Shown here: positions 1 to 64,000 of the stretch, piece after piece
Position numbering within the stretch: the stretch's first letter is position 1
Layout of the letters: each line of letters starts with the position of its first letter
NCBI GenBank assembly: GCA_024679065.1
Contig: JAGIQG010000014.1
Coordinates: 7,440,001-7,504,000, forward strand
DNA: 64,000 nucleotides
Direction: 5' to 3'
Source: Sphyrna mokarran
Lineage: Eukaryota
The notes under the pieces: model-generated
What the model saw: only the letters and a program-made list of their open reading frames with translations
Told to the model about the DNA's origin: nothing
Databases searched by the model: none
Program-made: the position numbers and the translations under genes

Positions 1-959
1 GCTACCTCCTGCCATCCACAACTTGTGGGACAAGGCTCCTCCCACATGGTGAAAAATCCCTATCAATAGTTTGATGGGATCACATTCTTCAATAATGCTG
101 ACAACTGTAAATGAAGCCGATGCATAAATTCATGAGCATGCAAAGTGCAACTCTCGTCTTTCAAACGGACGCTCATTTCATTAAAAAACCTCTTCTCATT
201 TTGCCCCTTCCTCATGCTGGGACGCTCCCGTGATTAGCAAGTCATCCCAGTACATCACAAGTTGAGAAACGCCCTCCAATGAATTTTACAACATTTGTTC
301 GTAATAGCACAGTCCAAAATGCCCCAACACGTATGGTTGTACACCAATATCATGCTTTATATGATATAATGGGATTTGGTGCTAACTTATCACCTGGAAT
401 CTTCAGCGAAAGCCATCTGCTGAATGGCGTGACTGATTTCTAACCAGGTGCACTAAATGTTCGCTGCTGAATGGGCATAGCTATCGTCAATTATGAGAAA
501 GGTGTATCTACCTATCTCAGATTGTTAGTTCACAGTTCATTTATAATGCCCACGTGCTGTTACAGTGAGTTTTTTTTTAATACGGAGTATGCGCACACAG
601 CACATTCAGAAAACTGGAGAGCTCTTATGACACCTGAAGGTTCCGATCTTCACAACTCCACTTCTGTCTTATCACCGAGGGCATACAGCATTGTGCAGAC
701 ACGAAAAAAAGTAGAAATTGCCTGGGCATTCAAATAGTTATGACTTTCACCCTTTTATTCTTACTGATTCCTTCCGGAAAACCGCTGAGCGCCTGTAAAG
801 TAGCTGCTGAAATGTTCCATTCCGATTGTTTAGTATCTCGTGGACAAAATTTTATTTGCTTCAACTACCCTTTACTTCTGAAACTGGATCTGTGATTCTC
901 AATGACTCAACAAGTAAATGTGCTGTTTAAACTTTGGTTAGGGTGCTGTAACATTAGCT

Positions 960-2420
960 GACCCTACTCTCTTCAACGAGGTGATCTTTTCCCGTCAAAG
1001 CTGCTTTAAATCTCCTGTCCCTTAGTTTAAATCTTTGGCCGCCTGGTTACTCACCCCTCTTCTCAGGAGAAACATTCTTTCCTTTTTACCCTATATATAT
1101 CCCCCATTTTTTTTACACCTCTGTCATGTCAACTCTCAGCACTCTATTACAGCCCCAACTTACTAGCCGCTCCTTATAGCTAAAGTACGCTAGGCCAGGC
1201 AAGAAACTGGTGAACATCCCCTGCACCCTTACTTATGCGGTCACGTCGTTCTTATAGTGCGCTAGCCAATATTACAAACAATATGCTAACTATGGACTAA
1301 CGGGCGTTTTTTTTTTCAGTACATACCAACCTTTTATTCAACATGCAAATCTTGTATTCAGGCAATAGTCTATGTTCTGCATTTAGTTTGTTAATCGCTG
1401 AAGCCCAAATATTTTTACATTTGGTACTCCAACTATTGTGGCAAGCCAACTTGTAAATGTATCTTCTTTCCTATTCAATGATTTTTTTTCTCTATTTTTA
1501 ATTCCCAATTCGTCTTAATGTGTTAAACCATATCCCATACATTTTAAATTTGAGTTAAAACTCTTGGGGCTATTTTAGTGAATGCTTCCTGGCAATCCAA
1601 ATGCAGCACACTTACTTGTTTCCACCTTATCTTTCTTCCTAAAAATATCCTCAATAATCGCTCACAAATTTTTCCTGCTCCGTTTTTTCTTCACAAGTTC
1701 TATGATTTTCCATGCATCTAAATTCAATTTTGCCTAGCAGTGATGTAAATCTATCTGACCTGCAGTTTCCCTTTATCTCCCTGGGATCTTCTTAAATAAC
1801 GGGATTAAGATCATTATTACAATCATTGCGAACATTTCGACAATCCAATTAATTCTAAAAGAGTAAATGCAATTCAAACTCTACCTCGTTGATACCTCAT
1901 TAGAAAACGCTGAACAGTCATTCGAACACTTTGTTCCTGCCAATCCCAAGGATCCCTCCAGTACTGTTTCCTTGTTGATGCTAATACCGGAATTCCTTAG
2001 TTTTAGTAGATATTTGCTTTCACATTGCCTTTGAGTTGTTTCTGAACGTTCGCTTAAACTCCCGTTCACCTTTGTCTAATGGCTACTGTCGCGATTTTCT
2101 TCTCCTTATCTATTTTCAAGAAACATTTACAGATAATTTGTGCACTAGGTTTTGAAGTATATTCTGTTTAATTTATCCTTAACAATTGTTAAACACATTT
2201 TCTTGAACGCTGAAATCTTCTTCAGTTTTGCAACTCCATTTGGCGATGTAATCGTATCATTGACTAATCTTGATAGTCAGGTTCAATGTTACTTATCTCA
2301 TAGGAGGTGTTGTGTCTGAAATGAATGTATATGTATTTAAAATTGTGTGCTAACTATTTTATGGTTGTAATTTCGTGTCTACAAACATTTAGTTTCAAAT
2401 GCTCTATCAAATTCTTCATT
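960..2420 (-). mobile_element. Old, degraded CR1-type LINE fragments
   Basis: Reverse strand resembles the CR1 ORF2 C-terminus (~1000-1320) and upstream ORF2 pieces. Heavily decayed. Confidence 0.5.
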
Positions 2421-2871
2421 TGAGATCTCATAGTCCAGTACTACGCCATTTGCTAAGATGGGGTTTATGGCGCCAGACTCAGAGGTAGCTAAATCACATT
2501 TCAACACAAAGCAAATTGCTATCATATTAATTGCAGTTTTCCTAAGAAACAAATCTATTTTAAGATTACCCCTGAAGCTTTCGTTTTTACAAACCACGGT
2601 AGACTTTCTCTGCGTGGTTTGTCTGTGCACTATTTTATAAGACTATCTTGAACGAATTTCATTAAATTTATGAATGAGGTATATTTCCTCTGGAACCTCT
2701 TTCTGTTTATCACTTCTATCGACAGGAGGTTTCCTGATTGACATGTTCAAGTTTGTCACTGAGGTTTTGAATGGACCAAAGTAGAACAGTGTTTTGTTTG
2801 TTTACTGACTGTCACTCACGGCAGGTATTGTGCAAGCGGTTTTTTTTTTCTCAGCTGCGCATGGATTGTTC

Positions 2872-2878
2872 TATAAAG
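2872..2878 (+). promoter_or_regulatory. Candidate TATA box of gene 1
   Basis: TATAAAG 83 nt upstream of the ATG. Gene 4 has TATAAAA at a similar distance. Confidence 0.35.
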
Positions 2879-2954
2879 GAGGACTGGGAGAGCTCGCAGA
2901 AACTTTCTAATGGGAGCTGTAAAACGGAAGACACAGCGAAAAATATTGGAAACA

Positions 2955-3024
2955 ATGGAATGGCCGTTAATTCTACAGATCAAGGATATTTACTATCCCG
3001 TGCTCGTCGCCATTGGTACACCAG
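2955..3024 (+). CDS. GPR139/GPR142-like class A GPCR, gene 1, coding exon 1 (MEWPLILQIKDIYYPVLVAIGTP + G)
   Basis: Not in the ORF track in this frame. ATG at 2955 gives 23 codons homologous to exon 1 of the other three genes (YYPVL.AIG motif), with the same 70-nt length. It ends CCAG|GCAAGT, a GC donor. Confidence 0.85.
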
Positions 3025-3639
3025 GCAAGTCTGTATACCCTGCTGCTGAATAGGTGCTGAATATGTCATTGTTAATGGTTCTGTATTGAAGAGAGAATGT
3101 GCTTGCGGAGTCATTTTATTTCTAGTGAGTTAGCATAGTGAACATTAACGCAATTCGGAGCCCACACAGCCTCTGAGATGTTCTGCTGCTCGGCAGAATG
3201 AGGAACCTTGACTTTGCTGCCTGTAATAAAATGAATGAAATCCCCACCACTCTAGTAGTATAATAAATCACAAAGGAATGTGTTTTGATTTATTATTTCA
3301 AGGTATTGGAGCGGCGTTGACATGACAAGGATTCGTTACCCACTCTCAATTGATGAGTAGATGATGACGATCTTTGTATTTACCCATTGATTTCTTTGAC
3401 CTCTGATTACAGCCCCTTAATAATTATTCATAGAATAATTACGGTTCTGAGGCTTTGATTTTTTTTGACACACATTTTGTTTGTTCCCATGCCAATTCCG
3501 GTTCCACTAGTTCACTTTCAGCTCACGCTCTTCTCCCGCTTCTCCCTCTCGTACATTATAAAGGGAAAGAGAGAGGTGTTTCAAATGATATTCAATTACC
3601 TAAAGTGAAGGTTTTATTTGAATGGATATAGAACAACCA

Positions 3640-4420
3640 CCAAGGAACAGAGAAAGGTACAGCGTAGCAACGGGCCCGTCAGTCCTCCAAGCCTATGCTG
3701 ATCAAGCATATGCACTGAATCATTCCGTTCACATTATCTTCATGTATTAGTCTCGTAGCCCCTTAAATGCTCCTCCCATCACATCCCTGGCCAGCGCGTC
3801 CCAGACATTCAATACACTCGCTGTAAAAAAAAAATGCTTCATTCATCTCCTCTGAAAATTTCCACGTACATGTGAAACCCAAATCCCCGAGTTTCTTTGC
3901 CCCAGAAAAGAGGTTCGGACTCTCCATTCTGTCCATGCCACTCATAATCATGTAAACTTCTAACATGTCACCCCTCAACCTTCATCTTTCCACTGAGAAC
4001 AAACTGTTTATCAAATCTCTCCTCACAGCTAATGCCCTTCAGGCCAGACATCATCCTCGTAAACCTCTTCTGTACCGCCTCTAAAGCATCCACATCCTTC
4101 CGGTAGTGTGGCGACCAGAATTGTAGACAATGTTCTAAATGACGTCTAACTATTGTTCTGTATAGCTGCAGCATGACATGGGTATTCATTTAATGAACGA
4201 CGCGATCAATGAAGGCAAACATGTCATATGCCTTTTTGAGTATTCACCTGTACTGCAGTTTAGTGATGGACTTATATCCCAGGTCTCTCTGCATGTCAAT
4301 ACTCAAAGAACAAAGAACTCGTAAGGGTTCTACCATTTAAAGTATAATCCTAACATGCATTGGATTTTCCAAAATACATCATCTCACGCTTGTCCGGATT
4401 AAACTTACATTTCCAGTTAC
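3640..4420 (-). mobile_element. CR1 LINE 3' fragment
   Basis: Minus ORFs LQLYRTIVRRHLEHCLQFWSPHYRKDVDALEAVQKRFTRM and RGDMLEVYMIM, plus a 3' tail (ggtacagc...gggcccgtcagtcc). Confidence 0.9.
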
Positions 4421-4664
4421 TATGTGAGAATTTTGTTGAATGCTATGTCTCCCTATTTTTGCCGCTGGTTTTCAAATAGATTAAGCGAATTACACGTAAA
4501 ATTGTATAATTTGTTCCATTCATCTCCTGTGGCTACATCGAAACATGGCTCCCTGGATCATACTGTACATGTTTCAGGAGGGATGTTCTTCCCACCCGGC
4601 ACAGCATAGACATGTATGTATTCAGACTCCTTCTTTAAACTCGTCATGAGACCTATGTTCTAGA

Positions 4665-6035
4665 TTCCTGAACATGTATACTGTACAGCACAGTACAGGC
4701 CCTTCAGCCCTTGATGTTGTGCTGAGCTATGTCCAATCCCAAGATCAAGCTATTCCATTCCTTATCATTCTGGTGTGTTCCACGTGCCTATCCAATAACC
4801 GTTTGAAATTAACTAAAATGTCCAACTCCACTATCACAGCAGGCAGTGCATTCCACATCCCAACCATTCTCTGAGTAAAGAATCTACCTCGCTCATCCCT
4901 CCTATATTTCCCACTATGAAACCTACAGTAATGCCCCCTATTAACAGTTACATCCATCCGAGGAAGTAGTCTCTGCACGTCCACTCCTCATCATCATCTT
5001 ATAAACATCTATTAAGTTGCCTCTCATTCTCCGCAGCTCTAAAAAGAAAAGCACCAGGTCCCTCAACCTTTCCTCATAAGACCTATATCCAAACCAGTAG
5101 CATCCTGGGAAATCTTTTCTGCACTCTCTGCAATGCTTGCATATGCTTCTTATAGTGAGGTCACCAGAACTGCACACAATATTCCAAATGTGGTCTCACC
5201 AATGTCCTGTATAGTTGCAGCACAACCCCACAACTCTTAAACTCAAACCAGCTGTTAATAAACGTTAACACATTATAAGCTTCTTCTTGGTTCTATCCAC
5301 TTGAGTGACAACTTTCAGAGATCTATGAATATGAAGACCAACATTTCTTTGTTCTTCCGCATTCCTCAGAACACTGCCATTGACCGTGGAATCTATATTC
5401 AAGTTTGTCCAACAAAATGAATCACCTGGCACTTACCAGGTTAAATTTCTTGTGCCACTTTTCGGCCTAGATCTGCACCCTATCAATGTATCTTTGCAGC
5501 CTACAAGAGCCTTCCAGCTCATCCACTACTCCACCAATCTTGGTGCTGTCAGCAAATTTACTAACCCACCCTTAAGCCCCCTCTTCTAAGTCATTGATAA
5601 AAATCACTAATAATAAGGACCCAGCACTGACCCCATCATACACCGCTGGTAACTGGCCTTCAACCAGAAAATTTTCCCTCCATCACCACCATCTGTCTTC
5701 TACGATAGAACCAGTTACTTTCCAACAAGCCAAATTTTCTTCTATCCCACACCTCCTTGCTTTCTTCTCGAGCCTACCATGGAAAACTTTATCAAACACC
5801 TTACTAAAATCTATGAATACAACATCGACTGTCCTACTTCATCTAGAGACTTAATTATCTCCTCAAAGATTTCAATCAAATTTGCGAAGCAGGGCTTACC
5901 CCTCACAAAACTGTGATGACTGTTCCAGACTAAGCTGCATCTTTCCAAATGGTCATAAATCATATCCCTCAGGATTTGTTGCATTAACTTACCGAACCAT
6001 CGAAGTAAGACTAACTGGACTATAATTACCAATAT
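4665..6035 (-). mobile_element. CR1 LINE 3' ~1.4 kb (RT and 3' UTR)
   Basis: SHHSFVRGKPCFANLIEIFEE, RMRGNLIDVYKMM and FFTQRMVGMWNALP motifs. Tail cagcacagtacaggcccttcagccc. Confidence 0.92.
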
Positions 6036-6339
6036 TTCTCAGGAAAAAAAACAGGTTCAACCAATACGCTGGAGAGTTTTGAGGAGTTATAGACAAAATT
6101 TTGTTGATACTGTGTGAATAGGATTGCAAGAGTGGTTAGCACAATACCGTGCAACGTACATGTGAGAAACAAGGATTAGGGGAAAATATGTAGGGCGGAT
6201 GCAGAATTTCACAGGATCGTGTAATTCTACAATGCACAATGCCTTTCCCTGTCGGATGTGCTCAAACTCTATGTTAGAGCACATTACAGAGGCCCTAGCC
6301 CGAAACTGCACATAATTACCCCGCCAAAACCCTTATATA

Positions 6340-6522
6340 TATTGAGGCGCTGAGAAGAAACTCATAAATCTAGCCTATACATCCTTGGACTCGCATCTGG
6401 AGGGAACCCATTCATGCATGGGAAGATTGCGCAACTCCATACAGACACAGAAGGCAGTAATTGACCCCAGCTCCTGAAACTGTGAGGCAGCAACGCTAAA
6501 CACTGTGCTACGGTACCGCCCC
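6340..6522 (-). mobile_element. V-SINE (HE1-like), degraded
   Basis: Reverse complement of the tRNA-like head (cacagtgtttagcgttgctgcctcacag) and of the V core (tgtatggagttgcgca). Confidence 0.7.
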
Positions 6523-6799
6523 AAACGCCGACATCCACTCCCCATCACCCCCACCCCAAAGAAGTAATGGAAATTTCATTCGACCTCAATAAAGTTTCGC
6601 TTCCCCAGAGGTCACTGTTAGGATATTTGCTTTTCGTGATATTAAAACACTGTGTTTGTTTCAGTACAAAATTTCCAAGTTTGCAAATTATACAAAGCTT
6701 GCAAGCATTGTGAACTAGTAAAGGGGTCCTGTCGAAAACTGAAGGAACACTAACGTGTCCTTGCAAAAAGCAGACAGCTGGTAAATTAATTTCAATGTA

Positions 6800-7560
6800 G
6801 AGTAATGTAAAGTAATTTATTTTGATTGGAAGGGCATGAAGAGACAAGACAAGATATTGAGTAAAAAAAAAATGAAGAGAAATTGGGTGTATTTCTGCAT
6901 AAATTATTGAAATTGGCTGGCTATGCTGAGGCAAATGTGCATATAAGGTACAATATATGGGGAGTTATTCATCAGGGCATGGAGTACAAGAACAACGAGT
7001 TAGCGTTGAATTTGTGTAAGACATTATTTCAATCACAAATAGAATATATTTGTTTGAGGTGACACACTTCAGAAAATATGTGCAGGCATTAGAAATAGTG
7101 CAGCCAACATTTAGAAAAAATGTTGCAGTGTTGAGGAACTTCAGTTGTGAATGTAGATTGAAGAAATAAGGATTGTTTACCTCACAGAAACAAAAAAAGG
7201 AGGAAACTTGATTAAAGAATTCAAAATGTTGAGTACAGTATGTTGGGAGAAACAGCTCCCCCTTTTGATAGAATCGCTGACCAGAGGGCATGGATTGGAT
7301 TTATATCACAAATTAAGCCTTATCGGTATAATGATCAATTATGTTCTAAATATGGTGCGTAGTTAGGCTTTGTAATGTAGTGTCAGAGATTATGATGGAG
7401 GCAAGTTCAACCGAAACTGTAAAAATAGAATTAAAATGTTATACGAAAGGTGAGGAATTGCAGATTAACGTATAAAGATAGAAAATGGCGAATTGCTCAT
7501 TCACAGACAATATACAGACATGATGAATACATAGACTCTTTCTACGACTCTGAACTATTT
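6800..7560 (+). mobile_element. Old CR1 LINE 3' fragment
   Basis: Decayed RT C-terminus (ggcatggagtacaagaac..., ttcagttgtgaatgtagattgaagaa...). Confidence 0.65.
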
Positions 7561-8384
7561 TATGATCCAATATCTTTTTTTAGTTATTTAAGTAGAGCCA
7601 TAATTTCAATTGCAATTGTTTCACTTCCTACTTCTGAACCTTTAACTCTTACGCACACCTCAGGTTTCCTGCCCACTTTGTACTCCCATCTGCAAAGCAT
7701 TCCTTGTGGACATCATCCAAAAAATTAAAGTGCATGGAGGAGAACTGGAGAAATTAAAATCTGTCTCCCGCCTCTTTATATTTTTTCCTTCAAGATTGTC
7801 GTTAATATTGGCCTGCTTTGCCAAGATATCAGTTAAATTAATAATGTCTCCGTTCATGATCCGATGTTAACGATTTACAATAATTTTATGAAACTTCTGC
7901 GTATGGTTTATAAAGCTAAAGGGGCTAATTAAGTATAACTGCCAAGTCTTGCTGCTCATCTTTCAGCTTTCCTGAATTTTACCGCGATCGAAGCAATGCC
8001 GTTGTTAATTTTATGTTGCACTTTAAATTTGTTAACTTTGGGAAAGAAAACAATGGAGAAGAATGATGGCTAACCAAAGATTTCGGTTCAGCATCATCGT
8101 CTGAAGTCAATATCCCCTTCATCAGCCCCTTCCACCTCGCCTTGAATCACCAGTGTTTGGGTTTCAAAAACGAGCAGGTTGTTCTTGCTCACCATTGTCC
8201 ATATTGAAGCTGAACTTCTACCTTCTAAATGAAATATCCATTCAGAATGTTCTGTGCCCAATAGTATTAAAACATGAAACCTTGTTTCGAATTATCAGTA
8301 GCAATATATCTGCGCGTTGCCCGACAATATATGACGAGATTTGTATTTGTATCCATTATTTACTCCTGTCTCGCTTTCTTACAG

Positions 8385-9316
8385 TGAACCTTCTAACAAT
8401 AGTGACCCTCTGCAGAGGAAATTGCCACCTTTCGAAAAGTATCTTTATCTATATGGTGGCTATGGCATCTGTAGATCTACTGGCTACACTCGTCTATAGA
8501 ATTGCGCATCAAATTTTTCAGCAACGCTTTCCATATTCATTTTTCTCCTACACTGTCATTTGTAAGCTTATGTTGTACTTGACTTGTACCAGCGTTAGTA
8601 TGTCCGTATGGTTTACAGTTGGATTCACATTTGACCGGTTTGTAGCTATATGTGGTCTGAAACTGAAAACCAGGTATTGCACAGTGAAAACTGCATCTAT
8701 CGTCATTTTTATTGTTTCTGTGTTAATGTTTTTAGAGAACATTCCATTTTGGTTTGCATTTGAACATAAAGAAATAATTGATAATGTTCGCTGGGGTTTC
8801 ATTCCTCGTTTGGCTTTTTTTAGATCACCAGCAGGTGGCGCATACTTCAGATTACAAAGTATTTTAATTTCCTTGATCCCCTTTGCTTTAATATTGCTGC
8901 TTAATTGTTTAACAGTTAGACGCATTGTAATGACAAATATTGCACGCAAGAGACTCCGTGCTCCCAGATCTGGGAATCAGCGTGATCCAGAGATGGAAAA
9001 CCGAAGGAAATCCATTATTTTGCTGTTCGCTGTGTCCGCCAATTTTATATTGCTCAGTCTGACATCAGTGGTGAGTCAGTGGACTGACGCCCTGGTCATA
9101 AATATCAGACCTGTCTATACAGATCCTGCTTATATTGCTAATGAAACAGGATATATGCTAACCCAGTTGAAATCTTGTACAAATACATGCATTTATGCAG
9201 CGACACAAACGAAGTTCAGGGAGGAAATGATTCACGTGGTGAAATCTCCTTGGATATTTATTTCTTCATTCATTAAAAATATGAAAAACCAAACCAAAGC
9301 TATCAGCCCCAGTTAG
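8385..9316 (+). CDS. GPR139/GPR142-like class A GPCR, gene 1, coding exon 2 (spliced protein 333 aa)
   Basis: Acceptor ctcgctttcttacag|TG AAC (G+TG = Val, then TM1 Asn). 7TM motifs: MASVDLL, SVWFTVGFTFDRFVAIC, IPFALILLLN, DPEMENRRKSIILLF, SCTNTCIYA. Stop at 9314-9316. Confidence 0.92.
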
Positions 9317-9560
9317 AATATAATTACAACCCTTGATTCGGCATTGAATATGTATCTTTCAGTTGGAATCACAACGATATCTTGTTCTGATAGAAAAAAA
9401 AACTCAGAAAACGTCTTTGGAGCTTATATTTCATTTCCACTGCTCTCCTATCAGACCAGATCGATTTCCTGCTAAAACAGTGCATTTATATTCGAGATTC
9501 AAAGGGAACCTGAAATTCAGCGATGTAATTGATAATGCCAGAGTCAGTGTTCATCATCGA

Positions 9561-9851
9561 ACCATAGAATCCTACACTGCAGAAGGAGGCCATTCTGTCC
9601 ATCGATTCTGCACCAACTGCAATTCCACCCATGCCCAATTCCCCTAATCGCATGTTTTTCCCCTAGCTAATCCTCCTGTTACTAAGGGGAAATTTAGCAT
9701 CGCCAATCCACCTAGCTTTAGCAGGAAGCCGGTGCACCCTGAAGAAACCCACGGGGGATATGTGCAAACTTCTCATATACAGTGACCCAAGCTGAGAATC
9801 GAACCCATGTCCCTGACGTTGTGAGGCAGCAATGAGCCACTGTGTCACCCC
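9561..9851 (-). mobile_element. V-SINE (HE1-like), near full length, just 3' of gene 1
   Basis: Head acagtggctcattgctgcctcacaacgtcagggacatgggttcgattc (A/B-box-like), V core, and LINE-derived tail ...cttctgcagtgtaggattctat. Confidence 0.88.
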
Positions 9852-10124
9852 GAACTGCCTTACGTTTAATCTACTGAAGTAATATATTCCGTTGGATTAA
9901 CTAATATTTTCATTAAGATTAAAAACACTGGAATCATGTACGTTTCATAGTTTATCAACTATCCGGTTGTAATCATACAACCGTTAGGTTTTTCCCCCAT
10001 TAGGTTTTGCTCTCTCTTGTTTCGAGCAGTAGTAGAAGATAGTCTTGTCTCTTGAGTATTGTCTGATGATTAAGGCAAGAATAACTTGGTTCATACTTGT
10101 GAGGTCAAATTTATTTTTCGAGAT

Positions 10125-11520
10125 AACAAAGAACAAAGAGCAACACAGCACGGGAAACAGGCCCTTCGGCCCAACGAGCCCGAGCCGCCGTCCTAACGTC
10201 TTAATGACATATCCATGACTTTGGGCTATGCCTATTGTGGAAGATTCCCATATAGGGACCAATATAGGGACAATTTGTTACCCAATCAGCCTTAGAGCAC
10301 ATTTTTGGGATGTGGGAGGAAACCGGAGCACCCGGAGAAAATCCACGCAAGCACGGGGAGAATTCACAAACTCCCACAGGCACAGGCCCAATCCATGTAT
10401 CTGCACAGCACAGCGATAGTCACTGAGCTGTCATGTTGCCCATCAGATGGTCCAGTTTAAGCATACACTAACGACGTGAAGTACTAGGCCACTCCTGAAG
10501 CAACATCCAAGAGCAGCCCTCGCACGACCTGCCGAATGCATGCACCTTATTGGTCTACAAGGTGGACCGAATTGCTTGTGGAAACAAATAAGATATTTAG
10601 ACAGTCCTGCTATATCCCTCTATCTGCAGACCGTTCATGTGGCTGTCCAAGAGACCCTTAAACAACCCTAGCGTGCCTGCTCCCACCACCTTACTCGGCA
10701 GTGCATTCCACACCCCCACGACCCTTTGTGTGAAAAACTGCCCTCTAATATTCGTCTTATACATAGCCCCCCTCACTCTAAGGGCCGTGACCCCTCGTTC
10801 TATCCATTTATTAATGGTGGAAAAAGCTACCACCTTTACTCTATTTATACCCCTTATAATCTATATACTCTAATAGATCCCCTCTCACCGACGTCTTTCA
10901 GGGGAAAACAACGCCAGTACGTTCAATTCTTTCTCGTAAGACAGACTTCCATACCAGGGCAGCATCCTGGTAATCTCCTCTGTCACTCTCTCCAGGGCTC
11001 CACACCTTCCGTAGTACGGCGACCAGAACTGGACGCAGTACTCCAAGTGGGGCCTAACCAACGTTCTATACACTTGCAACATCAGACTCCTACTCTTGTA
11101 TTCTATACCCCTTCCTATGAAGGCTAACATACCATACGGTTTCTTTATCACTTCTCCACCTGTACTGACACCTTCAGAGACTTGTGAACCTGCACCCCCA
11201 GGTCTCTCTGCGTCTCTATACTCCGGATAGTTTTACCTTTTATCCTATAACTCCCCTCTACATTATTCCGGCCAAAATGCATCACCTCGCATTTATCCGG
11301 ATTAAATTCCATTTGCCATCTATCTGCCCAATCTACCAGCCTATCTATGTCCTGTTGTATTGCCTGGCACTGCTCCTCAGTACCCGCCAATCCAAGCATC
11401 TCAGTGTCATCAGCAAATTTGCTGATCACACCACCTACCCCCTCTTCCAAGTCATTCATATGAACCACAAATAGAAGAGTTCCTAGTACTGAGCCCTGTG
11501 GCACATCACTAGTGATCTTA
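10125..11520 (-). mobile_element. CR1 LINE, 5'-truncated, with a V-SINE-derived 3' UTR and (TTCTTTG)n tail
   Basis: RT motifs VPQGSVLG, SKFADDT, FNPDKCEVMHFG, RPHLEYCVQFWSP and FFTQRVVGVWNALP, followed on the minus strand by the V core and tail. Confidence 0.92.
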
Positions 11521-11696
11521 ACTTCGCTCTCAGCTGGTCTTGAAAACTTCGATCTATAACAGGGGAACAGATCATTCCGACCAGACAAATATTGGTGACT
11601 TTTACCCAAGAGCCAAGTAAATGATGTCAACATTTTTTCCCGCTGTGTATCAACATCATTAGGCTATAGTTTTATCCACCCACATGTTTATGTTTG

Positions 11697-11775
11697 AACA
11701 AAGAACAAAGAACATCAAAACACATGAAACAAGCCCTTGACCTACGAGCCAACGCCGCCCATTTTAACACTCAAT
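11697..11775 (-). mobile_element. Very short 3' end of the same (TTCTTTG)n-tailed family
   Basis: aacaaagaacaaagaacatc...aagcccttgacctacgagccaacgccgccc. Confidence 0.65.
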
Positions 11776-12546
11776 GAGTGTCTTATTCAAGTCCTCCTTC
11801 TACCTACGACTTTTGTCTACGTCTAGTGGACTCCACAATAAAGAGGTGCACAATAAAGTTTGTGTCTGATATTTCAAAAATATAGATCGGTGAATTCCAC
11901 CATCCCCCAATTCCAAGAACGTTTCTAAAGACGTTCCATCACTCTCAATCGTTTTTATGTTTATTATTTTAACTCTAGTTTTCTGTTCCTGAAATAAGGG
12001 GAGCTGCCTGTTTCTACATATTTCGTATTACTTCGTGTAAAACGTATAGGCACAACTCGACAAGTATGAACCTGAAATGAAACTAAACTAGTGAAAGCCA
12101 GTGAAGTTAAGGTAATTCATTGATAGTTTTGTCTTATAGGTTTGTGTTTCCTTGCTTATGTTGAATAAAGGCGTGAATGTGTCTGATCATTTTAACAGGA
12201 TCCTAAACACCCAGATAACCCCGTGCAGGGAAAGATGTCAAACTGCTCCAAACAGTAACAACCATCCAACGCACCATTCTGCCATATCTACAGACAGGAA
12301 ACATTTGTTGTATTTAATTGAATGCTTGTCCACAGGGCACCACCAGATCTGTACAATCATAATTGTGATCATGAAGCAACAAACATGCTGAAGGCGTGGT
12401 CAAATGTTCAGAAGAATCCTTGCAAAACAAGACCAACATTTCCAAATGAAATTTCTAATCTGGTTATGGAGAGTGTAATGCATAAAAATGGATGAAGTTC
12501 GAATCATAAAATAGTTCATGATACTGTTGAAGGGATTTGGATTAAT

Positions 12547-13500
12547 AAAGAACAAAGAACAAAACAGGACAGGAAACAGGTCCTTCTGCCCAACCAGCCC
12601 GCGCCACTGCCCCGATGTTCCCACCTTTACCAGTGATCCCTGCCTATGTTTATAGATCTATGGATTAAAAACCAAATTTGAGACAATTTAGGGAGAATTT
12701 GTTTTGCGAATAAGCCTAACAGCACACCTTTGGGATGTGGGAGGAATCCGGAGCTCCCGGAGAAAACCCACGCAAGCACGGGGAGAATGCGCAAACTCCC
12801 ACAGACACAGGCCCAATCCATGTATCTGCGCAGCACAGCGATAGTCACTGAGCTGCCGTGTTGCTCATCAAATGGTCCAGGTCAAGCGTACACTAACGAC
12901 GTGAAGCAATAGTATACTCTCGAAAAAAATCCAAGATCAGCCCTCTCACGACCCATCGCGTGTATGCCCGTTGTTAGACAACAAGGTGGACCAAAGCACC
13001 TGTAGGATAAAAACAAATACATCAATATCATCATCTATTTACATACTTCCCGGAGACTCCCAACGCTCATGATTCCTATTTTAAATCAGTTTTCTATACC
13101 CCTCCATTCCCATCCTGTTCATGTGCCCATCTAATTATTTCTTAAATAACTCCAGAGTGCCTGCCTCCACCACTTTGCTTGGCAGCGCATTCCATATCCC
13201 CACCACCCTCTGTGTGAAATAAACTCCCTTTAGCATCCAATTTTTTTACCCCCTCACCCTAAGCCCGTGACCCCTCGTGCTATTCCAGTCCATCCGAGGA
13301 AAAAGCTTAACCCTGTTTACCCTATCTATACCTCTCATAATCTTGTACACCTCTATTAGATCTCCTCTAAGTCTACCTCTTTCTAATGAAAACAGTCCCT
13401 GTTTGCCTAACCTCGCCTCGTAACTCAGACCCTCCCTACCAGGCAGCATACTGGTAAACCTCCTCTGCACTCTCTCCAGGGTCTCCACGTCCTTCCGGGA
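12547..13500 (-). mobile_element. CR1 LINE, 5'-truncated, with a V-SINE-derived 3' UTR and (TTCTTTG)n tail
   Basis: ORF RKDVETLERVQRRFTSMLPG...RLRGDLIEVYKIMRG. The 3' UTR is homologous to ~10300-10590 and ~58560-59139. Confidence 0.92.
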
Positions 13501-14349
13501 ATTTATGTCCCCTAACTCAATTAGCACTGGATTGATAAGGCAATTCTGCAAAATATTCATGCAAAAGTGCATTGGTCTTCCTATCTATTGTAGTGACATT
13601 CATGGTACCTTTTCATTCTGGTTAGGAGGAAAGTGACAATTTTTGGAAAGCGTCTTTGGACGATTAGTCCAAGTCCCTCCTGCAGCAGTGGTCAGTTCCA
13701 TAATTAAATAATAAGGGTTCTTACTTAACACATCCATTGCTGATTATGAAATCAATTTAAGAGAGTTTAAATTATTTGATAACCTTGTTGTAAACAGCAT
13801 TATGTCGTTTTCCGAAAGAAGCAGCTGCGTAATCACATCATTTTCATTTTCCACGAAATATTCAAATGCATGAACAAATGTACTGTTCATATGTGGTCAT
13901 TGATCAAGTGTGAATCGATCAATAAAATAAAACAAATATTTTCATTTGCAGAGAGATTTAGTTTAGATTTAAAACAATAATCTATTTACATACTTCCCGG
14001 AGTATATATGTATATAACTGATTTTCTTTACTATTTGGCCTAAGATACATAAATGAGGACACCGCTATTTCTGAGATTCGCATCATTATATCGGTTAAGT
14101 GTGGCCTCATTTTCAAATTTGCGCTGGAGTAGAATAGCATCCTTAATAAACCTGTGTCACCATCTCTTTCGTTTCCAAGAACATTTCTACAAACCTCGCA
14201 TGTTTATTCAAAGTTCAAACTGATTTTTTAAATAATATCAGTCATTCTGTCTAGTTATTTAATCCTTTGCTATTCATTAATGAGACATTGAATCACGAGG
14301 AGCTGCCAAAGCCCAACTCTAGATTGTTAGAGGCTCCCACGGTATTGCC

Positions 14350-15090
14350 AGTCTGGATGGATGCAAAAAGTTGAGTACACAAGAGAAAGTTAGTCAGTAA
14401 TATCAAAACTGAAGGTAAGAGCGTCTTTAGATATTTAAATAAGACTTAACAAAATGAACATTGGTTGCATGGAACAAGCTTGTACCGAATTCGTAGCGGA
14501 GATTGCGCTAGGCAAGTTAAACAAGCATTTTCCATTTATTTTCCCAATGGATGACACAAATAAAATTTAATAGTTGCAAATCAGAAAATGGAAAGGGGAG
14601 GAAATCAGCAAATTTTCCATCACGAGAAAAGTAGTATTGAACAAATACCATATATGAACTGAGAATTCCGTTATTTTGGATGGAACTTACACTAATATCT
14701 TGACAGAGTTTGTTCATGTAATTGCTGATTCATTGGCTCTAATTGCACAAAATCCCTAAATTCGGGGAAGAACCTATTAGATCGGAATTGAGCACATACA
14801 ACTCGTTTATTAAAGAAGGGAGAGAGCCAAAAATCAGGACACGATTTGCCAGTTAGCATATCTGACATCGAAAAATGGTGGAAACCATTATTAAATATGT
14901 TACAACAGGAACTTGGAAAAATAAGTGCAACCAGCCAGGAGGAACATCGTTTTCCGTGAACTAAATTATGCTGAACCAATTAATTGGAGTAGTTTCAATG
15001 AGTCAATGCTGCAGATATATAGGAGCCGGGCAATATATTTGGTTATACTCATTCGTGGGACATTGGCGTCACTGGTTGACCAAAAATTAT
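14350..15090 (+). mobile_element. Old CR1 ORF2 fragment
   Basis: Decayed RT-upstream motifs (actcgtttattaaagaagggagagag, ccagttagcatatctgacatc). Confidence 0.55.
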
Positions 15091-15099
15091 TGCCGAAAT

Positions 15100-16480
15100 G
15101 TAGTTGCTGATGACGTGGTGGCGGTGAGCTGCCTTCTTGAAACACTGCAGTCTGTGTGCTGTTGATTGACCCACAATGCCGTTAGGGAAAGAATTCCCAG
15201 ATTGTGTCCAAGCAACTTTGAAAGAAAGATGATATATTTCCAAGTCATGATGATGAGTTGTTTGGAGGGAAACTTGCACATGTTGGTGTCCCCAGGTATC
15301 TGCTGCCTTTGTCCTTCTAGATGGAAGTGGCCGTGGGTTTGAAAGATGCTGCCTAAGATCTTCGTTCACTTTTTGCAGTCCATCTTGTTGATAGTATACA
15401 CAATTGCTATTGAGCGTCGGTAGTGGAGGGAGTGGATATTTGTGAACCTGGTGCCAATCAAGCACGATGCTTTGTCATGGATGTTATCAGTTTCCTGAAA
15501 GTTGTTGGAGATGCAGCCATCCAGGCATTTGGGAAGTATTTTTTCAATACTCCTGACTTATGCCTTGTAGATTGTAAATAGTCTTTGGGGTATTAGAAGG
15601 AGAGAGTTACTAGCCAGATATTGCTGGCTTCTGCCTTAAGTTTATAACCATATTGTTTATGTGGCAAATCCAGGAGAGTGTCTGGTTAATGGTAACCCCA
15701 AGGATGTTACCAGTGGGGATTCAGTAATGACAGCACATTTGAATGTCAAGGGGCGCGGAGATTGAATTTTATTGGTCGTTGATATTTTTTGCCGTGTGAA
15801 TGTTACTTGTCACTTTTTAACATACTCTTGGATGTTTTCTTGTAACTGAAATGGACTGCTGCTATATATGAAGCATTGCAAATTGTGCTGAACATTGTGC
15901 AAACATTGGCGAATATCTCCACTTCTGACACACTGATGAATGTCATTGATGAATCAGCTGAAGATGGTTGTCACCAGAACACTACATGAGGGATTTCTGC
16001 AGAGATACGCTGGAGCTAAAATGACTGACCCAGGACAAATATAACCATCTTCCTGTGTGATCCAACCAGCGGAGAGTTTGTTCCCTGACAACCAGCCGTT
16101 CCAATTTTGCTAGGGCTTATTCAAACTACACACGGTCAAATGTGACCTTTATATCACTGTCACCTCGCCTCTGGAATTCAGCTCTTTTGAACTGAGGTTG
16201 TAATGAGCTTAGGAGCTGAGTGACCACGGCAAAACATAAACTGGGCGTCAGTGAATTGATTATTGCAGAACAGAATAGCACTGTTCATGTTTCTTTGCAT
16301 CATTTTACCGATGAGTGAGAGTAGGCTGATGTGGCAGTGATTGGTCGGATTGGAATTGTCCTGCACTTCGGGTACAGGGCAGACCTGGGCAATTTCTCAC
16401 GTTGCCGGTAACTGCCGGTGTTCTAACTGCACTGAAAGAGCTCGGAGAGGGGAACGGCAATCTCTGAATCACAATTCCCC
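15100..16480 (-). mobile_element. CR1/L2-group LINE fragment (RT and 3' end)
   Basis: NPTNHCHISLLSLIGKMM...FTDAQFMF and LRQHLSNPRPLPSRRTKAAD. Same family as ~17690-17990, ~33730-34030 and ~56170-57260. Confidence 0.8.
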
Positions 16481-19400
16481 TATACTATTGTCGTAATTTT
16501 AGGAGGGACCTTAATGGAGATTGAGGGAATCGCTGTCAAGACTGCACTGCAGTAAGAAAAATATAGGCATGATTTGCGAGATCAGAGAACGTTGCAAAGA
16601 TGGCCAGTATTATTGGGAGATAAGCAGTACACAAACAGAAAGAATTTAAGGGGTTGATTGAGGTGACATGTATAGGAAAATATGTAATGGTTGATTGCGT
16701 GAAAAATAACACAAAGTGTAGGGAGACAGCTATTTTTCGAGGTAGGCAAAATCGTAAGGAATGCAATAGGTTACCGAGTTTGAGAGTAATGTTCGGACTG
16801 AAGAAGATGCTAATATAGGTCAGGTATTCGCTGCTGATGTCGAAAAAAATAGAGAACGTGGTCATGTCCAGAAGTCCTTCCATCAAGTACTTATGACATG
16901 GAAGACCTTATAAGAAGTTCAGTTAAGTAAAAGTTAAGGGTAAATGGATCCTCTGCCATTTCCATCCTCAGAGCATTCAATTTCACCTGAAACCCACGTT
17001 TAGAGTTAATAAAATCGACATCTAGTTATGGTCTCTCTTGGGAGGCCAGTAGACGTAGAGCAGGAGAGAAGTGGTTGCTATCAGGTTGGGGAAATGAAAG
17101 TTGCAGAGATTCAATATTACAGAATCAGGATAGGAAGATGCAAAGGACAAGCTCATCAATCCCGAATGAACATGCTTCCCAGCAGCTACTGCCACCTTTG
17201 CTTCAGAAACCATGATTTGCTTCGGCCCTATGTTAATGACACGAACCTTTGGATCAGATACTGGCATATAAAAGAGCAGTGTCTATATTCGTCACTGCAT
17301 TCCTCGTCCTTCTTCCTAGATTCACTGATTCGTTCATCCACTATGGCTTCAGCATCGAAATCTGTAAGCAACGCCATTTTAATACCAAGTTTGGTTTTTA
17401 TTCCATCCGTTGGACGCTTGGTGAATGCACACTGAAAGCAAATCATATTTGTTTAAATATATTTCTTCCCTGCACACACTGCATAGCAATGTAAACTGCT
17501 TAATAACCCTTCCCTGACTGAGTGCAATTTCAGCAACATTCAAGGAGTTCTACACAATCCAACGTAAAGGAGCTGCTTGTTAAACACTCGCCTACTGTCT
17601 TATACCTTCGCTCTCTTGACCATCGATACACATTACCTACAATGTGGATAGTATATTATGGATTCATTACATTGAACCTCCTTGAAAAACATTTTCAAAA
17701 CCCCCGAAATGGATCAAATAAAATGAGAACATTAAGTTAATCTGAAAACCTGCGCGTTCACCTCCAAGCCACACGTTATCCTGACCTGAAGGTATGCCAC
17801 CGTTGCATCACGGTTGCCTGGTAGAATTCCTACAACTCCTTCCCTAGTATCTCCAACAGTGTTTGTGAAACTCACGGACAGCATAGATTCAAAAAGGCAG
17901 AATACCACCAACTTCTCAAGGATGGATTATTTAAATGTTCACGTAAACAGTGCTGCCCACATCCCTCGATCAAACATTCAATACTTCGGCATTGTGGGCT
18001 TCAGTCATTGCAATGCATTACAGGAAAGATGGGCTAAATGACACGTTGTTAATTTGTGTGATCGATGAACTATAGTGATGATTATGGATAGTGGTGCTCA
18101 AGGGGAAGTTAACACAAATTCTGCCTTTTTAGGAAAATATTGTAAACATCATGCTTGGAGGGCTGAAAGTAAAGTTGCAGCAAGCTGCAAACAATGACTG
18201 GTGGAATTCCTTTGGATCAGCGGACTAGATGCATTGAAAACATTTCTGTGTATATCAGGCATGTTGTGCTGAAAGGCACACTGAGAAATGGGATCAAATG
18301 GATTGAAGGTAACAGCATTTCGTTATCCACTCAAACTTAAGGAACACCCAAGCAGTTGTAATAGGTGAGTCAAAGTTATCAGGATGGATTTAATGTTTAG
18401 AGGGACTGATAGAAGACAGTGGGTAGATGGGCTCGATTAACGGAATGAAATGGATCGGAATTTATTAATGAACATTTATTACTAGCTGGACGGCATTGGC
18501 TAGTTATATCTGCTGAACAGAATGAAATTTGTTGCCGGGGAGATGAACTGAACAGAATATTGTGGATAGGTGCTAGGATACAATAAATGAAGGCGATGTT
18601 GTCGTTAAGTGACATGGCTGAGTGAAGAGAGAAGCTTGGCAAGATTGTATGCACCGTACTGTTCACTATTACTATTATTGTAATATTAATGTACTATTAG
18701 CTGTCGGGAATATTGTGGCTGAATGGTACGAATGGGTGAATGAGTACCTTAAATAGGTGAAAACGACAGACTGACTTTATTTCTGATCAAGTGATATGCC
18801 ATGCTGAAGGGAATATTTGAACAGATGATACAGCAGTTTGAAGGCAACACAGTGGATCTAGATGGAAGAGTGATGTTCACCTGACTGAAACAGCACTGGA
18901 GCTCTGTCATCAGTTGCGATACAATCACTCTCTTAAATGTTGTCCCAGGGCAAACTGTGGCCAAACTAATTTTGCGAAGCCTGGATGTTGACTTGCTCAC
19001 ACTGTAATTTTGAAACCTTTCACCAACATTAATGAGTTATAATCATTTTCAGAAAAGCAGAAATCAGTTTCCGTACTATTCGTGTCAAAGTTCTTCTGTT
19101 AAGTTGTGTAGCGTGGTGTGCACGGATCTCCTACCTAAAGGCGGCATGACAAGTGATCGCTGCTATTCTCAGTTAAAATCGAAATGGTGAAATATTCGTG
19201 CTCTTCCTGAAGCCCATCAGGCAGCTGATCTGGGGGGAAGGAGTCCGAGCGCTGAAGAATTCCACTGTGGTGGGGCAGCATTTATTGTTTCTTCTTGAAT
19301 TGTTGCATCTACTGAAATCCTAATGTCCCAAATATGGTGTAAAAAATATTTCAAGAGATTTGTCCTGAATAGTACAGCAATTATGAAAGATCGTCATATC

Positions 19401-19796
19401 AAAATGATGTTAGTATGAGGTTCAAAATTATTTCAAAAGCCCAAACTATAAATGAAATGCTAAATGTTCAAATATCAATGCAGAATGTTGCTTTATTGAA
19501 TAGGTTCTTAATCCTGTTTCTATTCACTCAATGGTACACCTCTCGCAATAGTTTTGTTGCTACCAACACATTTATTTTATTTGTTTAAATAATTGTGAAA
19601 GAGCATCATTATCGTTAACTTCGTTTTTTCTCTCTAGGCTCTTTCTTAAATCACTGTAACAAATCCTTTTAAATTATGCAATTTAAGAGTTATGCACCTC
19701 TCAACGGGGCGATCTATTTCATTTTACTGTTGGCTCATTCGAACACGCATTGATATTTAATCAGTTGGAGGCACCATTATCCTTACCTCACAGATA

Positions 19797-19866
19797 ATGA
19801 AATACTCAGTGATATATCAAATAGAATGCATCTATTATCCTGTTCTCGCAGCTATTGGCATTATTG
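19797..19866 (+). pseudogene. GPR139-like GPCR gene 2, coding exon 1 (MKYSVIYQIECIYYPVLAAIGII + G)
   Basis: 70-nt exon ending ATTG|GTAAGG. Paralogous to 35848-35917. The exon itself is intact, but exon 2 is frameshifted. Confidence 0.85.
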
Positions 19867-20419
19867 GTAAGGCTTTGAATCCAGTTGCAATGTTGTTAAC
19901 TAATGTTGATTTCTTATTTACGCTTGGTCCCTACCTTGTGCTTCAACAGTTTTCTGTTTTTTCTCTGAGTGATAAAGATGTCATTGCGTGCTACCGTTTA
20001 AACCAAGAGTAATTTTACTGCTGGCTTTAGGAGGATTATTTACAAGGCTTTTATTTTCTTCAGTGTTCAACAGAGTCATTTTTTTAAGAACCTTCCGCTT
20101 CATTGATTCTTATCCATTTTCATCTAAAGAGCAAATCTGAGGATCAGTATCTAAATATCTGTGGATCATTTAATTCCCCCGCCATATGGGCAGATTTTAC
20201 GACCATTATTGCGAATGCAAATAAATGGCAGGTATTGTTTGCAATGGAAAACTGACACGTGATTACTCATTGTTGTGCATTTTTTTTTGATTATTCTCTC
20301 CTCACCATTTAACACCACAGTAAATATGTACCGTTTTTTCTTAAATAGAGGAAAGACTAGTCTATAGTAAATTGCATAAATAAGAGTGCTCAAGTGTATA
20401 TAGAATTGCAGATTCATAT

Positions 20420-20731
20420 AATCTCTACAGTACAGAAGGAGGACATTCAGCCCATTGAAGCTGCACCGACGGCAATCCAACCTAGGCCCGATTCCTGTAA
20501 CCTGACATATTTAATATGTTAATTCTGTGACACTAGAATCATTTTAACACGGCTAATCAAATTGTTTCTCATTCTTTGGTCTGCGGGAGGAAACTCGGGC
20601 ACCCGGAGGAAACCCACGCTAACACGGAAAGAATGTGCAAAATCTACACAGGCATTACCAGAGGCTCGATTTAATACCGGGTCCCTGGCGCTGTGAGGCA
20701 GAAGTATGAACCATAGTGCCACCATATTCCC
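20420..20731 (-). mobile_element. V-SINE (HE1-like) in the gene 2 intron
   Basis: Head ...ctgcctcacagcgccagggacccggt..., V core and tail. Orthologous copy at ~36480-36783. Confidence 0.88.
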
Positions 20732-21760
20732 CATACAGTGTATATGTTATGCGTTAACAGCAGAAAAAATCAGTGGGGATTGTACAACATGTCATAGTAT
20801 ATATACATTCAAGATAACAACTAATCCCCACAAGTCAACTAAAAGGAAAGGTCAGCTGCAATGCACTTTGAAAACATTCTTCACATTTCAACACTGGAGA
20901 ACGCATAATTGACAACACGTCTCTTATTTTGAACACGATTGATAGTTTCGCTGAATTATTGCTTGAATTTCGTTCATTTGTCAAGTATTTCATGATGCAA
21001 GCTTTATTATTAAATGAGTCAACTCTACCTCAGCTGGTCACAATACCGTCTCTGTGTCAAAATTTTATATACTTAAACCTGACTACAGATTTCGGTCACA
21101 GAAATAAGGATCCACGCAATATTGCAGTGTGGAGGCAGGTTACACAAAATTTCGATTTCGACAAGTTCAGCCCCTTCTACTTCGTCAATTGTGCTTTTAC
21201 ATCGTATCCCAATATTTCATAGAAATAAACAGCGTTATCCTGGATGCTGGGGCCGAAATAGACATCCAATTAATATTAGAAGATATACATTGCCTTGACA
21301 TTTTAATATTGATGTTTGCAAGAGCTTGTTCTATACAACTCAGCTGATGCATTTCCTAACATAAAGTAGTGACAATGCTCCATTGGTAATGAAAAATTTT
21401 GTCAATTTTTGTCGTCGTGAAAATGTTTATTTAATTAAAAATGATCAGGTTTCTATGTTCCCAAAATTCATCAGCTTTAATTAATAGTTGGTACTACCAG
21501 GTGGGATATAGAAGATAAACTGGGTTCGCAAAGAGCAATTATTGTTATGGTTAGATCTGAATTGAATAAAGCAAGTTGAAAAAAATCATTTTCCTATTTG
21601 ATGTCGAGACATGCGCACCACAGCCAAGCTGATAATTAATGCGTGTTATTATCGTTGTTTAATTGTCTCAGTAAATGAGATGAATCAACTGCTTTGTTGT
21701 TGTTTATTCTTTGTTCTTTAATTGAATCCATTACTATACAAGTTCAATGCTAATTAAGAG

Positions 21761-22110
21761 TCGGCACGCTGGCACAGTGTTTAACAGGGTTGCGTTGCAG
21801 TTGCAGAGATCTACGTCCGATTCCCGGCTTGCATCACTGTCTGTATGAAATTTGCACGTTGTGTCTGCGTAGGTTTCCACCCACAGTCCGGAGATGTGCG
21901 GGTTAGGTTAATTGGCCACGCTAAATTATCCTTTCGTGTCTCTTAGAGTGCAAGTTAGAGGGTTTAGTAGTGTAAAGATGTGGAGTTATGGGAATAAGGC
22001 TGGGCGGCAGGGGCGGGGGCAGCGGTGGTGGAGGGGAGAAGGAAGGGGGGGTCTGTTGGTGGTGCAGGCTCGATGGGCCGAATGGCTTCCTTCTGCATTG
22101 TAGAGGTCCT
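21761..22110 (+). mobile_element. V-SINE (HE1-like) in the gene 2 intron
   Basis: ggcacgctggcacagtg...tttgcacgtt...gttaggttaattggccacgctaaatt...gatgggccgaatggcttccttctgc. Orthologous copy at ~37866-38215. Confidence 0.85.
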
Positions 22111-23556
22111 ATAATTCACCCAGAATAGATTACCTCCTCTTTTTTGAAAGAAGACTCGTGAATCTATCGTGCAAAAATTAGGCACCAGAGTACGTTGCCT
22201 TTTTAAATGATAGCAGTTGTTGATTTCATGAAATCATGAAGAAGAGAATGAAATAAATCGTCGGATCGACATTAAAAATAGTTCCACGCGCCTGTTTTTT
22301 TTCTTGTAGATTCAATTCGCTTTAAGAAAGTTACAACAGAATCTGTTTCGTTCCCCAATCATACAAGTGTTTGATATCATGGCAAAGTGCTATGTAAATT
22401 GAAACATACATGTTTGATCTTTGCCGTTCTTAAATATCTGTCTGTTCTCATCAAACAACGTCATTTGGTTACTGACCCTCGAACCAGCCAAATTAAGTAT
22501 CGAAGGATGTTTGATTTTAGTGAGTTATTCCCACTTTTCGCTTTTCCGTCCGTCATAAAGCAGCGCCGATATTTCCCGGCACGCGAAGAAATAATGTCCT
22601 CAGGTCCTGATGAGGCTCCAATGCCCCTCATCTTCACCCTTTCCTTGAATTCTTAAGCAATTTCCGGAATGCCAAAGTGTCCTCCAGCTCACATCTAACC
22701 ATTATTTAGAAAAATTCCCTGACACATTCTTGTGTTTCTCCTCTGTCTCCATTTAACAAAGTCGAGGTGCATTGTTTAGCATATTCTTAACTCGAGTTCC
22801 CATATTCAGAAATGTGTGTAAGTATATCATAGTACATTCTCAGTCTGTTTCACAATTGTACCATAAATTGGTATAGTTTCTCAGAATGTATTTTCCAAGT
22901 TGAATCAGTACATTTTGCGTTTTGAGATTCATGTGCCCTGCTTTTCCAAGTTTTCTCTCTCAGTTTGTGTCTCCTGTGTCTTTTGCCACATTCCTCGAGC
23001 CTAGTTAATTGGTTTCCCGCCTGTGTATGTCTAAGTCCAATTCATTTGTTTCTCCCAACACATTCTGATATCTTGGGTGACATATTGTTTTGCACTCATG
23101 CAGTTAAAAAGCTCAGAATTTATTGCTATTGCAAAGTATCATCAGTTTCCATTCTGAGAGCAGGGATTAGTTTTGCTGACAAATCAACTGTGAGAGTATC
23201 ATAAGCTCTCACAGTCCAAATTCCAAATTACCTTCTGCATTATAAATAATCAAACCGTGTCATCTTATAATAATGCTAAACATAAACAAATCTAATTCCA
23301 ATGTACATTTTATTCTCCCGGTTAAATAACAATTCACTGATACTTGAAGAGGTAGGTTAATAGGTTAATGCAGTATTGATGGTGGTGGTGGGGGGTGGGG
23401 AACAGAGGAAGGATTTGAGATATAAGGGAAGGTTGGAGATAATAAATGACTAAAGAAATCAAGGCAAAGAAGAGGCTTCAGCTTTTTAAACATCTCAATA
23501 AGATCCATCTTATTATCTACTTACTCATTTCCCTGTCTTTCATCAATAACATTGCC

Positions 23557-23735
23557 CTACTTTTTGGTAGCACAGTGGTACATTGATTGGAACTGCTGCC
23601 TCACAACACCTGGGAACCGGCTTCGGTTCCCGATCTGGTCACTGTCTGTGTATAGATTGGACGTTCTCCTCGAGTCTGTGTGGTTTTCATCCGAGTTCGA
23701 AAGTCTCCTCCTCCAGTCGGAAAGACGTTGTAAAT
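23557..23735 (+). mobile_element. V-SINE fragment
   Basis: ggtagcacagtgg...actgctgcctcacaacacctgggaaccggcttcggttcc plus the V core. Confidence 0.75.
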
Positions 23736-24664
23736 TCTCCAGCTTTTTTTTTTCTCAAACAGACGCTGAAGTGTGTCGAGAAGGATTTCTTTTTAAAGTA
23801 TCTTTAGTGCATTGTTATGCAAGGCCATTTGCGACACTAATAAATACACTTCGAAGTTTACGGTCCTCGCGCTCCTTCACCAGCACCCTTCACCGACAAA
23901 AACGATCCGCTACGATTTCCGTGGCGGAGGGGCCATGCCTTCTTCTCTCAGCATATTTGCTTAAAACGTGCTGTGCTTCTAACTAGGTTAAAGGGAGAAG
24001 GATTATATTCGTTCAGATGGTGGATATGTATGTTTGTATTCTTTGCCTTAAGAGCATAACTGAATGTGACAAAAGATTCAGATTGGAATCGACATTCCGG
24101 GGTGCAGGGGAGGAGGGGGGCGTCAAAAGGAACACTGCTTTAGACCACGATTAGATCAGACAAGATTTCATTAACTGCCAGCGCAAGCTGGAAGGACCGA
24201 TTGCCTATTGTTTCCCCTCTTTCTTATTTTTCAACATAATTTTCAACAAGAATTCAAACATACATTCGGTTCTACTAGTTGCCTATTTACACTTACCTAT
24301 ATAGAAAACTTACGCATATCATTTACTTAAGACAGCCGGTTCTGATAAAAGTGACCATTTCTTCCTCCTGCGGATATACAGAACCAAATTTCTTATTTAT
24401 GTCAAGCTATCATTTTTCAAGATTAGATCCGGCTCCATTTGATGTATTTCACCGTTAATGGCGTTCTTTTTAAACTTTGAGATTTAGAAGTATGACCACG
24501 ACGTTGCCAAATATTCAACCAATCATACTCAAACAGAATAACCAATATCATGACAGATCATTGTGACATTTTTTTTTCGATTCATTATTAACAACTGTTA
24601 ATAGTGTTGTTTCGTTATGTTCAATTCATTGTACGCTTTGCTTTTTTTTAATTACTTATGACTG

Positions 24665-25745
24665 CGTGGCAAACATCCATTTCAATTGCATTTTGAAGTT
24701 TTCTGATGATACCACCGTAGTGATCGAATCTCCTTCAATGAAGTCACGCAGTATACCAAAAAGATAGAGATTCTGCTCAAATAGCGCAATGACATAAATG
24801 TTAGTAAATCGAAGGAGATAGCCATTGACTTCAATAAAAACAGTGGAGGATTTGCATCTGCTTACGGCAACGGTGATGAAGTGGAGATGATCGAGAACTT
24901 CACGTTTCTAGGTATCCAGATTACCAAAAATCTGTCCTGGCCCCTACGAGACAATATTCTAGTTAATAAAGCCCATAAACGTCTATAATTTCTCACAAGG
25001 CAAAAAAAAAATGGCCTGTCCACTAAGACATTCCTAATATTTACAGATGCACCATAGAAACCGTGTCATCTTATAATAATGCTGAACATAAACAAATTTA
25101 ACTCCAATGTACTTTTTATTCTCCCGGTTAAATAACAATTCACTGATACTTGAAGAGGTAGGTTAATAGGTTAATGCAGTAGTGATGGTGGTGGGGGGTG
25201 GAGGACAGAGGAAGGATTTGAGATATAAAGGAAGGTTGGAGATAATAAATGACTAAAGGAATTGTGAATCAAGGCAAAGAAGAGGCTCCCTGGATGTTAT
25301 ATGGTTATAACAGTTTATATGATTGCTGCTCTAATCAAGACCACAAGGAACGACAAAGTGGGAGCAAAGCCCAGTCGATTAGGCAAACCAGTGTCCATCC
25401 ATTGACTCCGTTTATTCATTCTACTTCCTCTGGAAAGCAGTCAGCATAATCGAGGACCTCAGGCATCACGGGAATATACCTTCCACATTGTTCATTCGGG
25501 AAAATAAGATACACACATCTGAAAACACGTCCAACCGACTCAAGAATAATTTCTTTAGAGATTAAATGGCCCTACCTTACTTTCAATTGATCTTTTCTTT
25601 ACTAAATGTGCAACTGAAAAATCTATATTCCGCATTCTAACGTTTTGTTTTCCTCTAACGGCTTAGTGGACGGTACATCTTGCCTGTAAAATGCACAAGA
25701 AACAATTTTCACTCTATCCCAAAGCATGTGAGAATAAATGAAATT
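24665..25745 (+). mobile_element. Rex1/Babar-like LINE 3' fragment, interrupted by a ~230-bp templated insertion
   Basis: KFSDDTTVV, KSKEIAIDF and ENFTFLG motifs, ending gaataaa. Orthologous copy at ~39760-40625. Confidence 0.75.
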
Positions 25746-25899
25746 GGATCATCATCATCGTATTCTTCTGTAGAAAGGCAATCAATTTGCTGCAATGAAT
25801 GCCATCTTCATTTTTTACATTGAATCTTATGCAAATGATAAAATATTTACCTGTGCATTTGTCTACTAAATTGTTGATGTTTAATTCTATTTGTTACAG

Positions 25900-26825
25900 T
25901 TAACGCAGCGGCAACTGTGATCCTGAAACGAGGGAAATGTGGCCTCTCCAAATGCATCACTCAGTACTTAATGGCAATGACTTCAGCAGATCTACTACTC
26001 GTCGTTTCTGATGTTATATTGAATCGACTTGGTAATATGTATTTCCCTGTCAGTTTCTTATCTATTATTCCAGTGTGTGCGCTGAAAGCAGCTTTATTCC
26101 TTTCAGCAACGAATTGTTCCGTTTGGTTCACAGTGGTTTTTACCTTTGATCGGTTTATAGCCATTTCTTGCCAGGCACTGAAACAAAAATATTGCACCAA
26201 GAGAACTGCAGTTGTGGTTGTCATAACAGTGAGCATTTTCAGCTGTGTGAGTTGCATTCCCTGGTACCTTGTCTTTAAACCTTCAGTAATTATTGACAAT
26301 GTACCATGGTATTGCATTGGGAAAAATCTCTATTATGCCTCAACATTTTATATGGTGTATGAGCAGATTGACATTGTATTAACACCATTGCTTCCATTTG
26401 CTCTGATTTTGGCTTTCAACACGCTCACTGCTAAGAATATTATAATTGCCACTAAGCTGCGGAGGAGCCTCAGGGGACAAGGTAAAGTAGAGAATCATAT
26501 TGACCCAGAAGTGGAGAGCCGAAGGAAATCCATTATATTACTTTTGCATTACCTGCCAATTTTATCCTGTTGTGGGTTCCATATATTCTGCACTCCTTAA
26601 GCTGGAAATTGTAAACTACCATTACATTGACAAAAGCTTTACTAACCCTGAATATGTCGCTCAGCAATGTGGATACATGCTGCAGATTCTGAGTTCATGC
26701 ACCAAATCTGCATTTATGCACTAACCCAGAGGAAATTCAGAGTGGAGTTAAAGAACGGGGTTAAATATCCAATTAATCTAATTTCAAAATTATTCGCAGA
26801 ACACAGTAAAACAGAACTCCGATAA
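25900..26825 (+). pseudogene. GPR139-like GPCR gene 2, exon 2; frameshifted (probable pseudogene, or assembly indel errors)
   Basis: Acceptor ttgttacag|TT AAC. Open through TM5 and ICL3. Alignment to gene 3 shows 1-bp deletions at ~26542-26545 (T run), ~26606-26608 (A run) and ~26704-26706. The restored frame ends at TAA 26823-26825. Confidence 0.8.
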
Positions 26826-27124
26826 AAGGTTGTAACGTGACAGATCGCTCCCTTTCAAACTGTAGCAGGACTGCCACTTTTCTGTTGTTGCGATAAAGTA
26901 TATTATATTACACTTGTGACAATGGTAAATTATTTTCATTCACATCTTGCAAAGTCGTGCAATCTTAATAGTCATTAACAATGCTCCCGTCTGAAATGAC
27001 ACTTCTGCATTTTCTCGCTCAGTGAGATTTCAATAGCCAGGTCATTCCTACATATAATTACATGGCGAGAGCACATATGCCAGAATCACCTCGTCTGGAC
27101 TCTGCATCTGCGGATTCAGCCAAC

Positions 27125-27445
27125 GGACACAGCGGCATTTTGGTTTGCTCTATTGATTCAGAGTAATAGGTTGTCAGCTTCGATTCCGGCCTTGGGTCAT
27201 TGCCTACCTGCTCATGTCAACGTGGGTTTCCTTCGGGTTCTCAGGTTTCATCTGACAGTGACAAAGATGTGCACACTAGGTGCATTGACCATGTTAAACT
27301 GTACCCGAGTATTCAACTGCAGGTTAGCTGATCAGTCATAGTAAATACACAGGGTTATGGTGGCAGTGCATGAAGATGAGTTTGGATAAAATTCTCTTTC
27401 TGAAAGACAGTACATACTTCATGGGCTAGATGAATCCTAATATAG
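27125..27445 (+). mobile_element. V-SINE, degraded (empty site for the LTR found in copy B)
   Basis: ttcgattccggccttgggtc...gtgggtttccttcgggttctcaggtttc... Confidence 0.7.
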
Positions 27446-30400
27446 AATGATGCTATATGTGTAGCTCTTCTCTTCTTTAGCTGCAACAAGGCCACATCAG
27501 TATAATTTAGGAAACAGATAGAGTCGGGGTCCTGGATTTATACCTGCATCACCTTTCTCAACGTGGCCTTTCTTTGGGATGTCGAGCTATTTGTGTGATA
27601 TTGAATGCTGGATCATATCTATTTTACTCGACTGCAACATTTAATTGGAAGCGACTTTCAAAACCCTTGCTTGCCGTGGATTCCATATTTTCTATGTTGA
27701 CTGCTGTATGCGGCAAATGATTGTTTATAATTTTTCATCTGGAATGCAACCTCGTTGACATCCCGTTTTCTTATCCTCCTCGTTACACAGGCAATCATAT
27801 TTCTCCTCTCTATTCTAACGTGCTTCCTTGTCATTCCATGTGTGGCTTGGTATCCCATTCCCTCAATGTCTTCAATAACTTCTGTGTTTATTATACAAAA
27901 TGTTGCAGGCTACTCCTGTCCGACAGTATGTACAGGAATTTGCTGTTCTTTTCAGTGCAGTTGTTCACCCTTGGCCATTGACTCAGGCCAGTTAACCATT
28001 GTTGTGGACGCATTCAGGGAGGCCCAAACTACATCTGGTTCACTCCCTACCTATACAGTTTCCTTTAAAGTTCTTTCACAAATATCACATTTGCAAACCA
28101 GTTTTATATTTATATTGATTTTTTTTTCTTTGGCTTGACATTCATCTTTGATGTAACATGTATTTATAAAGGTTAGGAAATTCTGGGATGTCTATTTTGC
28201 ACTTTGAAAATTATCCTGTAATGTATCGCAACAAAGAAAATACTGTGAATGCTGAAAATCTATAATTTATATAACAAGTGTTGTAAACACTCATTAGGTC
28301 ACGCAGCATCTGTGGAGAATGAGACAGAGTTAACGTCTGGGTTCCCATGGAACACTTCTGCAGCACTAAAATCGAGTGATAAATATGTTGCATTGTATAG
28401 TGCGCAGAGGGGGGAAGCAGCTGGGGAATAATAAAAGATCAACGATTAGTGAGAATGAAGAGAGCTTATAATAAAAAAAAGGCAAATGTTAAAGTTGTAT
28501 TGATGGAAACAGCGAGGGCTATGGAATATGCAAATCCTACCTCAAATGTGTGACAACAGAAATGCTTTCAGTGCTCAGTGAAAGAGTTTGACACATGGCC
28601 AAGAAAGGGTTGTTGTGACAAATAAAGTTCAGAATTATCCGCGATAGAGGGAAAACACTGCTTTATTAAATTGTTAAAATTCAATGTTGTATTCAGTTAT
28701 GGGAAGATGGGATCCCACTCATTCAGTTTGTGCTGGGTTTCACTGAAATAGCAAAATTGCTGGAGGTGAAAATGAAATGGTGTTTCAGTTGTAAAACATT
28801 GTTGGATTTTGGTCAGTGAAAAAAAATGGACATAAAGGGACAGAAGTTGCATCTTCGCTAACGGCCTGACAAGGTAGCCTAGGGAAAATTTGTGGGCTTA
28901 GGTTGAAGGAGAAATAAGTGTGACTGAAGGAATCGCCCCTGCAAAATAATTTCATAGACTGATGGGAGTTGTGAGGGGAATGAATGTTTAACTCTGGCAT
29001 CTCTTTGGGAGTTTGAGGAAGAGTGGAAAACGATCTTCTGATTGCGAAGGCTAATGGGTCGAAACCTGAGGAAAATGTGAGAGGCACTATCATCATCTAG
29101 TCAAGCAGCGCATAGTTTAGATTACACTGCTGGGACAGAAAGAGATGTGTTTCATTAGTTCTTTCAGATTAGCGGAAGTCCGCCTTGGCATAAATCGCTT
29201 TCTTGTTGCTATGGTATCCAAGAAACCATATTTTACCTCAGCCAGCACTGGTTAAATGCCAAGACTTGGACTAATGCCATAGGGGGACACATCACTCGAC
29301 GTCATTCCAGGTCTGAGCGGCTTAAATCAAATAAAAAGGTATCTTAAGATATTCTTTCACACCGGTATATTTTGAATATGTTTGTTTGCATCCATTCGTT
29401 TCTTAATGCAAGTTAAACCATTTTATTTCAAAATGTCGAATCTTGTGTTCTCCGTTAAAGTTACTGATATATTGAGTGAAAGTAAAAATAAATCGCATGT
29501 GTCTGCCTAAGAATCTTAATTCGTACAATTTAATTTTAAATAAATCGGCTTATTTCAAAATCGTTCATTTATATAAAACATACACCTCATAGTTCAATTT
29601 TCTTTCAAATCCTTGCACATATGAGCAACTGTTCATAACCATTATGCAGGGTAGATTTGATTGTAAATTTCTCTTTATCCTATCTGATAATGTTGCGAAT
29701 ATTTGTTGGCCCCTTCCACAATTTCAATGAATATATGGTTGATGCAAAGCTGTTCAATTAATTCTAGAGTAAGACAAAGTGCCCGATTCCATCCTGTGTT
29801 GTCCTTGTGTTCCAAAGACACACCCCTCAGCAGGGTCCATTTAGAAGGTTTGGCGAATTAGTGGACTGACAATCGCAAACAATGGATGTTCAAAACTATT
29901 GTGCACATGCTTAACGTAACCTCATTTACATGGATGCGCAATCTGACAAGCATTTGTAACCAACTCAAACAGCCTTCAAGAGCCAATCTAAATCAGGAAA
30001 AAAAAAAGTAGTAGGGGTCACATTCTTTGGGACCCTGTTCAACAGCTCGTGTGTCCGCCTCATCACCGAGTAAGAATGCATGAAGATACTATGCAGGAAT
30101 TCACAGCCTCATCTGGACACATTGTGCATAAAATTCTCTCTCAGTTTGCACTATGAAATATTTTCTCACCTTTGCTCCTCCGTTGCAGAGTTTCGTTTTT
30201 GTACAACATTCCCCTCCCCGAATCCAACCGTTTGAAATCTGTCAGATCCAGTCATTAGCGAGGAAAAACCATCGTTTGAACCGTCCACTCAGTTGTCTCC
30301 ACAGAATTCACAAGCTCTGCCAAGCATTTCCAACGTCATGACAATGTTGACTTCATGCTCTATCTTAAAGCATAGTATATTGTCATGAGTTTCAAGGTTT

Positions 30401-31826
30401 AGCTAATTAAACTGGATTGTGGTACATATCATTCCAAGATGAGATGAGCCGTGGGGCCACTTTCGGAATTGTGTGTTTTTATTATCATTCAGGAATTTCC
30501 TTACTACTGGGCGGGAAGATTAGAACATGACTTAAGAAATGAAGATGATCGATGATTCACTCAGGGCAAATGCTGAATGTTCAGTACCAACTATTTGGCT
30601 AATGCAGCAAAGCTACATTTGTTCAGCTGTGCGAGCGGGTGGTTAAAGTGTTGTACATGTGACTCGGTGTGAGCATTCAAATATTATTCGAAGCATCCAT
30701 AACTGGAATAATTCTCTTCTTTTATCAGCTTTCTGTCACGAAATTCATTCATTAATCCACTGTTCCAACGCTTAGGAGAAAAAAATAAAATGCTAAAAAA
30801 GTTGGTTACTGGCTGTTTGTTAGAAACACACTAACTTTTTAACAAAAGAATGAAAATTAAACTTAGAAAACTCAGAGCAAGAGTCATACAGACTCAAAAC
30901 ATTAACTCTGTTTCTCGCTTGACAGATATCCCCAAGCTTATTGAGATTTCTTTCGTCAGCATTTCTAGATTTTTTGAAGATTTCCAGCATCAGTTCCCCC
31001 CCCCACCCCCATTCCCACTAATGAAAATTAAAATTTACTCTGGAATTGCAAAAGATAAATTTTAATGTTTGCAGCGATAACTGTGACCAAGGATTAAGTG
31101 ATTTATGTTGTTCCATGTTAGTCAGAGAAAAAAAAATGATGGGGTGGCGGGGCGGACTGGCGAACATTAACGGTGATATCTTCCTGAGGACGCAATTGAA
31201 TCCCTCCAACGTGCTCTGCCGTTCAACACGATAATCGTTGATCCCATCTTGGTCTCAACTCCAATTGCTTTGTGTGGCAACTTATCAAAAGACATCTGGA
31301 AGACCAGATTATGCAACAACTACAGTATCTCCAAAACCCAATTAGGTTATTAGTTCTTCGAAGAACTGTGGCAAATTAGATTTACCCTTCTTAAACAATT
31401 CTGACTATGGTGGATTGCGTTTTGACTTTCCAAATTTTGTCTATTGCTTCCTTCATAATGAATTCTAATAATTTCTCATCAACATATGTTGAACGAAATT
31501 CTATGATCTCTCTACGATCTTCCCTCTTTGAATAAAGGTGTTTTTTTTGATCACTGAAATCGTTTTTGCACATCGAGAGAAATTTGGAGTATAATAAATG
31601 AATCCAAAATTTGTGTTGACACTTTCTTCAAGACACTTGTCTATTGGCCATCAGCTTCGTTAACTTGTCTGCCTTCAAGGCGAACTGTATGCTCACCATT
31701 TGTTCCCTATTGATGATATTTGTTTCAAGTCTCTTCCTCTCCATTACCTCTATAGTTATTGAGATGATACTTAAGTCCACCGCGATGAAACATACAGCAA
31801 CTCACTGATTAGCTCCTTTAAGATTT

Positions 31827-31898
31827 CTGTGTTCCCCACTATGACTGTGAATAGACTGTGTTCCCCACTATGACTGTGAATACACTGTGTTCCCCACA
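31827..31898 (+). repeat. 29-bp tandem repeat, ~2.5 copies
   Basis: Unit ctgtgttccccactatgactgtgaata(g/c)a. Confidence 0.9.
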
Positions 31899-34800
31899 GT
31901 CTATTCTCTAAAGATCGAACATTCAATTTAGCTGCTCTCTTTGCTTTTATACACATTAAACTCTTATGAATTGGGTGATCGCAGGACGCTGATCAGAGAG
32001 AAGTGAGTACCAATGGACAAATATCTCGTCATGCGACACGCAAACCTGGAATTATGTTACTTGTCAGATAGCGCTGACAGCAACCACCTACCAGAGATTC
32101 ACCAAAAAATATACTAGGACCTTGGACTAGTTGTTTCGTTTGTAATTTGTTTCAGCAAAATTATAGAGGATGGCTAACATCATTAGTAGCTGGAAATAGA
32201 CACCCTGGAATAGATCATATGGTATGAATAAATGAATCTGATAAGAATACCAAGAGAAATTTGATTTAATTGATGATAGTTCGAAATATTTAGTAGGTCC
32301 TGTTTGGAGTGAGGAAATTGGGAGTGGGTATCTGCCATATATGAATAATCATAAAATTCGATTGAACAACGTGACGTGGCTGACACGAGACATGAAGCAT
32401 TGTACTTTGAAATCATTCACTTTGCATTGGTACTCAAAACTTTGGTCCCAGTTCATACCAACATAATGCAGCTGCATATAAAATTGGCATTCGTAACGGT
32501 GTTAATCAAGCAACTTTTTATACCATGCATTATTCTCTTTACTTTCAGCTTGAAACAAATCATGAACAGAACCATTCTTTGCACAAACAGTGTCAGGTAA
32601 TAGGAGTATAGGTTAAGTTGTTTGTAAATTAAGGATGCACTAATGCCAGATGGCAGACATTATAGTAAAATTAGACGTCTTTGTTTTGTATTGTGGCAGC
32701 AATATGTATTCAGTTTTAATAAAGCCAGATGGGATTCTGAAACTACCTGGGCAGCTAAGTGACAACAGCAATGAGCAGAATAAAGTTGTACCGAAGGTAA
32801 TGAGTAACAACAATGAAAAGAAAATAAAATTATGCACTTTTGGAGCAAAAGTCAAAATGTACATTGGGGAAAGCTCAATTAGGTCATATTATGCATCAAA
32901 TTATAATATGTGGGTGATAAGTTTGCATAGGAGGGGGAAAAATATCTCCTTGTCTTAGGAACCTATTACATTGAAAGGATAAATTTTCCGTCAACTCATC
33001 AACTGATTATGTTGATAGATTTAAAACGCACTTAAGACAGGACAAATACGGAAGCAGTTTGGTTGCTGAGTGCAATGCACTAGAATTATAGCAAAGCCAT
33101 GGAGGTAATGGTGAAAGGGTTAATAATAGTGTTGCACCGAGTTGCCTGAGTCCGTTTTGGGGCCTCACTGAGGTTCGGCAATGAACAACCAAACAATCTC
33201 ATTAATCTGCTCTTTCCACAAGTGTTCCCAAAATTGACACATGTGTTACCATGGCTTTGGCACTTTCGTTGTCAAGTGGTTTAATAATCTTCTGCCGTTG
33301 GAGGCTGCTGGGGCCCCTTGGTGAACGACGTCCAGTCACTCCATTCCTGGTTCTTCTTCCTGGATTCACTGATTCGTTCATTCAGCGTGGCCGTAGCATC
33401 GAAACCTGTAAGCAAACCGTTTTCATATCGAGTTTCATTTCTGCCCCATCCGTTGGACACTTCGTGCATGCACACTGAAAGCAAATCATATTTGTTTAAA
33501 TATATTTCTTCTCTGCACGCATTGCACGGCAACGTAGTCTGCTTAATAACCTTCCCTGGGTGAATGTAATTTCAACAACATTCAAGGAGCTCTGCACGAT
33601 CCAAGACAAAGGAGCTGCTTGTCAAACACTCACCGACTCTCTTATACGTTCACTCTCTTGACCATCTATACACATGACCTACAGTGTGGATAGTATATTA
33701 TGGGTTCGTTACATTAAGCCTCCTTGAAAATCATCTTCAAAACCCCCAAACTCGATCAAATAAAATGAGACCATCAAGTTAATCTGAAAACCTGCATGTT
33801 CACCTCCAAGCCACACAATACACTGACCGAAAAGTATGCCAGCGATCCATCACGATTGCCTGATAGAATTCCTACAACTCCTTCCCTAGTAACTCCAAGA
33901 GTGTTTGTGAAACACAGGGACAGCATAGATTCAAAAATGTAGAATACCACCAACTTCTCAAGGATGGATAATTTAAATGTTGGCGCAAACAGCGCTGCCC
34001 AAGTACCCTGAGCAAACATTCAATACTTTGGCTTTTGGGCTTCAGTTATAATAATTCATTATAGATGAGATGGACTAAACGACACATTGTTATGATGAGT
34101 GATCGATGAACTACAGTAATGGTTATGGATAGAAGTGTTCAAGGCGGAGTTAACACAAATTCTGCCTTTTTTGGAAAATATTGTAAACATCATGCTTGGA
34201 GGGCTGAATGGAAAGTTGCAGCAAGCTGCAAACATTTAGTGGCGGAATTTCACTGGATCAGCGGACTAGATGCATCGAAGACATTTCTGTGTATACCAGA
34301 CATGTGCTGAAAGACAGACTGAGAAGTAGGATCAAATGCATTGAGGGTAACGGTACTTCGTCATACATTTAAACTTAACGGAGCATCCAGGTAATTGTAA
34401 TAGATGAGTCAAAATTATCACAATGGATATAATTTTTAGAGGGACTGATGGAACACAGTGGGAAGATGGACTCGATTAACGGAATGTAATGGGTTGGAAT
34501 TGTTAACGAATATAACTATGACTAGCTGGGCGATATTAGCTAGTTATATCTGCTGAATGGAATGACACTTGTTGCCGGGAAGATGAACTGAACAGAAAAT
34601 TGTGAATAGGTGATACAGCGAGATATGGATATAATAAATGTTTTGTATGGAAAGCCGAAGGTAATGTTGTCGTTAAGTGACATGACTGGATGAAGAGAGT
34701 AACTTGGCAAGACTGTATGTACTGCACTATTCACTATTGCTATCATTGTACTATTAATGTGTTATTGACTGTAGGGAATATTGTGGCTGGCTGGTACGAA

Positions 34801-35847
34801 TGGGTGAAGGAGTACCTTGAAAAGGTGAACACGACAGGCTTACTTTAAGATGGTAAGATGAAATGCCATGCTGAAGGGAATGTTTGAACAGGTGATACAA
34901 CAGTTTGAAGTGAAAATAGTATATCTAGATGCAAGAGTGATATTCACCTGCCTGAAAAAACACTGGAGCTCTGTCACCAGTTGTGATACTGTCTTAAATC
35001 TTATCCCAAGGCAAACTGGCCTAACTAATTTTGCGAAGTCTGGATGTTGACTTGCTCACACTCTAATTTTGAAACCTTTCACCAACGTTAATGAGTTATA
35101 ATCATTTTCAGAAAGCAGGAATCAGTTTCCGTACCATTTGTGTCAAAGTTCTTCTGTTAAGTTGTTGAGCGTGATGTGCACGGATCTCCTACCCAAAGGC
35201 GGCATGACGAGTGGTCGCTGCTATTCTGTTAAAATCGAAATGTTAAAATATTTGTGCTGTTCCTAAAGTACATCAGGCGGCTGTTCTGTGGGGAAGGAGT
35301 CCGAGCACTCAAGAATTCCACTGTGACCGGGTAGCATTTATTGTTTCTTCTTAAGTTGTTGGATCTACTGAAACCCCAATGTTCCAAACATCGTGTAAAA
35401 AATATTTCAAGAGATTTGTCCTGAATAGTACAGCAATTATGATAGATCTTCATATCAGAATGATATTAATATAAGATTCCATTTCATTTCAAAAGCTCAA
35501 ACTATAAATGAATTACTAAATGTTCAAATATCAATGTAGAGTGCTGTTTCATTGAATAGGTTCTTAATCCTGTTCTTATTCACTCGATGGTACACCTTTC
35601 GCAATACTTATGTTGCTACCAACACATTTATTTTATTCCTTTAAATAATTGTGAAAGAACATCATTATCTTTAACTTCGTCTTTTCTCCCTAGGCTGTTT
35701 GTTAAATCACTGTAACAAATCCTTTTAAATTATGCAACCAGAGAAATACTCTCAACGGGGCGTTCGTTCTCATTTTACTATTGGCTCATTCGAACCCGCA
35801 TTGATATTTAATCAGTTGGAGACACCATTACCCTTACCTCACAGATA

Positions 35848-35917
35848 ATGGGATACTCACTGATATTTCGGGTAGAATGCGTCTACTACCCTGTTCTCGC
35901 AGCTATTGGCATTATTG
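35848..35917 (+). CDS. GPR139-like GPCR gene 3, coding exon 1 (MGYSLIFRVECVYYPVLAAIGII + G)
   Basis: 70-nt exon ending ATTG|GTAAGG (phase 1). Matches the N-terminus/TM1 of the other paralogs. Confidence 0.9.
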
Positions 35918-36479
35918 GTAAGGCTTTGAATCCTGTTGCAATGTTGTTAACTCATGATGATTTCTTATTTACGCTTGCTCCCTGCCTTGTACTTCGATAT
36001 TTTTCTGTTTTTTTTCGGAGTGATAAAGATGTTATTACTTGCTACCGTTTTAGACAGGAGTAATTTTACTGCTGGCTATAGGAGGATTATTTTATTTTCT
36101 TCAGTGCTCAACAAGAGTCATTTTTTAAAGAACCTTCCGCTTCATTTTCACCTAAAGAGCAAATGTGAGGATCAGTATTTAAATATCGGTGGATGATTTA
36201 ATTCCCCTGTCCTATGGGCAGATTTTACGACCATTGTTGCGAATGCGAATAAATGGCAGATATTGTTTGCAACAGAAAACTGACACGAGATTACTCATGT
36301 TATGCTATTTTTTGATGATTCTCTCCTCACCATTTAACACCACAGTAAATATGTATTTTTATTTTTTTTTCCTAAATAGAGGAAAGACTAGTCTATAGTA
36401 AATTGCGTAAATAAGGTTGCTCAAGTATATATAGAATTGCAGATTCATATAATCCTTACAGTAGGGATCATATCAGTAA

Positions 36480-36783
36480 TCTCAGTAGAGAAGGAGGACA
36501 TTGAGCACATTGACGCTGCACCGACGGCAATCCCACCCAGGTCCACTCTGTGACCCCACATATTTACTATGCTAATCCTATGGCACTAGAATCAATTTAA
36601 CATGGCTAATCACATTGTTTTGCGTTCTTTGGTCTGTGGGAGGAAACTGGAGCACCCGGAGGAAACCCACGCAGACACGGAAAGAATGTGCAAACTCCAC
36701 ACAGGCAGTATCCGAGACTGGATTTAATACCGGATCCCTGGCGCTGTGAGGCCGCAATATGAACCATAGTACCACTTTACCCC
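36480..36783 (-). mobile_element. V-SINE in the gene 3 intron (duplicated copy)
   Basis: Orthologous to 20420-20731. Confidence 0.85.
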
Positions 36784-36897
36784 ACTTCAGTATATGTTTT
36801 ACGCGTTAACGGCAGAAAAATTCAGTGGGCATTGTACAACAGGTCATAATATATAAACACTCAAGATAACAACTAATACCCACAAGTCAACTAAAAG

Positions 36898-36965
36898 GAA
36901 CAAAAAACAACGAACAAAACAGCCCGCGAAATAGGCACTTCGGCCCAACGAGCCCGAAGGCCTGT
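36898..36965 (-). mobile_element. ~65-bp 3' end of the (TTCTTTG)n-tailed CR1 family, specific to copy B
   Basis: gaacaaaaaacaacgaacaaaacagcccgcgaaataggcacttcggcccaacgagccc is absent at the matching site in copy A (~20850). Confidence 0.8.
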
Positions 36966-37865
36966 AGTCAGCTGCAATGCACTTTGAAAACGTTCTTCAC
37001 ATTTCAACACTGGAGAACGGATAATTAACAACACACTTCTCATTTTGAACACGATTGATCGTCTCGCTGAATTATGACTTGAATTTGGTTCATTTGTCAA
37101 GTATGTCATGATGCAAGCTTTATTATTAAATGAGTCAGCTCTACCTCAGCTGGTCACACTACCGTCTCTGTGAAACCTTTACATACTTAAATCTGACGAC
37201 AGATTTTGGTCACAGAAGTAAGGATCCACGCAACATGGCAGTGTGGAGGCAGGTTACACAAAATTCAGATTTCGACAAATTCAGCTCCTTCTACTTTGCC
37301 AATTGCGCTTTTACATCGTATCCCAACATTTCATAGAAATAAACAGCATTATCCTGGATGCTGGGGCCGAAACAGACACCCAATTAATATTAGAAGGATA
37401 TACGTTACCTTGACATTTAATATTGATATTTGCAACAGTCTGTTCTGTACAACTAAGCAGATGCATTTCCTAACATGGAGTGACAATGCTTCATTGGTGA
37501 TGAAAAATTTGTCAAGTTTTGTCGTCGTGAAAATGTTTATTTAACTAAAAATGTTCCGGTTTCTGTGTTACCAAAATTCATCAGCTTTAATTAATAGTTG
37601 GTACTGCTAGGTAGGATATAGTAGATACACTGGGTTCACAAAGAGCAATTATTGTTATAGTTAGATCTGAATTGAATAAAGCAAGTTGAAAAAATCATTT
37701 TCCTATTTGATGTCGAGACATGCGCACCACAGCCAGGCTGATAAATAATTATTATCGTTATTTAATTATCTCAGTAAATGAGTTGAATCAACTGCTTTAT
37801 TGTTGTTTGTTATCTAGTTACTTAACTGAATCGATTACTATACAAGTTCAATGCTAATTGAGAGT

Positions 37866-38215
37866 CGGCACGCTGGCACAGTTTTTAACAGGACTGACTT
37901 GCAGTTGCAGAGATCTGGGTCCGGTTCCCTGCTTGGATCACTGTCTGTATTTGCACGTTGTGTTTGCGTAGGTTTCCACGTAAAGTCCAGAGATGTGCAG
38001 TTAGGTTAATTGGCTACGCTTAATTGTCCTTTTGTGTCTCTTGGAGTGCAGGTTAGAGGTTTAGCAGGGTAAAGTTGTGGAGTTACGGGAATAAGGCTCG
38101 GCGGGGGTGTGGGGAGTGTGGAGGGGGGGGCGTTGGTGGGGGGTGGGGAAAAGATGCGGGGGCTGTTTGTGGTGCAGACTCGATGGGCTGAATGATTTCC
38201 TTCTGTATTGTAAGG
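37866..38215 (+). mobile_element. V-SINE in the gene 3 intron (duplicated copy)
   Basis: Orthologous to 21761-22110. Confidence 0.85.
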
Positions 38216-39759
38216 ATCCTATAAATCACCCAGAATAGATTACCTCCTCTTTTTTGAAAGAAAACTCGTGAATCTATCGTGCAAAATTAGACAGCAGAGT
38301 ACGTTGCCTTTTTAAGTGACTGCAGTTGTTGATTTCATGAAACCTTAAAGAAGAGAATGAAATAAATCGTCGAATAAACATGAAACACAGTTCTATGCGC
38401 CTGGTTTATCTTGTCACCTGAACGTTTTTCTTTTTTTAAGTGGAGAATCAATTCGCTTTCAGAGAGTCACGACCTAATCTGCTCTGTTCCCCATATCATG
38501 CAAGTGTTTGATACCATGGCAGAATGCTATATAAATTGAAATAGACATTTTTGATCTTCGTCATTCTTTAATATGTCTGTTCTCATCAAACAACGTCATT
38601 TGGTTACTGACACTCGAACCAGCCAAATTAAATATCGAAAAATGTTGTGATTTTAATGAGTTATTCCCAGTTTTCACTGTTCCGTCCGCCATGAAGCAGC
38701 ACCGTATTTCCCGGCACGCGAAAAAATAATGTCCACAGGTCATGATGAAGCTCCAATGCCCCTCATATTCACCCTTTGTTTGAATTCTTAAGCAATTTCC
38801 GGAATGCGAAAGTGTCCTCCAGCTCACATATAACCATTATTTAGAAGGGTTCCCTGACACATTCTTGTGTTTCTTCTCGGTCTCCATTTAAGGAAATCTA
38901 TTGTTTAGTATATTCTTGACTCGAGCTCCCATATTCAGAAATGTGTGTAAATATATCATAGTGCATCCTCAGTCTGTTTCACAATTGTATCAAAAATTAG
39001 TATAGTTTCTCAGAATGTATTTTCCAAGTTGAATCAGTATAATTTGCATATTGAGATTCATGTGCCCTGCTTTTCTAAGTTTTCTCTCTCAATTTGTGTC
39101 TCCTGTTTCTTTTGCCACATTCCTCCAGCCTAGTTAATTGGTTTCCCGCCTGTGTATATCTAAGTCAACTCATTTGTTTCTCCCAACACGTTCTGACATT
39201 TTGGGTGACATATTGTTGTGCATCCTTGCAGTTAAAAAGCTCAGAATTTACTGCTATTGCAAATTATCATCAGTTTCCATTCTGACAGCAGGAGTTAGTT
39301 TTGCTGACAAATCAACTGTGAGAGTATCATAAGCTCTCACAGTCCAAATTCCAAATTACCTTCTGCATTATAAATAATCAAACCCTATCATCTAATAATA
39401 ATGCTGAACATAAACAAATCTAATTCCAATGTATATTATATTCCCCTTGATAAGTAATAATCCTCTACACTTGAAGATGAAGTTTAATAGGTTAATGCAG
39501 TATTGAGTGGGGCGGTGGGAGAGGGGGTTGTGGGGTGGTGGGGTGCGGGGGACAAAGGAACGATTTGCTATATAACGGATGGTTGAAGATAATAAATGAC
39601 TAAACGAGATTGTGAATCAAGGCCCATAAGAGTCTTCTGCTATTTAAACATCTCAATAAGACCCATCTTACTATCTACTTACTCACTTACCTGTCTTTCA
39701 TCAATACCATTGTCCTACTTTTGGTAGCACGGTGGTACATTGATTGGAACTGCTGCCTC

Positions 39760-40625
39760 AAACATCCATTTCAATTGCATTTTTGAAGTTTTCTGATGAT
39801 ACCACTGTAGTGGTGGAATCTCAATCAATGAGGTCACACAGGATACCAAAAAGATAGAGATTCTGCTCAAATGGTGCAATGAAATAAATCTTTCCTCAAA
39901 TGTTAGTAAATCGAAGGAGATAACCATTGACTTCAAGAAAAACAGTGGAGGATTTGCATCTGATAACATCAATGGTAATGAAGTGGAGATGATCGAGAAC
40001 TTCACGTTTCCAGGTGTCCAGATTACCAACAATCTGTCTTGGCCCCTACAAGACAATGTTCTAGATAAAGCCCATCAATGCCTCTAATTTCTCACAAGGC
40101 AAAGGAAATTTGGCCTGCCTGTTAAGACACTTTTGAATATTTACAGTCACCATAGAAAACATTCTCCCTTGATGTCATTTGGTTATAACAGTTTATATGG
40201 TTGCTGCTCTGATCAAGACCACAAGGAACAACAAAGTTGGGAGCAAAGCCCAGTCGAACAGGCAACCCAGTCTCCCATCCATTAACTCCGTTTATTCATT
40301 CTACTTCCACTGGAAAGCAGTCAGCATAATCGAGGACCCCAGGCATCACAGGAATTCTGCCTTCCACATTGTTCATTCAGGAAAATAAGATACACACATC
40401 TGAAAACATGTACCAACTGACTGAAGAATAATCTCTTTAGAGATTAAATGGCCCTTTAATACATTCAATTGATCTTTCCTTCACTGCATGTGCAACTGAA
40501 AAACTATATTCCGCACCCTAACGTTTTAATTTGCTCTAACGGCCTAATGGACGGTATATCCTGTCTGTAAAATGCACAAGAAACAGTTTTCAATCTATCC
40601 CAATGCCTGTGACAATAAATCAAAT
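39760..40625 (+). mobile_element. Rex1/Babar-like LINE 3' fragment (duplicated copy)
   Basis: KFSDDTTVV and KSKEITIDF motifs. Confidence 0.75.
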
Positions 40626-40771
40626 CAGATCATCATATTCTTCTGTAGAAACAATCAATTTGCTGCAATGAATGCCATTTTCATTTTTACATTGAATCTT
40701 ATGCAAATGATGAAATATTTACCTGTGAATTTGCCTACTAAATTATTGATGTTTAATTCTATTCGTTACAG

Positions 40772-41709
40772 TTAACACAGTGGCAATTGTGATCCTGAAA
40801 CGAGGAAAATGTGGTCTCTCCAAATGCATCACACAGTACCTAATGGCAATGACAGCAGCAGATCTACTACTAGTCATCACCGATGTTATATTGAATCGAC
40901 TTAATAATATGTATTTCCCTGTCAGTTTCTTATCTATTACTCCAGTGTGTGCGCTGAAAGCAGCTTTATTTCTTTCAGCTATGAATTGTTCCGTTTGGTT
41001 CACAGTGGTTTTTACCTTTGACCGATTTGTAGCCATTTCTTGCCAGACACTGAAACAAAAATATTGCACCAAGAGAACTGCGGTTGTGGTTGTCATAACA
41101 GTGACCATTTTCAGCTGTGTGAGGTGCATTCCCTGGTACCTTGTCTTTAGACCTTCAGTAATTATTGACAATGTACCATGGTATTGTATTGAGAAAGATC
41201 TCTATTATACCTCAACATTTTATATAGTGTATGAACGAATTTACATTATACTAACACCATTGATTCCATTTGCCCTGATTTTGGCTTTCAACAATTTGAC
41301 TGCTAGGAATATTATAATTGCCACTAAGCTGCGAAATATCCTTAGGGGACAACGTAAATCGGAGAATTATATTGACCCAGAAATGGAGAGTCGAAGGAAG
41401 TCTATTATATTGTTCTTTGCTTTGTCTGCCAATTTTATCTTATTGTGGATTCCATATATCGTGCACTTGTTAACCTGGAAAACTCTAAACTATAATTACA
41501 CAGACAAAGGCTTTACCAATCCTGTATATGTCGTTCAGCAATGTGCATACATGATGCAGCTTCTGAGTTCATGCACCAACACCTGCATTTATGCACTAAC
41601 CCAGAGGAAATTCAGAGAGGAGTTAAAGAACGGGGTTAAATATCCATTCATTCTCATTTCAAAAGTATTTGAACAACAATGTAAAACAGAACTGCAAAAG
41701 AGGTTCTAA
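40772..41709 (+). CDS. GPR139/GPR142-like class A GPCR, gene 3, coding exon 2 (spliced protein 335 aa)
   Basis: Acceptor attcgttacag|TT AAC ACA GTG. Intact ORF with AMTAADLL, SVWFTVVFTFDRFVAIS, PWYC, LLWIPY, SCTNTCIYA and helix 8 KFREELK. Confidence 0.93.
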
Positions 41710-42049
41710 CATGATAGGTCACTCTGCATTCAAAATATAACACGACTATCACTTTTCTATTATTGCGATAAAATGTATTCTATTATCCTTGTAACAATGG
41801 TAGATTTTCTTTTCATTCACATCTTGCAAAGTCTTGCAGTCTTAACACTCATTAACACTGCACCCGCTTGAAATGACACTTCTCCATTTTCTCGCTCAGC
41901 GAGATTTCAATAGTCAGACCATTCCTACGTATAATTAGATGGCGAGAGCATATATGCTGGAAACATCTCATCGGTCCCTGCAGTTACGAATTCAGCCAAG
42001 GGTCATGGCGGCATATTGGTTAGCTCTGTTGATTCAGAGCAGCAGGGCG

Positions 42050-42540
42050 TATGGAGGAAAAATGATTATGGTGTTATATTCTAAGGGTTAAGCGTTAACG
42101 ATTAAGGATGTGCTGGTACATGCAGAAAACTTATGAGACTAGCAAACCCCCAAGGTCCCCAGCTCAGATAACGGTGAAGCGGGCATCTGGCCTTAGAAGA
42201 GATATGAAGCCTGACATACAATTCTATCAAGTGTAAACACAATGACTCACTAAAGAGATAACAGGACGAAGCTAGACCAAGGACACACTACATAAAAAGG
42301 TCTCGGACACATGTAATTGAATTATTGGACAAAGGTTAAAGAATGAAATGTATTGTAGTAATTACGAAAACTTGTTTATTTCACTGCATAAATATAGCGC
42401 GGGTTTGCTCGAAAACTTGGAGTTCTGCCCCGGTGGTGACCGAGCTGAGCTCTTCGTGATATCACGAAAAATAAACTCTCCTGAAGCTATACTCTGAACG
42501 TCTCCGCCTGAGTTATTCTGAGTTAGGGATTTCCTCGACA
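42050..42540 (+). mobile_element. Solo LTR (491 bp) inserted into a V-SINE
   Basis: GGGCG direct repeat at 42045-42049 and 42541-42545. Termini TATGGAGGAAA...TTTCCTCGACA form a 9/11 inverted repeat of TG..CA type. TATA-like cataaata at ~42387, AATAAA at 42470-42475. Absent from copy A. Confidence 0.85.
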
Positions 42541-45500
42541 GGGCGCCAGATTCGATTGCGGCTTTGGGCCCTCGCCTGTCTGTTTGTGTCTGCATGGGTT
42601 TCCTTCGGGTTCTCAGGTTTCATCTGACAGTAACAAAGATGTGCACGGCAGGTGCATTGACCATGCTAAACTGCACCTGAGTATTCATCTGCAGGTTAGC
42701 TGAATTAGTCATAGTAAATGCCCCGGGTTATGGTGATAGTGCATGGAGATGAGCTTGAATGTGATGCTTTTTCGAGAGACAGTACATACTTGATGGGTAA
42801 AATGATATCCAAATGTGGAATGATTCTCTATTTGGAGACCTTCTCTTTCTTAGCTGCACCGAGGGGACATCAACATACTTCGTGGAACAGATATATTGCT
42901 TGATCCCCGATTTATATTTGCATCACCTTTCTCAACGCGACCTGTCTTTGGATTGTCGAGTTATTTGTTTGATATTGAATACTGCATCATATGCAATTTA
43001 TTCGAGTGCAACATTTAACTGAAAATACTTTCAAAATCGCTGCTAACTCACTTTTCTTGCCGCGGATTCCATATTTTCTATGGTGACTGTCTCATGTTGC
43101 AAATGATTGTTTATAATTTTGCAACTAGGATGCAAGCCCGTTGACATCACGTGCTTCCTTGTCAGCCCATGTGTGGCTTGGTATCCCATCCCCTCGTTGT
43201 CTTCAACAACTTTTGTGTTTATTACACAAAATGTTGCAGGCTACTCCTGTCCGGCAGTATGTACAGTATGTTGATGTTCCTTCCAGTGCAGCTAATTAGC
43301 CTAGGCCATTGACTCAGGCCCGTTAACCATTGTTGCGGCCGCGTTCAGTGCGGTCCAACCTACACTTGGTTCACTCTTTACGTATACGATTTCCTTTAAA
43401 GTTCTTTGGTAAATCTCACGGTTGTAAACCAGTTTTATGTTTATATTTCATATTGACAATATTTTCCTTTGGCTTTGGCTTCGATGTAACATGAATTTAT
43501 AAAGGTTAGGAAATTTTGGGATGTCTATTTTCCACTTTGAAAATTCTCTTGTAACGTCTGAAAATAAAAAGAAAATACTGTGGATGCTGAAAATCTAAAA
43601 TTAGTATAAAAATGTTGTAAACGATCACGTAGCATCCGTGCAGAATAAGGCAGATTTAACATTTGGGTTCCCATAGAACACTTCTGCAGCACAAAAAAAG
43701 AGGGATAAAAGTATTGCATTGTGTAGTGTGCAGAGGGATGGAGCAGCTGGAGAAAACTAAAAGATCAACAATTAGTGAGAGTGAAGGGAGCTTATAAGTA
43801 TAAAAAAGGCAAAGGTTAAAGTTGTATTGACGGAAACAGCGAGGGCTATGGAATTTGCAAATCGTAGCACAAACGTCTGACAACAGAATGTGTACATTGC
43901 TCAGTGAAGCAAAATCTTAAGAAGTCTGACACACGGCCAAGAAGGGGATGTTCACAAATATCCACGATAGAAGGAAAACACCGCTTTATTAAGTTGTTGA
44001 AACTCAGTGTTGAGTGCAGTTATTTGGAGATGGGATCCCACTCACTCAGTTTGTGCTGGGTTTCACTGAAACAGTCCAATAGGTCAAAGATGGACATCTG
44101 AGCATGAGCATAGGATGCTGAGTTGAATTTATAAGCAGCAGAAAAAGTAGGATCACAGTTGCTTGCTTAGCGATCGTATTCCATGAAGACTTCACCCAGC
44201 CTATTTTTTTGCCTCCATCGTATAGAGATGAACACATTGGGAGCAGTGACTACTGTAGGCAAAACTGCTGGAGGTGGAAATGAAATGGTTTTTCCATTGT
44301 AATTAGTGGTTGCTTTTTGGTCGATTAAAAAAGAGGTATTATAGAATCAAAGGCTGTATCTTCGGTAACGGCAGGGCAAGATTAACCTGGGAAAATTTTG
44401 TGTGCTGAGTGATGGAGAAAGAATTATGACTGAAGGAATCGCCCCTGCAGAATAATTTCATAGACTGATGGAAGGTGTGAGGGAAATGCATGTTTAGCGC
44501 TGGCATCTCTGTGGAGTTGGGGGGAGAGTGGAGAATAACTTCTGAATGCGAAGGCTAGTAGGTCGAAATGTGAAGAAAATAAGAGACACTATCATCATTC
44601 TTGTCGGGCAACATGTGATATAGATTGCACTCTGGGGCAGAAAGATATGTGCACGTGTTCTTCTTTCAATAGTTACAATATTTTAACTCTTGTCGGCAGA
44701 AGCCTGGAGGAAGGAAATGGTTCAATAAATCCATCAGTCATTGGGATTTTTTGGATCGAAAAATCATTTTACAATGCCATGCATGACGTGACCTCTCGAT
44801 ATCTATCACGGAGGTCTTAGATGAGAGTACATAGGAGACTCTGGACAAAACGAATTGGATGATGAGTTTAATATAAATATTAGTGCCACAGTTTTAATCC
44901 ATGTATGGTTGACATAACGCTTTTCAATTAATTGTAGAGCACAGTCGGGAATTTTGATTCCGTGGCCAACTACCTTTACAAGGACTAACCTTTTTTCAGA
45001 AAATGCAAACTTTTCAGACGTAAAATGACTCTGTATAAAAATGTAAATTAAACTTATTTATAAAAAAATGAAGACGTTGAAGAATTAAAATTGACATACA
45101 AAAAGATGGAACTTAAAATACAAAAAACAGAACAATATCTTTGACTGAAGAGAAATCACAGCTATGCCAGTCAACACAATATTAGCATAAGGCTTTCTAA
45201 AAAGATTGTGTTTTCATGCCAACATGTAAGTTAATTATGCTCTATTGTTTTCAATAGTCCAATCCATTCATTTATTATTCAATATGCCAATCTACTCCCG
45301 ACAGTTTTTTATTAAATCAAATAAAATCTTCCACATTCAATAATGTTATTTCATTGGCTCTTTCTGATAAACGGAAGTCCGCTTTGGCATAAATCACTTT
45401 CTTGTTGCAATGGTATCCAAGAAAATATATTTTACTTAAGTCATTAAGCAAAATTTGGTCTAATGCCAAATGGGGATCCAGCACTCGACACATTCCAGGC

Positions 45501-47193
45501 CTGAGAGGCTTAAATCATACAAAATGTATCTTGAGATTTTTTTTTCACACCGGTATATTTTGAATATGTTTGTTTGCATCCATTCTTTTCTTAATGCAAG
45601 TTAAACCATTGTATATCAAAACGTCGAACCCTGTATTCTTCATTAAAGTTACTGATATCTTTAGTGAAAGTAAAGATAAACTGCATGTGTTTGCCTTAGA
45701 ATCTTAATTAATACAATTCAATTTTAAATAAATCGGCTTGTTTCAAAATCGTTCATTTATATCAAACATACACCTCATTGTTCAATTTTCTTTCAAATCC
45801 TTGCACATATAATCAACTGTTAATAACTTTCATGCAGGGTAGGATTAATTCTAAATTTCTCTTTATTTTATCTGATAGTTGCTAATGTTTATTATCCCCT
45901 TCCACAGTTTCAACCAATATATGGCTGACACAGTTTTTTTTTAAATTATTTCTGGTATAAGATACGATGGCCGATTACATCCCATGTTGTCTTTGTGTTC
46001 CAAAGGCACATCCCTCAGCAGGGTCCATTTGGAATTACTGGAATTGACAATCGCCAACAATGGATGCACACAGGTCAAAATTATTATGCACATGCTTAAC
46101 GTACCTTCATTTACATGGATCCGCTATCTGATGTACATTTGCGACCAGTTCAAACAGCTCTCAAGAGCCAAGTTAAATCAGGAAAACGAAGCGGGGTGGA
46201 GGTCACATTCTTTTGGACCAGGTTCAACAGCTCGTGCGTCCGCCTCATCAAGTCTGCATAAGGTACTATGCAGGCATTCACAACCTCATCTGGGCACATT
46301 ACTTACTGTATAAACATAAAAACTGAGTCTGAGTTTGCATCATGAAGCATTTTCTCACCTTTGCTCCTCCGTTGCAGAGTTTTGTTTTTGTACAACGTTC
46401 CCCTCCCACAATCCAATCGTTTGAAATCTGTCATATTCACAGTCATTTCTGAGGGGAAAAAAAAACATTGTTAGAACCGTTCACCCCTCTTGTCTCCACA
46501 GAATTTCCCAGGTCTGCCGAGCATTTCCAACATCATGACAATGTTGAGTTCATTCTCTATTTTAAAGCATAGTATATTGTCATGAGTTTCAAGGTTAAAT
46601 TAATTAAATTGGATTGTGGTACACAGCTTTCCAAAATGAGATGGATCAGGGGGCCACGTTCGGAATTGTGTTTTTTTTTATTATAGTTCAGAATTTCCCT
46701 TACTACTGGGAGGGAAGAAGTAAAGATGATCAATGATTCATCCAGGGGAAATGTTGTGTGTTCAGTACTAACTATTTGCAGCAAAGCTACATTTGTTCAG
46801 CTGTGTGAGTAGGTAGTTAAGGTGTTGTACGTGAGTGTTGCACATGTGATTCGGTGTGAGCGTTCAAACATTGTTCGAAGCCTCCATGATTGAAATGATT
46901 CTCTTCTTTCTTCAGCTCCCTACCTTAAAATTCATTAATTAATCTACTGTTCCAATGCTTAGGGGAAAGAAAATAAAATGCCAAAAAAGTTGGTTACTGG
47001 CTGTTTGTTAGAAACACGCTAACTTTTTAACAGAAGATTTAAAATGAAACTCAGAAAACGCGTTGTAATATGTTATGCTATCAACGCTATACGCTTTAAC
47101 CTCCGGAACGGATGAAGACACAAAGTCGACTTTAAAAATTTAAACGCAATTGCCTCCAATCGGCAATTTAAACAAAAGTAAATATTTGCATTG

Positions 47194-47274
47194 CATAAAT
47201 ACTCACTATCTGTTACTTTACAAAAATACTCACTATCTGTTACTTTACATAAATACTCACTATCTGTTACTTGC
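47194..47274 (+). repeat. 27-bp tandem repeat, 3 copies
   Basis: Unit ca(t/a)aaatactcactatctgttacttta. Confidence 0.92.
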
Positions 47275-47900
47275 TTTAAGAAGCAACAGTTGCAATAAGG
47301 TAGTACTTGCAATGAAAACTGCACCGGTGGCGTGAGGAAGCACTTATGGTGAAAGCAATATGGCATAACACTGGTGCTGTGCAGCAGCTTCAGCGTAACA
47401 AACTCATGTGGAGCAAGGAAGTATCTGCGGTCCAACACAGTGTCTCCGTTCCTATACCATAGTATGGTGTAAGAAATTAGCACCAGTGTAAAACGTGTAG
47501 TGTAATGTAATATCTGTAGTTCAAGGGAGTACCTACGATGTATGCAGTTTTAAGCCAATGCCCGCACCGTAAGTTAGAATGTTTGATGTAAGGTATAATT
47601 GTTTGTGGGCAAGAAATGTGGGGAATGGCTGCGCCCGTGCTGTAATGCAGCCTCTCTGTTGTAAGGCAGAAAGTGTGGTGTAAGACAATACATGCAATAC
47701 GCTGCAGTTTCTGTGTTTCAGGCAGTATCTGGTTTGATTCATTGGCCCGAACAGGCATTGGGGTGTGGTGAATAAGCAATTTTCACAATACTTTATTGCA
47801 GTATTAATGAAAGCCTTATTGTGACTAATAAATACACTTTAGCGGCAGTGTAAATGGTCACCTGTGGTGCACGACACTGTCTGTAGAGTAAGGAAGGAGC
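47275..47900 (+). repeat. Degenerate ~19-bp minisatellite, left block
   Basis: Recurring variants of ctgtggtgtaaggcagtac (e.g. atggtgtaagaaattagc, ctgttgtaaggcagaaagtgtggtgtaagacaatac). Confidence 0.7.
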
Positions 47901-48009
47901 TTCACGGTCAAACAGCACCTTTGTATGAGTCATCAGAATTCACAGTGTTCTAGTGATGTCTTCAATGCAACTCTGTCTCTTCAATAGCTTCTTAGCAAAA
48001 ACATCCATC

Positions 48010-48240
48010 TGCCCTCTTTATCAGTGGGTCAAAGTGCAGAGAGGATGCTGAAAGTTTGCAAAGGAATATCGATAATTTCCGTGAGTGGACAAGGGTCTAT
48101 CAGATGTCGTACATTGTTGTTAAATGTGAGGTCATCCATTTTGGAAGGAATAACAACAAAATGGATTATTATTTAATTATTAAAAAAGTAAGCATACTTT
48201 CTGTGCAGAAGACTTGTGAGTCCTTGTGGAATAATCTCAA
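48010..48240 (+). mobile_element. CR1 RT fragment
   Basis: LQRNIDNFREW...KCEVIHFGRNN. Confidence 0.85.
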
Positions 48241-48259
48241 GGAGTCATCTATCCTGAAA

Positions 48260-48715
48260 AACATTTAATGATGTAACCTCAACTACTTCACTGGGCAGGG
48301 AATTCTACAGATTCACAACTCCTTATGTGAATAAGTTTCTCCTCAACTCAAGTTCCTCCTCAACTCAGAACTAAATCTGCTTTTTGAGTCCGTGCCGCCT
48401 AGTTCTAGTTTCACCTGCCAGTGGAAACGACTACCCTGCTTCTATCTTAATTATTCATTTCATAATTATTCCCTTCATAATCGTATATACTTTGACAAGG
48501 TCCCCCGTCATTCTTCTGAATTCCAATGAGTATAGCCCCAATCTACTTAGTGTCTTGTCATAAGCCAACACTCCCAATTCCGGAATCAACCTAGTGGAGC
48601 TCATCTGCACCCATTCCACTACCAGTATATCCTTTCTCAAGTAAGGAGCCCAAAACTGTACAGAGTACTCGAGGTGTGGCCTCATCAGAACTTTACAGCT
48701 GCAACATAACCTCAC
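48260..48715 (-). mobile_element. CR1 3' fragment, inverted relative to its neighbours
   Basis: RPHLEYSVQFWAPYLRKDI...LGLYSLEFRRMTGDLVKVYTIMKG. Confidence 0.9.
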
Positions 48716-48719
48716 TCCT

Positions 48720-51700
48720 AACGCGGAGTGAAGTATGAGGGACTTGGAGCTGAGTGTGAATTCCGTGCTGAAGGGAAGAATTGCTCAAATTTGGAAGAAG
48801 CAGAGAGGCAGACCTGTGAGGGAAACTCGAGGGCAAGTGAGAGAGAGAAGAAAATAGAACTGTGCCGTCAGCGCCAGCACGTAAGCAATTGTGTAGTGAC
48901 TGCTAAACAGTTTTTTTTTCCTTTATTTTTCTCTTGGCATTCTAGTAGTTGTTGTTGGGCACTACAATAGGGTTTCCGTGTAATTTCTGCGGTTTATTGT
49001 TTGCAAGGTTTATATTTGGACCAATAAAGAATGGTCTTGGAGAATTGGATAATATCTGAGATAAAACATCTTTCATAAGTTTAATTTAAAAGGGAAGACA
49101 TGATGGGAGAGCTCCAAGACGTGGTTTTCTCCTCTTGTTCCACGTGGCTGGGTGGGAACAGTTCCAATCCCCTGAGCCAGCATGTGTGCAGGAAGTGTCT
49201 CCATTTATAGCCCCTGGATGTTCGTGTTTCAAAGCTGGAGCGGTGGTTCATGATAATGTCGAGCATCCGTAAGTCAGAGAGTGTCGTGGACAGCACATGT
49301 AGAGAGGTAGTCACATTGCAGGACTCCACAGGCAGGAAGGGGATGCGTATCCATCAGACAGACAAGCTAGACTAGGCCGTCCTGAGAACACTCCCCTGCA
49401 AGCCAGATATATCGTTTTGGTTACTGTTGAGGTAGGCACGGGAGGGGTGGGGGAGGGGGAGGGGGATGTAATGTTGAATAGTGTTGAAACTGTTGGATCC
49501 TTTTGAGGGGAATGACCTGTCAGGGAAAAGTAGGGACAGCCAAAAATGGTGCACCACTGTTTCTTCCACTGCAGAATGGAGGGATAAAAAAAAATGTGCA
49601 GTGCAATAGCTATTGGGGAAATAATTGTCAGGGGATAGGGAATTCTGTGGTCACAAACAAGTCCCCACGATTGTATATTATCTTCCTGATGTTCGGATCA
49701 ACGATGTCTCAGAGCAGGAACAGGACATTTTGGAAGTGGAGATGAACAGCCAGTGGTCATGGTATACATTGGTACAAACAATATCTATCTACCTATATCT
49801 ATCTATCTATCTACTTATATAGAGAGAGTAGAAATGACGGGATATATGGAATGATTATGTTGCTGGAGAGGTGATGTCAGTAGAGAGGCTTTCAGGTTGT
49901 GGAGCATTGACAGTGTTTTCTGGGGAGGTGGGACCGTACAAATTTGCTGAGTTACACCTGCGCAGGATTGGGACTGATGTCTAGTGGGACTGTTTGCTAG
50001 AGCGGTTAGGGAAGGTTTGAAGCCATATGCCGGGGATGAGAACTTATGCAAGCAGTCGGAGAAGAAGAAGCGGGGACAAAAGCAAAACGAAGAAAAGAGA
50101 ATAAGGGAAGTTAAACGGAGAGAAACCAAGGTCAAAATTCAGACAGGGCTCTGAAGGAAAATATTGGAAGCGAGACAAACAACGTTAAAAAAGACAAGGG
50201 TAAAGGCTCTGCGCATTATTGCGCAAAACATTTGCAATAAAGAGCATGAACCAACCACGCAGATAGAAGTAAATGGATCTGATACAATTGGGATTATAGA
50301 GACATTGCTGTAGGGAGATCAGGGATGGAAACTGAACGTTCCAGGTTTTTTTCAGTATTTAGGAAGGACAGTCATAACGCAAAAGATGGTGGACTAGTTA
50401 TGCTGGTTAAAGGGGAAATTAACGCAATAGTGAGAAAAGAGATTAGCTCTGACAACGTCTGTAGGGGTAGATCTAAGAAATCCCAAGCGCCAAAATCATT
50501 AGTGAATGGTATATATAGACCCACAAATTGTAGAGGTGAGGTTGGAAATTGCGTCAAAAACGAAATTTAAGGTAAATATGGTGAGGGACTATCAGTGATC
50601 ATGGGTGACTTTAATCTGCATATAGATTGAACAAATCAAATTTGCCACAATGCCACAGAGGAGAAATTCCTGGAGTATATTCGGGATGATTTACTTGATC
50701 AATATGTTGAGGAACCAACAACAGAGGCGGCCATCTTCGATTGGCTACTGTATAATGAGAAGGGAATCATTGCCAATCCATCTGTGCAAAACCCCTTGTG
50801 GAGGAGCAAACATAATATGATAGACATTTTAAGCAAAACGGATTGTGAAGTAGTTAATTCAGAGACTAGACTGTCGAAACTTAATAAAGGAATTATGAAT
50901 ACATCAGGCGTGAGTTGACCTTGGTAGACTGGGGAGCATTACTTAAAATGATGACAATGGATAATCAATGGCAAACATTAAAGGAAGGCAACTGCAAGAA
51001 CTGTTTATTCCATTGACAAGGGCATTGACAACGTGTAATATGGACTCGAAACGTCAACTCTTTATTCTCTTTACAGATGCTGCCAGAACTGCTGATATTT
51101 CCCAGTATTTTCTCTTTTGGTTTCAGATTCCAGCATCCACAGTATTTTTTTTTCAATTGTTTATTCATATCATATCCAAAAGCCAAGTGGGTAAAAAAGG
51201 CTAATCCATAGTTTATAAAGGAAATTTGAGATAGCATGTGAACCAAGGAAGAAGCATACAGATGTCCAAAAAAAAAAAATAGGTCTGAGGATTGTTAGCA
51301 ATTTACAATTCAGCAAAGAAAGACGAAGATTGAATAAAAATGGGTGAATACAGTACAAAAGTAACCTTGCAAGGAACATAAAGACTGACATTAAGAACTT
51401 CTTTAGGTGTGAGAAGAGAAAGAGATTAGTGAAGACAGATATAGGTCCTCTATAGAGAGAAACAAGGGGAATGTATAATATGGGACAAAGATACGGCTGA
51501 GCAAATGAATACACACTTAAGTTCTGTTTACAAAAAGGAGAATCCCAGAATATTCAGAAACGGGCTTTAGAAATAATGGATGCATAGATGGTCATCTTCC
51601 AGGATTATATATAGTCTGGAACAGTCCCTTCAGGTTAGAGGATAGCTAATGTCACTCCAATATTCCAAAAGTAACGCAGAGAGAAAACACTGAATCATCG

Positions 51701-51820
51701 ACCTGTGAGACCAACATTGATAGTGGGGAAATTTCTCCAATCAATTATCAAGAACTTTATAGCGGAACATTGAGAAAGCAATGACAAGATCAGACAGAGT
51801 CAGCATGGATTTATAGAGTT
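48720..51820 (+). mobile_element. CR1 LINE 5' portion: 5' UTR, ORF1 remnant, endonuclease and start of RT
   Basis: ORF1-like VCRKC..LDVRVSKLER at ~49180. APE endonuclease motifs GIYRP (~50510) and IMGDFN (~50600). QSQHGF at ~51800. Many stops and frameshifts. Confidence 0.85.
51035..51150 (+). repeat. Short interspersed repeat (gactcgaaacgt.aactct...cagatgctgccaga..tgctga...ccagcat), possibly Penelope-terminus derived
   Basis: Related copies at ~30880-30992 (+), ~56575-56655 (+), ~28230-28345 (-) and ~43570-43690 (-). The family name is tentative. Confidence 0.6.
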
Positions 51821-53174
51821 TACCGTTTGCATTAAAAAAAAAACATCTCGGCATTTTGGCTTAGTTGAAGCTTCAGATCAAGCCCGGGATAGGGTATAAT
51901 GATTCATCTTGTTAGCTTTGACGATGCTTGGTCGACCCCCAAGATGAGATGCAACGTCTTGTCAGATTTCACCTTGTTTGTCTCTCTCGTGTGGTCGATT
52001 AAATGGAATCAATTTGCTTACTTCTTTGAACGGAATCAAAATGATGAAGGAGGTGATTCTCCCTGGCCAAGGCGAGTCCATTGCACTTCAGGTGTGCTCA
52101 TGTCTGCGAGTTCCACGAAGGTCTGATATTCGATTGAGAATAAAGGAGCACTATGCAGATTATTTGTTGTTATATATACGAAATCGGTGCAGATGGAAAA
52201 GGGGTAGAATGACTCAATCTATGTAGAAGTTTGGCAAATGAGAAGGATGACAACGATTTCCAAATCAGGTTAATTGTTTTTTTTAATTCTTTCTTAGTAT
52301 CGGCGAAATTAACAGGGTCAATATGTGAGGTTACGGAGATAGAGTCTTTGTTGGATTGAGCTTGGTGAAGGCTTGACGGGTGGCAAAACCTCTTTCTGTA
52401 CTGTGGAGATTCTATAATTCATTGACGATTCAATTAAATTCCAGCTGAAATCGCCTATTGTGACAGATGAGCAAGCCAGGATGCTCGTGATTGCTGTAAT
52501 TGTCAGTTTTTATTGTCATAATGCATCATGGATAGTGAAGTTAAAATGTAATATCCTCTTTGAATTTTTCAGAACTGAAATTTGAACCTCCCTGGATTAA
52601 ATCAATTCTGTTTGCTTTCAGAAGTTATCAAAAATGATGTTTCCTTTTCCGAAACTCATATGTGTTATGGAATGCTATATTTTATAATAGATTTCATGTT
52701 AATTCTGACACTAACCCTTGATGCTAATCTATTGATTTAACGTGACTATTCTTAGTCTGAAAAAGTTGACTGCTAAATGCTCTCTCTGGGGTCATTTGAA
52801 ATGAACAGTAAATTGTATCCGAGACGAACATTGTCCATCCCATAAATGGATAAAATCTGTTGCCCTTAGTTTATTTAATGTGCCATCAGATGTATATAAC
52901 ACCCGAGTCTTCGAGTTGGGTTTGATGTATGCATTCACTCTCTTCCTGATATTAATAATTTCTTGCACGGATTTTGCCCACATGATGGAGCATGTTTTGA
53001 GCAGTTGTTTAGCACAGCATCACGTAAATTACATCGAAATTGCTTTATGTAATTCTACACGCACGACCTCAGTGAAGGTCAGCTTGCATGCAACTTTGAA
53101 CAGGAGACATCCGTTTATTTTCTGGCAAGCTATTCCAGATGGACGGGTCCAACGGGTTTGACTGATATAGGAGG

Positions 53175-54440
53175 CACATATGGTGTAAGAAAGTAGCTCC
53201 AGTTTAATCTTGTGGTGTAATACTGCATCTATAATTCCCGTGGTTTACATAGGCACTGCGATTTTAAGGCAGTGCACGCAGTATGAGTAACTCTCTTTAG
53301 AGTCAGTAAGCACCTGCAATGTAAGGCAGAAACTGCGGGATAAGGCATTAACTGCAATATCTGTAGTGCAAATCATTAGCTGTGATGCAAAGCAGTACCT
53401 GTTGTGCATTAAAATTCCTGTGCATAAGACCGTATCGCGTTTGCAAGAAAGCAGCTTCGGTGTAGAAACTGTTGTACAATGCAATATCGGTGGTTCAAGG
53501 CAGTACCTTCGGTTCCAGCAGTATTGTTCTGTAAGAAAGCAACTCTGTTTTCAAGGAGAACCTATGGTGTGAGACATTGGCTGCGGAGTTAGATAGAAAC
53601 TGTGATGTAACAGAAACTGTGGTGTAAGGCAGTATCTGCGGTGTAAGGCAGAACCATTGGTGTAAGAGATATCTGTTTTATAAGGAAGAATATGAAAGGA
53701 ATGGCAGTAGCTGTGCTGCGGTGCATCGCTTGTTTGTAAGGCAGAACCTGTGGTGCAAGATAGTGCTTGAAATGTAATCAGTATCTGCTGTTTCCGGCAA
53801 TAGCTACCGTGTAAGCAGTTCCCTGCGGTGTACCTGTTGTGTAAGGAAGTAGTTTAAGTGCGAAACAGCATCTTTGGTGCAAAGCCGCACCTGTGGTATA
53901 ATGCAGTGTCGCTGTTCAAGGTAACAGGTGCGGTGTAATTTGGTACTTGTGGTGTAAGAAATATGTGGTACAAGGCAGCCACTATGTTTTAAGGGAGGAA
54001 CTGTGGTGTATGCATTGCCTGCGACGTAAGGCAGTACGTGATGTGTGAGGTAATGCCTGCGGCATTAGGCAGAAGCGACAGCAAAAGGCAGTAGTGTGGT
54101 CCAACATAGTGCCTGCAGTGCAGGACGATTCCTGTCGTGCAATAAATCATCTGTGCTGGAAGGTGGTACATCTGGTTTAAGGTTGTACCTGCGGTGAGCC
54201 TGTGGAGAAAGTATGAGATAGTCCCAGTGGTGTGAGCAATACCTGCTGTGTAATGTTGCAACTGTAGTGTAATGAGTACCTGCGGTGTAGGCAGTAGCTA
54301 TGGTGCAACGCAGTTCCTGTAGTTTAAACCAGTATGCGGTGTAAGAAAGCAGCTACAATGTAAGGCAATAGATGCGCTGCAAGGCAATACTTGTGATGTA
54401 TCATAGAAAATGCGGCATAAGACTTTCTGTACACTGTACG
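53175..54440 (+). repeat. Degenerate ~19-bp minisatellite, right block (~1.25 kb)
   Basis: Clear adjacent units at ~53617: ctgtggtgtaaggcagtat|ctgcggtgtaaggcagaac. Variants continue to ~54440. Confidence 0.85.
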
Positions 54441-54675
54441 GCAGCTAGGACTGATGCCAACCCATTTTACTCCACTGATGAATGATATCATTCGTATTTT
54501 CTGTGCACACTGATTGGAGAAAGCCGCTACAGAAAGAAACACCAAAAATTACTGGCGAATAGCAGTAGGCATCAGAAGATACAACAGAAATAGCCCAGTG
54601 CTTCTGATGTCTGTTATTTAAAGAGACGCATTATATTTTTGTTGCAGGAAGTTCGGCATTCAAACATGTACTTCA

Positions 54676-55607
54676 CTACTGCCTGAACAGGAAGACAAGC
54701 CTTAATTTTACACTTTTTTGCAACATCACAATTATTGTCCAAGGAGATTTCACGATCTTCTTCAGCTCTTCCCTGAATTTAGCTTGTGTAGCTGCATAAA
54801 TGCACGTATTTGTGCATGAACTTAAATGAATGAGCAGTGTTCCGGTTTCAGCGGCGATATATGCAGCAGATGTGTAATCCCGCCGGATAAAAACAAGCAT
54901 CCGACTGGCTAGATAACTAATGACTCTTGTCGCCCACAACAATAAAAAGCTACTAGAAATAGTGAACAACAAAATAATGGATTTCCTTCTGTTCCGTATC
55001 TCTAGATCATTCTGATTCTCACTGTTTTGACCCCGGAGGCCCGCACGGGCTTTGCTGGACAACAAAATCCTTCTGACTGTCAAAAAATTACATAGTAATA
55101 TCAAAATGAAGGGAATCCAATTCAATAAGATACTTTGTAACAAGACAACCGCATCACCAATTTGAGAAGTATAAAAATCCTGGCTAGGGACGACACCCCA
55201 CTGAACACCATTTATTGTGCTTTTATGTTCAAATGCAAACCAAATGTACAAGTTCTGTAAATAGATAAGGACTGAGGATGTTGTTAAAACTGCAGTCGCT
55301 ATTCTCGCTGTGCAATAGATTGTTTTAAACTTCTGACTACATATAGCAATATATCGATCAAACGTGAATGAGACTGTAAACCATACTGACATGTATAGGT
55401 TATTACAAAGCATATATATCATTAATTTGCAAACAACAGTGTAGAAGAGGAATGAATTTGGAAAACGTCTTCCCAGAACGTTGTACAGAATTACATTGAT
55501 GAGCATCACCAACAAATCTGCTATTGCCATGGCCAACATATAGATCGAGACACATCTGGAAAGGCCGCAATTTCCTTTGGCGAGGATCACGATGGTCACG
55601 AAATTCG
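54676..55607 (-). CDS. GPR139/GPR142-like class A GPCR, gene 4, coding exon 2 (spliced protein 333 aa)
   Basis: Minus-strand acceptor ...tttttacag|CG AAT TTC GTG (G+CG = Ala, then Asn). Intact ORF with AMAIADLL, SVWFTVSFTFDRYIAIC, LLWATR, SCTNTCIYA. Confidence 0.93.
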
Positions 55608-56169
55608 CTGTAAAAACGAGGGAGAAGAGACAAGTAATGGAAATAGTCTGGTAACTTTTTTTGTTTATATATATTTTTATATATAAACAACTTGAGCATA
55701 CTTTAGTGAAATGTTTGGATGCACGTTTTCTTGGTTATAGACATGGACTCAGTCTATTGTACAAACGAGAAACGGTGATATATTTATCAAAATGGGCACC
55801 ATAAACTCAATATTTAGGCACGTGCGATGTTCTCCCAGTTACAATAACTTAAATATATTTTTTTCCACATCTTGAAGGGAGGGTCGCCGGATTCAGTCTA
55901 CAGAATGTTAATGCAAAGTTCCCTTCAGCACCATCGACAACAAAAAAAAAAGAGTCTCAAATGGGATCAATTATGATTTCGGAGAAATGTATAAATCGGG
56001 TGATCTTGGATCAGCTTTCTTCTATCTATGCCGATTTAATTACAGTAAACATTACTCCTGACATTGGTCTGAGACTCCATTCACCCTAAGTCTAAATCAC
56101 ACCTCCTACGAAGTGCTCTAAGGACAATCCCCAGAAAAGAAAGTCTGGTTTGTTCAATACATTGTACAT

Positions 56170-57260
56170 TTCGTCATTTCCTCAGTGACTGCCCGAGGCT
56201 CAAACTCATTAAGCTGCTTCGCCTTGACTTTTCTTCCCCACTATAAGGTCAGAAGTGGGAATGATCATTGATGGCTGCATAATATATAGTATCACACGTG
56301 AGACTTTAGATCCTGAAGCAGCCCGTGTCCAAATGCAGCAAGATCTGGACAACATCCAGGTTTGGGCTGACAATTGGGGAGTAATGGCAGTGTCACGCAA
56401 ATTTCGGGTAATGACCGCCTACATCAATACACAATCTAATCATTTCCTCTTGACATTCAATGCCATCACTGTGTCCGCAACTATTAGCATCAACCATAAA
56501 CACAACCTGAACTGGGCGAACCATATGAAAAAAAAAATGAAGTTCAGAAAATCTCAGCAAATCTGACACCTCCCGTCGAGGAAGAAAACAGTCCCCGTTT
56601 TTCTAACATTCCCTACTTTTGTTTCAGATTCCCGCATTCACAGTATTTTGCTTATTTTAGCAAACAAAGAGTGTCCGCAAGAGCAGATCAGCGGTTAGGA
56701 ATCCTGCGGTGAATAACAGACCTCTTGTCTCCCAAAATCCTATGCACTGTTTATAAGTTGATGGAGTGATGGCATACTCTCCAGTTACCTGCACGAGGGC
56801 AGCTCCAAAGACACTCAAGATGTCCTAGACCATGCAGGGCGAAGCAGACAGTTGGGATGCTAACACGTCCATAAAATGTTAACTACCTTTACCGCAGACA
56901 CGCTGTAGCATCCCTGTGCAGCATTTACAGGAACTCACTTGGCAACTTACACAGCATTATACGAAAACCTCGACTACTACCATCTTGAAAGTAACGGGCA
57001 GCAGATATATGGGAACATCATCATCTTAATATTCTCCCAAAGTCACGCACCAATCTTAGTGGAAAATATATCGCCGTTCTTTCACTGTAATTGTGTTAAA
57101 ATCTTGGAACTCTCTTTCCCTCTACCAGCACTGTGGGTATACTTACAACTTGGACAGCAGCGAATCAGGTAGACAGCTCAACACCCGCATTCGAAGGACA
57201 GCGAAAAACGAACAATAAAGTACATCGGTGCCCACATCACACAAATGAATAAAATAACGG
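56170..57260 (+). mobile_element. CR1/L2-group LINE 3' fragment in the gene 4 intron
   Basis: MQQDLDNIQVWADNWGV motif. The 3' end matches the family at 15100-16480. Confidence 0.78.
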
Positions 57261-57859
57261 CAACCAAACAAATTATTGATTTCTATATAGTAATTCCCTG
57301 TGCTGTAGCTCTGACAACCAAATCCATCCACCACGATGCTTGTGTCAAGTGATGCACCAACAAATTGCATAGCGAACGTCGCGGCACGGCGGGGCAATCG
57401 AATTGAATTTAGTGTCTTAAGTTTACTTGAAGAAGGGGTATCTCATGAGCTGCATCCAATATCAGGGGTGCTTAACGTCATACTCGCACATTACGGAAAT
57501 AAGTCTTTCAAATAAATCAGTGAGTTGAGAAAAAAAAGATTGAAATTAATTCGAGACGGTGGGATTCTATTGTTTATCTTGGGGCGCAGAAAGGGAAATA
57601 GCGGATCGGGAAAACTAATTTGCAGCTCTGAGAAGACAAGCAGCCTCCTGAGCAGGGATTATTCTTTGAAATGTTATCCAATGATTTTCGCTTTCTGGAG
57701 AGGCCGCATTTCGCGGTATTAACATTTTTAAGGGTTAACAATACAGATTCTCACTGCAAATAAATCGCATACAGATCTATGAACTGTTGGAAAGAAAGAG
57801 AATCAGCCTCGATCTCCGTAAATGAGAGAATGGAAGTTAAACTCCCGGTGTCACAATCT

Positions 57860-59139
57860 TCTGAGCTGAGTTAGGCAAATTGGGATTTTTTTCCTTAGAA
57901 AGACATAGACTTCGAGGAGATCTAATGGAGGTGTAGAAGATTATGAGGAGTATAGATAGAGTAAACAGGGTTTCGCTTTTTACTAGGATGGACTCGAATA
58001 ACACGAGGAGTCACGGGTTTCGGGTGAGGGGGGTAAGGTATAATTTGGATGCTAGAGGGAGTTTTTTCACACAGAGGGTGGTGGGGTATATGGGATTTAA
58101 TGGGATTGGGAGTTACAGATAGTTCTATGGCCTGGTAGGTATGGATATGATCGGTGCAACTTGTGGGTCGAAGGCCCTATTTGTGCTGTAGTGTTCTATG
58201 TTCTATACCTTCTCCAAAGCATTCACATCCTCCTGGTAGTGTGGTGACCAGAATTGTACACAATATTCTACACGAGACAGCATGACTTGCCGATTTTTAT
58301 GCTCAGTGCCCCGACTGATGAAGCTGAGCATGCTGTATGTTTTCTTGACTGCCTTCCCCACCTGCGTTACCACTGTCAGTGATCTGTGGACATGGATATG
58401 TCATTCGGACGTTAGGATGGCGGCGTGGGCTCGTTGGGCCGAAGGGCCTGTTTCCCGTGCTGTGTTGTTCTTTGTTTTTTGTTTGTTCTTTGTTCTTTGG
58501 GTATGGAATGCACTGCCAAGTAGAGTGGTGGAGGCAGGTACTATGGCGTTATTTAAGAAATCTTAGATGGGCACATGAATGGGAATGGAGGGGTATAGAA
58601 AACTGATTTAAAATAGGGATCATGAGGCTTGGGAGTCCCTGGGAAGTTTGTAAATAGGTGATGATATTGATGTACTTGTTTTTATTCTACAGGTGCTTTG
58701 GTACACCTTGTTGGCTAACAAGGGGCATACACGCGATGGGTCGTGAGAGGATTTTTTTTCGAGTTTCCTAGTGCTTCACGACGTTAGTGTACGCTTGACC
58801 TGGACCATTTGATGGGCAACATGACAGCTCAGTGACTATCGCTGCGCTGTGCAGATACATCGATTTGGGCCTGTGTCTGTGGGAGTTTGCACATTCTGCC
58901 CGTGCTTGCGTGGGTTTTCTCCGGGCGCTCTGGTTTCCTCCCACATCCCAAAGTTGTGCTCTTAGGCTAATTGGCAAAACAAATTTTCCCTAAATTGTCT
59001 CAAGCTTGGTTTTTAATCCATAGATCTATAAACATAGACAGGGATCACGGGTAGAGGTGGGAACATCGGGGTGACGGCGCGGGCTCGTTGGGCCGAAGGG
59101 CCTGTTTCCCGTGCTGTTTTGTTCTTTGTTCTTTGTTCT
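57860..59139 (+). mobile_element. CR1 LINE with a V-SINE-derived 3' UTR and (TTCTTTG)n tail, interrupted by a chimeric insert at 58096-58499
   Basis: Homologous to the reverse complement of 12547-13430. RGDLMEV..IMR and FFTQRVVG | VWNALPSRVVEAG motifs. Confidence 0.9.
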
Positions 59140-59307
59140 TGAACAGCGGCTCATGGGTCATGCGAACCGTTGAGACTCCCACTGATATTCAACAATTTAT
59201 CTCGGCAGAGAAAAGACATTGCAATAATGACCTTCTCGCATTCAGTTGCTGAATTAGTGAACGGTGAGAACTCCGCAACCAAAAGGCAAAATCGTGCATT
59301 GACTTAC

Positions 59308-59377
59308 CGGGAGCACCAAAAGCTGCCAGCACAGGATAGAAAAGCTCCTTGATCTCTGTAATTAATGGGCGGGCCAT
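59308..59377 (-). CDS. GPR139-like GPCR gene 4, coding exon 1 (MARPLITEIKELFYPVLAAFGAP + G)
   Basis: 70-nt exon ending CCCG|GTAAGT on the minus strand. Same length and phase as the other three. Confidence 0.9.
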
Positions 59378-59447
59378 TGCGATTTCAAGAAGAATGCAAA
59401 TGTTTCACTAGATGCACCGTTGTATGTAAGATTCGTATATGCTTCCC

Positions 59448-59454
59448 TTTTATA
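59448..59454 (-). promoter_or_regulatory. Candidate TATA box of gene 4
   Basis: TATAAAA(GGG) on the minus strand, 77 nt upstream of the ATG at 59377. Confidence 0.35.
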
Positions 59455-61279
59455 ATGTAATACATTCCCTGAGGGGAGAAAAATCAGGATACGCATGAAT
59501 TGCGTCAGTTTCAGCAACTTAACGCAAAAGGTCCCTTTCATCTGAAGGGAACCCGGGTTGGCCAATCGACGCACTGTCAGTCCATGAAGCTCCGCCAGTT
59601 AACATGAGTGGTCAGAAAGGAATCCCAGAGTACGTGCTCTGCGTTAGTTCCCAGACGACAGGATAGAACATCACCATCGATACAATGTTTGATTCTGCCA
59701 GCTTCATCATGCACTTGTTTAAACGTGAGCATTTAATGCACAGCTTACATGTATTTCGCTTCTGATTCCACAAATTTTCATTGTGACAATTCGTGGCGAA
59801 TCAACGTTTTTATTTGTGACAATTATATTATTTTCCCGGGTATTTGCTACAATCTGAATTGTAGGAAATAAACTACAAATTTACCATTAGTGTTAATATC
59901 TCATTATCAATGTTAACTGAACTTAAACATATTGAACTACTGAATTATGACTTGAGGTGATACTATTTCAGAGTGCCCTGCGCCAACCCGTGAAATATCG
60001 ATTAGATTTGGTATCATTCTTTGTCAACCCTCTGACCCACCAGTAAAAATGTGAGAAACAGCGCTTGACACAGCTTGATGGACACTGAACGAGTGACAGC
60101 AAGCTACCGCTGGCGATTGATCCCAGTGCAGCCGAGCTACAAAGAAAATTTCAGAGTGCTTTGAGGGATTTCATTGACCTCAACTCAAACTTTACCTCTT
60201 TGAGATTTCCATCCATCAATAAGCGATGAAAGCAGTTCCTTGCCGTGTGGTCACGGAATTTCATTCAATGAAACAGTTTTTTTGCAGGAGTCTTCCCTGA
60301 CCACTTAGCCAGTATTTAATTTGACCAAATGTTTGTTGTCCCTGGACGAGCAATGCCTCCATTTTAACTCCAGGTTCCTAAATTCAAATCCCTCAGGGCC
60401 GCGCTGTTGCGCATCTCAATCATGAATTCCACCCAAAGAATTACTGAGCTTTACTATTATCTTATCTTTGCATTTTGGACATTGCTCGAATTTGACATTC
60501 GGATTTTCAACTAAATTGGCCTAAAATTCCAAATCACGAGTTTTTTTCTCCCTTAAGAATCTATAGCAACCCTTCATATTTGAACAAGATTTTGTTGAGA
60601 GAGCTGATGTGTCCTTCTGTGGTCAGAGTCAGTGTTTTTACCATGTTTTCTATGGTAACTCTTTTCGCAAGAAGGTTGAAAAATTGGTTACTTTAACGAC
60701 GCTTCAAAGACAAGTTGCTTTTGCCAAGAATAATACCAATTATATTTAACTCTACTTAGTGGACCATACGAAAAAACGAATTTGGATTTGGACTATGCCC
60801 TTCAAAGTCTGCTTGACCATTTTATATGTTTCAGGCTGATCTGGTTGTAATTACAATCCAACATTCCTCGTAAAACCGATTATTTTTCACTCCCTTGATA
60901 CTCAAAAGAAAATCTCGCTCAGCTTTAAAATTATTCAAAGACTGTCCTTGGATTTGGAGAAAGACTAGAACTGGCACACAACCAAAGAGGACAGAGAATC
61001 AAAATCTCATCTCAGCCTTCATTTAGCGACCACTTTTGTTTTACGCTTGCACTCCTCTTTCCAGATTTTCTTACAAGAAGAAATATCTTCTCCACCTTCA
61101 CTCATTAATGCCCCTCAGGATGTAAAAGGTTTTGTTCAAGTCATCCATTACTCTTGTCAATTCTTGAGAATGCAATGTTAACCTCTCCACTCTTCCATCA
61201 TCAAACAAGTCAGTTATTCCCAGCGTTCGTGTAGTCTCGATTATTCCTTAAGTATTGAAGAAGATCATTTTCATTTGTC

Positions 61280-64000
61280 ATTCAGGCGCTGTGCTGACCA
61301 TATGTGGAGGTCGCTAATGGGCCCGATCTTCGTAGGTTCCAGTGTAGTGAGGGCAATGTGGCTTGCAGGTCGTCGACGACACTACTTTTGTTTTTTTACA
61401 TATCATGTGTTTGACATTATCCATTACCTCTCGAATGCTTATGCAGAGTTGGAAATTACACCCTTCCAGGCTCAGAGGTCTCGGGGAACCGTCTTGCCTG
61501 ATGCATTGTCACTTTTAAAGCCCTGAATGATAACTTGCAAGGCAAGTTTCTTCTTGGCACCACTGAAGCGTACTCTATTTTTCATTTCAGCACCGAGGAT
61601 TTGAGGGGGAATCGTTTGTCTGGCATTCTGGCGACTGCTTCAATTCATCAGAGCAGTTTTTCTAATAACATTGTGAAAATCCTGACCATTCCGGGTCTTC
61701 CGAGGACCTGTATGTCTGGGAATTTGTCCTGCGTCCTGATTTTGTGACGTTTGTTGAGGCAGCAAAGGTAGAAGAGATGAATTTCACTCTGCGTCAGCTG
61801 TAGCCGGTCCAGGTCTCATTCTTGCAGAAAAGAATGGAGCTTGTTGTTGTTCAGTTGACATTGAACACGGCACTTACCTTCACCCCTCCACTTCCGGTAA
61901 TGAACGGCAACGTGTTGGTAATTCTGGCATTGGGCTCGTCATCCATCTGAACATAACGTGTGGAAATGCTGCATATTCGGATGAACTTGTCCACAGGCCG
62001 CAACCTCTGTTTGTTTACTCTCAGTGCTAGCTCTTAATGGAGCTTTACTTGGAGCAGGTTGAAACATGACCTACATCTTCTTTATACTGATGGTAAGACC
62101 GAACTTATCGCATGGAGCAGAAGAATTATGCATGACTCACTGAAAGCATTTAGTGCACAGACGCCAGCATTTTAAAATTCATATAATCTATCATTGAGGA
62201 ACTTCGTCTTGACTCGGTGGCATCGCAAGTTGAAAATCCGGCTGTCTATTCCATAGCTGATTTCTATGCCTAATCCTTAGACTCGATGGCATCAGTGCGC
62301 ACGGCTAACAACATAAGGACTAGTCCCAGTACGCAGCAGTGTTACACTCCATTGATGACAGTGAACAGGGCCGAAATCACATTGTCAAGAAGGAGGCAGG
62401 CGTGCATGCCATTGTGCAACCATCGAATCATCAGATTCAATTAGTCTGAAAACTCAAATTTCTTCATAATTTTCCAGAGCCCTTCGCTGCTGACAATTTC
62501 GAAGACTTGACTAAATCGATGAATTTGGCGCATTGTTCAGCATTTTGTTTTGGGCATTTCTTCTGCATTTGGCAAAGAACACACACCATGTCGACGGCTT
62601 CAATTCTGTTTCTTTTTCCCTTGACCCACACTGGCTCTCCGGAAAGAACCTTGCTCAGGTCAGTCGGTTTAGAAGAATTCTGGCCAAGTCTTTTCCGGAA
62701 ACAGTCAGCACATATAATCAGTTGTGTTTTCACAGGATTGGAAATTGACTTTATTTTTGCAGACCTCAGCAAAGAAGCAGTCATTGAAGTACTGTGAAAT
62801 GGCCCTTTCCTACCATGTAACTTCAACGGTGGGTGTACTTTCTGAGCCTCTATGATGCACCACATCTATAGATTTCTGCTGGAATTTGATCTGCTCCAGG
62901 AACTTTGTCATTTGACAATTACTCAAAAGCTTTCTCTCTTTCAAACAGTGTCGATGGAGTGCCGAGACAAACGGTGGAATTGACCTGGAGATGTTTACTT
63001 ATACTTCATTAATATGAGACAGTCAATTGAGGACATTATTGAAAGACGCAACCATCTCTAACATCAGAAATTACAATATGAGTATTGTCGTCTCTGAAAT
63101 ACTGAATAGCGGAGAACAATTATCTGGGTGAGCCGGAAGGATCATCTTGACAGATTTGTAGTGGTGCCTCATGTAATTTTTGTCAACTCAAGTTTGCGTT
63201 TCATCTGCCTTTTGTTTCAGCCACTTGCCCTGCATCTCACGTAGTCTGCCTCGAACTGTGCTGCAAATGGTGTCATAAACAATTCTTTTGCCTCCGATTT
63301 TTTCATTTAGGTATTCTCTGTATAATTTGTATTTTTCTTCGAAATGATACCGGATTTCAGGGCCATTTTCATCAAAACAGTCCTGGTGCTTTCTCTTTGT
63401 GCGACCCAATAACCGTTAAGCTGTGTCAGACACACAATCCCGCCAAAAAACGCTAAAGTCCCTCGATCTTGTCTTTGGGTTTCTGAAGGTCACTTGGTCG
63501 CCTTACATCATGTGTGACTTGCAGTTGGGTGTGGTCGATCCTCAAGTTTGAGATTTTCAGTCGTTCGGCGATCGTATTCCCTTGAGGCCCTCACTCTAGC
63601 TGAAACTTCAGACATTGGAGATAACATACTTGTGCTCAATCCAACAATCGGTGTCACACATTGTCTGAATAATTCTCACATCCTGTCTGACATCTTTCCT
63701 GACAATTCTGTAGTTCATGAGATTCCAATGGCCAGTTTTCGCGTCAACACTTTCGGGACTTCTGAATTTGACATGGGAGCCAGAAATCTGGGCCAGGGAG
63801 AAGAAGCTCATGCTTAGCGTTGAATTGCAAGCGTAGCAGACTATTGCTGTTGCTTTTGCTAAATGCTTTTCAGGATCACACCTCTCCAAGTTTGGTTATC
63901 TGTGCTGACTGTGACATTAAAGTTACCTATTTTTGTTCAGCTTGTCGATGTCGCTATAGTCAGGGAGTGGAGCCTTCACAGAATCCACGTTTAATGAATT
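61280..64000 (-). mobile_element. RTE-clade LINE remnant (endonuclease to RT), running off the window end
   Basis: RKHQDCFDENGPEI, DTDCWIEH, QMQKKC...FIDLVK motifs, and GLTISIKK-like sequence at ~62080-62105. Confidence 0.8.

Follow-up and report, generated by a model that had tools for sequence, protein, structure and literature searches.

Introduction

GPR139 and GPR142 are vertebrate orphan class A receptors, the former activated by Trp and Phe. GPR139, a brain receptor with habenular expression, is encoded by a single-copy gene and couples to Gq/11, and the clade that unites it with the RFamide/Wamide receptors probably also gave rise to the srw-type chemoreceptors. The GPR139 gene has two exons, its human and zebrafish orthologs are 70% identical, Arg6.51 is a ligand contact in the receptor, and the receptor has been studied with calcium assays. 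In published work, protostome RFamide/Wamide receptors (MIP, proctolin, FMRFamide and myosuppressin) are sister to GPR139/142. The srw-type chemoreceptors of nematodes and Aplysia have peptide receptors as their nearest relatives, and 29 of 90 Aplysia chemosensory-like genes are of this type.

The OR, TAAR, V1R/ORA, V2R and T2R families form clusters, evolve by duplication and loss, and have variable pockets, as does the family described here. For the catshark, the published inventory gives 2 ORs and 6 OR-like genes, 3 ORA, 3 TAAR, 2 TARL and 32 V2R genes, and treats the V2Rs as the main olfactory family. Here we analyze a 64-kb stretch of DNA (the window) carrying members of an expanded chondrichthyan receptor family; text searches of the literature found no paper describing this expansion.

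A cluster of two-exon receptor genes

Four class A GPCR genes, each with two exons, lie between 2955 and 59377 of the window (Table 1). Three are intact and the other is frameshifted; the total agrees with the four paralogs that an earlier note had counted in these 57 kb. A search of the 64-kb window with the family profile found no fifth copy. The genes are clustered as claimed, but the array is not purely head-to-tail since gene 4 lies on the minus strand. The first coding exon has the same length in all four genes and comprises 23 codons plus one base, so the intron is in phase 1; it interrupts the codon preceding Asn1.50 of TM1, the helix in which the earlier note had placed it. The same exon had been called identical in sequence, which did not hold, as only 37–60 of its 70 bases match between pairs. 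The gene 1 model requires a GC splice donor. Twelve residues precede a [YF]YP motif at the N-terminus, and this stretch contains no N-glycosylation sequon, as had been noted.

Table 1. Coding exons and duplicated segments in the window.
Feature	Position	Strand	Remarks
Gene 1 (subtype B), coding exon 1	2955..3024	+	70 nt, then GC splice donor
Gene 1, coding exon 2	8385..9316	+	Intact, predicted 333 aa
Segmental duplication, copy 1, with gene 2	17291..30871	+	
Gene 2 (subtype A), coding exon 1	19797..19866	+	70 nt, GT donor
Gene 2, coding exon 2	25900..26835	+	Frameshifted, probable pseudogene
Segmental duplication, copy 2, with gene 3	33335..47059	+	
Gene 3 (subtype A), coding exon 1	35848..35917	+	70 nt, GT donor
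Gene 3, coding exon 2	40772..41709	+	Intact, predicted 335 aa
Gene 4 (subtype B), coding exon 2	54676..55607	-	Intact, predicted 333 aa; lacks ECL2 Cys
Gene 4, coding exon 1	59308..59377	-	70 nt, GT donor

Two of the motifs reported as shared, SVWFTV.FTFDR[FY] in TM3 and D[PL]E...RRKSII, are present in all four genes. The motif RG.C.LSK is kept in three and altered at both ends in gene 4, where K replaces the first R and R replaces the last K; SCTNTCIYA replaces NPxxY in TM7 of the three intact genes, the corresponding region of gene 2 being out of frame and altered. The second exons of the intact genes match Pfam 7tm_1 at E values of 2e-15 to 7e-17 and score 425–469 bits against the family profile, so these matches are not due to chance. 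At E values up to 0.001 the same three exons matched none of the OR, V1R, V2R or T2R Pfam models, the only other signal being a weak, sub-threshold srw match in gene 4. We therefore rejected membership in these canonical families; the TM1 coding intron and the motifs also set the window genes apart from the OR, TAAR, V1R/ORA, V2R and T2R groups. The predicted structure of gene 3 exon 2 is a 7TM bundle with a mean pLDDT of 89.5. Elsewhere, the 64-kb window gave no Rfam match, twelve other long ORFs gave no Pfam match, and no 8-mer common to the 400 nt upstream of genes 1, 3 and 4 was found in a scan run without a shuffle control.

Subtypes, a recent duplication and a broken copy

The four genes fall into the two subtypes originally proposed, with identities of 53.7% between genes 1 and 4, 84.5% between genes 2 and 3, and 40–45% across subtypes. 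Genes 2 and 3 lie within the two copies of a segmental duplication, which are 75–88% identical in blocks and account for the single recent duplication of the earlier note. Gene 2, described there as disabled, carries three one-base deletions near 26543, 26606 and 26706, and its first stop, at 26600, would leave a protein of 256 aa without TM6-7. It is disabled as sequenced and probably a pseudogene, although two of the three deletions fall within single-base runs and may therefore be sequencing errors. Gene 1 carries Ser at 6.48 and lacks the ECL2 Cys; these features recur in an 82%-identical white shark relative, and we rejected them as signs of decay.

These observations bear on whether the family grew largely by neutral segmental duplication, in a genome rich in repeats, and consists mostly of redundant or decaying copies. 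One of the four window genes is broken and belongs to a young duplication, remnants of retroelements border the genes, and many of the library matches are short fragments. A neutral origin nevertheless seems very unlikely to us: genes 2 and 3 differ with a dN/dS of 0.41, the G-protein face is 84–90% conserved among paralogs, sharks and rays retain both subtypes, and subtype A has a chimaera protein nested within it.

Relationship to GPR139

The databases name members of this family GPR139, and GPR139 is the best solved-structure match to the family profile (79.6 bits, E = 1.9e-21; the next scores 57 bits). All four window genes resemble GPR139 in exon number, the only aspect of gene structure compared, and the family, like GPR139 and GPR142, has no proline at 7.50; its TM3 also carries a similar S-x-W-x-T-V stretch ahead of the DR motif. 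It is still highly improbable that these are duplicated GPR139 genes that continue to detect Trp and Phe. About 70 of 281 gene 3 residues, counted by eye, are identical to human GPR139 (approximately 25%), against 70% for the human and zebrafish orthologs. At the GPR139 pocket positions Phe3x33, His5x43, Trp6x48, Arg6x51 and Asn7x38, gene 3 has L/Y/W/Y/Y and thus differs at four of five; gene 1 has C/Q/S/S/Y and gene 4 C/Q/W/R/T. Phe3x33, His5x43, Arg6x51 and Asn7x38 are not kept in the window family, in which Arg6.51 occurs in 3 and Asn7.39 in 4 of 187 members, while Cys3.25, absent from the aligned GPR139 chain, occurs in 181 of the 187. The family also has dozens of copies per genome, with four here and up to 55 clusters per species among the matches listed. 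True orthology was rejected on these grounds: judged by their sequences the window genes are not GPR139 orthologs, as the earlier note had argued.

Structural comparison of the gene 3 model was not discriminating. The 50 matches listed are tied at Z-scores of 24.5–25.6 and are generic peptide receptors; GPR139 is absent from these tied matches.

Two conserved lineages related to the family

Outside the family, the nearest named relatives are two GPR139-like lineages, here called X and Y, which are conserved in jawed vertebrates other than mammals; the window genes are about 30% and 24% identical to them, respectively. Both are apparently low-copy and appear to be absent from mammals, and they possibly correspond to the 'NMOGPR' and 'Orphan 139-like' entries listed in Table 1 of PMC5207463. 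The X and Y clades (SH-aLRT 99 and 100) exclude the window genes and hold shark orthologs of their own.

Lineages X and Y share with the family a short N-terminus ending in [YF]YP, Cys3.25 with the ECL2 Cys, and a similar G-protein face. The N-terminal motif and both cysteines are found in genes 2 and 3 and in most members; the ECL2 Cys is missing from 10 of 96 subtype B proteins, genes 1 and 4 included. The short, unglycosylated N-terminus and several of the motifs were inherited from X and Y, lineages that bony vertebrates also have, a point that the earlier note had missed, and we rejected the idea that a short N-terminus distinguishes the expansion. The groups differ in the pocket, which is conserved in X and Y and keeps Arg6.51 in 33 of 34 proteins (23/23 X, 10/11 Y), compared with 2/91 in subtype A and 1/96 in subtype B.

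Size and distribution of the family

Database searches returned 2219 matches among 3266 candidates, and a second search 868 among 2537. Of the 239 distinct best matches listed, 237 are named proteins, all from 22 cartilaginous fishes, and sharks, rays and chimaeras all carry the family. Among the matches listed, Heptranchias and Heterodontus each have at least 55 clusters and Pristiophorus at least 39, which bears out the proposal of a lineage-expanded family with many copies per genome. By our own count among these matches, those from Heterodontus are spread across 11 contigs over 20 Mb, with at least 18 proteins of both subtypes apparently on one contig.

The comparison set comprised 91 subtype A and 96 subtype B proteins together with 23 X and 11 Y sequences; the family sequences are top matches to the window genes rather than whole repertoires. 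Trees were built without the distant match P0383 and two Logan matches, and took in no GPR139 or GPR142 sequence. The earliest-branching relatives are P0339, P0310, P0297, P0286 and P0291. On the tree topology, the two subtypes are older than the chimaera-shark split. Old subtypes combined with species-specific clades match the birth-and-death turnover suggested earlier.

Pocket variability and the conserved G-protein face

Pocket and G-protein-face identities were compared among protein pairs with 58–68% overall identity (matched at about 62%), using pocket positions that we assume to be those of the generic class A list. The pocket and the G-protein face had identities of 0.57 and 0.90 in subtype A (1839 of 4095 pairs), 0.47 and 0.84 in subtype B (2462 of 4560), 0.81 and 0.91 in lineage X (138 of 253), and 0.63 and 0.86 in lineage Y (18 of 55). 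Changes per site counted on the tree, scaled to the TM mean, were 1.27, 1.62, 0.69 and 0.89 for the pockets of A, B, X and Y, and 0.26–0.54 for the G-protein face. Only in subtype B does the pocket exceed the other outer-half TM positions (p = 0.023); that of subtype A does not (1.27 versus 1.49, permutation p = 0.92), and in an entropy test a 23-sequence subsample of subtype A was no longer significant (p = 0.10). A diversified pocket over a conserved signaling face is thus clear for subtype B, and the subtype A pocket is unconstrained only.

Genes 2 and 3 gave no sign of positive selection at 27 pocket codons (dN/dS 0.23). A variable pocket above a conserved G-protein face fits a repertoire with many ligands and one output, and supports the earlier note's reading of a repertoire with variable extracellular faces. 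That note had named few copies, a known family, and broad non-sensory expression with a strongly constrained pocket as outcomes contrary to its reading; none of these was found in the parts tested, namely copy number, family placement and pocket constraint.

Proposed function and expression

We propose that the window holds part of a large, old chondrichthyan repertoire of class A GPCRs, which would derive from the GPR139-like branch of the GPR139/142 clade and have expanded through local duplications. Each paralog may bind its own small ligand within the helical bundle, since so short an N-terminus could not make up a binding domain; signaling may run through one G protein common to them all, by analogy with GPR139 most likely Gq/11 with calcium. 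The most likely role would be the sensing of external or luminal chemicals, such as amino-acid derivatives, amines or short peptides, by sensory cells of the nose, mouth, gill, skin or gut. This chemosensory role is what we infer from the repertoire-like evolution of the family, and we give the whole account of a chondrichthyan-specific chemical-sensor repertoire roughly even chances of being right. The srw-type chemoreceptors offer a precedent derived from peptide receptors, and srw-bearing clusters are among the Atlas look-alikes of the family; relative to these and to the RFamide/Wamide receptors, the window family would be an independent vertebrate radiation.

Another reading is that these are receptors for endogenous signals, such as neuropeptides or reproductive or osmoregulatory metabolites, diversified along with their ligands or by tissue-specific expression. 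Within the clade, the characterized members (GPR139 and the RFamide/Wamide receptors of protostomes) respond to peptides or amino acids, the top structural matches of the model are peptide receptors tied at Z of about 25, and the white shark relative of gene 1 preserves its unusual residues. Dozens of paralogs, species-specific bursts and a hypervariable pocket, set against the conserved lineage X, make this quite unlikely, and we know of no expanded ligand family that would match.

Expression data touch on a role as immune or barrier sensors, in which the receptors would detect microbial or damage peptides on leukocytes, mast-like cells or somatosensory neurons, as mammalian MRGPRs and formyl-peptide receptors do. 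Clustering, turnover, a variable pocket and a conserved signaling face fit this role equally, and dN/dS between genes 2 and 3 is 0.91 in the extracellular-loop codons, compared with 0.35 elsewhere. In skate, two genes named GPR139 (LOC129709592 and LOC129716095), which may or may not belong to the family, are found in rare spinal-cord or DRG nuclei. They occur in 1.4% of the nuclei of a spinal-cord cluster, described as 'a few scattered cells', and in 1.5% of a DRG cluster, described as 'little or no expression' (adjusted p = 1). No GPR139-type name turned up in the supplementary files of an immune-cell atlas that covers sharks and bony fish, or in the 12 of 19 thymus-study files searched, negatives that are weak because such tables may list locus numbers only. 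Name searches of further study supplements, one of them a 4-kb file, were likewise negative, the skate data alone being positive. We regard the immune or barrier role as rather unlikely.

A bolder form of the chemical-sensor proposal, which we hold possible but doubtful, is that cartilaginous fishes use these receptors as their main class A repertoire for odorants or for the common chemical sense, one that would exceed the V2R set in size and be expressed one or a few per nose, taste or skin cell. Built independently from the GPR139/RFamide-Wamide branch, they would be an unrecognized vertebrate chemoreceptor family, and this would help explain how sharks smell well despite so few canonical olfactory receptors. 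Published counts for cartilaginous fishes are very low for OR, TAAR and ORA genes and reach about 32 for V2Rs. Where the family is expressed can be tested with existing RNA-seq.

The borrowed database name GPR139 hides a class A family of its own, comprising at least 39–55 distinct members in several species. For one of the two lineages of jawed vertebrates, this alters the inventory of receptors. The finding also points to two little-studied conserved relatives, X and Y, apparently missing from mammals. Whichever tissue proves to express it, the family is a natural series of pocket variants beside GPR139, a human drug target.

Four two-exon receptor genes in the window

A six-frame scan returned four rhodopsin-type exons, each with an upstream coding exon, in agreement with the four receptor paralogs of the earlier note. 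The second exons of the three intact genes match Pfam 7tm_1, and a family profile run over the window detected no copy beyond genes 1–4.

Coordinates and predicted products of the receptor genes (window positions)
Gene	Strand	Exon 1	Exon 2	Intron (nt)	Predicted protein (aa)
1	+	2955-3024	8385-9316	5360	333
2	+	19797-19866	25900-26835	6033	256, truncated
3	+	35848-35917	40772-41709	4854	335
4	-	59308-59377	54676-55607	3700	333

The first exons had been described as identical. This is true of length alone: all four are exactly 70 nt and agree in phase, but only 37-60 of the 70 bases match. The short N-terminus lacking a sequon was confirmed, with 12 sequon-free residues ahead of a [YF]YP motif. 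Two motifs proposed as shared are less general, as RG.C.LSK is present in three genes and missing from one, and the TM7 motif occurs in the three intact genes but not in gene 2. Exon 1 of gene 1 requires a GC splice donor (window 3025-3030). The database model of a white shark relative of gene 1 (P0226, 287 aa) begins at an internal methionine and omits exon 1; GC-donor genes of this kind may therefore often be mis-annotated.

In genes 1 and 4, Cys3.25 is present without its usual class A disulfide partner, the ECL2 cysteine; the latter is missing in 10 of 96 proteins of subtype B (the group of genes 1 and 4), mostly in one branch. Position 6.48 of gene 1 is Ser instead of Trp. A pyrimidine-rich run ending in CAG, three bases 5' of the ATG in genes 2 and 3 (19780-19796 and 35831-35847), may serve as an acceptor site spliced to a non-coding exon lying upstream. 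TATA-like boxes, scored with no chance control, lie at ~2872 (+) and ~59454 (-), 83 nt 5' of the gene 1 start codon and 77 nt 5' of the gene 4 start codon. Retroelement remnants related to one another lie at 10124-13497, where 11151-11663 matches reverse transcriptase, and, inside the gene 4 intron, at 57870-59137; both direct and inverted copies occur. Short broken frames at 62450-63900 (-) are reminiscent of an RTE-type LINE; a Pfam scan of one of these frames gave no match.

A chondrichthyan receptor expansion

Database searches matched 2219 of 3266 candidate proteins with gene 3 and 868 of 2537 with gene 4, each matched protein representing one 90%-identity cluster, and the best 120 matches of each search had a single protein in common. 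Among these listed matches there were at least 55 clusters from Heptranchias, at least 55 from Heterodontus, at least 39 from Pristiophorus, at least 12 from Rhinoraja and at least 10 from small-spotted catshark; as the lists are partial these counts are lower bounds in one sense, and a single gene may be represented by more than one cluster through alternative models. At least 18 listed Heterodontus proteins, representing both subtypes, apparently lie on one contig, going by its length, and subtypes A (the group of genes 2 and 3) and B by the same criterion apparently share a contig among the listed Stegostoma matches. An exhaustive 50%-cluster library gave 490 matches, 112 of them at E ≤1e-30, and the next match was a coelacanth protein at 33% identity. 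Since most of the 112 carry no species name, a non-chondrichthyan protein among them is possible.

Tree 1 (n = 230) comprised 184 of 237 named chondrichthyan proteins (285-345 aa kept), 34 named proteins of two conserved GPR139-like groups, lineages X and Y, 8 unnamed proteins and the four window genes. It placed genes 2 and 3 in subtype A and genes 1 and 4 in subtype B, with low support for B (0.48), and left X and Y outside. Both subtypes contain sharks and rays, with many species-specific groups, and white shark proteins are the nearest named relatives of gene 1 and of genes 2 and 3. In a likelihood tree (n = 67) SH-aLRT was 91.4 for the core of the radiation, 88.7 with its most divergent unnamed member included and 94.5 for named B; X and Y reached 99 and 100, respectively. 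Subtype A includes a nested chimaera protein (SH-aLRT 99.9), and the A/B split is thus older than the chimaera-elasmobranch split. The root depends on two unnamed distant proteins, and GPR139 and GPR142 are in neither tree. P0339, a 339-aa receptor, branches off ahead of the entire shark radiation.

The expansion itself is well supported. No description of it was found in open-licence text under the names tried, and it seems so far undescribed; expanded GPCR repertoires as such are familiar, and earlier work had noted GPR139-like orphans.

Relationship to GPR139 and lineages X and Y

A profile of four distant matches found 166 proteins among 8000 scored candidates. The best 120 fall into X and Y, both named GPR139 in the database. 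Among the matches listed, X spans coelacanth, ray-finned fishes, amphibians, lizard, snake, turtle and three sharks, and Y spans bichir, sturgeon, bowfin, teleosts and basking shark; the ~90 species-named matches in the best 120 of 166 include no mammal or bird. Copy number seems low in both, as judged from the list and not from genome counts. One shark model in X carries a TMEM183A-derived name, a hint that TMEM183A may be the gene next to X. One review places "NMOGPR" and "Orphan 139-like", ligands unknown, with GPR139/142 in a table (PMC5207463); the two entries may correspond to X and Y.

Among solved structures, GPR139 matches best by sequence (79.6 bits; next 57). Counted by eye, gene 3 shares ~70 of 281 residues with GPR139, compared with 70% identity between the human and zebrafish GPR139 orthologs (PMC7318219, in part). 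The GPR139 pocket includes Phe3x33, His5x43, Trp6x48, Arg6x51 and Asn7x38 (PMC5430874, in part), of which only the tryptophan is generally retained in the family (181/187). Arg6.51 occurs in 3 of 187 family members versus 33 of 34 X/Y proteins; X (e.g. database proteins P0346, P0411, P0465 and P0485) and Y (P0406, P0414 and P0472) keep it together with an aromatic 3.33, as GPR139 does. The low identity and the rarity of Arg6.51 uphold the proposed distinction from true GPR139. With the pocket largely lost as well, orthology of the window genes to GPR139 was ruled out, and we consider it highly improbable that the family consists of plain GPR139 duplicates. Modelling of gene 3 exon 2 gave a seven-helix bundle at high confidence (mean pLDDT 89.5), and its structural matches are peptide receptors, all tied.

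Pocket and signalling face

Positions were numbered on gene 3, 28 being assigned to the pocket and 22 to the G-protein side on our assumption of a generic class A list. In pairs matched at 58-68% overall identity, pocket identity was 0.57 in A, 0.47 in B, 0.81 in X and 0.63 in Y (18 pairs only), and G-protein-side identity was 0.90, 0.84, 0.91 and 0.86, respectively. Because pairs are not independent, changes were also counted on the tree by parsimony, giving pocket changes relative to the TM mean of 1.27 (A), 1.62 (B), 0.69 (X) and 0.89 (Y). Set against the remaining outer-half TM positions, pocket sites change faster in B (p = 0.023) and more slowly in X (p = 0.0008), with no difference in A or Y. 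Together the pairwise and parsimony patterns indicate that X-type pocket constraint was lifted in the radiation and the signalling face retained. This pattern shows diversification or release and does not demonstrate positive selection; near-neutral expansion strikes us as improbable.

Duplication of genes 2 and 3

Blocks 17291-30871 (gene 2) and 33335-47059 (gene 3) are duplicates with 75-88% identity. Over 331 aligned codons the two genes have dS 0.227, dN 0.093 and dN/dS 0.41, the ratio being 0.91 in extracellular loops (73 codons), 0.23 in the pocket (27 codons) and 0.35 in the remainder. In gene 2, single bases are deleted at codons 238, 260 and 293, and no stop appears when it is read in the gene 3 frame. 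Polarised by five outgroups, 16 amino-acid changes fall on gene 2 and 9 on gene 3, with 12 ambiguous. The sequence fits a genuine, fairly recent pseudogene; two of the deletions are in single-base runs, so consensus error is possible. The indels between genes 2 and 3 all lie within the last 98 codons (window 26540-26835), where dS is 0.30 versus 0.20, and 5' gene conversion or local sequence error could explain both features.

Proposed function

Expression data turned up in one source only, a skate preprint supplement with two genes named GPR139 that may or may not belong to the family; one is reported for 1.4% of the nuclei in spinal cluster 28 ("a few scattered cells") and the other for 1.5% of a DRG cluster ("little or no expression") (PMC13621994). 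Name searches gave no match in the supplement portions available from PMC13188829, PMC10115646, PMC11372145, PMC12286861 and PMC11806052, and the portion of PMC12294341 covered was not relevant. An immune or somatosensory repertoire is a possible, if rather unlikely, reading.

With middling confidence we prefer the view that the receptors detect chemicals from outside or from a lumen, in keeping with the chemosensory role first suggested, since sensory repertoires typically show such genomic behaviour, the canonical chemoreceptor repertoires of catshark are small (PMC11979771, in part), and srw and Aplysia receptors provide a precedent for chemoreceptors derived from peptide receptors (PMC3963977, in part). 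Characterised ligands in the clade, as far as the sections available describe them, are aromatic amino acids and peptides (PMC8557429; PMC12208981). Endogenous signalling appears unlikely. Gene structure, family numbers, turnover and the contrast between pocket and signalling face are shown by the data. Under chemical detection, ligands would bind inside the helical bundle, separate paralogs would bind separate ligands, and all would feed one G protein, probably Gq/11 by analogy with GPR139, which couples to Gq/11.
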